A stretch of DNA of 64,000 nucleotides from Candidatus Altiarchaeota archaeon. Lineage in GTDB: Archaea > Altiarchaeota > Altiarchaeia > IMC4 > SCGC-AAA252-I15. This document shows positions 1-64,000 of this stretch, in pieces. Both the position numbers and the translations under genes were made by a program. The notes under the pieces were generated by a model, which saw only the letters and a program-made list of their open reading frames with translations, was not told the origin of the DNA and did not search any database. Within the stretch, counting starts at the first letter, position 1. Every line of letters starts with the position of its first letter. The stretch lies in the NCBI GenBank assembly GCA_043813075.1, contig JBDRLL010000010.1, forward strand, positions 96,001-160,000. Reading direction: 5' to 3'.

Positions 1-848
1 GTTATCATGTTGGCGCTCGGCGTGACTATCACGTTCATGCCAGCCTCCTTCACCAGTCTTATGGTCTCGCCCGCTATACCGTCGTCCACTGCTGAAAGGG
101 ATATGCAGTGGGTTGCTGAAACCCTCCCCTGCCATTTATTCTCAATCGTCTTCTCAGCAAGCAATGGCAGCATGAAGTCCTGCGGGTTGTTGGACTCGTC
201 GACTTGGACCTCCAGGTCGCAGCCGTGCCTAACCGCGATTTCGAACAAAACATCCAGGTGCTGCTCCTGCTCCTCCCTCGTCTTCTCCACCAGCGGGAGG
301 CCTCCCATCAAGTCTGCTCCTGATTCGAGGGCCTGGTTGATGAGGTCCTCGCACCCCTTCTTCAAAACCCCCTCCTGCGGGAAGGCGCACAACTGTATTC
401 TAACCGTGTTCTTGAACTCCTCCTTAAGTCTGGTGAGGGCTTCAACACCCTTAAGGCCTGCCGTCGTGTCTACGTCCACCTGCGTCCTTATGGCGGTAGT
501 CCCCTGGACCACCATCTCCCCCACTATTTTCCCCGCCCTTCCCATCACTTCGTTGACGGTGTAATCCCTCTTGAACTTCTTAAGCAGCTCCCTGTTCTCC
601 TCCAGGCTCTTCCCGAAGTCCCCCGGCTTCATGCGGGAGAGCAGTCCCGCCTTGTCCAGGTGGGTGTGGATGTTCACGAACCCTGGGACAGTCATCATGC
701 CGGCCGCGTCTATGCTCCGCGTGCGGTCTGACGCCTTGCCTACCGCGCGTATAAGCCCGTCTTTTATGCAGATGTCTGATGTTTTTAAAGAACCAGGTGT
801 ATTTGCGTCTAGTATCGCCAGATCTAGGACCTTACCCTCAACCACCAT
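1..848 (-). CDS. Amidohydrolase, cytosine/creatinine deaminase-like (3' end runs off the window)
   Basis: Manual minus-strand translation from ATG at 848: MVVEGKVLDLAILDA...IDAAGMMTVPGFVNIHTHLDKAG, with the HxHLDK metal motif of the CodA family. Absent from the ORF track because it has no stop in the window. Confidence 0.85.
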   Translation of the reverse strand, partial: MVVEGKVLDLAILDANTPGSLKTSDICIKDGLIRAVGKASDRTRSIDAAGMMTVPGFVNIHTHLDKAGLLSRMKPGDFGKSLEENRELLKKFKRDYTVNEVMGRAGKIVGEMVVQGTTAIRTQVDVDTTAGLKGVEALTRLKEEFKNTVRIQLCAFPQEGVLKKGCEDLINQALESGADLMGGLPLVEKTREEQEQHLDVLFEIAVRHGCDLEVQVDESNNPQDFMLPLLAEKTIENKWQGRVSATHCISLSAVDDGIAGETIRLVKEAGMNVIVTPSANMI

Positions 849-923
849 CCTAGGTAATGTATTGGACAGACTTCATATAAATAGATTCATACATCAATTA
901 TGATATCATAGTCGGGTGCTGGA

Positions 924-1895
924 ATGGTTTTGATAAGGCTTATGGCGTTAACCGCCCTGATGTTGGCGGTTTCCGGGTGCATGTGCTGTGAGACGTTCAC
1001 TGGAGGAGGTTCCACCACAACCACCATGGAGGAGCCCTACTGCTCGGACCCCTACATACTCGTCGGCAGGCGGTGCTGTCTGGACGTTGACAGGAACATG
1101 GTGTGCGACTCCGACGAGCAGACAACAACGACGGTCAAGGCTACGACCACAGTCAAGGTGACTACCACTGTGAAGGCGGTCCAGCCTACTGTGACTCTGC
1201 CGCCACAGCCCCAGCAGACTTCCACTACGCTGGCGCCAGCCACGACTTCCGCGCCCTCATGCACCGACGGCGTGAAGAACCAGAATGAGGAGTACGCGGA
1301 CTGCGGGGGCGTCTGCGTGCAGGCTTGCGAGGTAATGTCCCTCTCAAGCAGCTGGAAGGATTTCACCAGATTCAACATAACATACAGGTTCCGGCTGGAC
1401 GACGTCAAAGTCGGCGACAAGCAGACCGACTACTACATCCAGGTCAAGACCAATGACGGCATGACCGCTGAAGACTTGTACTTGAATACGGGCGAGAGCT
1501 TCGTCGACCACCTCCGCTTCAAGGTGGTGAACTATCCTGACGCGTCGCCGAAGATAGCCGTCCGCCTCAACATCGAGGACTTGTCTGCGATGCCAAGCGA
1601 CGCTACAATGCTGACTATAGGCGGCACTGGCTGTCCGACATACCTGTCCCCCAACGTGCCCTCCAAGCCCGAGGACCTGTGCTGCAGGAACTACAACGGC
1701 TACGACATCTGCCTCCGTTCGAGGTCTGAGAAGAAGGTGTTCGTCCAGGACCCTGACGGACTCAAGTACACTGGCACAGAACTGGCTGACAAACAGTACC
1801 GCTACTTCGGAAACCTCCAGTTGAGCGGCCTTTTTGACAGGGAGCATTTCATTAACGGCGGCTACATCCTGATATACGCGAGAATGAAGGGGTAG
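924..1895 (+). CDS. Exported Thr-rich/Cys-rich surface (lipo)protein
   Basis: Signal peptide ending AVSGC, poly-Thr linkers, CSDPYILVGRRCCLDVDRNMVCD module and SCTDGVKNQNEEYADCGGVC module. Confidence 0.75.
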   Translation: MVLIRLMALTALMLAVSGCMCCETFTGGGSTTTTMEEPYCSDPYILVGRRCCLDVDRNMVCDSDEQTTTTVKATTTVKVTTTVKAVQPTVTLPPQPQQTSTTLAPATTSAPSCTDGVKNQNEEYADCGGVCVQACEVMSLSSSWKDFTRFNITYRFRLDDVKVGDKQTDYYIQVKTNDGMTAEDLYLNTGESFVDHLRFKVVNYPDASPKIAVRLNIEDLSAMPSDATMLTIGGTGCPTYLSPNVPSKPEDLCCRNYNGYDICLRSRSEKKVFVQDPDGLKYTGTELADKQYRYFGNLQLSGLFDREHFINGGYILIYARMKG

Positions 1896-1899
1896 GTCC

Positions 1900-2232
1900 A
1901 TGCCCAAGCCTGTTCCACCCACGTTGAGGGAGCGCAACCGCTACCTGGTTTTTGAAGCCATATCCGACTCCCAGTTCGACAGGAAGGCTGTCGTCAACTC
2001 GCTGTGGAACTCCATGCTGCGCCTCTACGGGGAGGTGGGGGCTTCTGAGACCTCCATATGGATTATGGACTGGGATGAGGGCAAGTCCAGGGGCATAGTG
2101 AAGGTGAACCACAAAGCCATTGACAGGGCCAGGGCTGCGATAGGCCTGGTGGGGGATATCGGCGGTAAAAGCGTCATATTGCGGGTTATAACGGTCTCAG
2201 GCACCCTCAAGAAGGCAAGAGAAAACCTGTAA
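1900..2232 (+). CDS. rnp2: Ribonuclease P protein component 2 (Pop5/Rpp14)
   Basis: PPTLRERNRYLVFE at the N-terminus, LYGEVG, and VSGTLKKARE at the C-terminus, as in archaeal Pop5. Confidence 0.93.
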   Translation: MPKPVPPTLRERNRYLVFEAISDSQFDRKAVVNSLWNSMLRLYGEVGASETSIWIMDWDEGKSRGIVKVNHKAIDRARAAIGLVGDIGGKSVILRVITVSGTLKKARENL

Positions 2233-2260
2233 AACACAAAAATATCTTATATTATACAAA

Positions 2261-2935
2261 CTATTTTAGGTATGTCTGGTTGCACTCAGCCTCCAAAGCC
2301 CCATCCGCTATGAGCATGCACAACTGGGGGTTTATGGAACCCTCCCCTATATGCTGCAGTATGCACTCATCCTTAAGGGACACGTTCCTTATGCCCAGAC
2401 ACTCCAACGGGTTGGATTTCTTGTCCCTCAGGTAGTTGAACACACACCTGTCCTTGGTCTGCTGGTCGAATATGAGCTTGCAGTAGTCTACCCTCTTCCA
2501 CCTGAAGGCCATCATCCAGTAGCAGTAGTCCTTCTCCTCCAGCACGTCCACGCCATTGCAGAACTCCACCCGCTCCTCCACATGGGCCTTGCACTTGAGC
2601 ATAATGTTCCTCGAGGAAATCATGTCGCACAACCCAGAATCACCAGCCCTGCCGGCCAGTTCGTAGATGCAGTCATCCCTCTGCCCCACTTCAGCGAGCA
2701 TGGTGCAGTTACCAGTATCCACAAGAACAGGAGCCAGAGTCGTTTCGACATCAAAGTCCTCCAGCGTCGTGCTGGTCGAGCCAACGACAGGCGCCAGGGT
2801 TGTGGACGTGGACACGGTGGTCTCCGCAGGGCCGAGAGTGGTTGTGACCTGAACTTCATACTGCACAGTCTCCGTGCCGCCCATGCAGCCTGCCGCCAAC
2901 ACAACCAAAACCAAAAACAATACGGAATACTTCAC
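2261..2935 (-). CDS. Lipoprotein with Thr-rich stalk and Cys-rich helical repeats
   Basis: Lipobox-like LAAGC, TTTL motifs, about five C-x(9-10)-(R/K)DxC repeats (QRDDC, EKDYC, TKDRC, LKDEC). Confidence 0.75.
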   Translation of the reverse strand: MKYSVLFLVLVVLAAGCMGGTETVQYEVQVTTTLGPAETTVSTSTTLAPVVGSTSTTLEDFDVETTLAPVLVDTGNCTMLAEVGQRDDCIYELAGRAGDSGLCDMISSRNIMLKCKAHVEERVEFCNGVDVLEEKDYCYWMMAFRWKRVDYCKLIFDQQTKDRCVFNYLRDKKSNPLECLGIRNVSLKDECILQHIGEGSINPQLCMLIADGALEAECNQTYLK

Positions 2936-3079
2936 GACTATTGATTAAAGAAAACGGATTAAAAAGCACGCTAATATGGTGGGGCATCGTGTTTCAGGAT
3001 TTACCTATTTTTGGGCTGGTGTATGCGGGGTCGAAGACCCCGCCATTCGCTCCGCGTGTGAACGGAGCGAGCAGTTCAA

Positions 3080-3099
3080 TGGTCCCGTCGAGATTTGAA
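3080..3099 (-). repeat. 20-bp copy of the tRNA-Ile 3' end (att-like direct repeat)
   Basis: tggtcccgtcgagatttgaa at 3080-3099 is identical to 3311-3330. Confidence 0.9.
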
Positions 3100-3310
3100 T
3101 ATCAGAACCTACGGTTCCGATACCTCCCTGCCGACTTGCTGACGCAAGTCGGAGGCTTCGCTTGGTTCAGTTATTTCGTCAACATCATGCTGTAACCAAC
3201 CGACTCCAGTTCTTCTTTCTTTTAGTAAACGTTTCCAAATCCCCTTCGGGGATGGGCGCCAGAAAGCTCTGCTTTCTATGGGTCTTTCTTTCGTAAAGAA
3301 AGAAAAGGTT

Positions 3311-3385
3311 TGGTCCCGTCGAGATTTGAACTCGAGACCTTCCGATTATCAGTCGGACGCTCTAACCAACCTGAGCCACGGGACC
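3311..3385 (-). tRNA. tRNA-Ile (GAU)
   Basis: Reverse complement GGTCCCGTGGCTCAGGTTGGTTAGAGCGTCCGACTGATAATCGGAAGGTCTCGAGTTCAAATCTCGACGGGACCA; anticodon arm TCCGA-CT GAT AA-TCGGA; no encoded CCA. Confidence 0.96.
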
Positions 3386-3568
3386 GGATTATTCTGTTTG
3401 TCTGGTTTGTTTTTCTTCCCAAGGGGATTATCTTGGTGCATGTGCGTGCGACCGTAAGGTTGCACTCGCGGCACGCGTCAACTGAGTGAGCGGTTGATGG
3501 GATTCTATTATAATGATTATTATTAAAAAAGTGTTTTAACATGGTGTGTCTGGGGTGTTTAAGGTATG

Positions 3569-5239
3569 TTAGTACGGGTTGTTGGGTCGTACAGCCTCCC
3601 AATCTTCGTTTATATCTGCCTTGAGTTTCTCCCGGATTAGTTGGGCTTCCAGCATGGATTCTATGGCCGGGTGTTGGTTTATCACGTTGTGTTCTTCCTC
3701 AGGGTCTGCGTGCAGGTCGTAGAGTTCCTTGTATCTTGACTTGAATACTATGAGCTTCCAGTCTCCCCTGCGGATGTAGTCTCCCTTGTATGATTTACCG
3801 TATATGAATTCCCTGTCGTAGCTGCCGTTTTTTATGAGTGGCGTTAGGCTGGTGCCGGATGCGCCTTCCACCGGTTTGATTCCGAGCATGTCGTATATCG
3901 TCGGCGTCAGGTCCACAAGGGACACTGGATCCTTGATTCTTACCTGCCTTTCCACTCGCGGATGCAGTATCATCAGCGGCACGTGGATGCACGACTTGTA
4001 TGATATCCCGTGCTCGAAGTTCTTCTTGTCTGTCAAAGCCTCACCATGGTTGGAGTAGAAGACTATTATCGTGTTGTTCAGGAATTCGTTGTCAAGCAGG
4101 GTAAACAATGGCTTCAGCTCTGAGTCCACGTAACCCAGCCTGTGGCCGTAGAGTTCTCTGATGGTCTCGCGGTTTGAGTATGTGACGTTCTTTTCTTTAC
4201 CCGGCATCTCCCATACCGTGTAGAGTGCGTCGTTCTCTTCAGTCTTCTCGTATGGCCCGCCTATCACCCTCGTCTGGTATGTTATGGGTATCTCATATGT
4301 TAAGGTCATCCTCCACGGATTCTTGTTCTTCGTTTGTATGAACACGTTGATGAACGGGTCCTCGTATGCTAGGCTGTCGAAGTGCTCCCAGTATCGCATT
4401 GGATAGACGTAGGGGTAGTGCATTTCCATCTCGTGGAATAGTATGAAAAATGGACGGTCCTCCTCTCGGGCGGATCCTATCTTTTCTAATAGGATGCCTA
4501 CTGAATCGTTCATCAGCACATAGCCTTCAACCTCTGTCTGGTCTGTGAATCCCTTCTCCATGTTCGCTTCTTTCCCTGTGCTGTCCCCCTCGTTCACGTT
4601 TATGGTGGAGTATCCCTGTTTGACCAGGACTTCGGCGATGCTCTCGGATGGCGTGTACTCGTCTTTATACGTTAGGTCTGGTATGCCGAATGCCTCCTGG
4701 CTTGTCAGCACCGCCGTATTGCTTGTGTACGTCTGTCCTGCTGGTGCCTGGGCTTGCTCGAAGATTACGCTTTTCTCGAAGAACCTGTCTATGTTTGGCG
4801 TGTGGTTTCCAGCCGGGTTGAGGAGTCCAATGTAGTCTGCGCGGAGTAGGTCGATGTTGATGAAGAGGACGTTGCATCCCCTGCAGGATAGGTCCAGTCC
4901 CTGCCGGTAGTCGTCTGTCCCGTACCCTGATTTTTCAGGGGTCTCGTTGGCGTCGGCCGGTTGAATGTCATGTCCCACGTAATCCTCGGGTTGTCCGTCA
5001 GGCATGCCGTCTATGTCGTTGCATCCCTTGCACCAGAGCAGTCCGTCCCTGTATTCGTTGTCTTCCTCCAGCCAGTATCCGGAACTCTTCTCTTCATTAT
5101 CGCGTGTTTCTCCAGTTTTTACGCCTTCCCCCTGGTGTTGTGTGTCCACGCTTTTCCATGATGTGATGGTGAAGTATGCTCCGATGGTTATGATGTACAT
5201 TATCGCCGCGATTAGGATTATCCTCCCTGTTTTTATCAT
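3569..5239 (-). CDS. Membrane-anchored sulfatase-like (AlkP superfamily) protein
   Basis: N-terminal TM; NVLFINIDLLRAD; TPNID; SNHGE; HVPL; VSLVDLTPT; ELYDLHADPEE. Confidence 0.88.
   Translation of the reverse strand: MIKTGRIILIAAIMYIITIGAYFTITSWKSVDTQHQGEGVKTGETRDNEEKSSGYWLEEDNEYRDGLLWCKGCNDIDGMPDGQPEDYVGHDIQPADANETPEKSGYGTDDYRQGLDLSCRGCNVLFINIDLLRADYIGLLNPAGNHTPNIDRFFEKSVIFEQAQAPAGQTYTSNTAVLTSQEAFGIPDLTYKDEYTPSESIAEVLVKQGYSTINVNEGDSTGKEANMEKGFTDQTEVEGYVLMNDSVGILLEKIGSAREEDRPFFILFHEMEMHYPYVYPMRYWEHFDSLAYEDPFINVFIQTKNKNPWRMTLTYEIPITYQTRVIGGPYEKTEENDALYTVWEMPGKEKNVTYSNRETIRELYGHRLGYVDSELKPLFTLLDNEFLNNTIIVFYSNHGEALTDKKNFEHGISYKSCIHVPLMILHPRVERQVRIKDPVSLVDLTPTIYDMLGIKPVEGASGTSLTPLIKNGSYDREFIYGKSYKGDYIRRGDWKLIVFKSRYKELYDLHADPEEEHNVINQHPAIESMLEAQLIREKLKADINEDWEAVRPNNPY
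4736..4924. repeat. 189-bp near-identical repeat, copy 1 (copy 2 at 6373-6561)
   Basis: By-eye comparison gives about 5 mismatches in 189 bp, inside two otherwise divergent paralogs. Confidence 0.9.
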
Positions 5240-6738
5240 GTGCCTATCCCCCCCATCTCTCCCTGACTGATGGAACTCATTTTCTCCCTGCTTAGTTCAG
5301 CGTCCAGTAGTGCTGCTATCTCCTGGTGTTGGGCGATTATGTTGTACTGTTCTTTGGGGTCTGTGCGCATGTTGTACAGTTCTTTTCCTCTTTGGGTTGA
5401 GGTGATTAGCTTCCAGTCTCCGCGGAGGATGTATTCGTCCTTGTAGGACTTCCCGTATATGAATTCCCTGTCGTACTCGTCATCCTTTATCACAGATATC
5501 AAGCTGAAGCTAGAGATGTTGCCCTGGTATATTCCCAGCATTTCATAGATGGTGGGGGCCAAGTCTATGAGGGAGACGGGGCGTTTCACCCTCACCTGCT
5601 CCTTCACTTTCGGGTGTTTTATCATTAACGGCACGTGCACGCAGGACTGGTAGGAGACTCCATGCTGGAACTGCTTGTTGTCTGACAGTGATTCACCGTG
5701 GTTGGCGTACAAGACCACTATCGTGTCGTTGCCGAGTTCATCATCAATGAACTTGAGCAGCGGAGCCAGCTCCCCGTCAGTGTACTCCACCTTGAGGGAG
5801 TAATACCTGAACATTGACTCGCGGTTTCTGTACGTGAAGTTTATCCTGCGGTTGTATTCGTCCTGGAATACCACGTAAAGGATGCTGTCTTCATCGATTT
5901 TCTCTAACGGACCCTCAATCACTTTGCTGGAGTATTCCTTTGGCACGGCGAAGCCAATCCATAGTTTGTCTCTCCTGAATTCGTAGAACGTGCTTATGAA
6001 TTGGTCGTCCATGTCTATTCTTTCTAGATAGTTCCTCGGGAAGTCATAAGGGTGGTGTAGTGTGTCCGGATGGTATAGTGTAAAGAAGGGTTTTCTAGCC
6101 TCGCTCCTGATTTTTTCTATCATCAGCGCCACTGAATCGTTGGGTGGGGCGCGGTCTTCAATCTGCACGTATCCCTCGAACCCGACGTCCATCCTAGTCG
6201 CCCTGCCGGAGTAGTCTCCCTGATTGAGGTTTAGCGTATAGTATCCGCCATCCGCCAGTTTTTCCTGTATTGTGGCAGGCTGGTATTTGTAGGACGGGTC
6301 GAAGTATCTTGTCTCCAAGATATCCACCACTTCGCTAGCAGTCAATACTGCTATATTGCTGCTGTAAGTGTCTCCTGCTGGTGCCTGGGCTTGCTCGAAG
6401 ATTATGCTTTTCTCGAAGAACCTGTCTATGTTTGGCGTGTGGTTTCCAGCCGGGTTGAGGAGTCCCACCTGGTCTGCGCGGAGTAGGTCGATGTTGATGA
6501 AGAGGACGTTGCATCCCCTGCAGGATAGGTCCAGTCCCTGCCGGTAGTCGTCTGTCCCGTAATCAAGATCACCCATCCTCTTGAGGGTATCCTCCTGTGC
6601 GGCGACTACGGGGTTTCCACGGTTTTTTCCAATCGTCCCGGACCCGCCGGTTAGTATGGCTTCTATCGTGAAGTATGCTGCGAGGGTGAGTACGTACATT
6701 ACTGCCGCGATTAGGATGGTCTTCCTCGCCTTTATCAT
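5236..6738 (-). CDS. Membrane-anchored sulfatase-like protein, paralog of 3569-5239
   Basis: Same motif set (NVLFINIDLLRAD, ANHGE, ELYNMRTDPKE); its stop overlaps the next start (ATGA). Confidence 0.88.
   Translation of the reverse strand: MIKARKTILIAAVMYVLTLAAYFTIEAILTGGSGTIGKNRGNPVVAAQEDTLKRMGDLDYGTDDYRQGLDLSCRGCNVLFINIDLLRADQVGLLNPAGNHTPNIDRFFEKSIIFEQAQAPAGDTYSSNIAVLTASEVVDILETRYFDPSYKYQPATIQEKLADGGYYTLNLNQGDYSGRATRMDVGFEGYVQIEDRAPPNDSVALMIEKIRSEARKPFFTLYHPDTLHHPYDFPRNYLERIDMDDQFISTFYEFRRDKLWIGFAVPKEYSSKVIEGPLEKIDEDSILYVVFQDEYNRRINFTYRNRESMFRYYSLKVEYTDGELAPLLKFIDDELGNDTIVVLYANHGESLSDNKQFQHGVSYQSCVHVPLMIKHPKVKEQVRVKRPVSLIDLAPTIYEMLGIYQGNISSFSLISVIKDDEYDREFIYGKSYKDEYILRGDWKLITSTQRGKELYNMRTDPKEQYNIIAQHQEIAALLDAELSREKMSSISQGEMGGIGT
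6373..6561. repeat. 189-bp near-identical repeat, copy 2
   Basis: Matches 4736-4924. Confidence 0.9.
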
Positions 6739-6747
6739 ATCATATAC

Positions 6748-7302
6748 TTAGCATCGGATTTTTTTAATGAAGTCCTCTATCTCCTGCGAGTCTTTGGGCG
6801 TGAAAAAGTCTATCTCAAAGAGTGTCTTCTCTCCGGGGCAGTAGGCGAATCCGTTCATGGATCTGAATGCTATCAGGTCTTCCGAGCATGCTCCAGCAAC
6901 GTAATTCTGGTTGGCGTAGCCGATGTAGTAGCCGAGTCTCCCCCCGTCGACCTCTTTTTCACGGTACTCTGGCTTGTACTTGGTGGGGCATTCTATGCTC
7001 CTAGTCAGCTGTCCCGGATAGCCGCTTCTCCGCTCATTGAAGACGGACTCGAGCATGAGCAGGCTGTCTGAAACGTATCTGTCCGCATTCTCCTGGCTTA
7101 AGCCCCTGATGACCTTCAAGTCAACCCTCGTGCCGTTGGAATCGTGTCTGAGTACGGTTATGTCCTCTTTCTCATATGTTTTTCTGAACTTGAGGCCCCA
7201 GAAAACATCCTCTTGCGTGTGGCTGGTGTTTTTATCTTTGACGTCCAGGCATCCTGGCGTTAGCATTACCAGGATTACTATGGCGGCAATCAGTTTTTTC
7301 AT
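6748..7302 (-). CDS. Hypothetical lipoprotein
   Basis: MKK + hydrophobic stretch + LTPGC; 4-bp overlap with the upstream phosphodiesterase gene. Confidence 0.75.
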   Translation of the reverse strand: MKKLIAAIVILVMLTPGCLDVKDKNTSHTQEDVFWGLKFRKTYEKEDITVLRHDSNGTRVDLKVIRGLSQENADRYVSDSLLMLESVFNERRSGYPGQLTRSIECPTKYKPEYREKEVDGGRLGYYIGYANQNYVAGACSEDLIAFRSMNGFAYCPGEKTLFEIDFFTPKDSQEIEDFIKKIRC

Positions 7303-9260
7303 TCTAGTATCCCAGTCAGCACCCTGCCTTGAACGTGGTCAGGGATTTCCAATCCCATGCAGTGCATTATCGTCGGGAACTGGTCCACCATCTCTATCGG
7401 ATCTTCTATCCTGTTGTTCTCCTTCACTCCAGGGCCGGATATTATGAATGGAGTCCACATTGCGGGCGTTTCTCTGGCGTGTATCGCCTGCTTGTATCCT
7501 GTCTTCAGCGGGTTCTCGTCGAACACTTTCCCGTCCTCTGTTATCTCCTCGTTGAACCCGTATCCCGGAGTGTTGGCTATCACCAGGTCGCCGACCCTGT
7601 CTTCCGGGAGGTCTAGGAATTCCCTGACGTCCTCCCACCGGTAGGCCTCTATTATCTGGGAGTCCTCGTCTGACTCGTGCCTCAGGCTGGTTAGTGTGTC
7701 TACGACCTCCTGTCTTAGCTTCTCGTATTCCTCTCCTGAACCCCTCTTCCAGTTGCCTCCGAGGCCTTCGGGGTTGACGTATACGTTGTCCATCTTAAGG
7801 TATATCACTTTAGTGTTCTCCCAGTCTATCACCGGCTCACCTGTCTCAGGGTTTATCGTGTGTTTCAGCCATCCTTTCTCGGCGAACAGGTTGTTCAGCC
7901 TGACCCACCTGTCTAGGGGTGCAGCCCCGTGATCTGAACTTAGGACTATTAGCGTGTCTTCATCAGCGTTCTCCAGAGCCTTGCCCACGATGGTGTCGAG
8001 CTGCTTGTACATGTCCATCACCTCCCCCCAGAGCTCCTCCCTCTCCTCTTCTGTGACGTCGTCGTATCTCCTGCTCTTCGGGTCCACGTACCCCATCCAC
8101 CACCTGCTTGTGAGCATCTGGTTGGGGCTGTATATGTCGTGTATGAAGACATCTGGGTCATAGCGGTTGTATACGGCGTCTACAGCCCTGATGTGCCAGT
8201 CAAAGGACATGTCCATCTCGTCTATGAACGCTTTCCTGTCCTCGTCATAGTAGACTAGCTGTGGCGGGAAGTTGTCGACGAAGTCTACCATGGGCCCGAC
8301 GTCGCTAATCAGCTCGTCTGAAACCTCTGACGGCTCGACGATGTACCTGTTCAGGTTGTTGACTATGCACCTAACCCTGAAGAATCCGTCTTCCTCGAGT
8401 TTGATTACCCCTAGTTTCACGTGTGATTCGACTTCCCTGCCATTCCAGTCTAGTGTGACCGGAATCCAGTCGCTCCACTCGCCCTCCTTTAGAGTTGCCA
8501 CATCATCAGCATTGTTTTTCGAGAACTGCATCGTGTCTCCAGAGACTCGCGCATATATCCTCGCTCCGTGTGCGTCAAGCTGATAGTCCCATCCGTCGGA
8601 TCCTGTCGGCTCCACGAACCTGGTCAGCTCGTATCCCAGGTAGAAGAGTCTCGAGCCCCTGCCCATTGATTCACGACGTCCGAGAGTCTTTCTCTCGAAT
8701 ATGAGGGAATAGTAGTCTGCCCCCCATCCACCCCACCTTCCTCTTATGGTAATCCCATTCCTCTTCAGTTCAGGTGGAGTGGATCCTGGCATGGATAATA
8801 GTACGACGTCCATCCCCTCATCCTCGAGCAGCGACCATATGGCAGGCACCTTCCTTGCTGAAGAGCTGAAGCCCGCTACCGATGGCTTTGCCAGTGGCTG
8901 TCCTTCCACGTGCATTGGGCCGTCGGCCACTCCGTGTTTTTCAGGGTATGTTCCCGTCAGGAGGCTCGCGAAGTTTGTTGGCGTGTGGGATGGGAATGTG
9001 GGTATCGAGTACCCGTATGATCCCCTGTCCATGAGTTTTTTTATGTTCGGCAGCTTACCCTCTTCAGCCCACTCGTATACGTTGAATGTCTCCGGGTCTG
9101 CGCGCATGCCGTCCGGGATGAACCAGTGGAGTTTCACAGTCTTGGCGTCATGTTCCTTTAACGTGGTAGTCACTACAACGTCTTCTGCGGATTGTTTGAT
9201 GCATCCTGAGGCTATCAACAGTATGGCTACTGTTGTTAATAGAAGTCTCTGCATGTCCAT
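7299..9260 (-). CDS. Type I phosphodiesterase/nucleotide pyrophosphatase family lipoprotein (AlkP superfamily)
   Basis: IASGC lipobox; FIPDGMRAD; PTFPSHTPTNFASLLTG (Thr nucleophile); LSSDHG; PFIISGPGV; VDQFPT. Confidence 0.88.
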   Translation of the reverse strand: MDMQRLLLTTVAILLIASGCIKQSAEDVVVTTTLKEHDAKTVKLHWFIPDGMRADPETFNVYEWAEEGKLPNIKKLMDRGSYGYSIPTFPSHTPTNFASLLTGTYPEKHGVADGPMHVEGQPLAKPSVAGFSSSARKVPAIWSLLEDEGMDVVLLSMPGSTPPELKRNGITIRGRWGGWGADYYSLIFERKTLGRRESMGRGSRLFYLGYELTRFVEPTGSDGWDYQLDAHGARIYARVSGDTMQFSKNNADDVATLKEGEWSDWIPVTLDWNGREVESHVKLGVIKLEEDGFFRVRCIVNNLNRYIVEPSEVSDELISDVGPMVDFVDNFPPQLVYYDEDRKAFIDEMDMSFDWHIRAVDAVYNRYDPDVFIHDIYSPNQMLTSRWWMGYVDPKSRRYDDVTEEEREELWGEVMDMYKQLDTIVGKALENADEDTLIVLSSDHGAAPLDRWVRLNNLFAEKGWLKHTINPETGEPVIDWENTKVIYLKMDNVYVNPEGLGGNWKRGSGEEYEKLRQEVVDTLTSLRHESDEDSQIIEAYRWEDVREFLDLPEDRVGDLVIANTPGYGFNEEITEDGKVFDENPLKTGYKQAIHARETPAMWTPFIISGPGVKENNRIEDPIEMVDQFPTIMHCMGLEIPDHVQGRVLTGILE

Positions 9261-9295
9261 GGTAATCTACTGAAATAATTGGACGGTCATCGTTT

Positions 9296-9958
9296 TTAAT
9301 CCTCCCTCAGGGATATCCTCTTTGGGTTGAACGTGTTGTCTATTGTTATCCTCCCGTCCTCAAGGCTTATCGGTATGGTCTGGAAGGATTTCGCCCTGCT
9401 TCTCGTAGCCTTGAATGGTTTTAGGAATTCCTCCCTGCTGGGGTAGTATTCGCTTAGCCTGCATGCGAGCAGCCTCTCGTTCAATGCGGCAGCATGCTCC
9501 CCAGTCTTCCTGTATACTCTCGTTATCCTGCCACCGTCCTTCAGGTGTTTTAGCAGTGCGTAGGTGTCTTCAGGGGTGTCGTATATCCGTCGCGTGGGGT
9601 GTTCGTCGAACTTGAAGCCCATGGATATGCGGGGGTTGTCTATGAGTCCTGGAGTGTTGTACGGGTCTGAGAATATCCTCGCTATCACGCTGCTGTAGTT
9701 GGTGTCTTCCATGCTGGCTAAGGCGATTAATTCTTCGCCAGGCCTCTCAAACAGGTTTAGGCTTGTGCTCGAGTGCTGGCTTCCCTCGTCATTCAGTGGG
9801 ACTTGCACTCCCTTCTGGTGTGTGGCAATCAGTATGGTGTGTTCGCCTGTTTTTTCGACGTATGAGTCGTGGACTCCGGTGGCGTGTTCGATGCTTTTCC
9901 TTATCTCTGAAACCCAGTCTCCGGATATGAGACCAAGTGATAGTATGTACTCCATCAC
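9296..9958 (-). CDS. Degenerate, shortened homolog of class V FBP aldolase/phosphatase
   Basis: Colinear similarity to FBPA/P blocks: IATHQKG, FERPGE, IFSDPYNTPGL, GFKF, TPEDTYALL, ITRVYRKTGEHAA, YPSREEFLKPF. Catalytic Asp/Lys motifs are missing. Confidence 0.7.
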   Translation of the reverse strand: MMEYILSLGLISGDWVSEIRKSIEHATGVHDSYVEKTGEHTILIATHQKGVQVPLNDEGSQHSSTSLNLFERPGEELIALASMEDTNYSSVIARIFSDPYNTPGLIDNPRISMGFKFDEHPTRRIYDTPEDTYALLKHLKDGGRITRVYRKTGEHAAALNERLLACRLSEYYPSREEFLKPFKATRSRAKSFQTIPISLEDGRITIDNTFNPKRISLRED

Positions 9959-9964
9959 AGACCT

Positions 9965-11080
9965 TTATTTCTCCAAGTAATCTTTCACCCTGCTGCCGGT
10001 GCCCCCGGCGTTGAATGCGTTGAAGAACGCTATCGCACTCTCCTTGGTGGCGGAGTCTATCCTCTCGATTGCGTCAGCAGGCAGCGAGTCTATCTCATGC
10101 TTGAATTCCTTGATGCTGTGCTTTATGTTCTTGCCTATGAGCTCTCCCCTGCTGATGTCCGGCTTCTTGGCCTTCGTCTTCTCAGCGTGCTTGCTTGATA
10201 GGGTCCACTCCTCCATCCTCTTCACAAGGCCTTTTGGCATGGTTTCGAGCGCTATGTTCTGCCAGTTAGTGCCCACGTTGCCCTTGAACACGCCTGCTTC
10301 TATCAGGAGGTGCATCAGGTTCAGTGGGGTGCCGGTGATTCCGTGCTGGGCCACGTACACTCCGTGGGGTGCTATGGCGTCTGCTATCGCCTTTGTCCTT
10401 TCCATGTCTATGCCCACCTGTTCCACTATGTTCCCGTCCTTGTCGTAGATGTTGCCGTGTGTCGTGCCGTTGTTGGTGGCCAGGAGGTTTGGGCTGAATC
10501 CCGCGTCTCTTATGGCATTGATGAATGTCTCAGCCTCCTGGACGGTGGTGAGGGCTTGTTTCCCAGTCTTAGGGTCTTTCTTGCCGACTTCACCAACCTC
10601 TACTTCAAGCCCTGCAGTCTCTGGTATGAGCCCCGCAAGCCTTGTGGTTATCTCTATGTTGTCCTTCAGCTGCTCCTTGACAGTGGATGCTTCGATGTTG
10701 AAGTTGTGGCTTGCGTCTATGGCGAATGACGTGAAGCCTGCTGCTATCTCGTCTTTTATCAGCTGTTCGCCAGCCCCCACAGACTCTGGGGTGTTCTCTT
10801 TGATGGTGATGTGGTCGCCGTGTATGGCGTAGGGGATGTCGAACTCCAGTTCTTCAGCAGTCTTGACTATCATGTCAACGAACATTTTCGGGGTCTGGGC
10901 GGTGTATCCTATCTCGCTTTTGGCTATCTCGAACATTACTGTCGCGTCAAGCTCTTTGGCGGCCATCATTATCCCGCGCGTGGAGTGTATCACCCTGATG
11001 TTCGCCGCCATTACAATGCATTTCTCGCCCGCTAGGGCGTTAACCAGGTCCTGGCCTTGAACGGGTTTTGCGTAGTCCAT
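9965..11080 (-). CDS. fba: Class II fructose-bisphosphate aldolase
   Basis: IHGDH, FTSFAIDAS, LEVEVGEVG, NGTTHG, AQHGITG, KGNVGT. Confidence 0.9.
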   Translation of the reverse strand: MDYAKPVQGQDLVNALAGEKCIVMAANIRVIHSTRGIMMAAKELDATVMFEIAKSEIGYTAQTPKMFVDMIVKTAEELEFDIPYAIHGDHITIKENTPESVGAGEQLIKDEIAAGFTSFAIDASHNFNIEASTVKEQLKDNIEITTRLAGLIPETAGLEVEVGEVGKKDPKTGKQALTTVQEAETFINAIRDAGFSPNLLATNNGTTHGNIYDKDGNIVEQVGIDMERTKAIADAIAPHGVYVAQHGITGTPLNLMHLLIEAGVFKGNVGTNWQNIALETMPKGLVKRMEEWTLSSKHAEKTKAKKPDISRGELIGKNIKHSIKEFKHEIDSLPADAIERIDSATKESAIAFFNAFNAGGTGSRVKDYLEK

Positions 11081-11152
11081 GAGAATACATTATGAGTTAT
11101 GTTTTAAAACCAGATGCCAATTATATGTTCTTAAAGCTAATTGTTTGTAAGG

Positions 11153-12475
11153 ATGCGTTTGTATAGGATAGCGGTAATGGTGTTGTTTGCCTACCTGGTT
11201 CTCGTATACTCCGCCTACATATCGTTTCCAAGTATTCCTGCGAACGCGTCTTCCGCGCGCGAGGATGTCACTGATGCCGCGCCTGTTCACGGCCCCGCCT
11301 CTATTGAAGGGGGGTTCTACGGGTACAACATCCTTCTCATAATCGTGGACACGCTCAGGGCCGACCGTCTTGGAGTCTATGGCTATGATAAGAACATCAC
11401 TCCGAATATGGACCTGCTTGCCGCATCGTCGTCAGTGTTCATGAACGCCCACAGCCATGCTCCCTGGACCAACCCCTCTTTATCATCGATACACACTGCG
11501 CTTCACCCGCTAGAGCATGGTGTGACAAAGTGGAACCATCATATCAGTGATAATCTCACCACACTGGCTGAAGTCCTTAATTCGAGCGGATATCATACTG
11601 AAGCCTATGTGAGCATGAGCCTCCTCAAGGAGAAGTACGGTTACATCCAGGGTTTCGACTACTATGACGACTCCATACTGGACGGCTCCTCCATCTACCA
11701 CACGTCATCCTCCCACACGGTGACCGACAACATAATAGGACGGCTTGGCGGCATGCAGCAGCCATTCTTCATATGGGCCCACTACTTCGACCCCCACTTT
11801 AGGTATCAGAAGCATCCTGAATTCGATTTCGGCGACTCTGCGGTCGAAAGATATGATAGTGAGGTGGCGCACACCGACTACCATATAGGTCTTTTGTTGG
11901 ATGATCTTAAGCGGAGGGGTTTGTATGACAAGACGATAATCGTTGTAATAGCGGATCATGGTGAGGAGTTCAGGGAGCACGGGGGCACGCAGCACAGCAA
12001 TACGCTGTATGAGGAGCTGCTTCACGTGCCGTTGATAATACGTGTGCCCGGATTCGAGCATGAAGTCCACGACGAGTATGTCGCATCGTCGGATGTGGCT
12101 CCCACGCTGTTGGGTTTGCTGGGACTGTCATTTCCGGGGGATGTTCATGGCGTTCCGGTGAAGTATGATGGGGGTGGGTTCCACCCGGAGTCCAGGATAA
12201 TCTTGTCTGAAACCCATCGCAAGGCAAATCTCATAAGCATCCTTGACGGGGGGTATAAGCTTATAGTGGATACGGATACTCGGGGCATGGAATTGTATGA
12301 CCTAGTCCAAGACCCTGGTGAAAAAACCAACCTGGTGGATAAGAACAAGAGGAAGAGGGTGTTCCTAAGGCGTAAGCTGATGCAGTTCTACCGGAACCCG
12401 GGGCTGGAGGTCGAGGAATTCGAGCTGACTGAAAGCCAGCTGGAGACCCTCCGCAAGCTCGGATACGTCGACTAG
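11153..12475 (+). CDS. Exported sulfatase-like protein
   Basis: NILLIIVDTLRAD; APWTNPSLSSIHT; HYFDPH; ADHGEEF; C-terminal LRKLGYVD. ATG at 11153 preferred over TTG at 11141. Confidence 0.9.
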   Translation: MRLYRIAVMVLFAYLVLVYSAYISFPSIPANASSAREDVTDAAPVHGPASIEGGFYGYNILLIIVDTLRADRLGVYGYDKNITPNMDLLAASSSVFMNAHSHAPWTNPSLSSIHTALHPLEHGVTKWNHHISDNLTTLAEVLNSSGYHTEAYVSMSLLKEKYGYIQGFDYYDDSILDGSSIYHTSSSHTVTDNIIGRLGGMQQPFFIWAHYFDPHFRYQKHPEFDFGDSAVERYDSEVAHTDYHIGLLLDDLKRRGLYDKTIIVVIADHGEEFREHGGTQHSNTLYEELLHVPLIIRVPGFEHEVHDEYVASSDVAPTLLGLLGLSFPGDVHGVPVKYDGGGFHPESRIILSETHRKANLISILDGGYKLIVDTDTRGMELYDLVQDPGEKTNLVDKNKRKRVFLRRKLMQFYRNPGLEVEEFELTESQLETLRKLGYVD

Positions 12476-12506
12476 TTTTTTAGCCGGCACTCAATATTCT
12501 ATCAGG

Positions 12507-13814
12507 ATGAATTCGAGGAACATTTTACTGTTTTTCATTCTAGTACTGTTTGCGGTCTCAGCATACTCCCTAACCACCCGAATCAAAGTCCGGGAAGAAA
12601 CGCCTTTTAACGGTGTTGGCTTGGGTGGGGATGGTGCCGGCAGCTACCATGGAGCCAACATACTGTTGATAAGCGTTGACTGCATGCGGAAGGATCACAT
12701 TGGCTTTTACGGTTATGCCCGGAACACGACTCCCGTTATAGACGAGCTCGCCGAGTCGTCGACCGTCTTCATGAGGGCCTATAGCCATGCCCCCTGGACA
12801 CACCCCTCCCTGTCCTCACTGCATACTGGACTGCACCCCCTGCAGCATGGTGTCACCGGGTGGAACCATGTACTCAGCGAGAATTTGACTACTCTGGCTG
12901 AAGTGCTCCAGTCGAACGGCTACCATACCGAGGCTTATGTAAGCCATCTGCTCCTCGAGAGCAGGTACGGGTACCCTCAGGGATTTGACTATTACGACGA
13001 GTCGGTCATGGAGATAGGCCACCCTCATCATGTCTCCACGTCAAGGGAGCTGACGGATACGGTGATTAACCGTTCATCCGGGTGGGGGAGTCCCTTCTTC
13101 GTGTGGGTGCACTATTTTGATCCGCACTTCAGGTACATGCGGCATGAAGAATTCGATTACGGTAGGGCTAGTATAGACAGGTATGACAGCGAGATATCGT
13201 ACACCGACTATCATATCGGGCGTCTGCTCGACAATCTTAGGGATATGGGTCTGTATGACAAGACAATCATCATCGTCATGGCGGATCATGGGGAGGAGTT
13301 CGGGGAGCATGGCGGTAACTTGCACAAGAAGCTTTATAACGAGATAATAAACATCCCGTTGATTATGCGTGTCCCAGGGGTCGAGCACAAGGTCGTTGAT
13401 GAGTCTGTTGTTGAGAGCGACTTGATGCCGACGCTCATAAAGCTTGTTGGAGCGAACGCTTCTCTCGACTTATATGGTGTCGCGATGCCTCTCACGGATG
13501 GTGGTTTTGTGCCTGAAGGCAGGGCCGTGTACTCTGAGACCAGGCGATACATTGACTCGATGAGCATAATAGACGGTGAGAGCAAGCTGGTTATAAACAA
13601 TACCCGGAGGGGGACTTCACTGGAGCTGTTTAACCTGACTGCGGATCCGGGTGAACTCAGCAACATAGCATCCAGGAGGGATTCGAGGGCGTTGGCTGAA
13701 AGGCTTCAGCAGAAACTCATCGACTTCTACTCTGAACCTGCTGGTGACGTGGTGTCTCTTGAGCTTAGCAAACAGCAATTGAAGATGCTGAAGGACCTTG
13801 GCTATGTTGACTGA
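12507..13814 (+). CDS. Exported sulfatase-like protein, tandem paralog
   Basis: NILLISVDCMRKD; APWTHPSLSSLHTG; HYFDPH; ADHGEEF; LKDLGYVD. Confidence 0.9.
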   Translation: MNSRNILLFFILVLFAVSAYSLTTRIKVREETPFNGVGLGGDGAGSYHGANILLISVDCMRKDHIGFYGYARNTTPVIDELAESSTVFMRAYSHAPWTHPSLSSLHTGLHPLQHGVTGWNHVLSENLTTLAEVLQSNGYHTEAYVSHLLLESRYGYPQGFDYYDESVMEIGHPHHVSTSRELTDTVINRSSGWGSPFFVWVHYFDPHFRYMRHEEFDYGRASIDRYDSEISYTDYHIGRLLDNLRDMGLYDKTIIIVMADHGEEFGEHGGNLHKKLYNEIINIPLIMRVPGVEHKVVDESVVESDLMPTLIKLVGANASLDLYGVAMPLTDGGFVPEGRAVYSETRRYIDSMSIIDGESKLVINNTRRGTSLELFNLTADPGELSNIASRRDSRALAERLQQKLIDFYSEPAGDVVSLELSKQQLKMLKDLGYVD

Positions 13815-13817
13815 TCG

Positions 13818-15005
13818 TTAGCCGGTCAATTGTTCCATTACTTCAGCCAGCTTATCCTTAGTCATGCCGCCTCCGAAACCCATCCTAAAGTGCTTTAGTA
13901 TGTGTTCGAATCCGCTGAATTTCCCGCCGAAGCTGGAGCCTGGCACAAAACCCGTCTTCTTTTCCGACGCCGTCTTGCGTACGAATTCCTCCGCATCGCC
14001 ACCGTCAGGGGTCGTGGGGAATATCATGTAAGTGCCCGCGGGCTTGTAGGGGAATTCGCACCCCCATTCTGTGAGATAATCCTGCGCCAACCTGCTTTTC
14101 TCCCTGTATCCGTCTACCACAGGCTTCAGGAATGAGAGCTTCGGGTCGTCATCAAGTATTGCGTTTATGCCTGCCTGTATGCCCCTGCTAGCCCCTGCAC
14201 TAAGGTTCCTGAAGTAGAAGCCGACCATCTCGTGTGCCGCGAGTATCTCAGGGGATACTCTTATGAACCCCATCCTCACGTCAGGCTTGATTATCTTCGA
14301 GAATGATGACACAAGACTGACCTTGCTGTTTATCTCCTCGCCAAGGCTTGCTGGAGAAGTGTATGGCGTCCTGTCCCTGTCGAATATGATGTACTTGTAT
14401 GGCTCGTCAGTGATTATCTGGAGGTCGTTGGAGACAGCCCAACCGCACATCTTCCTCAACTCCGACTCTTCCACGAGAGATCCCGTCGGATTTGCGGGAA
14501 GGTTTATGTAGACTCCAGCAGTCTTGTCGGTCAATGCGTTGGAGGCGTTTTCCTCGATGAACCTGCCGTCCTCAAAGAGTGATACTGGCACTCCATTGTT
14601 CCCCGAGTGGGCTATCATGTTGTGTATCGTGCCCCAGCACGGCGTCATGACGAGTATGTCGCTGCCCTGCTTGAATATCGAGAAGATGAACTGAAGCGCC
14701 TGTGAGGCCCCTATGGTGACGTACATCCTGTTGACGTCCTCCTCTGTCAGTATGGCTCCGAAGTTGGATTCCATCTCAACTATGCTCTTCCTCAAGTATT
14801 CTTCGCCGACGAAGGGCGGGTAGCCTGGCAGGCCCTTAACCTCCTGCTCGTAGACTGCTTTAGCGTATTTCTCAAGGATATCCTTTGGTATGGGGTCTGG
14901 TATCCCTATCGTCATCATGTTAACAGCTCCTGACTCTTTCGCCACATTCACCCAGTACCTGATCGGGTCTGGCACAATCCTCCCTAAGTTGTCAGTCAAA
15001 TCCAT
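13818..15005 (-). CDS. PLP-dependent class I/II aminotransferase
   Basis: NLPANPTG, ITDEPY, SSFSK (PLP Lys), RMGF. Start placed at MDLTD (15005) to avoid overlap with pfkA. Confidence 0.88.
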   Translation of the reverse strand: MDLTDNLGRIVPDPIRYWVNVAKESGAVNMMTIGIPDPIPKDILEKYAKAVYEQEVKGLPGYPPFVGEEYLRKSIVEMESNFGAILTEEDVNRMYVTIGASQALQFIFSIFKQGSDILVMTPCWGTIHNMIAHSGNNGVPVSLFEDGRFIEENASNALTDKTAGVYINLPANPTGSLVEESELRKMCGWAVSNDLQIITDEPYKYIIFDRDRTPYTSPASLGEEINSKVSLVSSFSKIIKPDVRMGFIRVSPEILAAHEMVGFYFRNLSAGASRGIQAGINAILDDDPKLSFLKPVVDGYREKSRLAQDYLTEWGCEFPYKPAGTYMIFPTTPDGGDAEEFVRKTASEKKTGFVPGSSFGGKFSGFEHILKHFRMGFGGGMTKDKLAEVMEQLTG

Positions 15006-15018
15006 TTTACCCCTCATT

Positions 15019-16041
15019 CTAGCCGAAGAACTTCTCCGCCAGCTCATACCAGTAGTCGTCGACGCGTTTTTCCTTAACCGCATCCTTCAGGGGGACGGTG
15101 ACTATCTCATCGCATTTCAAGCCCACCATGAGTCCGAACTTCCCTTCAGAGACTAGTTCAACCGCCTTAACGCCGAATCTTGTCGCGAGTATCCTGTCAG
15201 ACACCGTAGGGATCCCACCCCTCTGGGTGTGTCCGAGTATTATAGCCCTAGTGTCGAACCCTGTTATCCTCCTTATCTCGTTTTTCAGCCAGTATCCCAC
15301 TCCCCCGAGAGTATGGTATCCGAAAGCATCCTCCTCCTCCTCTTTTGTTATCGCCTCCTTCCCTTTCTCGTGGGCGCCTTCCGCGACAACCATTATCGTG
15401 AAGTTCCTCCTCTCGTGCCTCTTCCGTATTATCCCGCATACCTCGTTGATGTCAAACGGCTTCTCTGGGATAAGTATTATGTCCGCGCCACCGGCGATGC
15501 CTGACATTACTGCGATCCATCCTGCGTTACGCCCCATGACTTCCACTATCATGACTCTGTGGTGGGATTCTGCTGTAGTGTGGACCCTGTCTATAGCCTC
15601 GACGGCCACGTGGAGTGCGGTGTCGAATCCTATGGTCCTCTCGGTGCCCACTATGTCATTGTCTATGGTCTTGGGTATCCCGACGATGTTGGCTCCAGCC
15701 TCGCTCATGTCGTTTGCGGCACTGAGAGTGCAGTCGCCGCCGATGACAATCAATGCGTCAAGACCAAGCCGTTCATATCCTCCCACAAGGTCTCTGGTCT
15801 TAATGTCCCTCTTGAACACGTTGGACGGCGTGGAACCCAGTATCGTACCTCCCTTCACTATCAGGCCCCCCATGCAGTCCCTGTCCAAGGGCATGGTGTC
15901 GCCGTCTATAAGGCCCTTCCAACCGTCTCTTATGCCTATGAACTCCATGCAGTGCTCGTTTATCCCTGTCCTCACTACCGCTCGTATCGCTGCGTTGAGT
16001 CCTGGGCAGTCTCCCCCGCCTGTTAGCACTCCAACCTTCAT
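15019..16041 (-). CDS. pfkA: PfkA-family 6-phosphofructokinase (group III-like, atypical donor motifs)
   Basis: LTGGGDCPGLN, GGTILG, IGGDCT, PKTIDND, VEVMGR, LGHTQRGG. Confidence 0.93.
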   Translation of the reverse strand: MKVGVLTGGGDCPGLNAAIRAVVRTGINEHCMEFIGIRDGWKGLIDGDTMPLDRDCMGGLIVKGGTILGSTPSNVFKRDIKTRDLVGGYERLGLDALIVIGGDCTLSAANDMSEAGANIVGIPKTIDNDIVGTERTIGFDTALHVAVEAIDRVHTTAESHHRVMIVEVMGRNAGWIAVMSGIAGGADIILIPEKPFDINEVCGIIRKRHERRNFTIMVVAEGAHEKGKEAITKEEEEDAFGYHTLGGVGYWLKNEIRRITGFDTRAIILGHTQRGGIPTVSDRILATRFGVKAVELVSEGKFGLMVGLKCDEIVTVPLKDAVKEKRVDDYWYELAEKFFG

Positions 16042-16048
16042 CCTAAGT

Positions 16049-16984
16049 CTAAAATTCCTCCCTCGCGTCCTTCGCTGTCTTGAATATCTCCTCGAGGTTG
16101 TCTATAAGCTCATCGTTGCCGATGTATATGGGCGTCCTCTGGTCGAGTTTCTTGGGCTTGACGTCGAGGAGCGACTGGCTGCCGTTGCTGGATTTACCCC
16201 CAGCGTTCTCAGCTATCAACGCCATCGGACTGCCCTCGAACACGAGCCTTAGCTTGCCTGAGGGTTTGTTCATGAATGACGGGTATCCGAAGAAGCCGCC
16301 GTGGTGTAGTATCTGGTTGAAGTCGCCGACAAAGGAGCCGCCGTACCTCAGTTTGAGGCCTTCGCTCCTAAGCAGCCTGACGAAGAACTCGAATTCAGGA
16401 ATCCACTTGTCCGGGTTACCGCCCACCCCGTATATCTTCGCTTCAGGCATCTTCATGTCCTCGTGGAGCAGCATGAAGTTCTGATGGCATTTGCTGCATT
16501 TCACGAACTCGTAGACCTTGCCGTCAAACGTCAGGACCAGGCTGGTGAGCGGTCCGTATAGCTTGTACAATGCGGCAACCTGTTTTCTCCCTTCCACCGG
16601 AAGTTTAACGTCCTTGTATATCCCCACTATGGTGCCGAACAGGTTGTTGCTCTTCACGTTCGAGGAGCCGTCCAACGGGTCCATGGTGACTACGAAGGAT
16701 CCGGTGCCGTCTTCCGAGTCGACCGGGCCGTCCAGTTCCTCTGAGGCTACCGTCTTCACGACGCCTGTCTTGAACAATTCTTCCATAAGGAAGTCGTTGG
16801 TCCAGACGTCCAGCGCCTTCTGGTCTTCACCGTAAATGTTCTTGGTCCCAGCGTCGCCGAGCCTGTGTGGGAACTCGTTGCTGACGTGTATCGACAGGTT
16901 GCTGAAGTCTAAAATCAGTTTGCCTAATTCCTCGTCATCGCAGTTTTCCGATAGAAAATCCTCAAGTTTTACTTCTCCATGCAT
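16049..16984 (-). CDS. fbp: Class I fructose-1,6-bisphosphatase
   Basis: GEDQKALD, ASEE, DPLDGSSN, LRYGGSFVGD, GKLRLVFEGSPMA. Confidence 0.93.
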   Translation of the reverse strand: MHGEVKLEDFLSENCDDEELGKLILDFSNLSIHVSNEFPHRLGDAGTKNIYGEDQKALDVWTNDFLMEELFKTGVVKTVASEELDGPVDSEDGTGSFVVTMDPLDGSSNVKSNNLFGTIVGIYKDVKLPVEGRKQVAALYKLYGPLTSLVLTFDGKVYEFVKCSKCHQNFMLLHEDMKMPEAKIYGVGGNPDKWIPEFEFFVRLLRSEGLKLRYGGSFVGDFNQILHHGGFFGYPSFMNKPSGKLRLVFEGSPMALIAENAGGKSSNGSQSLLDVKPKKLDQRTPIYIGNDELIDNLEEIFKTAKDAREEF

Positions 16985-17046
16985 GTTAACACCAGTGGTT
17001 TAACTATATGTAGTGTAATTTAAATCCATCCTTCGTGTATTATTAC

Positions 17047-17604
17047 ATGCCAACGACTACTGACAGTAAGGACGGTTCTTTCCAGCGTGTTAAGCGTATT
17101 CTCGACGAGCGGTCTGGTGATGCGGCGACTCGCGCTAGGGTGGAGGAGGCCGCGAGCTCTGGGAATATAAAGGGTATAGACACTTCTTCCATGGTCATGA
17201 AGGGCGGTATACTGGTCCCCAAGCAGGCTGTCGGGAGGCTTCCTTTGAAGCAGCAGTGGGAGGAGGAGGCTCGGGCAGAGCTTAGGTCAGGCAACACCCT
17301 TGTTGAGGGTTTTGACGGCAGCGTCGAAGGCGGTGTCGGATACTGGGCTAGCGGTAACGAGTTGTTCCAGGCTCAGGTGAGGCAGGAGCCTGCTGGGGGT
17401 GCGAAAGTCACTATCTCCACTAAAGACCCGCGTTTCGACGGTTTTGTTGGGGAGGTATCGTGGGGTGATGAGAGCCGGTATGCATTCTTCAGCAAGTTCG
17501 CTGGCGTGTCGTCGTGCACTGTGGACATGCCGCCAGATTTATTCACTAAAGGCGAGAGGCATAACCTCCTGTTCTCAGACGTCCGCAAGCCTGGGACGAA
17601 GTAG
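17047..17604 (+). CDS. Hypothetical protein
   Basis: Only long ORF in the gap, preceded by TTTAAAT at about 17019-17025; no recognisable motif. Confidence 0.6.
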   Translation: MPTTTDSKDGSFQRVKRILDERSGDAATRARVEEAASSGNIKGIDTSSMVMKGGILVPKQAVGRLPLKQQWEEEARAELRSGNTLVEGFDGSVEGGVGYWASGNELFQAQVRQEPAGGAKVTISTKDPRFDGFVGEVSWGDESRYAFFSKFAGVSSCTVDMPPDLFTKGERHNLLFSDVRKPGTK

Positions 17605-17621
17605 CATGCAACACTATTCTG

Positions 17622-19046
17622 TTACGGCAATCTTGTGGTCTTAGCGGCCATATCTGTGCGTGCGGTATTCTCTACGATATCGCATAATCTCTCCATCTTG
17701 CCGGCGTTCCTGAACAATTCTCTCTCGCAGAAGGATGCGTGTTTTCCTGAAGGGAGATTCGCGTGTAGTGTGCATGTGGAGACGAGGCCCAGGTCGATGT
17801 TATCCAGCTCGTGGAACCTGCCTATGAGTATGCTGAATATGCCCGGGAATTTGAGTTTCATAGGGCGTCTTCTTACTACAGAGCGTATCACGTCAATGCT
17901 TGAACTCAATAGCACCCTCCTTAAGATCATGTCCTTGATAATCCCCCGTAGGAATTCCATGTAGGGGGCGTTTGCTATGAGTCTGATGGTGTTGAGTGTT
18001 TTTGACTGGCCCATGTTCCTGTTTATGTCATCCAGTCTCTTATTTATCGCATGTAGGTCCAGTGTTTTTCCCAGGGCCTTCATCTCCCTGCCGTTTGTCA
18101 GTACGTAGCACCTGATCTCGCATTCAGGGACTCTGAGGCCTTTTCTCCCAGATATTTTTCGGATGATCTCAAAGAAGTTGTAGGCGAAGACTGTGGATTC
18201 TATGAAGTCATCGTCTGTTAGGTCAGATGCTTTCTGGATTTCCTCGATTATCTCTGCTTGCGTTAGGGTGTTGTCTTGCGGGCGTCTCCCTATGTTCCAC
18301 ACGCTATTGAAGTCTAGGACGCACACGTCCTTGTAATTGGATGACGAGAATTTTATGAAATCGCCTATCTGATCGTCGTTTAGCCCCTTTATCACGAGGA
18401 CAAATGGCATTATCGGTATCCTTTGTTTTTTCAGGTTTTCGACAGCATGGTTTTTAACGTCCAGCAGGTCTTCACCCCTTATCTGGATGCATTGTTGCCT
18501 GGAGAATGAGTCGAACTGTAGTATGACCATGTCTAAACCTGCTTTTTTCAGAGTCTCGACGTAATGCATGTCCTCAAGTTTCTTCCCGTTTGTGAACAGT
18601 ATGGCGTCAAATCCCCTTTTTTTGATCTCTTTTATTATCTCTGCGAGATCGTCTCTGACAGTGGGTTCGCCGCCTATGAGATAGATCCGTGAGCCCTTGA
18701 ATCCGTCAAGCATCTGGATTATCCCATCATACGTTAGTTCATCCTGACATGCATTCTCATCCGATTCTGCGAAGCAGTACGGGCATTTCTGGTTGCACCT
18801 GTATGTGATGAAGAGTTCCAAGGCTTCAGGGTAGGAGCTATGCCTGGACTCCCTGAAAAGGTTTCTAAGCGCATGATAGTGTTTTGGCTTCTCCCACATG
18901 TGCAGTGCTTTGAAATCACCATGCTTATCACATTTCTTTGCAATAAAAACCCTCCCCGACTCTTCAACGACTATCGCATCTATGATTTCTAAGCATTCCG
19001 GACAGTAACTTTTCGTATCATCCAACTTCTTCATAATGCAACCCAT
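17622..19046 (-). CDS. Radical SAM protein, Tes/GDGT-MAS (MJ0619)-like, copy 1
   Basis: N-terminal CPEC-x20-CDKH; CNQKCPYC; GGEPT; C-terminal CEIRC...CTLH...SFC. Alternative start at 19034. Confidence 0.85.
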   Translation of the reverse strand: MGCIMKKLDDTKSYCPECLEIIDAIVVEESGRVFIAKKCDKHGDFKALHMWEKPKHYHALRNLFRESRHSSYPEALELFITYRCNQKCPYCFAESDENACQDELTYDGIIQMLDGFKGSRIYLIGGEPTVRDDLAEIIKEIKKRGFDAILFTNGKKLEDMHYVETLKKAGLDMVILQFDSFSRQQCIQIRGEDLLDVKNHAVENLKKQRIPIMPFVLVIKGLNDDQIGDFIKFSSSNYKDVCVLDFNSVWNIGRRPQDNTLTQAEIIEEIQKASDLTDDDFIESTVFAYNFFEIIRKISGRKGLRVPECEIRCYVLTNGREMKALGKTLDLHAINKRLDDINRNMGQSKTLNTIRLIANAPYMEFLRGIIKDMILRRVLLSSSIDVIRSVVRRRPMKLKFPGIFSILIGRFHELDNIDLGLVSTCTLHANLPSGKHASFCERELFRNAGKMERLCDIVENTARTDMAAKTTRLP

Positions 19047-19093
19047 ATAGTATTATAGCGAAATATTTAACTATCATCTTTCCTGTTGATTCC

Positions 19094-20201
19094 ATGAAAG
19101 TGCTTGTTTTTGTGGGTGGGGGCGGAGGCCTTGGGACAGCAAGCAGGTCTATTGCTCTCGGCGAAAAATTCATCGGCCAGGGTTTTGACGTGGTCTTCGG
19201 TTCTTTCGGGAGATCACTCGATTTTATCAGGCGCCAGGGATTCGATGCCGGCCGGGTTTCAGCTGAAATGGGTTTTGTGTTGTCTGATGGGCATCTATCC
19301 GAAAGAGACTCCACCCTCCAGTATGTGAGGAACATGTTGTTGTTCAAGATGCGTTCACTGGCTAAATTCATCGCCAGGGAAAACCCTGATCTTATAGTGT
19401 CCGACTCCTATCTGCCTGGTGCGGTGGCCTCAGTGTTGAATGGCAAGCCCACATACCCTTTGATGAACATACTCCACAGGGAAGTATACGCGTCACGTGA
19501 GAACGGTTTCAATGTGGGGTGGCAGACTGGTGTGGGCTGTATGGGACCTTGTGTTTTCAAGGTCTGTGAACGTGTTAATCCCTGACTTTCCCCCTCCAAA
19601 CACGATATGCGGGGAAAATCTTGTGTGCACTCCAAAGTTGGCTGCAAAACTCTTGTATACCGGACCATTGATACGCGCCAGCAATGAGGACAGCAATGAT
19701 TCCCCGGCGTGTGATGTGCTTCTTGTTTTGAACACCGGATTCTCCAGTTCGTTGATGCGTGAAATAATCGAGACGATGGATGATGCGCCTGACCTAACAT
19801 GCCATGTGGTCGGCTCTCAAGCCGGAGATTGGCCTAATTCCGGAAGTTTTCAGAACATTGGCCTAACGGATAACGTCCTCCAGCATATAGTCAATTCTAA
19901 GGTTGTGGTTTCGACTGGCGGGCATACCACCATTTGCGAGTCAGTCTGCAGTGGAAAACCGATTATGTGCTCTCCAATATCGAACCATAATGAGCAGGAA
20001 AACAATATCCGATTTCTTGAGGTGAAGAAACTCGGCATTAGACTGTCTCAGGATGCGTCCCACCAGGTAGTATCTGATGGGATACGATGTCTTTTGGAGG
20101 GTGGGGAGTACAGGCTTAATTGCGGTAAATTCAGGGGTGAATACCGTCAAAACGCGGGCACATACTTTTCACGGTTGTTGAAGTCCATTAATTCATTATA
20201 G
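19094..20201 (+). pseudogene. Frameshifted GT-B glycosyltransferase (GT28/MJ1255-like)
   Basis: ORF 19094-19585 holds the N-half (GGGLGTASR, PDLIVSD); ORF 19497-20201 in the +1 frame holds the C-half (IPDFPPP, YTGP, STGGHTTICE, HNEQENN). Confidence 0.8.
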
Positions 20202-21594
20202 CCTTTACTGCCCCGAACCTGCCGGCATACCTTTTCACGTCCACCCATCCTCTAATCTGCCTTAGATTTCGGAAGATGGTCTTAGGCCTTAGGAAGAATT
20301 CTCTGTAGAACTCTTTCCTGCGTTTTATCAGGTATTCCCTTGTCAGGCCTTCTGGTATGAACACCGGTTGCCATGAGTTTAATTGCGTCAGATCTGTGTT
20401 GTCGAAGGTCCCGTATCTCTTGTATGTCTCGTATAGTCTTGTGTTTGGGAGTGGTGTCATCATTAATACTGATAGTTCTGTCAGTGGGAGCGATTTCGCA
20501 AATCTTATCGTCTCCTCTATTGACTCGTGTGTTTCGGAGGGGTTGTTTATCATGAAGCATGCTTGCGTGTATAGTCCCGCCTGGTCGCTCCATTCGATGG
20601 CTTTTCTCGTATCATCTAGGGTGAATCCTTTTTTTAGCGTATCAAGTATCCTCTGGCATCCGCTTTCTGCCCCATAGAATATGTGCCACATGCCAGCGTC
20701 CTTCATCTTCACTAAAAGGTCTTTTGTCACAAGGTCTGACCTGGTGCAGCACCTCCATGCCAAGTCGATTCCCCTCTCATTAATCAGTTCACATATCTGC
20801 CCTATCCTTTTATTGTCTAACGTAAACGTGTCTTCTGTGAAGAAAATCTCCCTTGCTCCATAGTCTCTAGCCAATGATTCCATCTCATCCACCACCCTCT
20901 CGGCGCTGTTCTGCCGGTATTTGCGTCCAAACACGCTTTGGTCGCAGTATATGCAGTTGTACGGGCATCCCCTGCTGGTGACCATTGTCGTGGAAGGTAG
21001 CCTACGGTAGTTCTTAGATTCTGGTATGTACCTCCTGATGTCTGGAAGCAGGTGTCTTGCTGGAAATGGCAGGGAATCCAGGTCCTCGATAATCCTCCTT
21101 GCGTGTGTCTTCACCACATTCCCGTTTTCCCTGAATAATATGCCATCCACCCGCCTCAAGTCACCGTTCCCCTCAATAGCGTCCACTAGTTCCAGCATCG
21201 TTTCTTCTCCCTCGCCTATCACTCCAAAGTCAAAACATTCGTTGGATATGACTTCCTCAGGATTTGCTGATATGAACGGGCCGCCAATAATGATTTTTAT
21301 GTCGTCATCCGATTCTCTAATGCTTTTCGCAATCTCTAGCGTGGTGTAAAATGTCGCCGCCACGCATGTCAGCCCAACAATGTCCGTATTGTGTTTAACC
21401 ACATGGGATGTGATCTCTCCAGTGTTCAGTCCTTCAAATTCAGCATCGATTATCCTGACATCATTCCCGTCTTCCTCGAGGACTGCGGCGAGATAGCATA
21501 GTCCCAGTGGCGGTTGCTCGCCCCTGCTGCCCAAGTATCCTGTGCCATAAAGCCTCTCCAAGTCTACTGGTGGGTTTATGAACGTTACGTTCAT
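20188..21594 (-). CDS. B12-binding domain radical SAM protein (class B)
   Basis: MNVTFINPP, PPLGLCYLA, IIGGP, GEGE, TSRGCPYNCIYC, GAESG. Start moved to 21594 from the ORF-track 21942, which overlaps the divergent gene. Confidence 0.9.
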   Translation of the reverse strand: MNVTFINPPVDLERLYGTGYLGSRGEQPPLGLCYLAAVLEEDGNDVRIIDAEFEGLNTGEITSHVVKHNTDIVGLTCVAATFYTTLEIAKSIRESDDDIKIIIGGPFISANPEEVISNECFDFGVIGEGEETMLELVDAIEGNGDLRRVDGILFRENGNVVKTHARRIIEDLDSLPFPARHLLPDIRRYIPESKNYRRLPSTTMVTSRGCPYNCIYCDQSVFGRKYRQNSAERVVDEMESLARDYGAREIFFTEDTFTLDNKRIGQICELINERGIDLAWRCCTRSDLVTKDLLVKMKDAGMWHIFYGAESGCQRILDTLKKGFTLDDTRKAIEWSDQAGLYTQACFMINNPSETHESIEETIRFAKSLPLTELSVLMMTPLPNTRLYETYKRYGTFDNTDLTQLNSWQPVFIPEGLTREYLIKRRKEFYREFFLRPKTIFRNLRQIRGWVDVKRYAGRFGAVKAIMN

Positions 21595-21634
21595 GGATAT
21601 ATCTTTCGAAATCGTCTTATAATACTCTTGTTGA

Positions 21635-23455
21635 ATGATGAAATTCCGCCGGTTTATCGAGTTAATGAACCCATTCAGCCTCTCTTCTAGGCTAACCTCA
21701 TCAGACAGCATTCCCGTCTTGTTTATGGCATTACTAGCATTATTGTTGGTAGTATCCCAGATTACTGAAAAACCAGTTGACATGACGTATGCCTTTTTTT
21801 GCTGGTTTAGCGGTTTTCTTGATGACTTCTTCCGGCAGTTTACCGGCTGGTCTGCTGGTAGCATCTGCACCGGGAAAGAGGGGTTGGTTAAGGGCGCATC
21901 ATTCTTCGTGTGGGCTGTCGGATTCCTATTGTGCGTGATCACTGCAAATGGGCTTAGGAAAAACGGCCTCCCAAGAAATTCGTTTGTTAACCTGCTTACT
22001 GTCGTATTAATCGCCGTCTTTATTGCCCGCGTGTTCGGGCTTTATCTGACGACCTCCCACTCGGACGGTTATGGCGATGAATACTTCTGGATTCACGGGG
22101 CATACTTCTACAACCTGTTTTTCGTAAAAAACGATTTTTTCAACGAGGACTGGCACAATTTCATATCCTATGAGGCTCCTCCTGTGAGCAGATATGTTAT
22201 CGGTTTCGCACTGGATCGCATAAACCACAGGATAGTTGAGACTGGTGGCGGCCTGACCCTCTTCCAAAAGGCTTGTTTTGATGTTATGTGCGGTAATCTA
22301 CGTGATAGCGCAATGGGTTATCCGGGGGATGCTAGGTTGATGGGTTACTGTGATTCTGTTCTACTGCAGTTGAAGGAGCCTGTTGTCCAGCGTCTTGATA
22401 AGGTGGACTATGATGTGGCTAGGCGGGTGATGTTACTGTTTGGCGTCTCAACTTCTTTGTTGTTGACTCTATTGTGTTCCCACTATCTTAACCGTGTTTT
22501 TTCGGGTTTGCTTGCGGCAACGGTGTTTCTCAGCAACGGGATTACCATACCTACGTTCCAGCTTGTTCTCCTTGACGCGATGTGCTGCTTCTTCATCCTC
22601 CTCTCCTTGATTTCGTTAATAGAGTTATCCGGCAAGCTAAGGAGATATTGTACTACCAATTCCTCCAGTAGTCTGGGTGGTAAGCGGTTGTGGGAAGTGG
22701 CTGTTTTATCCATAGTAACTGGTTTCCTATTGTCTTTGGCTGTTGGGACGAAATTTATCTCCGCTTACCTGGTCGTTACCGTCGTTGTGGTTTTTATCGT
22801 AAAAATGTTTTTTGAACATGGGATGGTTGGGCCGGGCCATGGAGAGCATAATCGTTTGCTGAGGATGGCCTCTCTTATGGGCGTTTTTGTCTTGGTCTTC
22901 ACGTCCGCTTTCGCATTCTTTGTGCTGATGAATCCCTTCATTTACCCCAGTCCTATAGGTAATACCCTGAAGTTGTTCAATAATCGGCTTGATTCAATGG
23001 CACTCCAGGAGAGGGTGGTGGGCGAGGTTAGCATGCCCCACATGATATTGTTTGGTGAATTGGAGACAAAGCAGATAATAAAGGATGTGAGGATACGGTC
23101 GTTATCACATAGGCTGCGGCTGCTCTATTCGAAGGGGCTGTTGCTTAACCACAGGTTTCAGGTTCCATTCTACGAGTTGATTTATGTGTTCCTGATTCTT
23201 GCGGGATTATCCCACATAATCAGAGAATCGTGTGGTGAGCTATCTGAGGGCTTTTTCGGGAATCACTCGGTAGTGACCGCATTCATCATCTTAACATTCC
23301 TTGTGAACGGGACGTTTATGAACTCTGACTGGGACCGGTATTACACTTATTTTGCCGTATGCACCTGCATGATGCTCGCATTTGGGGTTGAGGTTGTGTT
23401 GCGTTCAGCGGACGTTTATCTTCATAAAATCGTAATCAGCATGTGGGAAGAATAA
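21635..23455 (+). CDS. ArnT/PMT-like (GT-C) polytopic membrane glycosyltransferase
   Basis: More than 10 TM segments; GDEYFW acidic motif after TM; PP motif; LAVGTK; MNPF; WDRYY. Confidence 0.75.
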   Translation: MMKFRRFIELMNPFSLSSRLTSSDSIPVLFMALLALLLVVSQITEKPVDMTYAFFCWFSGFLDDFFRQFTGWSAGSICTGKEGLVKGASFFVWAVGFLLCVITANGLRKNGLPRNSFVNLLTVVLIAVFIARVFGLYLTTSHSDGYGDEYFWIHGAYFYNLFFVKNDFFNEDWHNFISYEAPPVSRYVIGFALDRINHRIVETGGGLTLFQKACFDVMCGNLRDSAMGYPGDARLMGYCDSVLLQLKEPVVQRLDKVDYDVARRVMLLFGVSTSLLLTLLCSHYLNRVFSGLLAATVFLSNGITIPTFQLVLLDAMCCFFILLSLISLIELSGKLRRYCTTNSSSSLGGKRLWEVAVLSIVTGFLLSLAVGTKFISAYLVVTVVVVFIVKMFFEHGMVGPGHGEHNRLLRMASLMGVFVLVFTSAFAFFVLMNPFIYPSPIGNTLKLFNNRLDSMALQERVVGEVSMPHMILFGELETKQIIKDVRIRSLSHRLRLLYSKGLLLNHRFQVPFYELIYVFLILAGLSHIIRESCGELSEGFFGNHSVVTAFIILTFLVNGTFMNSDWDRYYTYFAVCTCMMLAFGVEVVLRSADVYLHKIVISMWEE

Positions 23456-24877
23456 ATGAAAATCACGCTTCTTTATCCGAAAAAATCCGATGAATACGTG
23501 GGATACCTGCCCTCCCCTCCTTATGGTCTGCTATGCCTTGCGGGAGTCTTACTCCGGGAAGGCCATTCTCCAAATGTTGTTGACTTGAACTTTGTGGGTG
23601 AGTCGGAGGCTATTGGTCGTATTAACGGCTCTGATGCGGTAGGCATCTACGCATCAATCGACGTATACTGGGAGGCGTTAAGGCTGGCTAAGGTGTCGAA
23701 AGGCTGCCGCAAGTTCGTTATCCTTGGCGGGCCGCAGGTCACTGCCTTCCCTGGGATGGCTCTTGATTGCCCTGACGTTGATGTTGTTGTTCTGGGCGAG
23801 GGTGAGGCGACGATAATTGATTTAATCGGCTGTTTGGTTGAGGGCGGGGATTTGTCGGTGGTTGATGGCATCGGTTTCAAACGGGATGGTGCTAAGGTTT
23901 TCACCCGGAAAAGGGGTTTTATCAGTGATATTGATGCGTTGCCTCTCCCCCCGTTCCACCTGCTTCCCATACAGGATTACTTGGCTTATTGGCGTAAAAA
24001 CTATGGGTACACTGCCATCAACATTGTCACCAGCAGGGGATGCCCGTACAACTGCATATACTGTTCCAAACAGACATTCGGGGGTTTATACCGTGCCAGA
24101 TCGCCAATCAGTGTCGTGGACGAGATGGAGCATATCAATGGAGCTTATCATCCTAGCGTTATCGTTATCCAGGACGACCTCTTTCTCCTCGACAGGAGGC
24201 GGGTCATCGGCATTTCCAAGGAGTTGATTGCCAGGGGACTGGCGGTGAGTTGGGTTTGCACTGCAAGAGTTGATATGGTTGATGGGGAAGTTTTGGGGTG
24301 GATGAGGAAGGCTGGTTGTGTTATGATAAACTATGGTGTTGAGTCTGGCTCTGAAAGGATGCTGGAGTATCTCGGCAAGGGCACACATAGGTCTCAGATA
24401 GTTTCCGCGTTCAAGCTGACAAAGGATGTTGGAATAAAAGCTGGCGCGTTCATAATGATCGGGATACCCGGTGAGACTGTTGAGGATATCGGGGAGACGG
24501 AGTCTCTGATACGGGAGATACGCCCTGACTGGATGAACGTCACGTTCTTCACGCCCATACCCGGTAGTCGTGCTTGGTCTGAGCTGGTTGGCGGCGAGGA
24601 CTTTGGTGGGGAATTTGTGGTGGATTTTAACTTCAGGACGTTCAGTCAGAGATACAATTTTTCGAATATGAGCGAATCAGAATTGAATAATGCTCGGGCA
24701 AGGATTAGGAGGGATCATTTCCTCAGGTCCGTATTATACCGGGTGATTAATGCCATCCGAAGGCCCAGTATCATGTTCTCCTATCTCAGGAAGCTTATGG
24801 TCTTCCTGTCTTCGGGTGGTGGGTTCCGATTGAACACGTTTGTAAAGAGTAATCTTACCTGGTTTTACAAGGATTGA
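23456..24877 (+). CDS. B12-binding domain radical SAM protein (class B)
   Basis: PPYGLLCLA, LGGP, GEGE, TSRGCPYNCIYC, GVESGS, GIPGET; abuts the upstream GT-C gene. Confidence 0.9.
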   Translation: MKITLLYPKKSDEYVGYLPSPPYGLLCLAGVLLREGHSPNVVDLNFVGESEAIGRINGSDAVGIYASIDVYWEALRLAKVSKGCRKFVILGGPQVTAFPGMALDCPDVDVVVLGEGEATIIDLIGCLVEGGDLSVVDGIGFKRDGAKVFTRKRGFISDIDALPLPPFHLLPIQDYLAYWRKNYGYTAINIVTSRGCPYNCIYCSKQTFGGLYRARSPISVVDEMEHINGAYHPSVIVIQDDLFLLDRRRVIGISKELIARGLAVSWVCTARVDMVDGEVLGWMRKAGCVMINYGVESGSERMLEYLGKGTHRSQIVSAFKLTKDVGIKAGAFIMIGIPGETVEDIGETESLIREIRPDWMNVTFFTPIPGSRAWSELVGGEDFGGEFVVDFNFRTFSQRYNFSNMSESELNNARARIRRDHFLRSVLYRVINAIRRPSIMFSYLRKLMVFLSSGGGFRLNTFVKSNLTWFYKD

Positions 24878-24894
24878 GTGCGTTGATTCTCGAT

Positions 24895-25629
24895 CTACCC
24901 TACCTTTAATCTTTCGGTCGGAGGGTATCTGGTCAGAAAATCTTCTATGAAAAGCTTATACTCCTCCGTCAACTCTCCGGAGGATATCCGTATTAACGTA
25001 TCCCCATGCCACCATCCGTAGTAATGCATTATGTAGGGGTCTTTGCCTTTAATCATCGAGGATCCTTCTTCTGTCTCACCTATTACGTCGTCATTCGTGT
25101 AGAGTGATTCGTAATATTCCTTCTCTCTAGTGCCTAATATGACTCCAATGCGGTCATCCTTGCCTTTTTTATAGATTATGTGGATCCACTCATTCCCGTC
25201 TGACGTATTCACGATGCTGACAAATTCAAATGAGTATCCTAACGTCAAGTTGTCTTTGACTATGTATCTGCTGATTTTTTCATTGAATGTCTGATTCGGT
25301 TCGAATGCGCCTAAGTAGGTTATATTATCCGCGTCATTGTAGTATCTATTCCACCTTACTGCCCCTGGTCTGATGGTTGTTGTGACCAGCTTCTCGATTT
25401 TTATGAACTCACTGCTAGGCAACACAATCTTTATCGTTGTTGTGGTTGTTGCTTCTGGCTCTACTTGTGTGGGGCTTAGATAGTAGTATGCTATCAGTAT
25501 GGCGGCTGCGAGTAATACTATGATCACTGTTCTACTATCGGTTTTTCTGTCTTTTGGCCTAACCCCCTCCACTATCACTGGGCTTCCCTGACCTTCATCA
25601 CCCCAGAATTCTTCCTGGTCGCTCATCAT
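24895..25629 (-). CDS. Single-TM hypothetical protein, paralog of 37645-38313
   Basis: One TM followed by a poly-Thr linker; shares RYI-x2-D-x-L and C-terminal YPPT-x-RL with 37645-38313. Confidence 0.75.
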   Translation of the reverse strand: MMSDQEEFWGDEGQGSPVIVEGVRPKDRKTDSRTVIIVLLAAAILIAYYYLSPTQVEPEATTTTTIKIVLPSSEFIKIEKLVTTTIRPGAVRWNRYYNDADNITYLGAFEPNQTFNEKISRYIVKDNLTLGYSFEFVSIVNTSDGNEWIHIIYKKGKDDRIGVILGTREKEYYESLYTNDDVIGETEEGSSMIKGKDPYIMHYYGWWHGDTLIRISSGELTEEYKLFIEDFLTRYPPTERLKVG

Positions 25630-25681
25630 AACCTGTTTACTATCTTTCCCTCCACTGCTTATATACCCTGCTCCTCGTTTG

Positions 25682-27889
25682 TCATGTTGTTGTTTTGGTT
25701 ATGTTGTATATCCATATTGAGTATCCTATATTGTCCATTGGCTCGTGTTTTCTAAGCCATTCATAGCAGTAGGGGTCTCCGAATTGCCCTGTCCTACTGG
25801 TGGTGCTGACAGCCAGCAAGCCTTCTACAGGGCCGCATTCAATCCCTGATTTTTTCTGTGCTGACATTACGTCCTGGTTGTTCGGCATTGACGTGTACCT
25901 TATCCCGTGTTCTTCTATTCTTGCGGTGCCGAAGTATGCTAGTTTTATCTCCTTGATATCGTTCTCATCCATGTACCTTTTGAGTCCAGGCAGGTCTTGG
26001 CCCCAGTCGATATTGGAGTCTGAAGCGTATTTGTAGCCGTTCTCCGGACCTCCTATCGCCTGGTTAAAGTATGATATGTAGTGCGGGTGGTATATTAGTG
26101 TTGGGAGTATGGATAATGCGACAATCAGGTATGCGAATCTCCTTGATGTCCGGCTCTTATTTAATAGCGCTTTCAATGGTTCTGCTAATAGCAGGTATAT
26201 CAACGGGAAGATGAATAACACAAGTCTTATCCCCGTCAGTATTGTCGAGGAAATGATTATCATGCATGCGATAATGATGTTCAGTATAAGGTAAATCCTG
26301 AACGAGGATAATTCCTGGTTGGTTGCCCCCCTTTTTTTTTGCTTAGAGAAAAAGTAGAATATCGACAAGAAGGACAGTATTATAACGCCTTCCGGCGTTT
26401 TTATCAATAGTGTGGTTGCCCAATAATCCAATCTATCCCTGATGCTGACGGGCTCCCTTTTCTTTATTGCCTCGTCTTTCACCAAGCCCGGTTTTATAGC
26501 CCCTATTACGCTATTCGATAGTAATGCATTCTTTATATAGCCTGCGTGCCCCACGTCCATGTGGATCTTTGTTCCGAATAACATGTACAGGTAATAGTCC
26601 GATAATGGGACCTTGAGTTTGACGATATTATCCCTCAATCCATTATCCAACCTCTCATCCTGGAAGAAGCGGACATCCTTTATTATGTATTCCCCCCAGT
26701 TATGGAGCCAGTCATAATTCATCTCATTGAAAAAATATCCTGCGTTCACAGTCGTCCCAGCGAATAAGACAATCATCACGTACGGCATGAGGCGCCTTAA
26801 TAACGGCAAAAACCAAGATGCAGTCCTGAAGAAAACCTTTTTTCTCGTGTCAGAGTATAGAATCCAGGATAACGTCAGCAATGAAGCGTAGGCTATTATC
26901 CTCTTGTCACCGCCATTGTATACTGCCACGCAACTAAGGGCGATAAAAACCAGGAGGCTGATAAGCAGAATCAAATCCCTGGCTCGGATCTCCTTAAATG
27001 CCCCTGCTCTAATGGCTGGCCTGGATTTACCAATCTTCCTGGGAAGAACAAGGAGTCTACTGACGGCATTAACAGACCTTCTAAGACCCCATATACCGAA
27101 TCTCACGGCTATTATCGAGGAATACAGTATGACCAGGTATATGCTGGATACCTTGCTGAGTAGCGCTAGTCCCAGTGTGACTCCCGTAATAACGCCCGCG
27201 AGCACGCTCTTCTTCTCCATGAACCTGGTGAAATAGTAGAAGGATATCAGGTTGAAACATACGGGGGCAATATCAGTTGTGGCTAGCCTGGCGTGAGCCA
27301 ATATGTTCGGGTTTAACGAGAATAGTGTTGTTATCAAACAGGCCGTCTCGAATCCGTAATACCTTTTTGCGAATATGAACAGGTATGTGCTGCATAATAT
27401 CAGTAGCAAGAGCGTTGAATATCTGGAATAGTACAAAAGGTTGTAGGGCCTGTATTCCTCTGCGTATAGGAATTTTTGGCTGAATTTTTCTGGATATTCC
27501 CTCCTCAATTCCTCTATGCCGTATAATCCTCTTGGGGGGTAGACTGTCAGATTTTCTTCATCCACCTCAAACAGTTCTTTTCCAGGGAAATCTCCTGTTA
27601 AATCATAAATGTAGAATGGTATGCTGCTAACGTAATATGATAGTGGAGGGTGCACTACTACCGGGATGAAGCTGGTGTAGTTAATCCAGGGTTTGTCCCA
27701 CTGCTTAACCATGTAATAACCCGTCCCAATATAATACGCCTCATCCCACACCGCTGATTTTTCCCTTATGCTTGTAGTGCCAATCAGCAGGATGACCATG
27801 GATAGCGAGGTTAAGAATATGAAATCCCTTCTGACTCCACTACTCTTCTTTATATCTGACGTAGTCCTTCTTCTGGAGGCCATGATCAT
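25682..27889 (-). CDS. ArnT/GT39-like membrane glycosyltransferase
   Basis: WDEAYY, HPPL, PNILAHARLATTD, LALLSK, ISYFN, DSNIDWGQDL. Confidence 0.85.
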   Translation of the reverse strand: MIMASRRRTTSDIKKSSGVRRDFIFLTSLSMVILLIGTTSIREKSAVWDEAYYIGTGYYMVKQWDKPWINYTSFIPVVVHPPLSYYVSSIPFYIYDLTGDFPGKELFEVDEENLTVYPPRGLYGIEELRREYPEKFSQKFLYAEEYRPYNLLYYSRYSTLLLLILCSTYLFIFAKRYYGFETACLITTLFSLNPNILAHARLATTDIAPVCFNLISFYYFTRFMEKKSVLAGVITGVTLGLALLSKVSSIYLVILYSSIIAVRFGIWGLRRSVNAVSRLLVLPRKIGKSRPAIRAGAFKEIRARDLILLISLLVFIALSCVAVYNGGDKRIIAYASLLTLSWILYSDTRKKVFFRTASWFLPLLRRLMPYVMIVLFAGTTVNAGYFFNEMNYDWLHNWGEYIIKDVRFFQDERLDNGLRDNIVKLKVPLSDYYLYMLFGTKIHMDVGHAGYIKNALLSNSVIGAIKPGLVKDEAIKKREPVSIRDRLDYWATTLLIKTPEGVIILSFLSIFYFFSKQKKRGATNQELSSFRIYLILNIIIACMIIISSTILTGIRLVLFIFPLIYLLLAEPLKALLNKSRTSRRFAYLIVALSILPTLIYHPHYISYFNQAIGGPENGYKYASDSNIDWGQDLPGLKRYMDENDIKEIKLAYFGTARIEEHGIRYTSMPNNQDVMSAQKKSGIECGPVEGLLAVSTTSRTGQFGDPYCYEWLRKHEPMDNIGYSIWIYNITKTTT

Positions 27890-28125
27890 GTTATGTCCTT
27901 AATTTAGGAGACTTCCGGGAAATATTAGCTTACTGCGGGTGGTATGCTCGATGGAATGTCAGATAATCCATCTGGAACCTGGACTTCCAGACATTCATCA
28001 GCGTCCGCTTTGATGCCGGCCTGATGGGATCAGAAGTCCTAAGCCATGGTAAAGAATAATCTAACCCTGTTATAAGCATTTCACCCAATGTTTTAATATC
28101 ATAAGGCCATAATATTACCCTCAAA

Positions 28126-29052
28126 ATGTTTGACGCTAAGAAGTTCATCGAGGAGAGTGTCGGGGAGATACGCGGTCAGATTGGGGGTCGTAAGACTGTT
28201 ATAGGATTGTCTGGCGGTGTCGACAGCAGTGTGGCGGCCGTACTCGTGCATAAGGCTATCGGGGATAATCTCGTCTCCATCTACGTTGACACGGGTTTCA
28301 TGCGTAAGGGCGAGTCTGATGAGGTCAGCGGGATATTCGCAGGCCAACTGCATCTTAACTTCCGGCTGGTTGACGCCGGCAAGGAGTTCATAAAGGAATT
28401 GAATGGCGTCTCAGACCCAGAGGAGAAGAGGAGGATTATAGGCCACAAGTTCATAGAAGTCTTCGAGCGGGAGGCTAAATCTGAGAAGGCGGTGGTGCTT
28501 GTTCAGGGCACGATAGCCCCAGACTGGATTGAGACGCAGGGCAAGATAAAGAGCCATCACAACCTGACCCTCCCCGGCGGGATGACTCTGGATTTGTGCG
28601 AGCCTTTAAGGGACTTGTACAAGGATGAAGTCAGGATTGTCGCCCGCGAGCTCGGCCTGCCTGAGAGCATAAGCGAGAGGGAGCCTTTCCCAGGGCCAGC
28701 GCTCGCCGTCAGGATTGTGGGGGAGATAACCCCTGAAAGGCTGCGTGTTGTGAGGGATGCGGATGCGATAGTCCGTGAGGAAGTTAGGAAGGGTGGTGTC
28801 GAATGCTGGCAAGGTTTCGCAGCCCTGCTTGAGGGGCGTGTGACTGGCGTTAAGGGTGACAGCAGGGACTACGGGTACATGATTGCGGTGCGTGTCGTGG
28901 AAAGCCTAGACGCGATGACCGCGAACGCTAAGGAAGTTGACTGGAGTGTTTTGAGGCGGATAGCGGACCGGATACCCCGCGAGATACCTGAGGTGACCCG
29001 CGTCCTGTACGACCTCACTAATAAGCCTCCGGCCACAATAGAGTTTGAGTGA
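28126..29052 (+). CDS. guaAB: GMP synthase (glutamine-hydrolysing) subunit B
   Basis: SGGVDSS, VDTGFMRKGE, DPEEKR, IKSHHN, LYKDEVR, PFPGP, KPPATIEFE. Confidence 0.96.
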   Translation: MFDAKKFIEESVGEIRGQIGGRKTVIGLSGGVDSSVAAVLVHKAIGDNLVSIYVDTGFMRKGESDEVSGIFAGQLHLNFRLVDAGKEFIKELNGVSDPEEKRRIIGHKFIEVFEREAKSEKAVVLVQGTIAPDWIETQGKIKSHHNLTLPGGMTLDLCEPLRDLYKDEVRIVARELGLPESISEREPFPGPALAVRIVGEITPERLRVVRDADAIVREEVRKGGVECWQGFAALLEGRVTGVKGDSRDYGYMIAVRVVESLDAMTANAKEVDWSVLRRIADRIPREIPEVTRVLYDLTNKPPATIEFE

Positions 29053-29057
29053 TAATA

Positions 29058-29264
29058 ATGGGCAACGGAAACAGGGAGCTGATTACCGGCGGAGTCATAG
29101 GCGGGCTAGTTTTCGGCGGTAAGGTGATAACAGGGATGTTGTCTCCAATATGCCTCGCCGGTTCTGCGATGTTTCTGACTGTTGGCGGTGTCAAGAAACT
29201 GTATCCTGACAAGAGCCTTTCGCTTAGAAAGCGTGTTAAACTAAGGTTTGCTGAGAATGGGTAA
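29058..29264 (+). CDS. Small Gly-rich membrane protein
   Basis: GGVIGG...SPIC...GGVKK; paralogous to the next ORF. Confidence 0.6.
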   Translation: MGNGNRELITGGVIGGLVFGGKVITGMLSPICLAGSAMFLTVGGVKKLYPDKSLSLRKRVKLRFAENG

Positions 29265-29445
29265 GGGCGATACTGAACTCGCGGTTGGAGGGGCTCTGGG
29301 CGGTCTGGCTGTTGGTGAAGTCCTGGTTCTGGGTGTCGCATGCCCTCTTTGTGTTGTCGGCGCAGCAGTGCTCCTGGCTGCCGGCGGCCTGAAGAAGGTC
29401 CGGACAAAGGTCGGGAAATCATGCGGCAGTCGCAAGATTAAGTGA
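29257..29445 (+). CDS. Small Gly-rich membrane protein with CPLC motif
   Basis: GGALGG...ACPLC...GGLKK; overlaps the previous gene by 8 bp. Confidence 0.65.
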   Translation: MGKGDTELAVGGALGGLAVGEVLVLGVACPLCVVGAAVLLAAGGLKKVRTKVGKSCGSRKIK

Positions 29446-29448
29446 GCA

Positions 29449-30993
29449 TCACCTCCCTATCCTGTCCCTGAACCACAGGTATTCCTTCACCACCCTCTCA
29501 ATGCCTAGTGATATGAGTACTGGTATGAACATCGCGAAAGGCAGGTAGTATCTAATCCAGTCTATGTGAAATACTGAGCCTACTGTCAGTAGGACTATGA
29601 GTATCAGCATCCCAAGTATGCTGTAGTCTCCCACAAACCCGCCGGCAACCTCGGTTCTAATGCCCCTGAAAAGTCTCAATGCCCCGAAGTACACGAAGAG
29701 CAGGTGGAATGCGTAATAGGCGGGGGGTGTTGGAAAATAGTCTGAGTCAAGCAGTATGCCCCTGAAAAACAGGTAGAATACCCTCTTAACCAAAAAGTCT
29801 ATCCTGGTGGGCTCAGGCTCTATGTTGTGTTGCATCCTGATTAGCCTGACTCTATGCAATATCATGTTGTAGGTGTTTCCAACCGGGTCGGAGTAGAGGT
29901 ACGGGTTGAGGCAGACGAAGGCGAATGCAAAGGATGATGACACCAGCAGCCCGATTATTGCCGTGTTGATTATCCTGGCTTGGGGGAGGCGTCTGCCTGC
30001 GGCCAACGCTTTTATGCTGCCGATTAACGCATACCATGCAAGGAGGGTGAAGATTGTCATGATCATGAAAGCCGCGCTGAATTTCACGCTCAAAGCCAAT
30101 CCTGTTGAGACGCCGATCATAGAGGAGATTAATGCTGCTTTAAGGGTTACTCTTCCCTCCTCCTGGGTGGCCCTCATTTTTTCAAAAAGTTTGAATGCGA
30201 GTATCACTGTTATGAGGGAGAAAAAGCAGTATATCATGTCCGGCAGGACCATCTGTGATGTGGGGGTTGTTATCCCGTTAACCAGGAATATCTCGCCGCC
30301 TATGAACGATGCTATCCTGCTTTGGTGGATCATGTGGCAGATTATCATGACGAGAACTGCTGAAATCACCGAGAACGCGAATATTGTCTTTCGTGCCGTG
30401 ATATAGTCTTCATAGCTTATCCGGGTTATTTCTGTTCCCTTCACGTAATCCATCATGTACTCAAGGTACTTTATGTCGTCGTCTACCTCAGAGTAACCCC
30501 TTTTTCCCGTCTCATTCGAGATGCCCTTGAGTGTCGGGAAATAATACAGCATTGTTGAACTGTTATGCCATGATATCATCCCGCCGCTGGAGTTGACGAC
30601 CTTGTGGTTGAAGACGTCCAAAGAGAATCCGAGCACGAACTTGCCTAGGTTCGGCTGGTCGTATACCAATGGACTATGCCAATCCTCGTGGGAAAGGTCT
30701 CTCTTCTTGAAAAACAGGTAGTACATGTACGTGTTGTGCATCCAGGATATCTCATCGATATGCCGTATCCTGTATGCCGGAAATTCGAACAGTTCCCTGG
30801 TGTTCTCCACGAAGCCTATATTCTTGAGGTAGAATCCATGATCCTCCCAGTAAACGCCATCGCTTATGTGAAATACTGTCGCTAGGAATAGGATTACGAG
30901 AATCACGTCGATGAGCCTGTCATTGAGCCTTCTATGCGTATCTGTCTTGTCTTCCACGATACATCTTATTAGTCCATAAAAATTAATATTCAC
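29449..30993 (-). CDS. ArnT/PMT-like membrane glycosyltransferase, paralog of 21635-23455
   Basis: IDEISW, YYLFF..DW, YDQP, LALSVK, LNPYL, WIRYYLP align by eye with 21635-23455. Confidence 0.78.
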   Translation of the reverse strand: MNINFYGLIRCIVEDKTDTHRRLNDRLIDVILVILFLATVFHISDGVYWEDHGFYLKNIGFVENTRELFEFPAYRIRHIDEISWMHNTYMYYLFFKKRDLSHEDWHSPLVYDQPNLGKFVLGFSLDVFNHKVVNSSGGMISWHNSSTMLYYFPTLKGISNETGKRGYSEVDDDIKYLEYMMDYVKGTEITRISYEDYITARKTIFAFSVISAVLVMIICHMIHQSRIASFIGGEIFLVNGITTPTSQMVLPDMIYCFFSLITVILAFKLFEKMRATQEEGRVTLKAALISSMIGVSTGLALSVKFSAAFMIMTIFTLLAWYALIGSIKALAAGRRLPQARIINTAIIGLLVSSSFAFAFVCLNPYLYSDPVGNTYNMILHRVRLIRMQHNIEPEPTRIDFLVKRVFYLFFRGILLDSDYFPTPPAYYAFHLLFVYFGALRLFRGIRTEVAGGFVGDYSILGMLILIVLLTVGSVFHIDWIRYYLPFAMFIPVLISLGIERVVKEYLWFRDRIGR

Positions 30994-30997
30994 CTAG

Positions 30998-32530
30998 ATG
31001 ATGTTGCACGCCACAAATTCCAGATCATTCTCCGTCTTGCTCTGCATTATACTCTCATTTAACCTCATCAACTCCATGTTCCACGTCTTAAACGCCGAAT
31101 TCGATCACGACGAATTCCAGCACATGCACATAGCCTGGAACATACTGGCTGGTAAAGTCGTGTACCGGGATTTCTTCGACCACCATGGCCCCCTATTCTC
31201 AATGCTTAACGGATTCTTCCTCAGGCTGCTGGGCATTGAAGCATCAGTATCCACTCTCTTTTACCTCAGGGCAACCAGCCTCCTGTACATGTCACTGACA
31301 CTGTATCTTACGTTTAGGATAGCCTCCGAAGCCTTAGAGTCAAGGCAGGCAGGCCTTTTGTCGGCGGCAATACTCTCCGGGCTGCTCGTATTCCAACTCA
31401 AGTCAACCGAGTTTCGGCCTGACGTCCTCCAGTCTGTCCTATGGCTTTCAGGACTGTATGTCGTTCTGATGGATTCTGGTGGGGGCTGGAGGAGTCGCCT
31501 CTTCCTGGCGGGGATTCTGTTTGGTGGCGTGGTGATGACCACAATGAAGGGTGTTGTCGGCGTCGCATCAGTCATACTCTACTACCTCGTAGTTTGTCTA
31601 AGGGGTGTCCAAGAATGTGGGCAGTGCACCCGGAATATCCTGTCACTGATTTCAGGCATGCTCGTAGTGTTCCTACTGTTATGCATATACTTCCTCTCTT
31701 ACGGCGCTCTAAGCGAATTCATCTACTATAACACATGGTTTAACCTTCATGCGTTCATGAACCATAATAACGATAATTTCTCGAGCATCATGTTATTCCT
31801 CATGGAAACCCAGCCCCTCTTCGTGGCCGCCGGCCTTGGAGGCCTTTTGATGTTGGGTTGGGGACTTATTATCCCAGGCTCCCGCGGTCCTGGCTATTCG
31901 AGGAGGCTGTTGCTGTTCACGTCCTCCCTGGTTGCTGTTTTTTCCGCGCCACTTGGATTGTATCCGCAGCATTACCTCCTCATACTGCCCCTGTTGTCTG
32001 TCACTTCCGCATACGCCTTCCTCTGGCTTAAGCAGGCTCTTGAAGACGTTAATTCCACTGGCTTCTTATACGTCTTCTCCCTGTTCTTCTTTTTTGCCAG
32101 CATGATATTCGCTTCAGTCAGCTATACCCCCTATGCTCCTTCAGACATCCTAATCAGTCAGGTTGAGCTCACCGAGTTCATCCTCCGGAACACTTCACGC
32201 GATGAGCCGGTGCCTTTGCTCGTGTGGAACAATTGCGGCGGGTTCGTATTCAACGAAGACATCCAGTACTACTGGTCTTCCAGCATGGATATGGAGGATG
32301 TCTTTGAGATGGATGAGGGTTATGACGTTTTTGGCGAGCACCTGACCCGTCTCATGGGGGAGAAAAAAGTTAGGTATGTGCTGTCAGAGGATGTTGACAC
32401 TTCACGCTACGACCAATGGTATGTGGGACACATTATATACCGTGGTACGCCGCCTGAGACAAGGAGGTATGTCGCGGAAAACTTCCATCAAGGCGAAAAC
32501 CCGTGCCTATGGATACGTAATAACGCGTGA
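30998..32530 (+). CDS. ArnT-like membrane glycosyltransferase
   Basis: DHDEFQHMH, YRDFFDHHGPL, EFRPD, YPQHYL; many TM segments. Confidence 0.8.
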   Translation: MMLHATNSRSFSVLLCIILSFNLINSMFHVLNAEFDHDEFQHMHIAWNILAGKVVYRDFFDHHGPLFSMLNGFFLRLLGIEASVSTLFYLRATSLLYMSLTLYLTFRIASEALESRQAGLLSAAILSGLLVFQLKSTEFRPDVLQSVLWLSGLYVVLMDSGGGWRSRLFLAGILFGGVVMTTMKGVVGVASVILYYLVVCLRGVQECGQCTRNILSLISGMLVVFLLLCIYFLSYGALSEFIYYNTWFNLHAFMNHNNDNFSSIMLFLMETQPLFVAAGLGGLLMLGWGLIIPGSRGPGYSRRLLLFTSSLVAVFSAPLGLYPQHYLLILPLLSVTSAYAFLWLKQALEDVNSTGFLYVFSLFFFFASMIFASVSYTPYAPSDILISQVELTEFILRNTSRDEPVPLLVWNNCGGFVFNEDIQYYWSSSMDMEDVFEMDEGYDVFGEHLTRLMGEKKVRYVLSEDVDTSRYDQWYVGHIIYRGTPPETRRYVAENFHQGENPCLWIRNNA

Positions 32531-32541
32531 TCATGCCCTGT

Positions 32542-34032
32542 TCATTTCAGCACACCGTATACAGTGATCTTACCGTCTGAGACTATCCTCTCCAGGTGGC
32601 TGAAGTCAGTGATATTGGCGTGCCAACCCTGCTGGTGCACCACATAGTCCACCCCGTACTGGTCTATTATCCTGTTGAAGTCTTTCTCTCTCGAGGGTAT
32701 CTGCACTGCCCTAGCGTTGAACACGTAGTTCACGTAATACGGGAAGTTGGCCATCACAACGTCTTCTTCCCCAACCCTGCCTTCGAGCATCACGAGGGCA
32801 GGGTATATGCCATCAAAGGTGTTGGACATGAAGTAGACTGCTGAAGTGATGTTGATCAGGACCATGAGGCAGATGGAGGTCACGTAAGTTATCCTCCCAA
32901 TCCTGTCCCTGTATAACTTGAATTTATCCACGAAGAAGAGCTCAAAAACAATCGCGGACGCTATGGAGAAGAATGGGACCAGCGGATAAAGGTATCTGAC
33001 CCTGCCGAATGTTGTTGAAGTCATCAGGAAACTGAGGATGAAGTATGCGAGTATGCTAGCCCAAAATTCCCTCCTACCTGCAACGCGTTTATACAAGTCC
33101 CTCACCATAAGCAACCCCAGGCCGAAGACAAGCGGGTTGGGGGTGAAGAACACGCACCCTCCCACCAGGTTTATGCAGTTCATAAGAACCCAGACGCAGG
33201 TCTCCGTGTTTATCCTGCCCAGTATCATACTCCCTATCGATTCGTTTATCTCCAGTCTTGAGAATAATTCATCCTCCCTCATCGGTATTAGGAATCCTAT
33301 GGCGTGAAAGTGGTTGTAGAAGGGGTTTCCAGTGCTGGCGTAATTTCGGTACAGCCATGGCGAGGAGACAACCAGTGCGACGAGGACGACAGTCAATGCC
33401 CTGCCGACCCCATTCCTAGCCCCTGCCTTGAGGGAGTAATAGATGAATACTACTGGTATGAGCACGAAAGCGGATATCCTGGTTAGGTATGCTAGTCCTA
33501 GGGCAACCCCTGTTATGACAAGCCCCCTCACGCCATCAAACTTAATCATCAGGTAAAGCGTCAGCAGAACAAAGAAGCTGAAGACCGTGTCTGAAAGAAC
33601 CTGGGGCAGGTAAGTCAGCGCGTAGACGTTCCCTGAATAGAATACCGCGGAGACGATTGAAATCCTCCCCGACCCTGTTAACTCCAGTGCGATAATATAC
33701 ACGAGCCCCGCTATCAGGCTTTCGAAGAGGATGTTGACAAGCTGCGCGCTATAAATGCCGGGGCCGAATATCCTGAATGATAATGCCGTCAAATACAGGT
33801 ATACCGGCTGCCGGAAGTAGTATGTCATGGGGAATGAGTCAGACCTAAGTATCAGAGGCCATATAACGTCTACCACCAGGCCCCTGCCCTCGTAGATGCT
33901 TTTCGCGATTGCTAGGTGGTGGTATGAGTCGTAATACAGATTCCCAATTATCGCGTATTTCCAGACCAGTATCAGCCTGAAAACCAGGTTCAATGCCACA
34001 ATAAGCAGGATTATCTTGTGGTTGCGCTTCAT
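32542..34032 (-). CDS. ArnT/GT39-like membrane glycosyltransferase
   Basis: YDSYHH..AKSI..GRG, RQPVY, LAYLTR, PWLYRN..TGNP, RYLYP. Confidence 0.83.
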   Translation of the reverse strand: MKRNHKIILLIVALNLVFRLILVWKYAIIGNLYYDSYHHLAIAKSIYEGRGLVVDVIWPLILRSDSFPMTYYFRQPVYLYLTALSFRIFGPGIYSAQLVNILFESLIAGLVYIIALELTGSGRISIVSAVFYSGNVYALTYLPQVLSDTVFSFFVLLTLYLMIKFDGVRGLVITGVALGLAYLTRISAFVLIPVVFIYYSLKAGARNGVGRALTVVLVALVVSSPWLYRNYASTGNPFYNHFHAIGFLIPMREDELFSRLEINESIGSMILGRINTETCVWVLMNCINLVGGCVFFTPNPLVFGLGLLMVRDLYKRVAGRREFWASILAYFILSFLMTSTTFGRVRYLYPLVPFFSIASAIVFELFFVDKFKLYRDRIGRITYVTSICLMVLINITSAVYFMSNTFDGIYPALVMLEGRVGEEDVVMANFPYYVNYVFNARAVQIPSREKDFNRIIDQYGVDYVVHQQGWHANITDFSHLERIVSDGKITVYGVLK

Positions 34033-34069
34033 CTCTTCTCTTTATTATGCTGATTCACGGAAAAATACC

Positions 34070-35437
34070 TCACTCTCCAGAGGTTCTGGTATTGTCGCAG
34101 GACCTTCTCATATTCCTTAGGCAGAATGACTCTGGTCGGCCGGCCGGGTTGTCCGCGTATAGGGTGCAGGTGTCCGTGAAATCCAGGTCAATGTTGTGCC
34201 TGTCATGGTATCTGCCGAGCATGATGCTGAGTATGCCTCCCGTATTCGAGGATGATGGCGGCTTGCCCAGCATGGATTCAACCGCGAGCTTAAGGCTCTT
34301 TAAGGCGAATGGTCTAGCATGCCTGTTGGACAAGACGCCCGCCAAAATCTTAAAGAACGGGAATTTCCTCATAAGCCAGAACCTACCTGCCAATGATTCG
34401 CCCTCAATCATCCCATTCAACTCCAGTAGTCTACTGTTGACCTCCTTCAAGTCAATGATCCTGTTTATCGGTACTGGAACGTTGTCTACCACGATACTAT
34501 AGCATCTTACCTCGCATTTCGGGCTTCTCCTGCCAGAGCCGCCGAACACCTTCCGCAGCACTTCGAAGAAACCATAGCTGAAGCGGGTGCTATCAATGAA
34601 GTCTTCCTCGCTTATGCCGTAATGCCTGTATAATATGTCTATCATATGGGAGTGGGAGAAGACGTCTGGATCGTATGGGCCGTTAAGGTCCCACATGCTC
34701 TGGAAGTTGACGATTCTCACAGTCCTGCTGTTCTCCACAGCATAGTCTGTGATCTTCTTCACCTGGTCTTCATTCACACCCCTCCTGATTATCGCGTTAA
34801 TCTCAGTGGTCACGTTCAATTCAACCAGGTTTTCCAGCGTCCTCATCTTATGATCGAGGACGTCACTGCCATAAAGCATCTTGCATTGTTCCCTGTCAAA
34901 ACTGTAGAATGATAGTATCACCAGGTCAACGCCTGCATCCTTCAAGCCAGCCACATAATCAATGTCCCTCGTCCTAACACCGTTGGTGAACAACACCACG
35001 TTCTTACCCTTGTCTTTCACGGCCTTGATTATCTCAGGCAGGTCTTCCCTCAGTGTTGGCTCTCCCCCGCAGAGATACACTGAGGATCCTCTGAAGCCAT
35101 CAATCCTCGAGATGATATCCTCCACGCTCGGCTCATCATCTAATGTCCCTCCTGTTTGCGCGAAGCAGTGGGGGCACCCCATATTGCAGTCGAGCGTCAC
35201 GTCTATCACTAGGCCGTCAGGGTCTCCGGACTCCCCCCGCCCCAGTAGGCTGCTCATATTCCAATACAGTCCAGGGCTCTCGTAGAAGTGAAGGGCCTCA
35301 AACTCGCCGTGTTCCCCGCATTTCTTGGAGATCCGCATCCTACCGTCCTTCTCGAATACTATTGCGTCAATCTCCTTCCTGCAGGTCGGGCACAGGCTCC
35401 TCGTCTTCCTGGTTTCCATATCTTCATCCACCATCAT
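34070..35437 (-). CDS. Radical SAM protein, Tes/GDGT-MAS-like, copy 2
   Basis: TRSLCPTC-x20-CGEH; CNMGCPHC; GGEPT; CEVRC...CTLY...SFC. Confidence 0.85.
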   Translation of the reverse strand: MMVDEDMETRKTRSLCPTCRKEIDAIVFEKDGRMRISKKCGEHGEFEALHFYESPGLYWNMSSLLGRGESGDPDGLVIDVTLDCNMGCPHCFAQTGGTLDDEPSVEDIISRIDGFRGSSVYLCGGEPTLREDLPEIIKAVKDKGKNVVLFTNGVRTRDIDYVAGLKDAGVDLVILSFYSFDREQCKMLYGSDVLDHKMRTLENLVELNVTTEINAIIRRGVNEDQVKKITDYAVENSRTVRIVNFQSMWDLNGPYDPDVFSHSHMIDILYRHYGISEEDFIDSTRFSYGFFEVLRKVFGGSGRRSPKCEVRCYSIVVDNVPVPINRIIDLKEVNSRLLELNGMIEGESLAGRFWLMRKFPFFKILAGVLSNRHARPFALKSLKLAVESMLGKPPSSSNTGGILSIMLGRYHDRHNIDLDFTDTCTLYADNPAGRPESFCLRNMRRSCDNTRTSGE

Positions 35438-36749
35438 TCATTGAATATATGTGGTCCATGTCCAAGTCCTCCAGTCTCTTCCTTCCAGTCGAGAATATGT
35501 TGTTCTCGCAGAACGTCAATGTACCCCTCTCAGAGTCGGAGTATAGGTTGCACGTGTCTATGAGATTATAGTCTGCGTTGTATCTGGTCTGTGATGGGTT
35601 CACCACGATACCTATCATGCCTGGCACATTGTCTTTGAACTTTCCACCAAATAGTATCGCATTAAGGAAGCTGGCGGACAATCTTACCATGATTGGGATG
35701 AGTCTGGAGTCAAACAATATCCTCCGTTTCATAATGTTCAGGAATAGGCTGGGGAAGGAGTTGCTCTCATTCAAGGCAGTCGTCATCCCCTCCAAATCCA
35801 GCATCCTATTCAATGGGGTAAAAACACCTTCTCTCACATGGGCATAGCATACCGCCTCGCATAATGCAATACCTTTCCTGTCCACCCTCACCCTGCTTAG
35901 GAAGCTGGTGAGTGTGACATCAAACATTGTGTTGGAGATGAAATCATCTTTAGTGATGCCCAACTCGCTTATCCTGCTGAATATGTCATCGTTCCTAACA
36001 AATTTCCTGTCGAAGCCGGCAGCTCCTTCCGGGGATATGGGGCAGAACAATACCGTCCTCATCCCGTCTGACATTTCACCTGCGAGCTCTAATATGGGCT
36101 TCACCTGGCTTTCATTCAAGTCCTTAACGATAACCACGAAGAAGGACAGCCATATGCTCGTGCCTTCAAGCGATTTCATAGCCTTCCTCTTGACGTCCAA
36201 CAACCTCATGCCCCTCATCCTCTCGTTAATCCCGTCGTCCATGGAGTCCAACTGCAGGAGCACTCCATCCAGCCCCGCCTCGTCAAGCTTCCTTGAGAGT
36301 GTTTCATCAAGCAGCAGTCCGTTCGACAAGAGTATGACCCCGAAGCCCCTTTCCTTCAGGCTCCTGACGATATCCGGCAAGTCCTCCCTCATCGTGGGCT
36401 CGCCACCGTACAACAGGATGTTCCCCCCACCCCACATCCCAGCCTTCCCGATTATATCCTCAATCACCGGCTCTTTTTTCGCGGTGTTGAAGCAGAATGG
36501 GCAGTTCATATTGCACTTGTCTGTAACGTCTATCGTCATGTCCTTTATCGGAGGGTTCAGCCAAGCATCAGAGATTCTCAGCATGTTCTCGTACATATAC
36601 GGGTCGTCCCATGCATGAGGGCATTCAAAAATACCGTGGTCAGCGCACTCCCTTGACACGATGACAACGCCATCCTTGATGCTGATTTCACCGTCAAGCT
36701 TCTTCAGGCAGACCGGGCATAGACTTCTCGTTCTGACAGGCTCCATCAT
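35424..36749 (-). CDS. Radical SAM protein, Tes/GDGT-MAS-like, copy 3
   Basis: TRSLCPVC-x20-CADH; CNMNCPFC; GGEPT; CEAVC...CNLY...TFC. Confidence 0.85.
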   Translation of the reverse strand: MMEPVRTRSLCPVCLKKLDGEISIKDGVVIVSRECADHGIFECPHAWDDPYMYENMLRISDAWLNPPIKDMTIDVTDKCNMNCPFCFNTAKKEPVIEDIIGKAGMWGGGNILLYGGEPTMREDLPDIVRSLKERGFGVILLSNGLLLDETLSRKLDEAGLDGVLLQLDSMDDGINERMRGMRLLDVKRKAMKSLEGTSIWLSFFVVIVKDLNESQVKPILELAGEMSDGMRTVLFCPISPEGAAGFDRKFVRNDDIFSRISELGITKDDFISNTMFDVTLTSFLSRVRVDRKGIALCEAVCYAHVREGVFTPLNRMLDLEGMTTALNESNSFPSLFLNIMKRRILFDSRLIPIMVRLSASFLNAILFGGKFKDNVPGMIGIVVNPSQTRYNADYNLIDTCNLYSDSERGTLTFCENNIFSTGRKRLEDLDMDHIYSMNDGG

Positions 36750-36811
36750 ATCGCCTTTATTTACCTTTTATTTGATAAAATATTACTGTCCTGACGTTCA
36801 GGTGATTTTTA

Positions 36812-37639
36812 GTGGATATTTTAGCGTATCTCACAGGATTTTATCGGATAAAAGATTGGGTCCACCTCCTAGGTCTGGGTTTCATAGGCCTATCCTACTC
36901 CAGTCCCTTCCCCCCTGATGATGGGGCCATACTGGCGTGTGGCATAGTGTCATCACTATACCTTGCATTCGGTTACTCATCAAACACTCTATTCGAGGAG
37001 CACATGGGGAAATCATTAGGCTGCCGTCAGCTACTCCTCTCAATGCTGCCAGCCGCAGTCGGCTTGGCATTCTCCTATCATCTCTCACCCCCACTGGCTT
37101 TCCTATACTCCATTGGGGTTCTGTTTGGCATACTCTACTCTGCCCCCCCAGTAATGGCGAAAGGCATGCCTGTAATCGAATTGTTCTTCAACTCACTACT
37201 ATTCACCCTGATATTCCTGTTCGGCGTTGTGTTGGGTGGCGGTTCTGCGAGCAGTGACGTCCTGTTTTTCTCAGCATTCATCTTCATCATGGTCATCCCA
37301 TTCCAGCTCGTGCAGGAACTCACGGACATGGACCATGACGCGTCAAAGGGCATCAAGACGACTGCAGTGCATATGACGCCCAAGGCAGTCAGGCTTATGA
37401 TGGTTGCGGCCATACTCGTTATCCTACTGTTCTCAGTGGTCATGCCGCCGTGGGTTGGGTTGGACTGGAGATTCACGGTGGCCACCATCCTGTTCGGATT
37501 ATCGTTTCTGCCTTCAACTAGAATGCCATCTGCCAGTGGGAATGCGGACTATGGGCGATTAAGGATTGGCCTTAGATACGCTGGCATCGCATATGGTCTG
37601 TTGCTGGTATTACTGCTCTCTATTAAGCAGGGTTTTTGA
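36812..37639 (+). CDS. UbiA-family prenyltransferase
   Basis: YRIKDW N-terminus, YSAPP..K, second Asp-rich motif QELTDMDHD...GIKT; about 8 TM. First Asp-rich motif is degenerate (SNTLFE). Confidence 0.8.
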   Translation: MDILAYLTGFYRIKDWVHLLGLGFIGLSYSSPFPPDDGAILACGIVSSLYLAFGYSSNTLFEEHMGKSLGCRQLLLSMLPAAVGLAFSYHLSPPLAFLYSIGVLFGILYSAPPVMAKGMPVIELFFNSLLFTLIFLFGVVLGGGSASSDVLFFSAFIFIMVIPFQLVQELTDMDHDASKGIKTTAVHMTPKAVRLMMVAAILVILLFSVVMPPWVGLDWRFTVATILFGLSFLPSTRMPSASGNADYGRLRIGLRYAGIAYGLLLVLLLSIKQGF

Positions 37640-37644
37640 CTGAG

Positions 37645-38313
37645 TCATACGCGCAGCCTCTTTGTCGGAGGGTATTTGTTGATGAAGAAATCCTTTATCT
37701 CAGACAGCCTGCCTTCTTCCGGTAGCGTGGTGACCTGCATCAGGCGGTCTTCACTAACCCACGTGTATCCTGGCATTCCAAGCTTGCTTACTGTCTTAGC
37801 GATCATGTTGTCGAATTCTGGTTTAATCTCCGTGTTGACGGCGTTTATATGGTCCTCGTAATACGTGCCTTTCGTGCTTACTATGAAGTAGTACTTCTTA
37901 CCGTCAACATCATACTCTGCCACCACAAACTCGAATCCGGTGTTTGTGTCCTCATCACCCTCCACGTAGAATATCCCCACGAACATAAGTCCTGCGGGAA
38001 GCTTATCTTCTATTATATATCTGGTTAGAAAGTCCTTCTCAACATCACTGGTCTCGCCAGTGTCCTCCAGGCTACTGCCCCTATAAATCATCTTCCTCAC
38101 TGGCATAACATCTGAATCGACTGAATTATTGACTCCAGACTCTGTCGTGGGGGCTGATACGAACGTATATGCTATTATGAGTACTGCAACGACTCCCACA
38201 ATGACCAGCGGCATCTTGCTGGATGAACTACCATCGCTTATCTCCCTGCCTTCAACGATTGTCGGTATGTCAATCCCCACGGTAACATCACCCTCTACTG
38301 GTATTCTATTCAA
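37645..38313 (-). CDS. Single-TM hypothetical protein, paralog of 24895-25629
   Basis: LTRYIIEDKL...FFINKYPPTKRLRV versus ISRYIVKDNL...FLTRYPPTERLKV. Start uncertain (TTG). Confidence 0.72.
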   Translation of the reverse strand: MNRIPVEGDVTVGIDIPTIVEGREISDGSSSSKMPLVIVGVVAVLIIAYTFVSAPTTESGVNNSVDSDVMPVRKMIYRGSSLEDTGETSDVEKDFLTRYIIEDKLPAGLMFVGIFYVEGDEDTNTGFEFVVAEYDVDGKKYYFIVSTKGTYYEDHINAVNTEIKPEFDNMIAKTVSKLGMPGYTWVSEDRLMQVTTLPEEGRLSEIKDFFINKYPPTKRLRV

Positions 38314-38397
38314 TCTGATTGTTTAAAAAGAATAGTGTCCATCCCCAGCGAATCCTGTATTGCACAGCTTATTGGTTGATGTGGATTACTGTGAAAT

Positions 38398-39516
38398 CTA
38401 GCTGAAACCCCTCTTAATCCTGTCGAAAATGCTGTCGCCAATCTCGCCCTCCATCTCTGAAAGCTTTTCAATCAACTCCCTATGCTTCTTAGAGACTTTC
38501 TCAGGCACCCTGACCACGGCCCTTACGTGCTGGTCCCCCCTACCAGAAGAGTGTATGTGGGGTATCCCCAGGTTCTTCATCCTGAATACTGTGTGTGACT
38601 GCGTGCCCTGCGGTATCTTAAGCCTCGCTTCTCCCTCAAGCGTCGGCACCCTCACCTCAGCACCAAGAACCGCCTGACTGTAGGTGACTGGTAGTTCACA
38701 GTATATGTCGTCACCATGCCTCTCGAAAAAATCGTCTTTAGAGACGTGTATCACAACATACAGGTCTCCCGTAGCCCCGCCAAAGACTCCTGCATTGCCT
38801 TCACCCTTAAGCCTCAAGTGATTACCCTCTGAAATACCTGCGGGAACATCAACTTCAATATCCCTCCTATTCCTCTCTAACCCATCTCCGTCGCATTTAC
38901 CACACCTGTCCTTGATTATGAACCCACGGCCCTTGCAATTGCCGCATGTCTTTATTGTCGTGAAGAATCCGAAGGGCGTCCTCTTCTGTATCCTCTGCTG
39001 GCCGGTTCCATGGCATATGCCGCAATCCTCCTTTCCAGTGCCTCCCATGCCCCTGCATGCGCCGCATCTCTCGAAACGCTCTATCCTTATCTTCCTCTTA
39101 GTCCCAAAGGCGGCCTCTCTTAGCGTTATCTCTATGTCATACCGCAGGTCGGTGCCCCTGGCCTTCCCGTCGCCCCTCGCCTGCCTGAAGCCCCTGCTGA
39201 AGAACATGTCGAATATGTCGCTTCCCCCGAAGAGGTCTTCTATGTCTCCGAAGTGGGTGAAGTCCTGCCATGTGAAGCCCTGGCTCCCGAAGTTCGTTCC
39301 GGAATGCCCGAACTGGTCGTACTGAGCCTTCTTCCCGTCATCGACAAGAACCTCATACGCCTCGCTGATCTCCTTGAACCTCTCCTCAGCCTCAGGGCTC
39401 TTGTTCACGTCAGGATGGTATTTCTTCGCGAGCTTCCTGTAGGAGCTCTTTATGTCGCTCTTGCTCGCGTCTTTCCCGACACCCAGAACCTCGTAATAAT
39501 CCCTCTTCCCAGCCAT
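38398..39516 (-). CDS. dnaJ: Chaperone DnaJ
   Basis: J domain with HPD, G/F region, four CxxCxGxG repeats. Confidence 0.97.
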
Positions 39517-39553
39517 CTTAGGTTTATGTATCCCTTATATATGTATGATTTTT

Positions 39554-40711
39554 TTAAAGAGGCGTGAGCTCGGTTATCAAGGCATCCCACGTGGGGTATT
39601 CCTCCACAACCGCCGGCTTCAATCCCATCTCCCTGATTTTTCCGGCCAGCTCCTCCGCAATCCAGGCGCCCGTCAGTATCCTAAGCCTTTCAGCGTCCAC
39701 CTCAATCAGCGCCCCATCGACTCCATAATCCCTCATCAGCCTACGCCTAACTGACTCGAGTCTTCTCTTAATCCTCGCCTTCCCCCCAACACTGATCCTG
39801 TCAAGTTTTTTGGCGTAGTCAAAGGATGGCATAGTCTCCTCAAGGTATACGGCACCCCTGATGAGGAGTCCGTCATCGGTTACTATGTCATACTCCCTGG
39901 AAACATTCCCCGCCCTTCGTTTCAACCGGTTCTTCAGTTGTACTCCATCCTTAAGTCTGACCGTGCAGTAGTGGACTCCCAGTCTCGTGTTCCTCAGGCA
40001 GTAATCCAGTATCTTTCCAGCCGCCTTCTCGCTTCCCTTCACTGCGAAAGACACGTCGCTCTCAGCAAAGTAGCCCCGTTTTTCTAATGGCAGGGCGTTG
40101 GTTTCAGACACTTCAAGCTGGTTTATGTTCAGGAATTTGACACCCAGTTCGTCTATGGCGTGTATGAACGACTTCGTCTCCCTAACGCGTCCTGGTATCG
40201 CGGGTATCTCGCATCCCACATCCCACCCGTACTCCAGGGCATTCCTGGCGGCACCCAAGTCCGCGTTCCCCCCCTCAATGAAATCCGGATGGAATCGTAT
40301 CTCATCAAGCCCTGCCTTATATAGTCTCTCAAGGTTTTTCTGGGTCGCGTGCCTGCAGGTCGTGTAAAGGTGTATGTGGAAGCCTTCCCCAAAATTCTTC
40401 TTCAAGAGCCTTATGTAATGCAGCGTCCTATCCAGCCTGCACAACGGGTCTCCCCCTGTTATGCCCGCGCCAAGCGAGTCGCATAGCCTCGCCTCCTCCA
40501 GCACGTCCTTGTCCCTCCTAACCCACCACTCGTTTGCTACGACAACGTCCCTACCCCTCTTTCGCTCCGATAGCGGACAGTACCAGCAGCTGCTTGAACA
40601 GACTCCCGTCGCAAGCAACACAAGCTTACCGCCCTTAACGCAGATACTGCAACCCTTAGGCAGTCTGCCTATGCGCTTGCTGTAGTATGGGGTCTCAACA
40701 ATCTTTCGCAT
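39554..40711 (-). CDS. Archaeal radical SAM protein (COG2108-like)
   Basis: LPKGCSICVKGGKLVL, CSSSCWYC, GITGGDP, LDEIRFHP, KDGVQL, VEEYPT. Confidence 0.85.
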   Translation of the reverse strand: MRKIVETPYYSKRIGRLPKGCSICVKGGKLVLLATGVCSSSCWYCPLSERKRGRDVVVANEWWVRRDKDVLEEARLCDSLGAGITGGDPLCRLDRTLHYIRLLKKNFGEGFHIHLYTTCRHATQKNLERLYKAGLDEIRFHPDFIEGGNADLGAARNALEYGWDVGCEIPAIPGRVRETKSFIHAIDELGVKFLNINQLEVSETNALPLEKRGYFAESDVSFAVKGSEKAAGKILDYCLRNTRLGVHYCTVRLKDGVQLKNRLKRRAGNVSREYDIVTDDGLLIRGAVYLEETMPSFDYAKKLDRISVGGKARIKRRLESVRRRLMRDYGVDGALIEVDAERLRILTGAWIAEELAGKIREMGLKPAVVEEYPTWDALITELTPL

Positions 40712-40717
40712 GTTAAC

Positions 40718-41113
40718 CTACTTCTCGAATCTGAGCAGTTCACCAGTCTTGATTAAAACCTGTTTTTCAGTAAAATCTGTTGAAAAGATTTCCTTTAAGA
40801 TCGAAAACAGGTTTACCCTAGGGCCGTCAGATTCCTGACCTCCCTCAGCCTTTATGTTAATCCCGATTTTATCGCCAGGATACGCGTGCTCCAGCACGTC
40901 ATGATGCTTCTCCATCGACTTGGCGACGTACGTGATGCCATTATGGACACACTTATAGCCCGGCTCGATCATCCCTGAAACAACCTCTCCAACGATTATC
41001 GTGCCGACACCAGCTATCCTATACGTCTTGTCGACAGTGAACTCCCCGAAACCTCTGGATGAACCAGACTCTGCATTAAGACGCCTCTCCACCTCATCAA
41101 CAGATGAAACCAT
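40718..41113 (-). CDS. Stand-alone EF-Tu/EF-1A domain II-like beta-barrel protein
   Basis: VDKTYRIAGVGTIIVGEVVSG...SMEKHH..LEHAYPGDKIGINI matches EF-1A domain II; no GTPase domain. Confidence 0.8.
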   Translation of the reverse strand: MVSSVDEVERRLNAESGSSRGFGEFTVDKTYRIAGVGTIIVGEVVSGMIEPGYKCVHNGITYVAKSMEKHHDVLEHAYPGDKIGINIKAEGGQESDGPRVNLFSILKEIFSTDFTEKQVLIKTGELLRFEK

Positions 41114-41115
41114 GT

Positions 41116-43041
41116 TCACTTCTTCTCGTCTTCACCTACCTTGTAGTCTGCGTCAACAACGTTATCATCACTCCTGCCTTCATCCTCTTTCTTGGATTCT
41201 CCGCCCGCAGCCTGCTGCTCCTGCTGATACTTCTGGGCAGCCTCCTGATACATCTTGGTGAACAACTCCTGGCTGCTCTTGCTTAGTTCCTCGCTCCTGG
41301 ACTTTATCCTCTCAACATCCCCTGATTCTATGGCCTCGCGGACTCCCTTCACCTTCCCCTCAAGATCCTCCTTCTGCTTCACATCAACCTTGTCGCCGAC
41401 CTCCTTCAAGGCCTTCTCAACGCCATAGGCAAGAGTCTCGGCGTTGTTCACGGTATCCGCCTTCTCCTTCTTCTTCTTGTCCTCGTCGGCGTGCTCTTCA
41501 GCCTCCTTCTGCATCCGCTTTATGTCGCTGTCAGTAAGGCCTGATTTGGCGTGTATCGTTATGGCCTGCTGTTTTCCTGTCGCAAGGTCTCTGGCGGAAA
41601 CGTTCAGTATCCCGTTAGCGTCTATCTTGAAGGTCACCTCAACCTGCGGTATCCCCCGGGGTGCTGGTGGGATGCCGGTCAACTGGAATTTACCGAGGCT
41701 CTTGTTGTCCTCAGCCATCTCACGGTCTCCCTGCAGCACGTTGATTTCGACCGAGGTCTGGTTGTCCGCAGCAGTCGAAAACACCTGCTTCTTCTCGGTC
41801 GGTATAGTAGTGTTCCTCTCAATAAGCCTTGTGAAAACCCCGCCAAGAGTCTCTATGCCCAGGGACAATGGCGTAACATCCAGTAATAGCACGTCCTTCA
41901 CTTCCCCGCCCAAGACGCCCGCCTGTATAGCAGCCCCAACGGCCACAACCTCATCTGGATTAACGCTCTTGTTGGGTTCCTTCCCGAAAATCTTTTTCAC
42001 AGTATCTACGACGGCAGGCATCCTAGTCTGCCCGCCAACCAGAATCACCTCGTCAATCTCAGACAGCTTCAGGCCAGAGTCAGCCAGAGCCTTCTTGCAC
42101 GGTTCGATGGTCTTGTCAATCAGGTCTCCAGTCAGCTGCTCCAGCTTCGACCTGGTCAAGGTTATGTTCATGTGCAGTGGCCCGGACTCTCCCTGAGTGA
42201 TGAACGGGAGGTTCACTTCAGTCTTTGTTGTTGAAGACAACTCTATCTTTGCTTTTTCGGCCGCATCCTTCAGGCGCTGTAGGGTCATGTTGTCCTCCCT
42301 CAGATCTATTCCATTGTCCTTCTTGAATTCCTCTGCAAGCCATTGTATGATTTTGTAGTCGAAGTCGTCTCCGCCCAGGTGGGTGTTGCCGTTGGTGGAC
42401 TTGACTTCAAAGACTCCGTCACCCACCTCCAGTATGCTTATGTCGAACGTACCGCCGCCAAGATCGTATACCGCAATCTTCTCCTCCTTCTTCTTGTCCA
42501 AACCGTAAGCAAGGGACGCTGCGGTAGGCTCGTTGATTATCCTCAAGACCTCAAGCCCCGCAATCTTGCCTGCATCTTTGGTCGCCTGCCTCTGGCTGTC
42601 GTTGAAGTATGCTGGCACGGTTATGACTGCCTGTGTTATCTCCTCCCCCAGGTATGCTTCAGCATCTGCCTTCAGCTTCTGCAGTACCATGGCTGAAATC
42701 TCGGGTGAGGCATAGTCCTTACCGTCGACCTTGATTCTTATGTCGCCGTTTGACGCCTCAATAATCTTGTAGGGTATTGTCTTCTTGATCTCTTTCATCT
42801 CAGCGTCCTTGAACTTCCTGCCGATGAACCTCTTCACACTGTATATGGTCTTATCAGGGTTTGTTATGGCCTGCCTCTTAGCCACCTGCCCGACCAGCCT
42901 CTCGTCGTCTTTTGTGAACGCAACTATCGACGGCGTTGTCCTGTTCCCCTCCGCGTTTGGTATGACCTCCGGCTTCCCAGCCTCCATCACTGCCATGCAC
43001 GAGTTCGTAGTCCCCAAATCTATTCCCAGTATCTTACTCAT
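41116..43041 (-). CDS. dnaK: Chaperone DnaK (Hsp70)
   Basis: [33 protein letters not shown]. Confidence 0.98.
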
Positions 43042-43045
43042 AGTA

Positions 43046-43540
43046 TCACCCTTTTCTCGGTTTTATAATCTTTACTTTCGCAGGCCTCACGACCCTTGAG
43101 TGCAGCATGTAACCCTTCTGCAGCACCTCTGAGACGGTCTCCCCGTCAACGTCACCTTCTTCGGCCATCAGAGCCTCATGGTAGTTTGGGTCGAACTTGT
43201 CTCCAGAGGGGTTTAACTCTTCTACACCGTGTTTTTTAAGCAGGGCTTCCAGCTGTTTGAGTGTTAGTCTCACGCCGTCAATCACCCCGTCACCGTTATC
43301 CTTGTTGTCGAGTGCACGCTCGAGGTTGTCCTTCACCTCCAGGAATTCTTCGACAATCTCCTGGTTAGCGTACCTCCTGCTATCCTCCTTATCGCGTTCA
43401 ACCCTCTTCTTATAGTTCTCAAAGTCTGCCTGAACCCGCTGCAAAAGGCCTTTATACTCGTCCGCATCGGCCTTAAAGTCCTCTGTAGCCCTTTTCCCAC
43501 CTGTTTTAGGGGTTTTCCTGTGGTGTTCCTCCTTACCCAT
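43046..43540 (-). CDS. grpE: Nucleotide exchange factor GrpE
   Basis: [34 protein letters not shown]; GGTGG RBS upstream of ATG at 43540. Confidence 0.95.
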
Positions 43541-43650
43541 ATGCTCCACCAAAAAGTGAGATAAACTATTGGTTTAGCTGTATATAAATCTTTTCCTTTT
43601 TGTGGTGGAGCACCATAAACCGCCGACTATTTTTTAAGAATTAAGACAAG

Positions 43651-43692
43651 ATATTTATCCAATCTTCCGGGCTGGTAGTCTAGTCGGTTATG
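43651..43692 (+). repeat. 42-bp duplicate of tRNA-Val leader plus 5' end
   Basis: atatttatccaatcttccgggctggtagtctagtcggttatg is identical to 43762-43803. Confidence 0.92.
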
Positions 43693-43743
43693 CCGGAACC
43701 CCTTTTCCCACAGAAAAGGTGTTTCAACCCCAAAAGAACATAA

Positions 43744-43750
43744 TTTATAA
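43744..43750 (+). promoter_or_regulatory. Putative TATA box of tRNA-Val
   Basis: TTTATAA about 30 bp upstream of the mature tRNA start at 43780. Confidence 0.5.
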
Positions 43751-43779
43751 CCTAAAGCCACATATTTATCCAATCTTCC

Positions 43780-43853
43780 GGGCTGGTAGTCTAGTCGGTT
43801 ATGACGTCGCCTTTACGAGGCGAAGATCCCCGGTTCGAATCCGGGCCAGCCCA
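43780..43853 (+). tRNA. tRNA-Val (UAC)
   Basis: GGGCTGGTAGTCTAGTCGGTTATGACGTCGCCTTTACGAGGCGAAGATCCCCGGTTCGAATCCGGGCCAGCCCA; anticodon arm TCGCC-TT TAC GA-GGCGA. Confidence 0.96.
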
Positions 43854-43919
43854 CTCAGATAACAGCAATAGCATTCTGTGTCAACAACCGGCCAGGATAA
43901 GCAACTTGAAAAAGTTGCG

Positions 43920-43964
43920 GAATCCGGGCCAGCCCACTCAGATAACAGCAATAGCATTTTGTGT
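43920..43964 (+). repeat. 45-bp duplicate of tRNA-Val 3' end plus trailer
   Basis: gaatccgggccagcccactcagataacagcaatagcatt(t/c)tgtgt matches 43837-43881 with 1 mismatch. Confidence 0.92.
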
Positions 43965-43968
43965 ACTC

Positions 43969-44676
43969 TTATTTTTTACCGCCTTTGCCTTCTGCCGTTG
44001 ACTTGTAGACTGCCGCCAACGCCACCAGTATCATCCCAGTTATTATTGCCACGGCCACTGCAGGGCCTTTTTCACTGGGCTTCTCGTATGCTTTCTCGCA
44101 GTCATTGTCCATGTCATATGTCATGCAGTCCGGGTCGCATTTGCCTTCCGGTATGCCGTCGCAGTAGCCATCCCCCCCTCCAGACTTGCAGTCTTTCGGG
44201 CAGTTGCCGAAGTTCTCACCCTTCCCGCACTCCCTGTTCCCGCAGTAGTTTGACAGTCTCCTAACGTTTATCCCAAGTTCCTTATCGCCTGCTGGATTGT
44301 AGACCCGTATCTCAGAGGCACTGCTATAATAAGGCGTAGTAACCACTATAGTTGACTTATCGGCCTTCGAGACCGGTGGCATTGGTGCGGGCCGGATTTG
44401 CCTTCCAGTATCGTCGAATATGTCCAACGGCGGTGCATACGAGACATCCCTTGGGAAGCTGAATCTCCCGGTGTAAAGAGTCTCCCCCCTGTATGAGACT
44501 ACTTTAAGGCTGTAGTCCCCTTGGTAAGCCGGGCCAGCCCTTAAGCCGACCACCTCAACACCCCTCTCTACTATCTTGCCTTTATCGTATTTCAGGGTTA
44601 TCCTAAAACTTTTCTCCGAGTCGCCTAATGCTCCCAACACCAGGAAGACCGCCAACATAGTGGTTATTCGCCGCAT
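43969..44676 (-). CDS. Exported protein with Cys-rich domain and C-terminal TM anchor
   Basis: Signal peptide; CGNRECGKGENFGNCPKDC...DGYCD...CDPDC; C-terminal TM and Lys tail. Confidence 0.75.
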   Translation of the reverse strand: MRRITTMLAVFLVLGALGDSEKSFRITLKYDKGKIVERGVEVVGLRAGPAYQGDYSLKVVSYRGETLYTGRFSFPRDVSYAPPLDIFDDTGRQIRPAPMPPVSKADKSTIVVTTPYYSSASEIRVYNPAGDKELGINVRRLSNYCGNRECGKGENFGNCPKDCKSGGGDGYCDGIPEGKCDPDCMTYDMDNDCEKAYEKPSEKGPAVAVAIITGMILVALAAVYKSTAEGKGGKK

Positions 44677-44681
44677 TTTCT

Positions 44682-46178
44682 TCACCCCGAATAGCTGTTC
44701 AAGACTTGTGTGACATAGTGCTTGCAAACGTCATTGAAGTAGTAATTATGGTACTGGCTGTTCATGAGGCTCTGGTCTGCAGACCTCCACCAGTTGCTGT
44801 TGCTGCAGCCAGCGATACAATCATGGTCCGAGTCCATCCCATCCCATCTGCTGCACTGGCTTGAGGATGCCACGCAATTCTTGTCAGCAGTCCCCTGCCA
44901 GTAGCCTGCGTAAGTGTACTCGTCCCTCAGGCTTATGAACGAATGACCTGTCTCATGGATGAGCGTCCTCTCAACATCCTCCCTGTTCCTACCATAATTA
45001 CCCCCGTTTATCATCAACGGGAAACTGTCCGTCAAATACTCGTGGCCTATGCACACGTGCGCGTTCCCCCCGAAGTACGCGTGTGATATGAATCTTGGAT
45101 TGACTGATAGCAGTACTGCCCTATCCCCTGTTGAGGAGAAGAACGGGCATTCCCTCGCTAGACTGGTTACCTGACCGTCTCTTACGCCGTCGTCTTCATC
45201 CATCACCCTGTCATAGTCCTTCTCCACCCTCCATACCGCAATCTTATTGGAGCCCTTGTATGGGGGCACAGCATCACCCCCAACAAGCTGCTCCTTCATC
45301 TTGCTCGTAACCATCCTGAAGTCTGTCAGGCTGTTGAATCCGCTTCCCACAAACACGACGTCTAGCTTGCCCTGGGGGTTGTCGTCACCCCATATGAGTC
45401 TACAGTAGTTTACCTTCGGCAGGGTGGTTGTCGTACTTGCCGGTCCTCCGCATCTCTGGTTGCTCTGGCAGTCCTGGTCATCACAGTCAACGTCTCCGTC
45501 ACAGTCGTTGTCATAGCCATCATTGCATTTGCCCTCCGGGTTTTCCATCCCCCAGTCTATGCATTCCTGGTCGTCACAGTCAATGTAGCCGTCCCCGTCG
45601 TCATCCACGCCGTTCCTGCATTTTTTAGCGTCATTCTCGTTTTTCTTGCCTTTTACGCACGGCTTCTTTATCCGGCAGTCCTGGTCGTCGCAGTCGACGT
45701 CTCCATCGCAGTCGTCGTCCTTATTGTTCTTGCATTTCCTCTCTGCTATGCCTCTCACAGCGTTCAGGCAGTCTTGGTCATCGCAGTCTATGGTGCCGTC
45801 ACCGTCATCGTCGACTTGATTCCTGCATTTCCTTGCCTTGTCCTCGCCCTTGACCCTTATTACGCACGCCCTCTTGTTTTTGCAATCAGTGTCCGAGCAG
45901 TCTACGAGCCCGTCGCAGTCCTCGTCCTTCCTGTTGCCGCACCTCTTCTCCGGATTGACTCCCGCAATCCTAATGCAGTCTGAGTCATAGCAGTCCACTC
46001 CCCCATCACCGTCGTCGTCAATGCCGTTGGTGCAGAGCCTTGTGTTGTCTTCCGCAGCGCAGTTAGGGCTGCATGCGTCTAGTCTAGCCGAGTCGACGGC
46101 GCTAGCGTAAAGGATGGCTAATGTCAGTAAAACTAGCGTGTTTCTCGTGAAGATTCTGGCGCATGAATTCATTTGCAC
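44682..46178 (-). CDS. Secreted M64-like zinc metallopeptidase with six Asp/Cys-rich Ca-binding repeats
   Basis: Repeats C-x-N-x2-DxDxDG-x2-DC-x-D-x2-C; KLDVVFV; HETGHSFISLRDEY; SLM Met-turn. Confidence 0.8.
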   Translation of the reverse strand: MQMNSCARIFTRNTLVLLTLAILYASAVDSARLDACSPNCAAEDNTRLCTNGIDDDGDGGVDCYDSDCIRIAGVNPEKRCGNRKDEDCDGLVDCSDTDCKNKRACVIRVKGEDKARKCRNQVDDDGDGTIDCDDQDCLNAVRGIAERKCKNNKDDDCDGDVDCDDQDCRIKKPCVKGKKNENDAKKCRNGVDDDGDGYIDCDDQECIDWGMENPEGKCNDGYDNDCDGDVDCDDQDCQSNQRCGGPASTTTTLPKVNYCRLIWGDDNPQGKLDVVFVGSGFNSLTDFRMVTSKMKEQLVGGDAVPPYKGSNKIAVWRVEKDYDRVMDEDDGVRDGQVTSLARECPFFSSTGDRAVLLSVNPRFISHAYFGGNAHVCIGHEYLTDSFPLMINGGNYGRNREDVERTLIHETGHSFISLRDEYTYAGYWQGTADKNCVASSSQCSRWDGMDSDHDCIAGCSNSNWWRSADQSLMNSQYHNYYFNDVCKHYVTQVLNSYSG

Positions 46179-46297
46179 GTACCTGCTGTTTATTCATATG
46201 ACTGCTCTGTTTATATCATGCTCCCTGGCAGTGCAAAACCAATAAAACAAAAAAATATTCTATATAATACAAAACATTTTTTTTTTTGCGTGTGGTT

Positions 46298-46882
46298 CTA
46301 AAGGCAGACCCCATCCTTGCATCCGTCAGAGCAGTCTTCGGTGGCGGGCGGCATGCTCATCATGGTCTGTCCGACGAACTTCCTGGACTCCTTACACTCC
46401 GATTCCGGGGTGCCCGGCTTCTTGCACAAATAACTCACGCTCTGGAGGTAGACGTCACCCCTATAGCAGACCCTGACTTCCGCGGACTCGCCGCAGTCGC
46501 TGTTCACGCTGCACGCTATCTTTATGGTGGTCGTAGTGGTGGTCTCCATCATGGTCGTAGTCACCATCTTGACGGTGGTTGTCGTCGTCGCCAGCGTAGT
46601 TTCAGGGGACTTCACGGTAGTCGTGGTCGCAACCACCTCGTCCTTGTCGCATATGCCGTTATAGTCCTCGTCAAGGCAGCAGCCAACCCCCACCTGGATG
46701 TACGGTGGCGAGCACATCAAAGTGGTTGTGGTCGCGCTTCCAGAACCACCGCCAAACCCGAACAAACCCTTAATGAAGCCGATAATCCTGGAGATAATGC
46801 CCTTACCCTCTTCCGCACTAACGGTGGCAGAGATGATGATCATCAGGATAAGAGTCATTAAAACCCATCTCGCAAGACCCAT
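46298..46882 (-). CDS. Secreted Thr-rich/Cys-rich surface protein
   Basis: Signal peptide; CSPPYIQVGVGCCLDEDYNGICD; poly-Thr stalk; C-terminal CSDGCKDGVC. Start set at 46882 so that it does not overlap the Nudix gene. Confidence 0.75.
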   Translation of the reverse strand: MGLARWVLMTLILMIIISATVSAEEGKGIISRIIGFIKGLFGFGGGSGSATTTTLMCSPPYIQVGVGCCLDEDYNGICDKDEVVATTTTVKSPETTLATTTTTVKMVTTTMMETTTTTTIKIACSVNSDCGESAEVRVCYRGDVYLQSVSYLCKKPGTPESECKESRKFVGQTMMSMPPATEDCSDGCKDGVCL

Positions 46883-46916
46883 ATTACATATTACCCCGAC
46901 TTTATAATAATAAAAC

Positions 46917-47315
46917 ATGTTTGACGCCAAGAAACCCATACTCACTGTTGACGCGCTCATAAGAAGAGGGGACTCCATACTACTGATAAAACGCGTTAAC
47001 CCCCCATTCAAGGGTATGTGGGCGATACCGGGAGGTTTTGTGGACTACGGGGAGACCGTTGAACATGCTGTAGTCAGGGAGGCTCTTGAGGAGACCGGCC
47101 TTGAAGTCAAGGTCATCCGACTGACTGGAGTATACTCTGATCCTGCAAGGGATCCCAGGGGCCATACAGTCTCCCTAGTATACGAGTGCGTTATCACCGG
47201 CGGGATACTGTCTGCAGGAGATGACGCGGGGGATGCGGAGTACTTCAGTCTGGAGGATTTGCCTGACCTGGCTTTTGACCACAGGAAGATAATTGAAGAC
47301 TATCGCAGTCTTTAA
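46917..47315 (+). CDS. Nudix hydrolase (ADP-ribose pyrophosphatase-like)
   Basis: Nudix box GGFVDYGETVEHAVVREALEETG; RDPRGH; LAFDH. Confidence 0.93.
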   Translation: MFDAKKPILTVDALIRRGDSILLIKRVNPPFKGMWAIPGGFVDYGETVEHAVVREALEETGLEVKVIRLTGVYSDPARDPRGHTVSLVYECVITGGILSAGDDAGDAEYFSLEDLPDLAFDHRKIIEDYRSL

Positions 47316-47692
47316 ATCAGGTGTGATTCGCAGCGGATGCTGCATGAGCAGTAGTTGCCGCCATTCTGGTCGTACTTCATGCCATCATCGCATCTGAACA
47401 CGCTTCCAGGAGACCTGCCCTCGCACTCACTGCCTTTGGAGCAGACCAAGCCGATTTCCGGCTGGCAGTACTCATTGCATTCGCAGTTGAAGCTGCCCTC
47501 AAGGTCTTCCTCCATCCGCTTGTCGCATATATAGCTGTCTCCGGGATTCTTGCCGTCGCATGTGTTTCCAGAGGAACAGACTGTTATAGCGCCTCCAGTG
47601 ACTGAAGGCCGGCTGACCCTAACATAGCTCATAGCGAAAAGAGAGAAAACAATCGGTATGAGCATGAAGAGGATTATCCGATTGTCTTTCAT
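47312..47692 (-). CDS. Small membrane-anchored protein with two Cys-rich repeats
   Basis: N-terminal TM; CSSGNTCDGKNPG..C..CECNEYC and CSKGSECEGRSPG..C..CSCSIRC. Confidence 0.72.
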   Translation of the reverse strand: MKDNRIILFMLIPIVFSLFAMSYVRVSRPSVTGGAITVCSSGNTCDGKNPGDSYICDKRMEEDLEGSFNCECNEYCQPEIGLVCSKGSECEGRSPGSVFRCDDGMKYDQNGGNYCSCSIRCESHLI

Positions 47693-47770
47693 GTTTATTA
47701 ACGGGATAAATGAGTTTAAAAGCGTTTATAAGGCTTTTTCAGGGGTTTATGGCCTGTCTTATGCTGCGTG

Positions 47771-47778
47771 AAAAAAAA
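47771..47778 (-). terminator. Putative oligo-T terminator after gap
   Basis: A8 on the plus strand (T8 on minus), 20 bp after the gap stop. Confidence 0.4.
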
Positions 47779-47797
47779 GGGGTGGTTGCGGGGTGTT

Positions 47798-48811
<1,014 letters not shown>

Positions 48812-48917
48812 CTATGTATTTACCCGCTCCTCTAAAAATCCTTTATAACCCCTATTTTTAAGCATCTACTCCCAATATCTCCATACGAGGGGTGGTCTGG
48901 TATGAAGAGGCTGGGCA

Positions 48918-49613
48918 ATGGAGAGACTGGACGAGCTAGTGGAGTCAGAAGACAGCACATGGAAGGATATCCTTCACGAAGTGCTGAAGGGCATGGACCC
49001 CTGGGATATTAACCTGGCAGAGCTGGCAACCCGTTATTCTAAGAGAGTCGATGAGATGCGGGAGATGAACTTCCGCATTCCGGCGAACGTCATACTAGTC
49101 TGCTCCGTGTTATTAAGGATGAAGGCTGACATACTCACCCCCCGGCCGAAGGAATACACTGATTTTGCCACGTCATTCGACTTCATATTCAACAGCTCCT
49201 ACCCTACCGCGGCGTTGGTCTCGTCTGAGACGGAGCCGTATCCCATATCCATAAAACCAACAAGGAGCCTGACCCGCCGGGTTACTGCTGAAGAGTTGAT
49301 AGAAGCCATCCAGAGCGCGCTGACAGAACGGGGTAGGGCTAAGTCCAGGATGGTTGAAGTCAGGGATGATGGCGGCCGTGTGCGTGAGATTGTTATCGAG
49401 CCGGAAGTCAACATGCTCGTTGTTATAGAGTCAACCTACAAGCGTATTATGGAGATTCTGTCTGCGAAAGAGGTGGCTTTGTTCTCTGACATCGCAAAGA
49501 CCCGTGACGAGATAATGTCAACGTTCCTGTCCCTGCTCCACCTGTCAAATGACATGAAGATAATGCTGAATCAGGAGCAATTGTTCGGGGAGATATATAT
49601 AAAGCATATGTAA
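48918..49613 (+). CDS. scpA: Segregation/condensation protein A (kleisin)
   Basis: MDPWDINL, LLRMKA, RRVT..ELI.A, TFLSLLHL, QEQLFGEI. Confidence 0.9.
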   Translation: MERLDELVESEDSTWKDILHEVLKGMDPWDINLAELATRYSKRVDEMREMNFRIPANVILVCSVLLRMKADILTPRPKEYTDFATSFDFIFNSSYPTAALVSSETEPYPISIKPTRSLTRRVTAEELIEAIQSALTERGRAKSRMVEVRDDGGRVREIVIEPEVNMLVVIESTYKRIMEILSAKEVALFSDIAKTRDEIMSTFLSLLHLSNDMKIMLNQEQLFGEIYIKHM

Positions 49614-49679
49614 CTATTTTTAGGCTGCTTTTTAATGAGTAATACATTATATTGTAAACCAATTTTGAGTGTAAAAAAG

Positions 49680-50102
49680 ATGACTGTTTTGAACTATCGG
49701 ATAAGCAAGGTTGTCGGAGAGCGTCATGACAAGAAGGTTAAGAGTGTTGAAGTGAACGCCAATTCGACGATAATCTCCATCAAGAAGATGAATGACAAGA
49801 GGGTTGGTGATTATCTGCTGGTGAACTTCCGCTATGACGTGGAATACGGTCCTGGAGTGGGATTGATCCAGATGGTCGGTAGCTTATGGTACACTAACCC
49901 AAAGCTGAATACCGTCTACAGCGAGGAGAAGGACCGGATTGAATTGAAGAAGGACGCTATGGTTGAGTTGTCAAACGCCATAATACAGGAGAGCATAATA
50001 GAGGCAATAGCCCTGTCAAAGAGGCTTGGCCTGCCAGTGCCACTCCAGTTGCCGACAGTGAATGTAAAGCAGGATAAGATCCGGTTTCCGAAGGCAAGCT
50101 GA
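49680..50102 (+). CDS. Conserved archaeal hypothetical protein
   Basis: F.YDVEY...I...G pattern and C-terminal GLPVPLQLP motif; ATG at 49680 preferred. Confidence 0.7.
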   Translation: MTVLNYRISKVVGERHDKKVKSVEVNANSTIISIKKMNDKRVGDYLLVNFRYDVEYGPGVGLIQMVGSLWYTNPKLNTVYSEEKDRIELKKDAMVELSNAIIQESIIEAIALSKRLGLPVPLQLPTVNVKQDKIRFPKAS

Positions 50103-50110
50103 ATGCTAAA

Positions 50111-50293
50111 ATGGAGTCCGAAGGTCTCTGCGACGTCTGCGGAGCGCCCAACGCGACATACACGTGCATGCTCTGCGGAAAGAGGGTATGTCCTAGATGC
50201 CTTACCGTGGGTGGGGCATGCCGGTTGTGTGTTGAAGGGCGTGTTGCACCAGACTTTAGGGAGCCTGGACCTAAAGGCCCCATACTCAAGTAA
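50111..50293 (+). CDS. Small zinc-finger protein (4 x CxxC)
   Basis: CDVC..CMLC..CPRC..CRLC in 60 aa; co-oriented with the upstream gene. Confidence 0.75.
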   Translation: MESEGLCDVCGAPNATYTCMLCGKRVCPRCLTVGGACRLCVEGRVAPDFREPGPKGPILK

Positions 50294-50295
50294 TC

Positions 50296-51570
50296 CTATG
50301 GCCTGTATTGTATGACTGGGTCTGTCCCTGGGGGCATGACTGTCATTATTTTCTTTGCTTGCTCCGGGTATTTTGATATGAACCTCATCTCATCTTCTGT
50401 TACAGGCTTCTGGGTGTGGACGTTCGCATATCTTACTAGTTCCAGTATCTTTTTGGCGTGTTCGTCGTCCTTGAATTTTAGTTCGAACTTGCCTGCCACG
50501 TTCTTGAAGCCTTTTATCCCAGAGTATTCGCCTGTTGTTATGAGTCTGCCTGTCTCTACCTGCTCTATGTGTCCCCTACCCACCTCATGGTGGTCGTAGA
50601 GCTCGTAGTTCCGGTGGTCTTTAAGCGCGCCGTCCGCGTGTATGCCTGACTCGTGGGCGAACGCGTTGTCTCCTATGGCCGGCTGGTTTATGGGTATCGG
50701 CACCCGCATTGATATTGAGGCGTACCTGCATATCTTCCAGGACTGCGTGAGGTCTATCTTCTCAGCGAAATGGTATTTGCCTTCAAATCCGCTGGCCTTC
50801 CTTATTGCGAGTATTACTGAAACCAGGTCTGCGTTGCCTGCGCGTTCTCCAAGGCCGTTTATCGTGGTGTTGACGTATGCGTCCACACCCCCGTCTATCG
50901 CCGCCTTTGCCCCTGCGACAGTTGTGGCTACCGCCATTCCCAGGTCGTTGTGGCAGTGGAGTTCTATTGGCATCTTGACTTCTTCAGCCAGTCTTTTTAT
51001 CCTATCGTATATGCTGAACGGGTCGTCGTAGCCTAGTGTGTCGCAGTATCTGAGTCTTACCGCCCCTGCTTGTTTCGCGGCTTCAGCGAATTCTATTAGC
51101 CTATCTATCTCCGTCCTTGACGAGTCTTCCGCGTTGACTCCCACCTCTTTTGCCCCGAGTTCCAGTGAGAGTTTTGTCGCGCTGGTCATGTTGTCGATTA
51201 CGTCCTTCCAGACCATTTTGCCGCGGAATTTACCCTCAATCATCTGTCGTGAAGTGGATATGCTCAGGTTCAGGTATTTTATCTTGGGCGTCAGGCGGAA
51301 CGTGTCTTTAACGTCCTTTTCTATCGCGCGTATCCATCCTGAAAGCCTCATCTTGATGCGCCCCATCTCAGCCAGCTCCAGGTTCGCGTTCAGGTAGTTG
51401 GTCTCGTGCGGCGTGACTGGGAATCCGAACTCGCTCTGGAATACGCCCATGTCATTCAGATAAAGGTTTATCATGGTCTTCTCGAGCTTTGCGAGGCCTA
51501 GCCTGGACGTCTGCACCCCATCCCTGTTAGTAACGTCTATAACGTGTATCCTATTCCTACTCTTTGCCAT
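50296..51570 (-). CDS. DRE-TIM metallolyase, homocitrate/Re-citrate synthase family
   Basis: DVTNRDGVQ, NAEDSSR, YCDTLG, HCHNDLGMA, GLGERAGN, HESGIH. Confidence 0.9.
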   Translation of the reverse strand: MAKSRNRIHVIDVTNRDGVQTSRLGLAKLEKTMINLYLNDMGVFQSEFGFPVTPHETNYLNANLELAEMGRIKMRLSGWIRAIEKDVKDTFRLTPKIKYLNLSISTSRQMIEGKFRGKMVWKDVIDNMTSATKLSLELGAKEVGVNAEDSSRTEIDRLIEFAEAAKQAGAVRLRYCDTLGYDDPFSIYDRIKRLAEEVKMPIELHCHNDLGMAVATTVAGAKAAIDGGVDAYVNTTINGLGERAGNADLVSVILAIRKASGFEGKYHFAEKIDLTQSWKICRYASISMRVPIPINQPAIGDNAFAHESGIHADGALKDHRNYELYDHHEVGRGHIEQVETGRLITTGEYSGIKGFKNVAGKFELKFKDDEHAKKILELVRYANVHTQKPVTEDEMRFISKYPEQAKKIMTVMPPGTDPVIQYRP

Positions 51571-51717
51571 TTTGAAATATCTTCACATATATTGTCATTT
51601 TTTATTTAAATATCCATTTTTCATGGGATTATTTGATTAAATATTAATTTTTTCCCAATAGAACGTGTGTCTTTTGATTTAGGGGGCTGGGGGCGGCGTT
51701 GACGAGGCTGGACTTTT

Positions 51718-51741
51718 ATCCCGCTGAGGCTGGCGGGATAT
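51718..51741 (-). terminator. Hairpin immediately after the wHTH gene
   Basis: tatcccgc-tgaggctg-gcgggata, 8-bp stem adjoining the stop at 51741. Confidence 0.35.
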
Positions 51742-52007
51742 TATTTGCACGCCACCCCCAGAAGCTTGCTTAGGGTGCTGGTCTTGCCGTTCTTCTTAAG
51801 GCGGTATAGTTTTATCCCGCCTATCTTCAATGTCTCCGCAATCTCCTGTTTCACAAGGACCTTCACTATCCTTGATGTCGTGGCTATCGGCACCCTCGAC
51901 TTCTTGGAGAGCTTGTTCAAGTGGTAGAGTTCTGTCTTGTCCTTCATCAATGCATTCATTATCCTGATTATCTTGTCGTCTACTATGCCGTCCAAGACAG
52001 TCTCCAT
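51741..52007 (-). CDS. Small winged helix-turn-helix protein
   Basis: YHLNKLSKKSRVPIATTSRIVKVL (HTH) followed by IGGIKLYRL (wing). Confidence 0.8.
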   Translation of the reverse strand: METVLDGIVDDKIIRIMNALMKDKTELYHLNKLSKKSRVPIATTSRIVKVLVKQEIAETLKIGGIKLYRLKKNGKTSTLSKLLGVACK

Positions 52008-52067
52008 TGAAATATATTAAATTCAAGTATATAAATGTTATCAAAAATGGAAAATATACACCAAAAA

Positions 52068-52793
52068 TCATAAATCCTTGTCAAATATGGAATTTAGGGT
52101 TCCGAAGTACATTATCTCCCCGTTTTCCACCCCATAGGCCCTGAAATCCCGGATGTCTCCCCGCAGCAGCGGGGACAACAGCCTTTCCTGTGTCACATCA
52201 ACGCCTTCTGTCAGGAAATTGAGGGACGGCAATACTATCAGGTCCAGGCCCTCCCATTCCCCAGCGAGGAAGCTCTTGACCCTCTCGACCCTGCCTTCCT
52301 CCCTCAAGCCTATGCAAGGGTGCTCATGGCCGACAACAATTGTTTCTATGCCGTCAGTGTCTTCCGGGATTTTATGGCCATGCACAAACAGTGTAGTGCC
52401 TAACCTGAGTTCTTCGACGACCTTCACACCCTTCCTGTCTGCTATGGGACCGATTACGGTGTCATGGTTTCCCCTGACGAGCGTCACGTCATAGTCCTTC
52501 AGCTCGTCGAGGAACTTGAGGACCTCATCCCATTCCTGCCTGCTTATCCCCCCGAACTCGTGTTTCAAGTCCCCGTTTATCACTATCCTCTCCGGCTCTA
52601 CCATGCTGACTGCCTCCCTTATGTGGGATACGATGTCCGCGTACTGGAAGTGTGGCACTAGGACACCCTGCTTGTTCAAAGCCTCCTCATAGCCCAGGTG
52701 GGTGTCGGCGAAAGCCAGCGTACTGTATTCGTTGACGTGGAGCGTTAGCCCCACAATATTGAACCCTGGTTTCAAGCTCATCAAGTCCATCAC
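52068..52793 (-). CDS. Lhr-associated metallophosphoesterase
   Basis: ADTHLG, NGDLKH, RGNHD, HGH, GHEHP. Confidence 0.92.
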
Positions 52794-55354
52794 GCAATCC
52801 TCTCCAGCAACGCTTCATGCATCCTCCTTATGAACTCCTGCCTGTCCTCAGTCCTCAGCACGTCCATGTAGCCCCTGCCTATCAGGTTAAGGGCGAATGG
52901 CGTTGGAATATCCGTGTTGATCTCATCCACCTCTATGTCCCCCGAAATGATTTTCGAAAGCACTTCCTCAGCGTTCTTCACGTCCATCAGGTCTTCCATG
53001 ACCTCCCTCCTAGCCTCTTCGAGTATGGGGAAGTGCGAGTCCACCTTCTTCACGAAACTCAGGAGTATCCTGCTGCCCATCTGCTGCTTTCCAACGCTCT
53101 TGGTCCTACCCTTATAGTTCCTCAACATCATCATGCTGCGTGTCGCACAGTGCCTGAACCTCCTCAGCAAGACTTCAGTCTTGTCTATCGACTCCACAAG
53201 AGTCTCCCTTAAGTTTCCGGGCCCAAGACTATTGAAGGCGTTCGCAGCCTGCACTTTGCCGCTCAGCGTGAGATAGAATCCGTTGTCTGACAGGCTTATC
53301 GCAACGTTCTTCCGCTCCTTCTTGGCTATCACATAAGCCACCGCGCGGGATAGCGCGTCATTAACCCTCCTCCCAAACAGGCTGTGGAATACTATGTACC
53401 TCTTCTTGAACGCCTGATTGTACTCTATCAATATCCTCCTGTCGTGGGGTATCATCGAATACTTGTACTGCTCCCTGAAGTACTCGTACACGCTCTCCAC
53501 CGTGTTGGCGTCAGCGTAAAGATAATTGTGCAGCCACCCGCACACCTCCCTCTTAGGGGAATCCATCCTCTCCTCCATAAGCCGCCTGAACCTCTGTATC
53601 TCAGACGCGAGACCGTAGCTTAGGGGCAGCGACTCGCTGAACCAGGAGGGGACTGTCGGCGGCCCCGCGTCCGGCGAAACCTGGCACGTCATGCCCCTGC
53701 AGTACTTGAACTTGTATATGCTCCCCCCCAGCACGAATATGTCCCCCTTGCTCAGGCGCTCCAGGAAACCCTCATCCAGCTTCCCCACCTTATGCTCACC
53801 CACCTTGACTGTGACGTACGATTCGTCAGGTATGGTGCCTATGTTCATGGAGTATATGGGCCTCGCCATCCTCCCCCTCTTGCCGATCATTTTGGTATCC
53901 TCGTCTAGCCATATTTTTGCGTAGACGCTTCTCTGCTCCAGCTCGACGTATCCCCCCGCAAGGTAATTTATCACTGAATCGTAGTCTTCTCTCCTAAGGT
54001 TTCTGTAGCAGTAGCTCCTCCTGACCATCTCATAGACGTTGTCCACGTGTTCGACGTTTGACACCGCTATCCCATATATCTGCTGTGCCAGCACGTCCAG
54101 GCAGTTTTCAGGTATGTTTATCTCGTCTATCCTGCCTTCCAGCGCATTCTTAAGCAGTACCGAGCATTCCACCAGGTCGTCCCGGTCCAGGACTATTATC
54201 CTGCCCTTGGATTTTTCATGCAACTGGTGTCCTGACCTGCCTATCCTCTGGAGGGCTCTCGCAACGCTCTTCGGCGACCCGAGCAGCACGACAAGGTCTA
54301 TGTATCCGATGTCTATTCCCAATTCAAGGCTTGTGGACGAGACGACGACCTTAAGCTCGCCCCTCTTGAGCCTGTCTTCAATGTCCAGCCGGTGTTCCGC
54401 GCTTAGGGAGCTGTGGTGCGCCCCGATGTTCTCCACGTATTTACCAGGGAACTTTGTTTTCAAGTGGTTTACCACCCTCTCCGTCCCAGACCTCGTGTTG
54501 GTGAAGATTAGCGTCGTCTTGTGCTGTTGTATAAGGTCGTCGAGCAGGTTGTAGAGTGCCTTATGCATCTCGTCCTGTGTTGCAGTCATTATGTTCGGCA
54601 CGGGGCTCAGGACTTTTATGTCCAGCTCCTTTATGTATCTGACGTCAACTATCCTGCAGTCCCTCGGCTCTCCCCTCTCGTATCCTACAACGTATTCAGC
54701 CACCTTCTCAAGGGGGTGTATGGTGGCGCTTAACCCTATCCTGGTGAACCTTCCAGCAAGGTTCTGGAGCCTCTCTACGCTTATGCTCAAGTCCACCCCC
54801 CTCTTGTTTTCCGCGAGGGCGTGAACCTCGTCCATTATGAACCACTTGACGTCAGCAAGCCTCTGGCTGAACTTCGGGGACGCGAGCATTAGGGCGAGGC
54901 TTTCCGGGGTGGTTATTAGTATGTGCGGCGGTTTTTTCAGCATCCTGCTTCTGGCGCTCTGCGTGGTGTCTCCAGTGCGCACCATGACTCTTATGCCAAA
55001 ATCTTTGTCTGACTGCTCTTCTATCTCCCTCAGCGGCTCGTTAAGGTTCTTCTCTATGTCGTTGTTCAACGCCTTCAGCGGAGAAACGTAGATGCAGTAA
55101 ACCTTGTCCTCCAGGTCTCCGATGAGGGACCATGTTATAAGCTTGTTTAGCACGCTCATGAAGGCTGTCAGCGTCTTCCCGCTACCGGTGGGCGCGCTTA
55201 CGAGCGTGTTCCTACCCCTCATTATGTTGGGCACAGCATACAACTGCGGTTTGGCGAATCCGGTGAAACGTCCTGTGAACCAATCCCTGACGACCGGGTG
55301 CAGCTCCCTGAGTATCTCATCGTCGGTGTACAACTCCTTCTCGTGCTCTATCAT
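52790..55354 (-). CDS. lhr: Lhr-family ATP-dependent helicase
   Basis: [43 protein letters not shown]. Confidence 0.94.
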
Positions 55355-55388
55355 CGACTTAAATAAACTAAAGACGTATATATAAACA

Positions 55389-55503
55389 GAGGGGTTGGAG
55401 GCTCAAACGTAAATCAAACACGGTCTGTGACCGCCCTCTCGAGTCCTTCAATGAAGGTGGACGGCGGGACAGGCAAAATATTTAACGGCAGAACCAACCC
55501 CTC
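55389..55503 (+). ncRNA. Candidate ~115-nt structured RNA of unknown family
   Basis: 10-bp closing stem gaggggttgg/ccaacccctc, large A-rich internal loop, inner stems gtctgt/acaggc, ccgcc/ggcgg and ccttc/gaagg; TTAAATA about 25 bp upstream. Confidence 0.4.
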
Positions 55504-55522
55504 ACTCAAGATAACCCTCTAA

Positions 55523-55728
55523 TCAGGCGTCAACGTCAATATTCTGCCCTAACCCGTCTTCTCCCTGCTTCCTCCTATGTTCAATGTTCAGCGGGCTTGG
55601 CTTTAGGGAGCTTCTCGGCGGCACGACGTTCTTCCTCATCAGGGTCTCCATGGCCCCCTGACCTCTCTAGCTGGCTGTGGTGGCGTTATCCCCTCAACCT
55701 TCCTGCCGTCCACTCTCCTGACTTCCAT
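55523..55728 (-). pseudogene. Possible small gene broken by two frameshifts
   Basis: Removing one G from the G5 run (55654-58) and one copy of the 7-bp tandem (55577-90) restores a 65-aa ORF ending GLGQNIDVDA. Confidence 0.4.
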
Positions 55729-55780
55729 ATGTTTAAATATAACGTAATTATTAACAATAAACTTCTTGGGGTGGTATGTT

Positions 55781-56230
55781 ATGGCAGAATTGATGAAGGG
55801 CGGCGACGTCGCCTCTACGGTAAAGAAACTCGTCTCCCTGGAAAATCAGGTCAAGGAATACAGCATCGACCTTACAGTGAACGAAGTATACGCGCTGGCA
55901 GGGCCCGGCAAGATTGATTTCAGTGGCAGGGAGTATGAGGAGCCCCGGCGGGTGAAGCTGGAGCCTAAGAAGAGTCCGGAAGACGAGTACGGGTGGTGGG
56001 AGTTGAGGCCAGGCAAGTATCTTGTGACGCTGAATGAGGTGGTGGAGAAGGTTGACGGCATCGGATTCATCTCCCCGCATCCGCGCCTGCTGAAGGTCGG
56101 CTGCACGCATGCCACGCTATTCACCCTTGAGTGGGGCAGTGAATATGTGATTCCTTTGACTGTGGGAGGCAATGGCTTGGAGCTGAAGGAGAACTCCAGG
56201 ATATCCAAGCTTTTGGTCTTGAAGCTCTAG
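55781..56230 (+). CDS. Trimeric dUTPase/dCTP deaminase family protein
   Basis: QV..SIDLTV, GKIDFSG, WWELRPGKY..NEVV; GGGGTGG RBS. Confidence 0.8.
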   Translation: MAELMKGGDVASTVKKLVSLENQVKEYSIDLTVNEVYALAGPGKIDFSGREYEEPRRVKLEPKKSPEDEYGWWELRPGKYLVTLNEVVEKVDGIGFISPHPRLLKVGCTHATLFTLEWGSEYVIPLTVGGNGLELKENSRISKLLVLKL

Positions 56231-57051
56231 TCGAGTTCGCCTTCCCCCTTCAGGACGTCGGGGTCGACGCCTTTCTGGCGGTCTATCATGCCCTTCTTGC
56301 TGACGAAGGCGTGCCTTAGGTTCAGTATGCCCTTCTCGTATTCGAAGGGCTCCTGATCCTCGAAGATGAATGGGGTGTTCTTCAAGTCAGGTATCCTCAT
56401 GAAGACGGGCGTCAGATGCCTTAGTGATATCTCCCCGAATCCTGGGAGCATGTGGGCGTCCTGATCCTGGAAGGTGTCCACCATGTGTATCACCCCGATG
56501 TGTTCTGCGACAGAATTGACTGCATCCGCCAGGGAATTCACATCCCTGCTCCACATGTAATAGTGGCTTGTGTCAAAGCATAATCTGGCTCCCGGCACAT
56601 CATCTATGAATGCGAGAAAGTCTTCCTTGTCTCTTATATGGCTCTCCTCGTCCGGCCTGTTCTCAAAGCATGCGAGCATCCCGTAGTCCCCGCACATTCT
56701 CACAAGATCCTTCGAGTGTCTTATCATATCCTCCTTCTTGTCCCTGTCGGAACTGTGGAAGACTATCCTGTCGGAATGCAGTCTGGAGGCGAATTCGATA
56801 GAGCTTCTGAAGAGCTCATGACCTCTCTTAGTGCCGAGGTCTGCCATCTCACCGCGTGTCGGGAATGGCGCGTGCACCGAGAAGTCAGCACCGAAATACT
56901 CTCTTAACTCCAGCAGCTCGTCCACATCCCCCTGGCTCACCTCCGGGTATATGGGCGAGATGTGCACGTGGTCGCTGTACCGTAGGCACATTTTCACGGC
57001 GTCAACGACACTCAAGTCCGGGAACGCGTAGGTGGCGAGGCCTATCCTCAT
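56227..57051 (-). CDS. Xylose-isomerase-like TIM barrel (sugar phosphate isomerase/epimerase family)
   Basis: SVHAP, VFH, FEN, CFDTSH, IHMVD, DAHMLPGFG, IFE. Confidence 0.85.
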   Translation of the reverse strand: MRIGLATYAFPDLSVVDAVKMCLRYSDHVHISPIYPEVSQGDVDELLELREYFGADFSVHAPFPTRGEMADLGTKRGHELFRSSIEFASRLHSDRIVFHSSDRDKKEDMIRHSKDLVRMCGDYGMLACFENRPDEESHIRDKEDFLAFIDDVPGARLCFDTSHYYMWSRDVNSLADAVNSVAEHIGVIHMVDTFQDQDAHMLPGFGEISLRHLTPVFMRIPDLKNTPFIFEDQEPFEYEKGILNLRHAFVSKKGMIDRQKGVDPDVLKGEGELD

Positions 57052-57076
57052 GGAATACTATGTGTCCCAACGGTTA

Positions 57077-58156
57077 TTATCCTTTACTCTTCCCCCTCTC
57101 CTCCAGGTGTCTCCTTAGGAATCTCTCTATCGCATCCCTGTGGGTGAATTGGGTGACGACGTGCTGCATTTTACCGTGTCCAGGGTGTCCTGGAGTCTCA
57201 ATCCACTCTACCCTTCCATATCCCTCAGTCAATATGCCCACGAACTCGTAGGCCTCCCCTTTTATTGTATCAACCCTCCTGAATACTGGGGACCCGCTGT
57301 CGCCGTTGAATGAGGATGTCGTCACTAGGGCGGATATGCTGGGGTCTGTGTTCGGATCATCCTTCGCCTTGGGGTACATCCTCCTGATGTCCTCCTGTCT
57401 GTAGGGGATTACCATGCCGCGTTCCTCCATGATGCTCTTACCTGCAGGTAATATGCTCTTGCCGAGTGGAACCCTCTTGGGGTCGTATTCCTTCACGCCG
57501 TGCTGTCTGTAGAACTCCTCCATGCCCTCGTAGAACTCGCTTCCCCCGTACACTAGATTGTACTCCTTATCGCTCACATTAACTCCGACAGGCCTTTCAA
57601 ACCTGGATACTACCTCTCCTGGACTTGGCTTTTCTGGTGACATGCTGAACACAACTCCCCCTGGTTCGCCCTGTTCAAAATCGAATCTCTGTCTTCGGAG
57701 TAGCGCGAGGTCTGCTTTTTCATCGCGCGCGACAACCTCGAATCTGCTCCTAAGCACTGCATACGTGCGTGTCACGCCAGGTTCAATCAAGTGTGTCTGT
57801 ATGATAAGCTCATCGGGTTTCTCGTCTACCATGTGGTTTGCTGTGATGAAATAGACCCCCTTGTCATCAATCGCCATTGCCATGCCCCTCTTAGACATGA
57901 TGGTGACCGGACCCTCCTTGCCTTCTACCTCTCTCGGACCCCTGACTTCAAAAAGCGATTTTTTTATGGTCTCCCTGTCTGTCCTGACTTTTCCAGGTGA
58001 CGCTAGAAATTCTCTCAGTATCCTCTCCAAAGGATCCTGCTCTTCCCCCGGGGCCTTCAGGTTCTCGGGATGCTGTGCGCTGGCGAGAGCCCCTACTTGT
58101 GATGCGACCGCTCCTGCAGCAACTCTTATAAGGAATTCTCTCCTGCTGATGGACAT
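57077..58156 (-). CDS. Tat-exported trypsin-like (S1) serine protease
   Basis: SRREFL twin-Arg signal; ITANH (His), DLALL (Asp), NGDSGSP (Ser). Confidence 0.8.
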   Translation of the reverse strand: MSISRREFLIRVAAGAVASQVGALASAQHPENLKAPGEEQDPLERILREFLASPGKVRTDRETIKKSLFEVRGPREVEGKEGPVTIMSKRGMAMAIDDKGVYFITANHMVDEKPDELIIQTHLIEPGVTRTYAVLRSRFEVVARDEKADLALLRRQRFDFEQGEPGGVVFSMSPEKPSPGEVVSRFERPVGVNVSDKEYNLVYGGSEFYEGMEEFYRQHGVKEYDPKRVPLGKSILPAGKSIMEERGMVIPYRQEDIRRMYPKAKDDPNTDPSISALVTTSSFNGDSGSPVFRRVDTIKGEAYEFVGILTEGYGRVEWIETPGHPGHGKMQHVVTQFTHRDAIERFLRRHLEERGKSKG

Positions 58157-58260
58157 GTAATGAATACGGGAAATACTGCAATAAAAGCCCTCCATAAAGC
58201 GTCTTCACTTTGGTTTAGTGGCGGCTGCCGTCTTCACCCCCCATCTCCCACAGGCCAGCG

Positions 58261-59547
58261 CTAATAACCCTTCTTCTTGTTTTTCGACTGCTTGTTGGGC
58301 GAGTGTGTTGGCGGATGCCTCTCTAGGGCAGCAGGTCCCGCACCTTCCCTAAGCGACTTCCCCTCTATCTCAGGCTTGATCTTCCCAGGGTCTATGCCGT
58401 AAGTCTCCAGCATGGTGGGTGCTATGTCCTTCCTATCGCCGTTCCTCACTATTGTGGGGTCGTTGGCTGCCATAAAAGTGTATGCCGCGAACGCGTGTCC
58501 TGTCTGGCCTTCACTGAACCCGTGGTCTGAGGCGACTATTATCATGGTATCATCCATCCCCTTGTCATCCAGTTTTTCCATGATCTTCCCCAGCCATCCA
58601 TCCAACAGGATGAGGTCTCTAGTGTATTCCTCCGAATTCTCACCGTAACGGTGTCCAGTGTAGTCTGGCTCCATGAAGTGGAAGAAGAAGAAGAATCTAC
58701 CCCCGTCGTATCCTTCAATAGTATTCAGCGACAGTTCCCCGATTTCAGTCATGTTCCTGTATTCATCCCCCACCCACCTGTCTATGTTCCTACTAGTATG
58801 GTAATATGGCTGCCCTCCCCTATCCTCGAAAGCCATCCTTATCCTCCTGAGTCTCGCGGTCACAGCCCGCCTCTTGTATATGTTGCTTGTCTTCTCCAGG
58901 ATGGCATCCATTATCTTGTTTATGACGCCTATCCTATCCTTCTTCCCTTTACCCAGTCTCTCCACTTCCTCCAGGAACTTCCTGTTGGTTATCCCATTCA
59001 CCCTGGCCATATCCAACAGCATCTGCCTTCCATCCTCCAGTTCTCTGGCAGGCGTTGGGGGGGTGCTCCTCATGTTGTTCTTCTTTCCCGCTATCATGAC
59101 CGTCTCTATGTTCTTGTCGCCAAAGCGTTTCTCAAGGCGTTCCAGTATGGTGTATCCCTCCGGTATGGCCTGGAATCTCTTGTTGCTGTATACTCCCGTC
59201 TTCCTGTAGCTGTATCCTGTGAGTATCTCCGCCCACCCTGGTTTGGTGGAGTTCCCCCCGGTAGTGACGTTTATCGAGATTATCGCGCCTTTTTCGCTAA
59301 GCTTCTTAAGGTTGGGCATCTTACCCCCAGCATACAGTTCCATCAGATGGTTCCTCTGCACGCCATCCCAGCCGATCAGGATGACGTTCCTAAACTCATT
59401 CTTCGGCTTACTGACGCCTTCATCCTCGCTTAATTCGTTGACGCATCCGAGGACGAGTGCAGCCAATAATAACGCAAAAAAACATTTTTTTCTGCTAGAA
59501 CTAGCGGCAGTAACACTTTTTTCCACGATATTCAACCCGTTAATCAC
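58261..59547 (-). CDS. Alkaline phosphatase/NPP family lipoprotein
   Basis: VLGC lipobox; IGWDG; STKPGWAEILTG; EPDYTGH; ASDHG; DIAPT. Confidence 0.85.
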   Translation of the reverse strand: MINGLNIVEKSVTAASSSRKKCFFALLLAALVLGCVNELSEDEGVSKPKNEFRNVILIGWDGVQRNHLMELYAGGKMPNLKKLSEKGAIISINVTTGGNSTKPGWAEILTGYSYRKTGVYSNKRFQAIPEGYTILERLEKRFGDKNIETVMIAGKKNNMRSTPPTPARELEDGRQMLLDMARVNGITNRKFLEEVERLGKGKKDRIGVINKIMDAILEKTSNIYKRRAVTARLRRIRMAFEDRGGQPYYHTSRNIDRWVGDEYRNMTEIGELSLNTIEGYDGGRFFFFFHFMEPDYTGHRYGENSEEYTRDLILLDGWLGKIMEKLDDKGMDDTMIIVASDHGFSEGQTGHAFAAYTFMAANDPTIVRNGDRKDIAPTMLETYGIDPGKIKPEIEGKSLREGAGPAALERHPPTHSPNKQSKNKKKGY

Positions 59548-60461
59548 ATTGCCTTCAGGGCTTTTATCCTGTTCTCTATCGGAGGGTGGGTGTTAAACAA
59601 GTCTGTTAATCGCATGCGCGTGGGGTCTGAGAGGAACATGGGGGCCACAGCCTTGTTCACCTCGGTCTTCAAACCCTTCTTTGCTTCAGTCCCTATCTTC
59701 TCCAGCGCGCCTATAAGCCCCTGCGGGTATCTAGTCAACTCTACCGCACCGGCATCCGCCATGTACTCCCTCCTCCTGGAGATGGCCATCTGGACGAGCA
59801 TAACTATTATGGGCGCTATTATCGATAGCGCAATCCCGATAACGAGCAATAATGTGTTTCCTCCGCCACGGTTCCTGCCTCCGCCCCCCATGCTGGAGTA
59901 CCACATGCTCCTCAGGAACATCTGGGATATTATCGACACGAGCCCCACCATCACCGCCACCAGCGTCACGAACCGTATGTCATAGTTCCTTATGTGGGTG
60001 AGCTCGTGGGCTATCACCCCCTGCAGTTCCTCCCTAGACAGCTTCTGCACGGCCCCGTCGGTCACGCAAACGACACTGTGCTCAGGGTCCCTGCCTGTCG
60101 CGAAGGCGTTTATGTCCGGCGAAGGCATGACATACACTTCTGGCCGTGGCATGCCTCCCGCAATCGTCATCTCGTCGACTATGTTCCTCAGCTGCTGGTA
60201 CTGGGGTCCATCCGCCTTTCGCGCTTTGACCGAGGATAACGCGATTTTCGCGGAATTATAGTACGTGTACACTATGTATCCTATGTTGAATACTGTCGCG
60301 AACATGAGGAAGACGAACATGAATCCCGGACCGTATACGCGCGAGAATATCACTGACATTACGAGGGACAGGGCTGCGACAGAAGCAAAAACCACTATCA
60401 TGAGCAGCCACGAGTTCCTCTTGTTCCTGGATATCTGGTCGTAGAAGCTGACTTTCTCCAT
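59544..60461 (-). CDS. htpX: Zinc metalloprotease HtpX (M48)
   Basis: NAFATG, AHELTH, SRRREYMAD, THPPIENRI; start at MEKVS (60461). Confidence 0.93.
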   Translation of the reverse strand: MEKVSFYDQISRNKRNSWLLMIVVFASVAALSLVMSVIFSRVYGPGFMFVFLMFATVFNIGYIVYTYYNSAKIALSSVKARKADGPQYQQLRNIVDEMTIAGGMPRPEVYVMPSPDINAFATGRDPEHSVVCVTDGAVQKLSREELQGVIAHELTHIRNYDIRFVTLVAVMVGLVSIISQMFLRSMWYSSMGGGGRNRGGGNTLLLVIGIALSIIAPIIVMLVQMAISRRREYMADAGAVELTRYPQGLIGALEKIGTEAKKGLKTEVNKAVAPMFLSDPTRMRLTDLFNTHPPIENRIKALKAM

Positions 60462-60468
60462 CCTACAG

Positions 60469-61053
60469 TCATCCCTTCCTGCTGAAGTCCACCTTCGGAA
60501 CTCCCTTCGCGGCCTCCTCAACCTCAAAGTAGTCCCTGTCCACGAATCTGAACACCCCAGCTATGATGTTGTTGGGGAAGCTCTGCCTCTTGGTGTCGTA
60601 GTTCAGCACCGAGTCGTTGTAGAACTGCCTCGCGTACGCGATCTTGTTTTCCGTTGTAGTGAGCTCCTCCTGCATCTTCATGAAGTTCTGGTTGGCCTGC
60701 AGTTGCGGGTAATTCTCAGCCACAGCGAACAGGCTCTTCAAGGCTCCCGTAAGCAGGTTGTCTGCCGTCGCCTTGTCCTTCACGCTCTTGGCGTTAGCCA
60801 TCGCGGCTCTCGCCGCAGTGACGTTCTCGAACGTCTCCTTCTCATGGGCTGCGTATCCCTTCACCGTCTCGATGAGGTTGGGTATCAAGTCGTTCCTCCT
60901 CCTCAGTTGGACGTCTATCTGGCTCCACGCGTTCTCGCACCTGTTCCTCGACTGGACGAGGCCGTTGTACACCAGTATGAGTGCGAGCACCATCATCCCG
61001 CAGAATCCGATTATAACCAATAATAATAGTCCTATTATTCCTATGCCTATCAT
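60469..61053 (-). CDS. lemA: LemA family protein
   Basis: [39 protein letters not shown]. Confidence 0.95.
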
Positions 61054-61095
61054 ATTACCACCTCCACAGATTATTACAAAAGGTTGTTATTAAAT

Positions 61096-63066
61096 CTATC
61101 CTGCCCCGCCTCCGCCGCCTCCGCCGCCTCCGCCTCCGCCTCCGCCGAAGCCGCCTCCGCCGGACGTGCTTGTGGCTGTGGCGAATGCGCTCGAGAAGCC
61201 GCCTACCGCGGAGCCGAAGGAGGATGCGCTGAAGCCCCTCCCGTATATCATGTTGGACTGGAATTCCTTGCCATAGTCCTTAAAGACTTCATCCATTACT
61301 TTCTGAACTATGTCCGCTACCCCCAGGGGTATCGAGTAGACGAGATACTTCTCCCATAATAATGTTGCGTCCGGCGGTATCTGCCTGAGGTTGCTGAAGT
61401 CTTCCATGAACTTCTTCAACCTCACCCACTTCTCATAGTGGAGCGCCCCCTTCTCCGTCCTGTTTGGGAGGGCGTTGGGGAACACTATCGCGAGCGCGAA
61501 TGCTTCCGCAAGGACAAGCACGAATGGAACCCATGAAAAGACGGCCGACAGGGCCATCACGATAATGGTCGCAATACCGAAGGGTTTGTAGCCGTTCTCT
61601 CTCGAGAAGAACCCCCTCTCCACCGCATCCTTTGACACCAAATCCTTCCAGTTGTTGAACCATTCCCGCGTCTGGTGCGGTCTTGACCTCAGGTAGTATT
61701 TAAGCTCCGTTAGTGTGACGATGTCTGGCGTGTTGTCCCTCACCCTCCTCTTGAATAGTCCCTCGAACCCGAAGTTCGCAGCCTTCCTGATTATCCTGAG
61801 CAAAAGCAGCTCGCTCTTAGGCAGGTTAGACCCGTCCTCACTTAGCAACCTTATCTCATAGTCTTCGCCGCCGAACAATCCCAGCGTCTTTTCCGTAGTA
61901 ATCCTACTAATCCTAATGCTGCCTCTCAAGCACAAGTCCAAGAGTTCCGCGCCCATCATGCTCTGCCTCGGCTCCCTGCAGGTCTGGTGCATTAACGCAT
62001 CGACTATCGCGGGACTGTAGTCGTAGGGCACCTCACGCTCGTATATCGACTGGACCCCCACTTCAGGTTCTCTCCCGTAGATGTGCCATATTCCCGCGAA
62101 GGTTCCAGCCTCAAAAACCATGAATGCCACGGCATATGTTATGTCGTCCGTGTTTATGCCGCTGACGTTGTTCACTAGCCCCACAATAACAAGCGAGACC
62201 AGTAATATCACCCCGAGTATAATCAGCTTACTCCAGACTGCTGTCATCCTATTCCCCCAGGAAGGGTTCACTAATCTCAATATCGTAAGGACAATGCCTC
62301 CGAAGAATCCTATCCCCCATACCAGCAGGAATGATGGCAGGAAAATCCAGTTCATGAGCCAGTCGGTTTCAATGGGTGGCCTGTAGTCCTCCTCATCCCT
62401 TATTATCCCCTCTAGTCCCGGCCCGTTCCTGTTGATGGCGTTCGTCGGGTTATCGAGCGCGTATCTCGGGAATACGGTCCGCACTTCTACCCAGCTTTTA
62501 GCCGGTATGTTGAACGTCTGGTAGATGACTTTCTGGTTGTCCACCATCATAATCCTCCCCTTCAGTTCAGGATGGCCCCACGTGTAGACTTCTTTCGAGT
62601 CCCCGACCTTCTCAGGAAGCATGACGTACCCTTCAAGGTCTTTTAAGGACTTGTCCCAGCCAGGCCCCCACATCTTCCAGTTGAGGTCGCACACGTCAGA
62701 ATAGCATTCTATAGCATTCGTGAGCCTGTACTTGATGGTGAACGTCTTAACCTGGCTGCTCGCACTGTAGTACCATCTGACCCTCTCGTATCCGCTGGCA
62801 GCGCTCAGCTCGTGCCTCAGCGGAGTGACACCATCGTAAACCTCTATGCCGCTAACACGCCAGACTCCCCTGTTGATGTCCCTGTACGCGTACGTGAAGG
62901 AGCCGCTGAACCTGAACGTGATGTTCTCCTCAACGTCTATGCTGCCGTCAGGGTTGACGTTCATTGCTATTAACGCCTTGTCCAAGTAATAGTCTTTCGC
63001 TGAGACTGGAAACGCTAGGAATAGGATAACGCCCACGACAGCCAGTGTAAGCGCTATTCTTTTCAT
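61096..63066 (-). CDS. DUF2207 membrane protein
   Basis: VNPDGSIDVEE, LNW, WEKYLVY..LGV, C-terminal Gly-rich tail. Confidence 0.88.
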   Translation of the reverse strand: MKRIALTLAVVGVILFLAFPVSAKDYYLDKALIAMNVNPDGSIDVEENITFRFSGSFTYAYRDINRGVWRVSGIEVYDGVTPLRHELSAASGYERVRWYYSASSQVKTFTIKYRLTNAIECYSDVCDLNWKMWGPGWDKSLKDLEGYVMLPEKVGDSKEVYTWGHPELKGRIMMVDNQKVIYQTFNIPAKSWVEVRTVFPRYALDNPTNAINRNGPGLEGIIRDEEDYRPPIETDWLMNWIFLPSFLLVWGIGFFGGIVLTILRLVNPSWGNRMTAVWSKLIILGVILLVSLVIVGLVNNVSGINTDDITYAVAFMVFEAGTFAGIWHIYGREPEVGVQSIYEREVPYDYSPAIVDALMHQTCREPRQSMMGAELLDLCLRGSIRISRITTEKTLGLFGGEDYEIRLLSEDGSNLPKSELLLLRIIRKAANFGFEGLFKRRVRDNTPDIVTLTELKYYLRSRPHQTREWFNNWKDLVSKDAVERGFFSRENGYKPFGIATIIVMALSAVFSWVPFVLVLAEAFALAIVFPNALPNRTEKGALHYEKWVRLKKFMEDFSNLRQIPPDATLLWEKYLVYSIPLGVADIVQKVMDEVFKDYGKEFQSNMIYGRGFSASSFGSAVGGFSSAFATATSTSGGGGFGGGGGGGGGGGGGGAG

Positions 63067-63068
63067 GC

Positions 63069-63680
63069 TCACTTCATGTTCTCGTACTTGACTACCTCAC
63101 CTGTCTCAGCGTCCAGCTTAGTCTGGGCTGCCTCCTCTTCCTCCTCTGTCTCAGCCTCCCTCACAGCCTCCTCTGACTGGGCTTTTATGTCAGCCCTGAC
63201 CAGTTCCTTGGAGTCGTTTATCCTAAAATACTTGTTGAACTTCGCGGTCGTCGTAAGTATCTTCGTGTGGCCTTCAGGCCTTCTCTCTATGAACTCCAGC
63301 TCCTCAAGCCGCTTCAAGTACACGTAAACCCTGTTGCCCCGTATCTTCACCACGTGCGACTGTTTGAGGGGCTGCTCGTAGGCTATCAACGCGAGGGTCT
63401 TCAGCATTGCCTTCGGCATGTCTGTCTCAGGTATCAGGTGAGTGACCTGGTCTTCCACGTCAGGCTTTATCCTCATGGCATAACTCTTCCCGGCCTTGAA
63501 TACCTCTATCCCCCCGTCTCTCCTGGAGTATTCCCTAACAAGCTCGTCGGCAATCTCTCTGACAGCATTGACTTCAAGACCTCCGCATAATTCAGCGAGT
63601 TTTTCAGCGCTAAGGTTCTTCCCTGACACGAATAATGCAGCCTCTATGAGTGCTTTCTCTGAAGCGGACATACTCATCAA
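63069..63680 (-). CDS. scpB: Segregation/condensation protein B
   Basis: IEAALF, LKTLALIAYEQP, IRG, TT.KF..YF. Confidence 0.93.
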   Translation of the reverse strand: MMSMSASEKALIEAALFVSGKNLSAEKLAELCGGLEVNAVREIADELVREYSRRDGGIEVFKAGKSYAMRIKPDVEDQVTHLIPETDMPKAMLKTLALIAYEQPLKQSHVVKIRGNRVYVYLKRLEELEFIERRPEGHTKILTTTAKFNKYFRINDSKELVRADIKAQSEEAVREAETEEEEEAAQTKLDAETGEVVKYENMK

Positions 63681-63703
63681 AAATATGAATCAAGGGTAAT
63701 AAA

Positions 63704-64000
63704 TTACTCGACCCTGACTGCCGTCCCATAGGCAAGTATCTCGGCAGCGCCCTGCGTCACCTGGCTGGTCGTGAACCTCACGTTCACTACCGCGTTGGCC
63801 CCCAGCTTCTCAGCCTCATCTACCATGCGTTTCGTGGCCTCGTCCCTTGATTCGGTTATCATCTCCGTGTACTCCTTCAGTTCCCCCCCAAAAAGGTTCC
63901 TTATTCCCGCGATTATGTCCTTCCCGAACCATTTGGCCCTTATGGTGTTCCCCCTTACCAGTCCCAGGCATTCGACAATCTTTTTACCGTGTATCTGCTC
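63704..64000 (-). CDS. YbjQ/UPF0145 family protein (5' end off the window)
   Basis: Manual translation: ...GKKIVECLGLVRGNTIRAKWFGKDIIAGIRNLFGGELKEYTEM...LGANAVVNVRF...EILAYGTAVRVE-stop. Confidence 0.9.
   Translation of the reverse strand, partial: EQIHGKKIVECLGLVRGNTIRAKWFGKDIIAGIRNLFGGELKEYTEMITESRDEATKRMVDEAEKLGANAVVNVRFTTSQVTQGAAEILAYGTAVRVE

Follow-up and report, generated by a model that had tools for sequence, protein, structure and literature searches.

A variable segment of about 21 kb, at 17.0-38.3 kb of the window (the whole 64,000-nucleotide stretch of DNA that was analysed), exactly fills the gap between the FBPase and dnaJ genes of an altiarchaeal genome and is an accessory island; contig C3 of the same genome carries a sister cluster. 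Its genes very probably constitute one functionally linked system, and we put at roughly one in two the probability that this system is a single pathway that makes and tailors a membrane-anchored, polyprenyl-derived envelope glycoconjugate through oxygen-independent radical chemistry. The product is most likely a radical-tailored, polyprenyl-anchored glycoconjugate, either a glycolipid or a lipoglycan. In a comparison of four relatives, a similar cluster was found at the FBPase/dnaJ site of G050, and the site was empty in G039, G051 and G038.

The gene classes named in the initial annotation were all found where it had placed them, with Pfam scores above the curated cut-offs, and the host is an altiarchaeon, which it had considered as a possibility. 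Its inventory needed correction: the single GT-B gene is split between two ORFs, and two small membrane-anchored proteins had been missed. The features of the segment, with ORF starts as called mechanically, are as follows.

17035..17604, plus strand: ORF of 189 aa bordering the segment on the left, membership uncertain; no Pfam or NCBIfam match and no relative in the compared clusters
17622..19046, minus strand: Tes-like radical SAM protein 1, 474 aa (Pfam Zn_ribbon_HMPTM 55.3 bits, Radical_SAM 78.2 bits)
19094..20201, plus strand: split GT-B glycosyltransferase, MJ1255/VC2487-like (N-half ORF 19094-19585, C-half ORF 19497-20201)
20188..21942, minus strand: class B (B12-binding) radical SAM protein a, 584-aa ORF (B12-binding 80.1 bits, Radical_SAM 75 bits)
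21635..23455, plus strand: GT-C 1, PMT-like (Pfam PMT 32.8 bits, cut-off 22.7; 11 TM segments; D-E motif)
23456..24877, plus strand: class B (B12-binding) radical SAM protein b, 473 aa (Radical_SAM 75.1 bits, B12-binding 37.9 bits)
24895..25629, minus strand: small membrane-anchored protein 1, 244 aa (one TM segment, Thr-rich linker, outside domain)
25682..27889, minus strand: GT-C 2, 735 aa (Pfam PMT_2 42.8 bits, PMT 38.5 bits)
28126..29052, plus strand: GMP synthase subunit B, the ATP-pyrophosphatase part of guaA (TIGR00884 432 bits, cut-off 339)
29449..30993, minus strand: GT-C 3, 514 aa (Pfam PMT 36.3 bits)
30998..32530, plus strand: GT-C 4, 510 aa (Pfam PMT_2 30.1 bits, cut-off 26.1; 7 TM segments)
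32542..34032, minus strand: GT-C 5, 496 aa (Pfam PMT_2 50.7 bits, PMT 27.2 bits)
34070..35437, minus strand: Tes-like radical SAM protein 2, 455 aa (Pfam Zn_ribbon_HMPTM 54.2 bits, Radical_SAM 79.1 bits)
35424..36749, minus strand: Tes-like radical SAM protein 3, 441 aa (Pfam Zn_ribbon_HMPTM 44.8 bits, Radical_SAM 72 bits)
36812..37639, plus strand: UbiA-like polytopic membrane transferase, 275 aa (Pfam UbiA 65.9 bits, profile positions 72-227 only)
37645..38313, minus strand: small membrane-anchored protein 2, 222 aa, a paralogue of 24895..25629 (one TM anchor and an outside domain)

The GMP synthase subunit gene is a housekeeping passenger outside the system; its GC content is 0.557 (island mean, 0.484), and it is missing from the syntenic G050 cluster. 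The two small proteins also belong to the island and have two relatives in the G050 cluster. Small protein 1 had no match in Pfam and NCBIfam searches; for small protein 2, ESM Atlas structures resembled anti-sigma-factor ectodomains (TM about 0.5), which is a lead only.

The three Tes-like proteins had been assigned to the tetraether synthase family (Tes/GDGT-MAS), an identification that does not hold. They score 145-197 bits against the NCBIfam Tes cut-off of 450, with 197 bits for Tes-like 1 (TrsS, 192 against 490) and 162 bits for Tes-like 2 (TrsS, 160); the N-terminal [4Fe-4S]N motif of Tes is absent from all three, and they are without one of its four metal sites. In the tree, they lie outside the clade of Tes and TrsS and form a clade of their own (support 100/99.9), and they stand further from Tes and TrsS (100-205 bits) than those two do from one another (287-425 bits). 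Tes-like 1 combines a rubredoxin-like Zn ribbon, a radical SAM core and a C-terminal domain of the GDGT-MAS type, and GDGT-MAS was the top PDB match of the A1 (Tes-like) profile (1.6e-80). An AF2 model of Tes-like 3 (pLDDT 90.6) matched GDGT-MAS (7TOM/7TOL) best in Foldseek, over its full length (TM 0.80-0.82, E 5e-32), the next fold being MoaA at only 0.38. The whole GDGT-MAS fold, including the C-terminal domain, is retained. The Tes-like proteins have a radical SAM cluster and, towards the C-terminus, a three-Cys auxiliary cluster. Cysteines C84/C88/C91, the auxiliary-cluster cysteines C309/C425/C440 and Y314 are conserved, and the roles of the corresponding residues in Tes are given in PMC13459092, section 2.1. 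Because of the distance from Tes and TrsS and the loss of one metal site, the substrate of the Tes-like enzymes could differ greatly.

The UbiA-like protein is a member of a rare, divergent UbiA subfamily. It is not DGGGP synthase: its score with that model is 21 bits (cut-off 296), and another gene on the contig is a better candidate; the genome carries DGGGPS-like, GGGPS and CarS genes outside the island. The first Asp-rich motif is mostly lost, having shrunk to N-x-x-x-[D/E], and the protein may not be a prenyltransferase. Its AF2 model (pLDDT 90.9) matched AfUbiA and DGGGPS (TM 0.72-0.73, E 3e-7 to 5e-6) more closely than the membrane PRTase 8J8K (TM 0.64, E 1e-3).

The best NCBIfam matches of B12 radical SAM a were BchE (236 bits) and HpnJ (217 bits), with all matches below the cut-offs. 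B12 radical SAM b is 50% identical to a B12 radical SAM protein encoded next to a Tes-like gene in G036. Precedents for such enzymes in lipid tailoring include Grs, Gmm, GDGT methylases and Ted (PMC11214058; bioRxiv 2025.10.20.683597). The GT-B gene consists of two overlapping ORFs in different frames, so it is either frameshifted or a pseudogene, or else the assembly is in error here; the first ORF matches Glyco_trans_4_4 (weakly), the second matches Glyco_trans_1_3 and Glyco_tran_28_C, and the TIGR00661 score (45.7 bits) is under the cut-off. Its N-half shares 42% identity with the product of a GT4 gene that, in G036, has Tes-like and B12 radical SAM genes as neighbours. The five GT-Cs are predicted to have 7-11 TM segments each and carry an acidic D-E pair following TM1, the Asp of which is invariant in all 11 aligned cluster GT-Cs. 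GT-C 1 probably starts later than called (after 21942), since about 300 nt of its ORF are shared with the neighbouring gene. GT-C 2 shares 61% identity over 721 aa with the second cluster's GT-C, GT-C 3 shares 32% over 481 aa with the GT-C found in the G050 cluster, and GT-C 5 scores 24 bits with the ArnT model NF009784, far under its cut-off. Given 43 PMT_2 matches in the genome (37 above the cut-off), the presence of five GT-Cs is, by itself, less telling than it appears.

The linkage claimed in the initial annotation was upheld by conservation of the cluster: the homologues, rather than being scattered, recur together in the second locus, in relatives and in the bacterial phylum Omnitrophota. 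The 1.8-Mb genome has six Zn-ribbon radical SAM genes in total, three in the island and three in the second cluster, and both clusters contain B12 radical SAMs and a GT-C. The G050 cluster comprises the UbiA-like gene, a B12-type radical SAM, four Tes-like genes and a GT-C, together with a GT-C-like protein of 797 aa, a methyltransferase and small TM proteins. Its four Tes-like genes are orthologous to paralogues of both clusters (pair supports 99/84 to 100/100), including Tes-like 2 (42% identity; 44% to the G036 orthologue) and Tes-like 3 (G050_d, 56%); the orthologue of Tes-like 1 is in G033 (59%). The orthologues of Tes-like 2, B12 radical SAM b and the GT-B are direct neighbours in G036, where the UbiA-like gene adjoins a GT-C; in the island, Tes-like 3 and the UbiA-like gene are divergently transcribed. 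Among 401 Omnitrophota genomes, eight carry the UbiA-like gene, and exactly five carry Tes-like genes scoring at least 450 bits, all of them UbiA-like carriers (Fisher p = 6.6e-10, ignoring relatedness of the genomes). In these five, the two genes are at most 10 kb apart, with 1-4 B12 radical SAMs at each locus and PMT_2 GT-Cs at two; the other three UbiA-like genomes have no Tes-like gene nearby. One metagenome contig has consecutive radical SAM, UbiA-like and Tes-like genes, and in P0250 a B12 radical SAM and a Tes-like protein are naturally fused. The recurrence in Omnitrophota of Tes-like, UbiA-like and B12 radical SAM genes, often with a GT-C, indicates a real cross-domain cluster. No described pathway with this combination was found in the published literature, in agreement with the initial annotation, whose interpretation as a whole was supported in part: the linked cluster stood, and the assignment to Tes did not.

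On the reading that we prefer, the substrate is fairly probably a polyprenyl-derived lipid or lipid-linked glycan. The divergent UbiA-like enzyme would join a polyprenyl chain to a small acceptor, yielding a dedicated lipid independent of the archaeol pathway. The Tes-like paralogues would abstract hydrogen at unactivated sp3 positions in the hydrocarbon chain and form C-C bonds, by coupling or cyclisation. This chemistry is proposed by likeness to GDGT-MAS, which makes C-C bonds on phytanyl ends, and we hold C-C bond formation in the hydrocarbon tail by the Tes-like enzymes only tentatively, at somewhat under an even chance. The B12 radical SAMs would methylate or otherwise modify the chain or a lipid-linked sugar, and sugars would be added or transferred by the GT-B inside the cell and by the five GT-Cs outside, from polyprenyl-phosphate donors.

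It is also conceivable, if unlikely, that the tail is left untouched and that the Tes-like and B12 radical SAMs, working at the cytoplasmic face, modify the sugar head of a lipid-linked sugar through C-methylation, epimerisation, deoxygenation or carbocycle formation. The UbiA-like protein would then make a polyprenyl-phosphate-linked sugar donor, like the mycobacterial decaprenyl-phosphate phosphoribosyltransferase, and the GT-Cs would move the sugar to outer envelope acceptors. Mycobacteria pair a UbiA enzyme with Emb/Aft GT-Cs, and the UbiA-like gene adjoins a GT-C not only in G036 but also in G258 and G332. The membrane PRTase is a significant structural match, and polysaccharide genes (Wzy_C, GT1, GT2, pyruvyl transferase, FkbM) surround the bacterial loci. 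Elsewhere in the genome, modules of GT2, B12 radical SAM and GT-C genes (C10:8-20 kb, C28, C36) and a GT-C and B12 radical SAM pair (C15) occur, the GT2/GT-C/B12 modules having no Tes-like or UbiA-like gene at their loci. The island B12 enzymes interleave in the tree with those of other loci, B12 radical SAM b being sister (97*) to the B12 enzyme of one such module (C10:14285-15700). A GT-C lies within 10 kb of 11 of the 15 B12 radical SAM loci (4.5 expected, p = 0.0008) and, with the two focal clusters left out, of 7 of 11 (p = 0.024), but the association is not significant at 3 kb. Both the B12 radical SAMs and the GT-Cs come from paralogue families that are greatly expanded in this genome, and their genome-wide pairing favours lipid-linked glycosylation as much as lipid-tail chemistry. 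Against purely sugar-directed chemistry, the only characterised relative of the Tes-like proteins works on hydrocarbon tails, its full fold is retained, and the UbiA-like model resembles prenyltransferases more than it does the PRTase.

We regard it as improbable that the Tes-like paralogues stand in for a missing Tes and act on the cell's own archaeol, giving GDGT-like, macrocyclic or extended tetraethers that the glycosyltransferases then decorate. The diether-only view of Altiarchaeota is outdated: PMC13003381 attributes iGDGT-0 and extended tetraethers to Ca. Altiarchaeum, a carrier of a true tes gene. No canonical Tes at or above the cut-off was found in the island's genome, which is 89% complete. 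Across the phylum, four genomes (G000, which carries the island, G033, G036 and G050) have only the short type, 20 have a single match, about 470-580 aa long in all but one, where it is about 1,000 aa, and none has both types. This exclusion involves only four genomes, however, and is not significant (about 0.2 by chance, a rough estimate), and four of the 20 single matches were confirmed as Tes (530-635 bits), the other 16 being presumed. Moreover, the island has its own UbiA-like enzyme, and archaeol cannot be the conserved substrate, because the cluster occurs in five Omnitrophota genomes, none of which has a PcrB/GGGPS match above the cut-off. We consider it very improbable that the radical SAMs mature a peptide or protein, such as the small membrane-anchored proteins, or a prenylated cofactor or quinone, with the GT-Cs glycosylating proteins. 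The small TM-anchored pair, one member with the Thr-rich linker, is common to this genome and G050, PMT-type GT-Cs take their Pfam name from protein O-mannosylation, the bacterial clusters contain SPASM-type radical SAMs and a peptidase U32, and a UbiE-like methyltransferase match is present in G050. Yet no precursor-peptide gene was seen in the island, where tight packing leaves no space for one; the small proteins were not found in the compared bacterial clusters; the clusters contain no quinone-pathway enzyme that we could find, and the flavoproteins nearby are AfpA- or CoaC-like rather than UbiX; and a lipid enzyme is the only match to the Tes-like fold. Chance proximity in a genome with 43 GT-C matches and 15 B12 radical SAM loci in 1.8 Mb, with a housekeeping gene in mid-island, is extremely improbable and already contradicted by the conservation data: the combination repeats in a second locus, reordered in relatives, and in another domain, at one site the whole block of genes is either there or missing, and the fusion protein exists.

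Against the glycoconjugate pathway that we favour, the B12 and GT-C part of the island may serve general lipid-linked glycosylation, and no RNA run was found to contain the stretch. This type of island also occurs in some ultra-small bacteria.

The altiarchaeal genome from which the window comes (G000; 1.80 Mb, 41 contigs, 89% complete; the window is C10:96001-160000) carries an island at 17.0-38.3 kb, in which mechanical ORF calling followed by Pfam and NCBIfam scans recovered every gene class that the initial annotation had named for 17622-38313. That gene list was right as far as it went but missed two small membrane-anchored paralogues, and the GT-B glycosyltransferase, although present, is not one intact ORF.

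Genes of the island, in window coordinates
17622-19046, minus strand: Tes-like 1, N-terminal Zn_ribbon_HMPTM and radical SAM core (Pfam)
19094-19585 and 19497-20201: GT-B, split over two overlapping, different frames
20188-21942, minus strand: B12a, B12-binding radical SAM protein (Pfam)
23456-24877, plus strand: B12b, B12-binding radical SAM protein (Pfam)
24895-25629 and 37645-38313: small membrane-anchored proteins, two paralogues, cluster members
25682-27889: GT-C 2 (735 aa), one of five PMT/PMT_2 polytopic glycosyltransferases (GT-C), every one above the Pfam cut-off
28126-29052: GMP synthase subunit B
34070-35437, minus strand: Tes-like 2, domains as Tes-like 1 (Pfam)
35424-36749, minus strand: Tes-like 3, domains as Tes-like 1 (Pfam)
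36812-37639, plus strand: UbiA protein (UbiA-like; Pfam)

The borders of the island coincide with those of a variable chromosomal site. In other Altiarchaeota genomes the same site, from the FBPase gene to dnaJ, is closed (G039, the two genes adjacent) or holds one gene (G051) or four unrelated genes (G038). The island has a GC content of 0.484; the remainder of the window has 0.520 and the whole genome 0.515. No direct repeats flanking the island were found. No RNA data set was found for 32542-38313, and three DNA runs compared with 19000-20300, around the GT-B split, gave no coverage. Between 18000 and 28000 GC falls to 0.44-0.48 from about 0.52 in the flanks, with minima at a small TM protein (0.434) and GT-C 2 (0.442). 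Searches of the ESM Atlas with the small TM protein gave sub-threshold leads alone. A further radical SAM gene at 39554-40711 (minus strand, 385 aa, no NCBIfam match) was rejected as an island member: it lies between dnaJ and dnaK, and its counterparts in the island-free G038 and G039 occupy the same position with 65-66% identity. It is an unexplained chaperone-operon member in the family. On the other side, 9296-16984 forms a compact sugar-phosphate block (FBPase_3-like fragment, class II aldolase, ATP-PFK and class I FBPase), which in G037 and G039 has two tandem PFK genes. Six genes of the sulfatase/alkaline-phosphatase superfamily surround glycolysis/gluconeogenesis genes of the window (3569-9260, 11141-13814 and 58261-59547).

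The three Zn-ribbon radical SAM proteins had been called Tes-like, after tetraether synthase (Tes, or GDGT-MAS; MJ0619 family), to our knowledge the sole characterized member of the superfamily. Their scores argue against their being Tes. On the Tes equivalog model (NF045702, cut-off 450 bits), Tes-like 1, 2 and 3 reach 197, 162 and 145 bits, about equal to their 192, 160 and 155 bits on the TrsS model (NF045646, cut-off 490 bits); three paralogues on another G000 contig, C3, reach 128, 104 and 158 bits on the Tes model. Reference archaeal Tes proteins from named genomes score 459-742 bits on the Tes model and most bacterial reference proteins 532-699 bits on the TrsS model, while members of the island's subfamily attain 100-205 bits at best on either.

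The island proteins nonetheless share with Tes the ribbon, the CX3CX2C core, three C-terminal Cys residues and one conserved Tyr. Zn_ribbon_HMPTM is above its cut-off in all three, and C15, C18, C39 and H49, a rubredoxin-like site of 3 Cys and 1 His, are invariant across 21 aligned sequences; the alignment with 7TOL and PMC13459092 suggest that these residues are metal ligands. Also invariant are C84/C88/C91 (CX3CX2C) and C309/C425/C440, which align with Tes Cys residues, the latter three with the [4Fe-4S]C ligands. The best PDB match of the Tes-like profile is GDGT-MAS 7TOL (1.6e-80; the island proteins are 24% identical to Tes). The 7TOL alignment shows that Tes has an additional segment, CX3CX2CX2H, which follows the ribbon and precedes the radical SAM motif; section 2.1 of PMC13459092 identifies it as the [4Fe-4S]N cluster, with 3 Cys and one His. 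The true Tes of another Altiarchaeota genome (G032) has this segment, as do 73 of 77 Tes/TrsS proteins, but 14/14 members of the island's subfamily lack it. Of the 150 representatives that scored best on the profile, 144 were new, and 135 of these lack the segment too. The AlphaFold model for Tes-like 3 (441 aa; pLDDT 90.6) matches 7TOM/7TOL over its whole length (TM 0.80-0.82, E 5e-32), and the next fold, MoaA, matches in the radical SAM core alone (TM 0.38). Because the N-cluster segment is missing, three of the four GDGT-MAS domains are matched.

Phylogenetic trees were built with FastTree (150 rows) and with quick and careful IQ-TREE runs (70 rows). A branch with 100/99.9 support (IQ-TREE) sets Tes and TrsS apart, and the three proteins fall outside this group: all six G000 paralogues, their altiarchaeal kin and Omnitrophota proteins lie in a separate 32-row clade (99/99). 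Low scores, the missing N-cluster motif and this separate clade thus all speak against Tes identity. All six paralogues are of old origin; five of them are only 27-36% identical to the first. The island type is represented by 2-6 diverged paralogues per genome, in contrast to a single Tes gene. TrsS resembles the Tes-like proteins in superfamily and overall length but has the N-cluster motif and groups with Tes; some TrsS-type proteins are fused to DUF5714 (L027:6303-8369, L072:9968-12145 and P0105).

In a set of 1.84 billion cluster representatives, the Tes-like clade has about 60 full-length members that score above 300 bits. When genome and metagenome contigs were scanned by pattern, nearly all matches were true Tes and TrsS, the island kind being found only at loci L012 and L096; a third candidate, L097, was rejected as a Tes gene adjoining CarS. 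A dedicated search returned no longer, fused forms of the clade, which is weak evidence. Elsewhere in the superfamily we observed a 950-aa fusion of a B12 radical SAM protein with a Tes-like part that has no N cluster (P0250) and an 814-aa fusion of CobW with a Tes-like protein (P0077). No true Tes was found in the 89% complete G000, and the other Altiarchaeota that were checked have one in 4/4 cases (530-635 bits). The idea that Tes and Tes-like genes exclude each other within the phylum was set aside, the sampling being too thin to use.

The initial annotation had proposed neighborhood conservation as a check, and the cluster does recur: on C3, in the altiarchaeal genomes G050 and G036, and in Omnitrophota. 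All six Zn-ribbon radical SAM genes of G000 are confined to the island and the C3 cluster (about 95.7-107.4 kb), which comprises two B12 radical SAM genes, three Tes-like genes, a 554-aa B12-type radical SAM, a methyltransferase and a GT-C with 61% identity to the 735-aa GT-C of the window. In G050, which belongs to another genus of the same family (G051 is its congener), the order is GrpE-DnaK-DnaJ, small TM protein, UbiA-like, 555-aa radical SAM and four Tes-like genes, followed by a GT-C-like 797-aa protein, methyltransferase, GT-C, small TM protein and FBPase-PFK. In the tree, the four G050 Tes-like genes are orthologues of paralogues from both G000 clusters, which ties these two clusters to each other. 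G036 has its orthologues of Tes-like 2, B12b and GT-B directly side by side, and its UbiA-like gene abuts a GT-C. The polytopic membrane protein beside the Tes-like genes is conserved between G050 (L090:13947-16340, 797 aa) and G036 (L094:262-3111, 949 aa); it has no Pfam match, its ESM Atlas features suggest clusters of GT-C-like type (score 0.98), and neither G000 cluster showed an orthologue.

The UbiA-like protein matches PF01040 with 65.9 bits (cut-off 34.2), the match being confined to profile positions 72-227. UbiA-superfamily proteins bind metal through a pair of Asp-rich motifs, NDxxDxxxD and DxxxD. When 20 relatives were aligned, only N58-x-x-x-[D/E] was left of the first, and the second was partly retained (E169 ... 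D176), with YSxPxxxxK conserved, so that by its sequence the protein lacks the full pair. The subfamily is tiny (12 clusters in a collection of 5.8 billion proteins) and well delimited, its profile scoring at least 177 bits for members and at most 55 for ordinary UbiA proteins; against PDB sequences this profile found no match. The AF2 model (pLDDT 90.9) has a UbiA fold and is nearest to AfUbiA and DGGGPS (TM 0.72-0.73, E about 1e-7 to 1e-6); its match to the membrane phosphoribosyltransferase 8J8K is more remote (TM 0.64, E 1e-3). Identity as DGGGP synthase was rejected (21 bits, compared with the NF009521 cut-off of 296). A gene at C10:1132-1965, on the contig of the window, scores 223 bits on the DGGGPS model, and the GGGPS and CarS genes are elsewhere in G000.

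The UbiA-like and Tes-like genes also travel together in bacteria. Among 401 sampled Omnitrophota genomes, the UbiA-like gene occurs in 8 and a Tes-like gene of at least 450 bits in exactly 5, all of them among those 8 and all with the two genes no more than 10 kb apart (Fisher 5/0/3/393, p = 6.6e-10, uncorrected for relatedness). One Omnitrophota MAG (L012) has in a row a methyltransferase, B12 radical SAMs, several other radical SAMs, the UbiA-like gene and two Tes-like genes; on a metagenome contig, radical SAM, UbiA-like and Tes-like genes are consecutive. By Pfam, the Omnitrophota loci hold 1-4 B12 radical SAMs each and, in two, PMT_2 GT-Cs, as well as SPASM radical SAMs, CobW, methyltransferases and, as polysaccharide genes, Wzy_C, GT1, GT2 and a pyruvyl transferase. 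Three UbiA-like and three Tes-like database entries have equal contig counts and longest contigs, which suggests that they may come from the same contigs. Chance co-location of the island genes is excluded. Separately, 18 further Omnitrophota genomes encode Zn-ribbon radical SAM proteins that are more remotely related (206-254 bits; for example G365:C30, G371:C6, G359:C5, G266:C8 and G318:C14), often with two or three copies in tandem; they represent additional family branches that have not been described.

The remaining part of the island follows a pattern that is not peculiar to it. B12a and B12b score 80.1 and 37.9 bits on PF02310 (cut-off 32.1) and 75 and 75.1 bits on PF04055, and by this predicted architecture, an N-terminal B12-binding domain and a radical SAM domain, they are class B (cobalamin-binding) radical SAM proteins; their NCBIfam matches to BchE, HpnJ, ApyD and ladderane B12 models are all far under the cut-offs. 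The five GT-Cs have 7-11 TM segments each. After TM1 they carry an acidic pair, which we take to be the catalytic DE motif, with the Asp invariant in 11/11 aligned GT-Cs and the Glu kept in at least 90%; a PDB sequence search with two of them gave no match. G000 as a whole has 43 PMT_2 matches and 15 B12 radical SAM loci in 1.8 Mb, and 11 of the 15 loci have a GT-C no more than 10 kb away (4.5 expected, p = 0.0008). With the two focal clusters left out, this holds for 7/11 (p = 0.024); at 3 kb the association in G000 is not significant. Modules of GT2, B12 radical SAM and GT-C repeat at other G000 loci, one of them adjoining AglB/STT3 and a cis-prenyltransferase. Examples of GT-C/B12 loci are L191 (C10:8238-20000), L192 (C28:3953-7744), L193 (C36:76663-92030) and L194 (C15:2267-7011); one more sulfatase/alkaline-phosphatase-superfamily gene adjoins the module on C28. 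In the tree, the island B12 enzymes are interleaved with those of other loci (sister pairs 97* and 99*). Given this pairing and interleaving, the B12/GT-C part of the island follows a genome-wide theme, which looks like lipid-linked glycosylation. What sets the island apart is the Tes-like/UbiA-like pair.

The best-supported reading is that the island encodes one accessory pathway for a radical-tailored, polyprenyl-derived, glycosylated envelope lipid. The data show the anatomy and the conservation of the cluster, and we infer every chemical step. The UbiA-like enzyme would supply a private lipid, the Tes-like enzymes may form C-C bonds through the GDGT-MAS mechanism, the B12 enzymes would methylate or otherwise modify the product, and the GT-B and GT-C enzymes would attach sugars. 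The initial proposal of a lipid or glycolipid pathway holds in its anatomy and conservation but is weakened by the genome-wide GT-C/B12 expansion. By enzyme class, the island can be likened to the archaeal GDGT-tailoring toolkit, which consists of Gms (an AhbD-like SPASM radical SAM) and the B12 radical SAMs GrsA/B, Gmm, GDGT methylases and Ted: both group Tes-type and B12 radical SAMs, and the bacterial versions of the island include AhbD/NirJ-like SPASM radical SAMs. The island differs in its private UbiA-like protein, its many GT-Cs and its occurrence in Bacteria. According to PMC11214058, gms, grs and gmm are clustered in some Thermococcales.

The main rival is that the radical enzymes tailor the sugar head on a polyprenyl-phosphate donor. 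Polyprenyl-phosphate sugar systems include the mycobacterial UbiA-type phosphoribosyltransferase with the Emb/Aft arabinosyltransferases, and GT2 and GT-C pairs of the ArnC/ArnT and GtrB/GtrC types. The island likewise has a UbiA-fold enzyme beside several GT-C paralogues, 8J8K is a significant structural match, and GT2 and GT-C modules are common elsewhere in G000. However, we know of no radical SAM enzyme in such systems, and the UbiA-like protein, without a full Asp-rich motif 1, is structurally nearer to prenyltransferases. A role of the Tes-like enzymes on archaeol, in place of Tes, is less likely because the cluster also has bacterial hosts. In the 5 Omnitrophota genomes with the cluster, no GGGPS/PcrB match exceeded the cut-off, so archaeol cannot be the conserved substrate; Tes differs in this respect from the island type, which also occurs in bacteria without GGGPS. 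A quinone pathway (UbiA, UbiX, U32 and UbiE-like) was rejected, the flavoproteins being AfpA-, dihydromethanopterin-reductase- or CoaC-like with no other quinone enzyme seen, as was a RiPP reading, with no precursor-peptide gene seen.

A more far-reaching version of the envelope-lipid reading, which we consider improbable, is a self-contained toolkit shared laterally by Altiarchaeota and Omnitrophota for a new class of membrane lipid: a glycerol-independent polyprenyl lipid built by the UbiA-like enzyme, its tails cross-linked and methylated by 2-6 specialised Tes-like enzymes and by B12 radical SAM enzymes, and then glycosylated at the outer face. An outer membrane has been reported for some Altiarchaeota. 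If this version were true, the lipid could be membrane-spanning or the anchor of an outer-membrane lipoglycan, functionally LPS-like, and the N-cluster-less Tes-like clade would be a second, undescribed C(sp3)-C(sp3) lipid-coupling family.

We found no published description of an island-type cluster in the literature on tetraether synthase and its homologs, GMGT, Altiarchaeota or Omnitrophota radical SAM proteins. Tetraether lipids serve as palaeoclimate proxies, and BLAST-based surveys of Tes homologs may miscount paralogues of this kind as tetraether producers. PMC8941075 counts Tes homologues through BLAST thresholds, PMC13003381 reports that Ca. Altiarchaeum has one true tes gene and makes extended tetraethers, and PMC11868695, in the part available, refers to neither paralogues nor cluster. 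In PMC13188914, TrsS is confined to one row of a table. Because the island is compact (about 21 kb) and present or absent at a defined site, it offers a directly testable system. A Tes-fold clade that is separate from Tes, travels with a private UbiA-like protein and B12 radical SAMs and spans archaea and bacteria suggests that abundant microbes of the subsurface perform a lipid or lipoglycan chemistry new to science.
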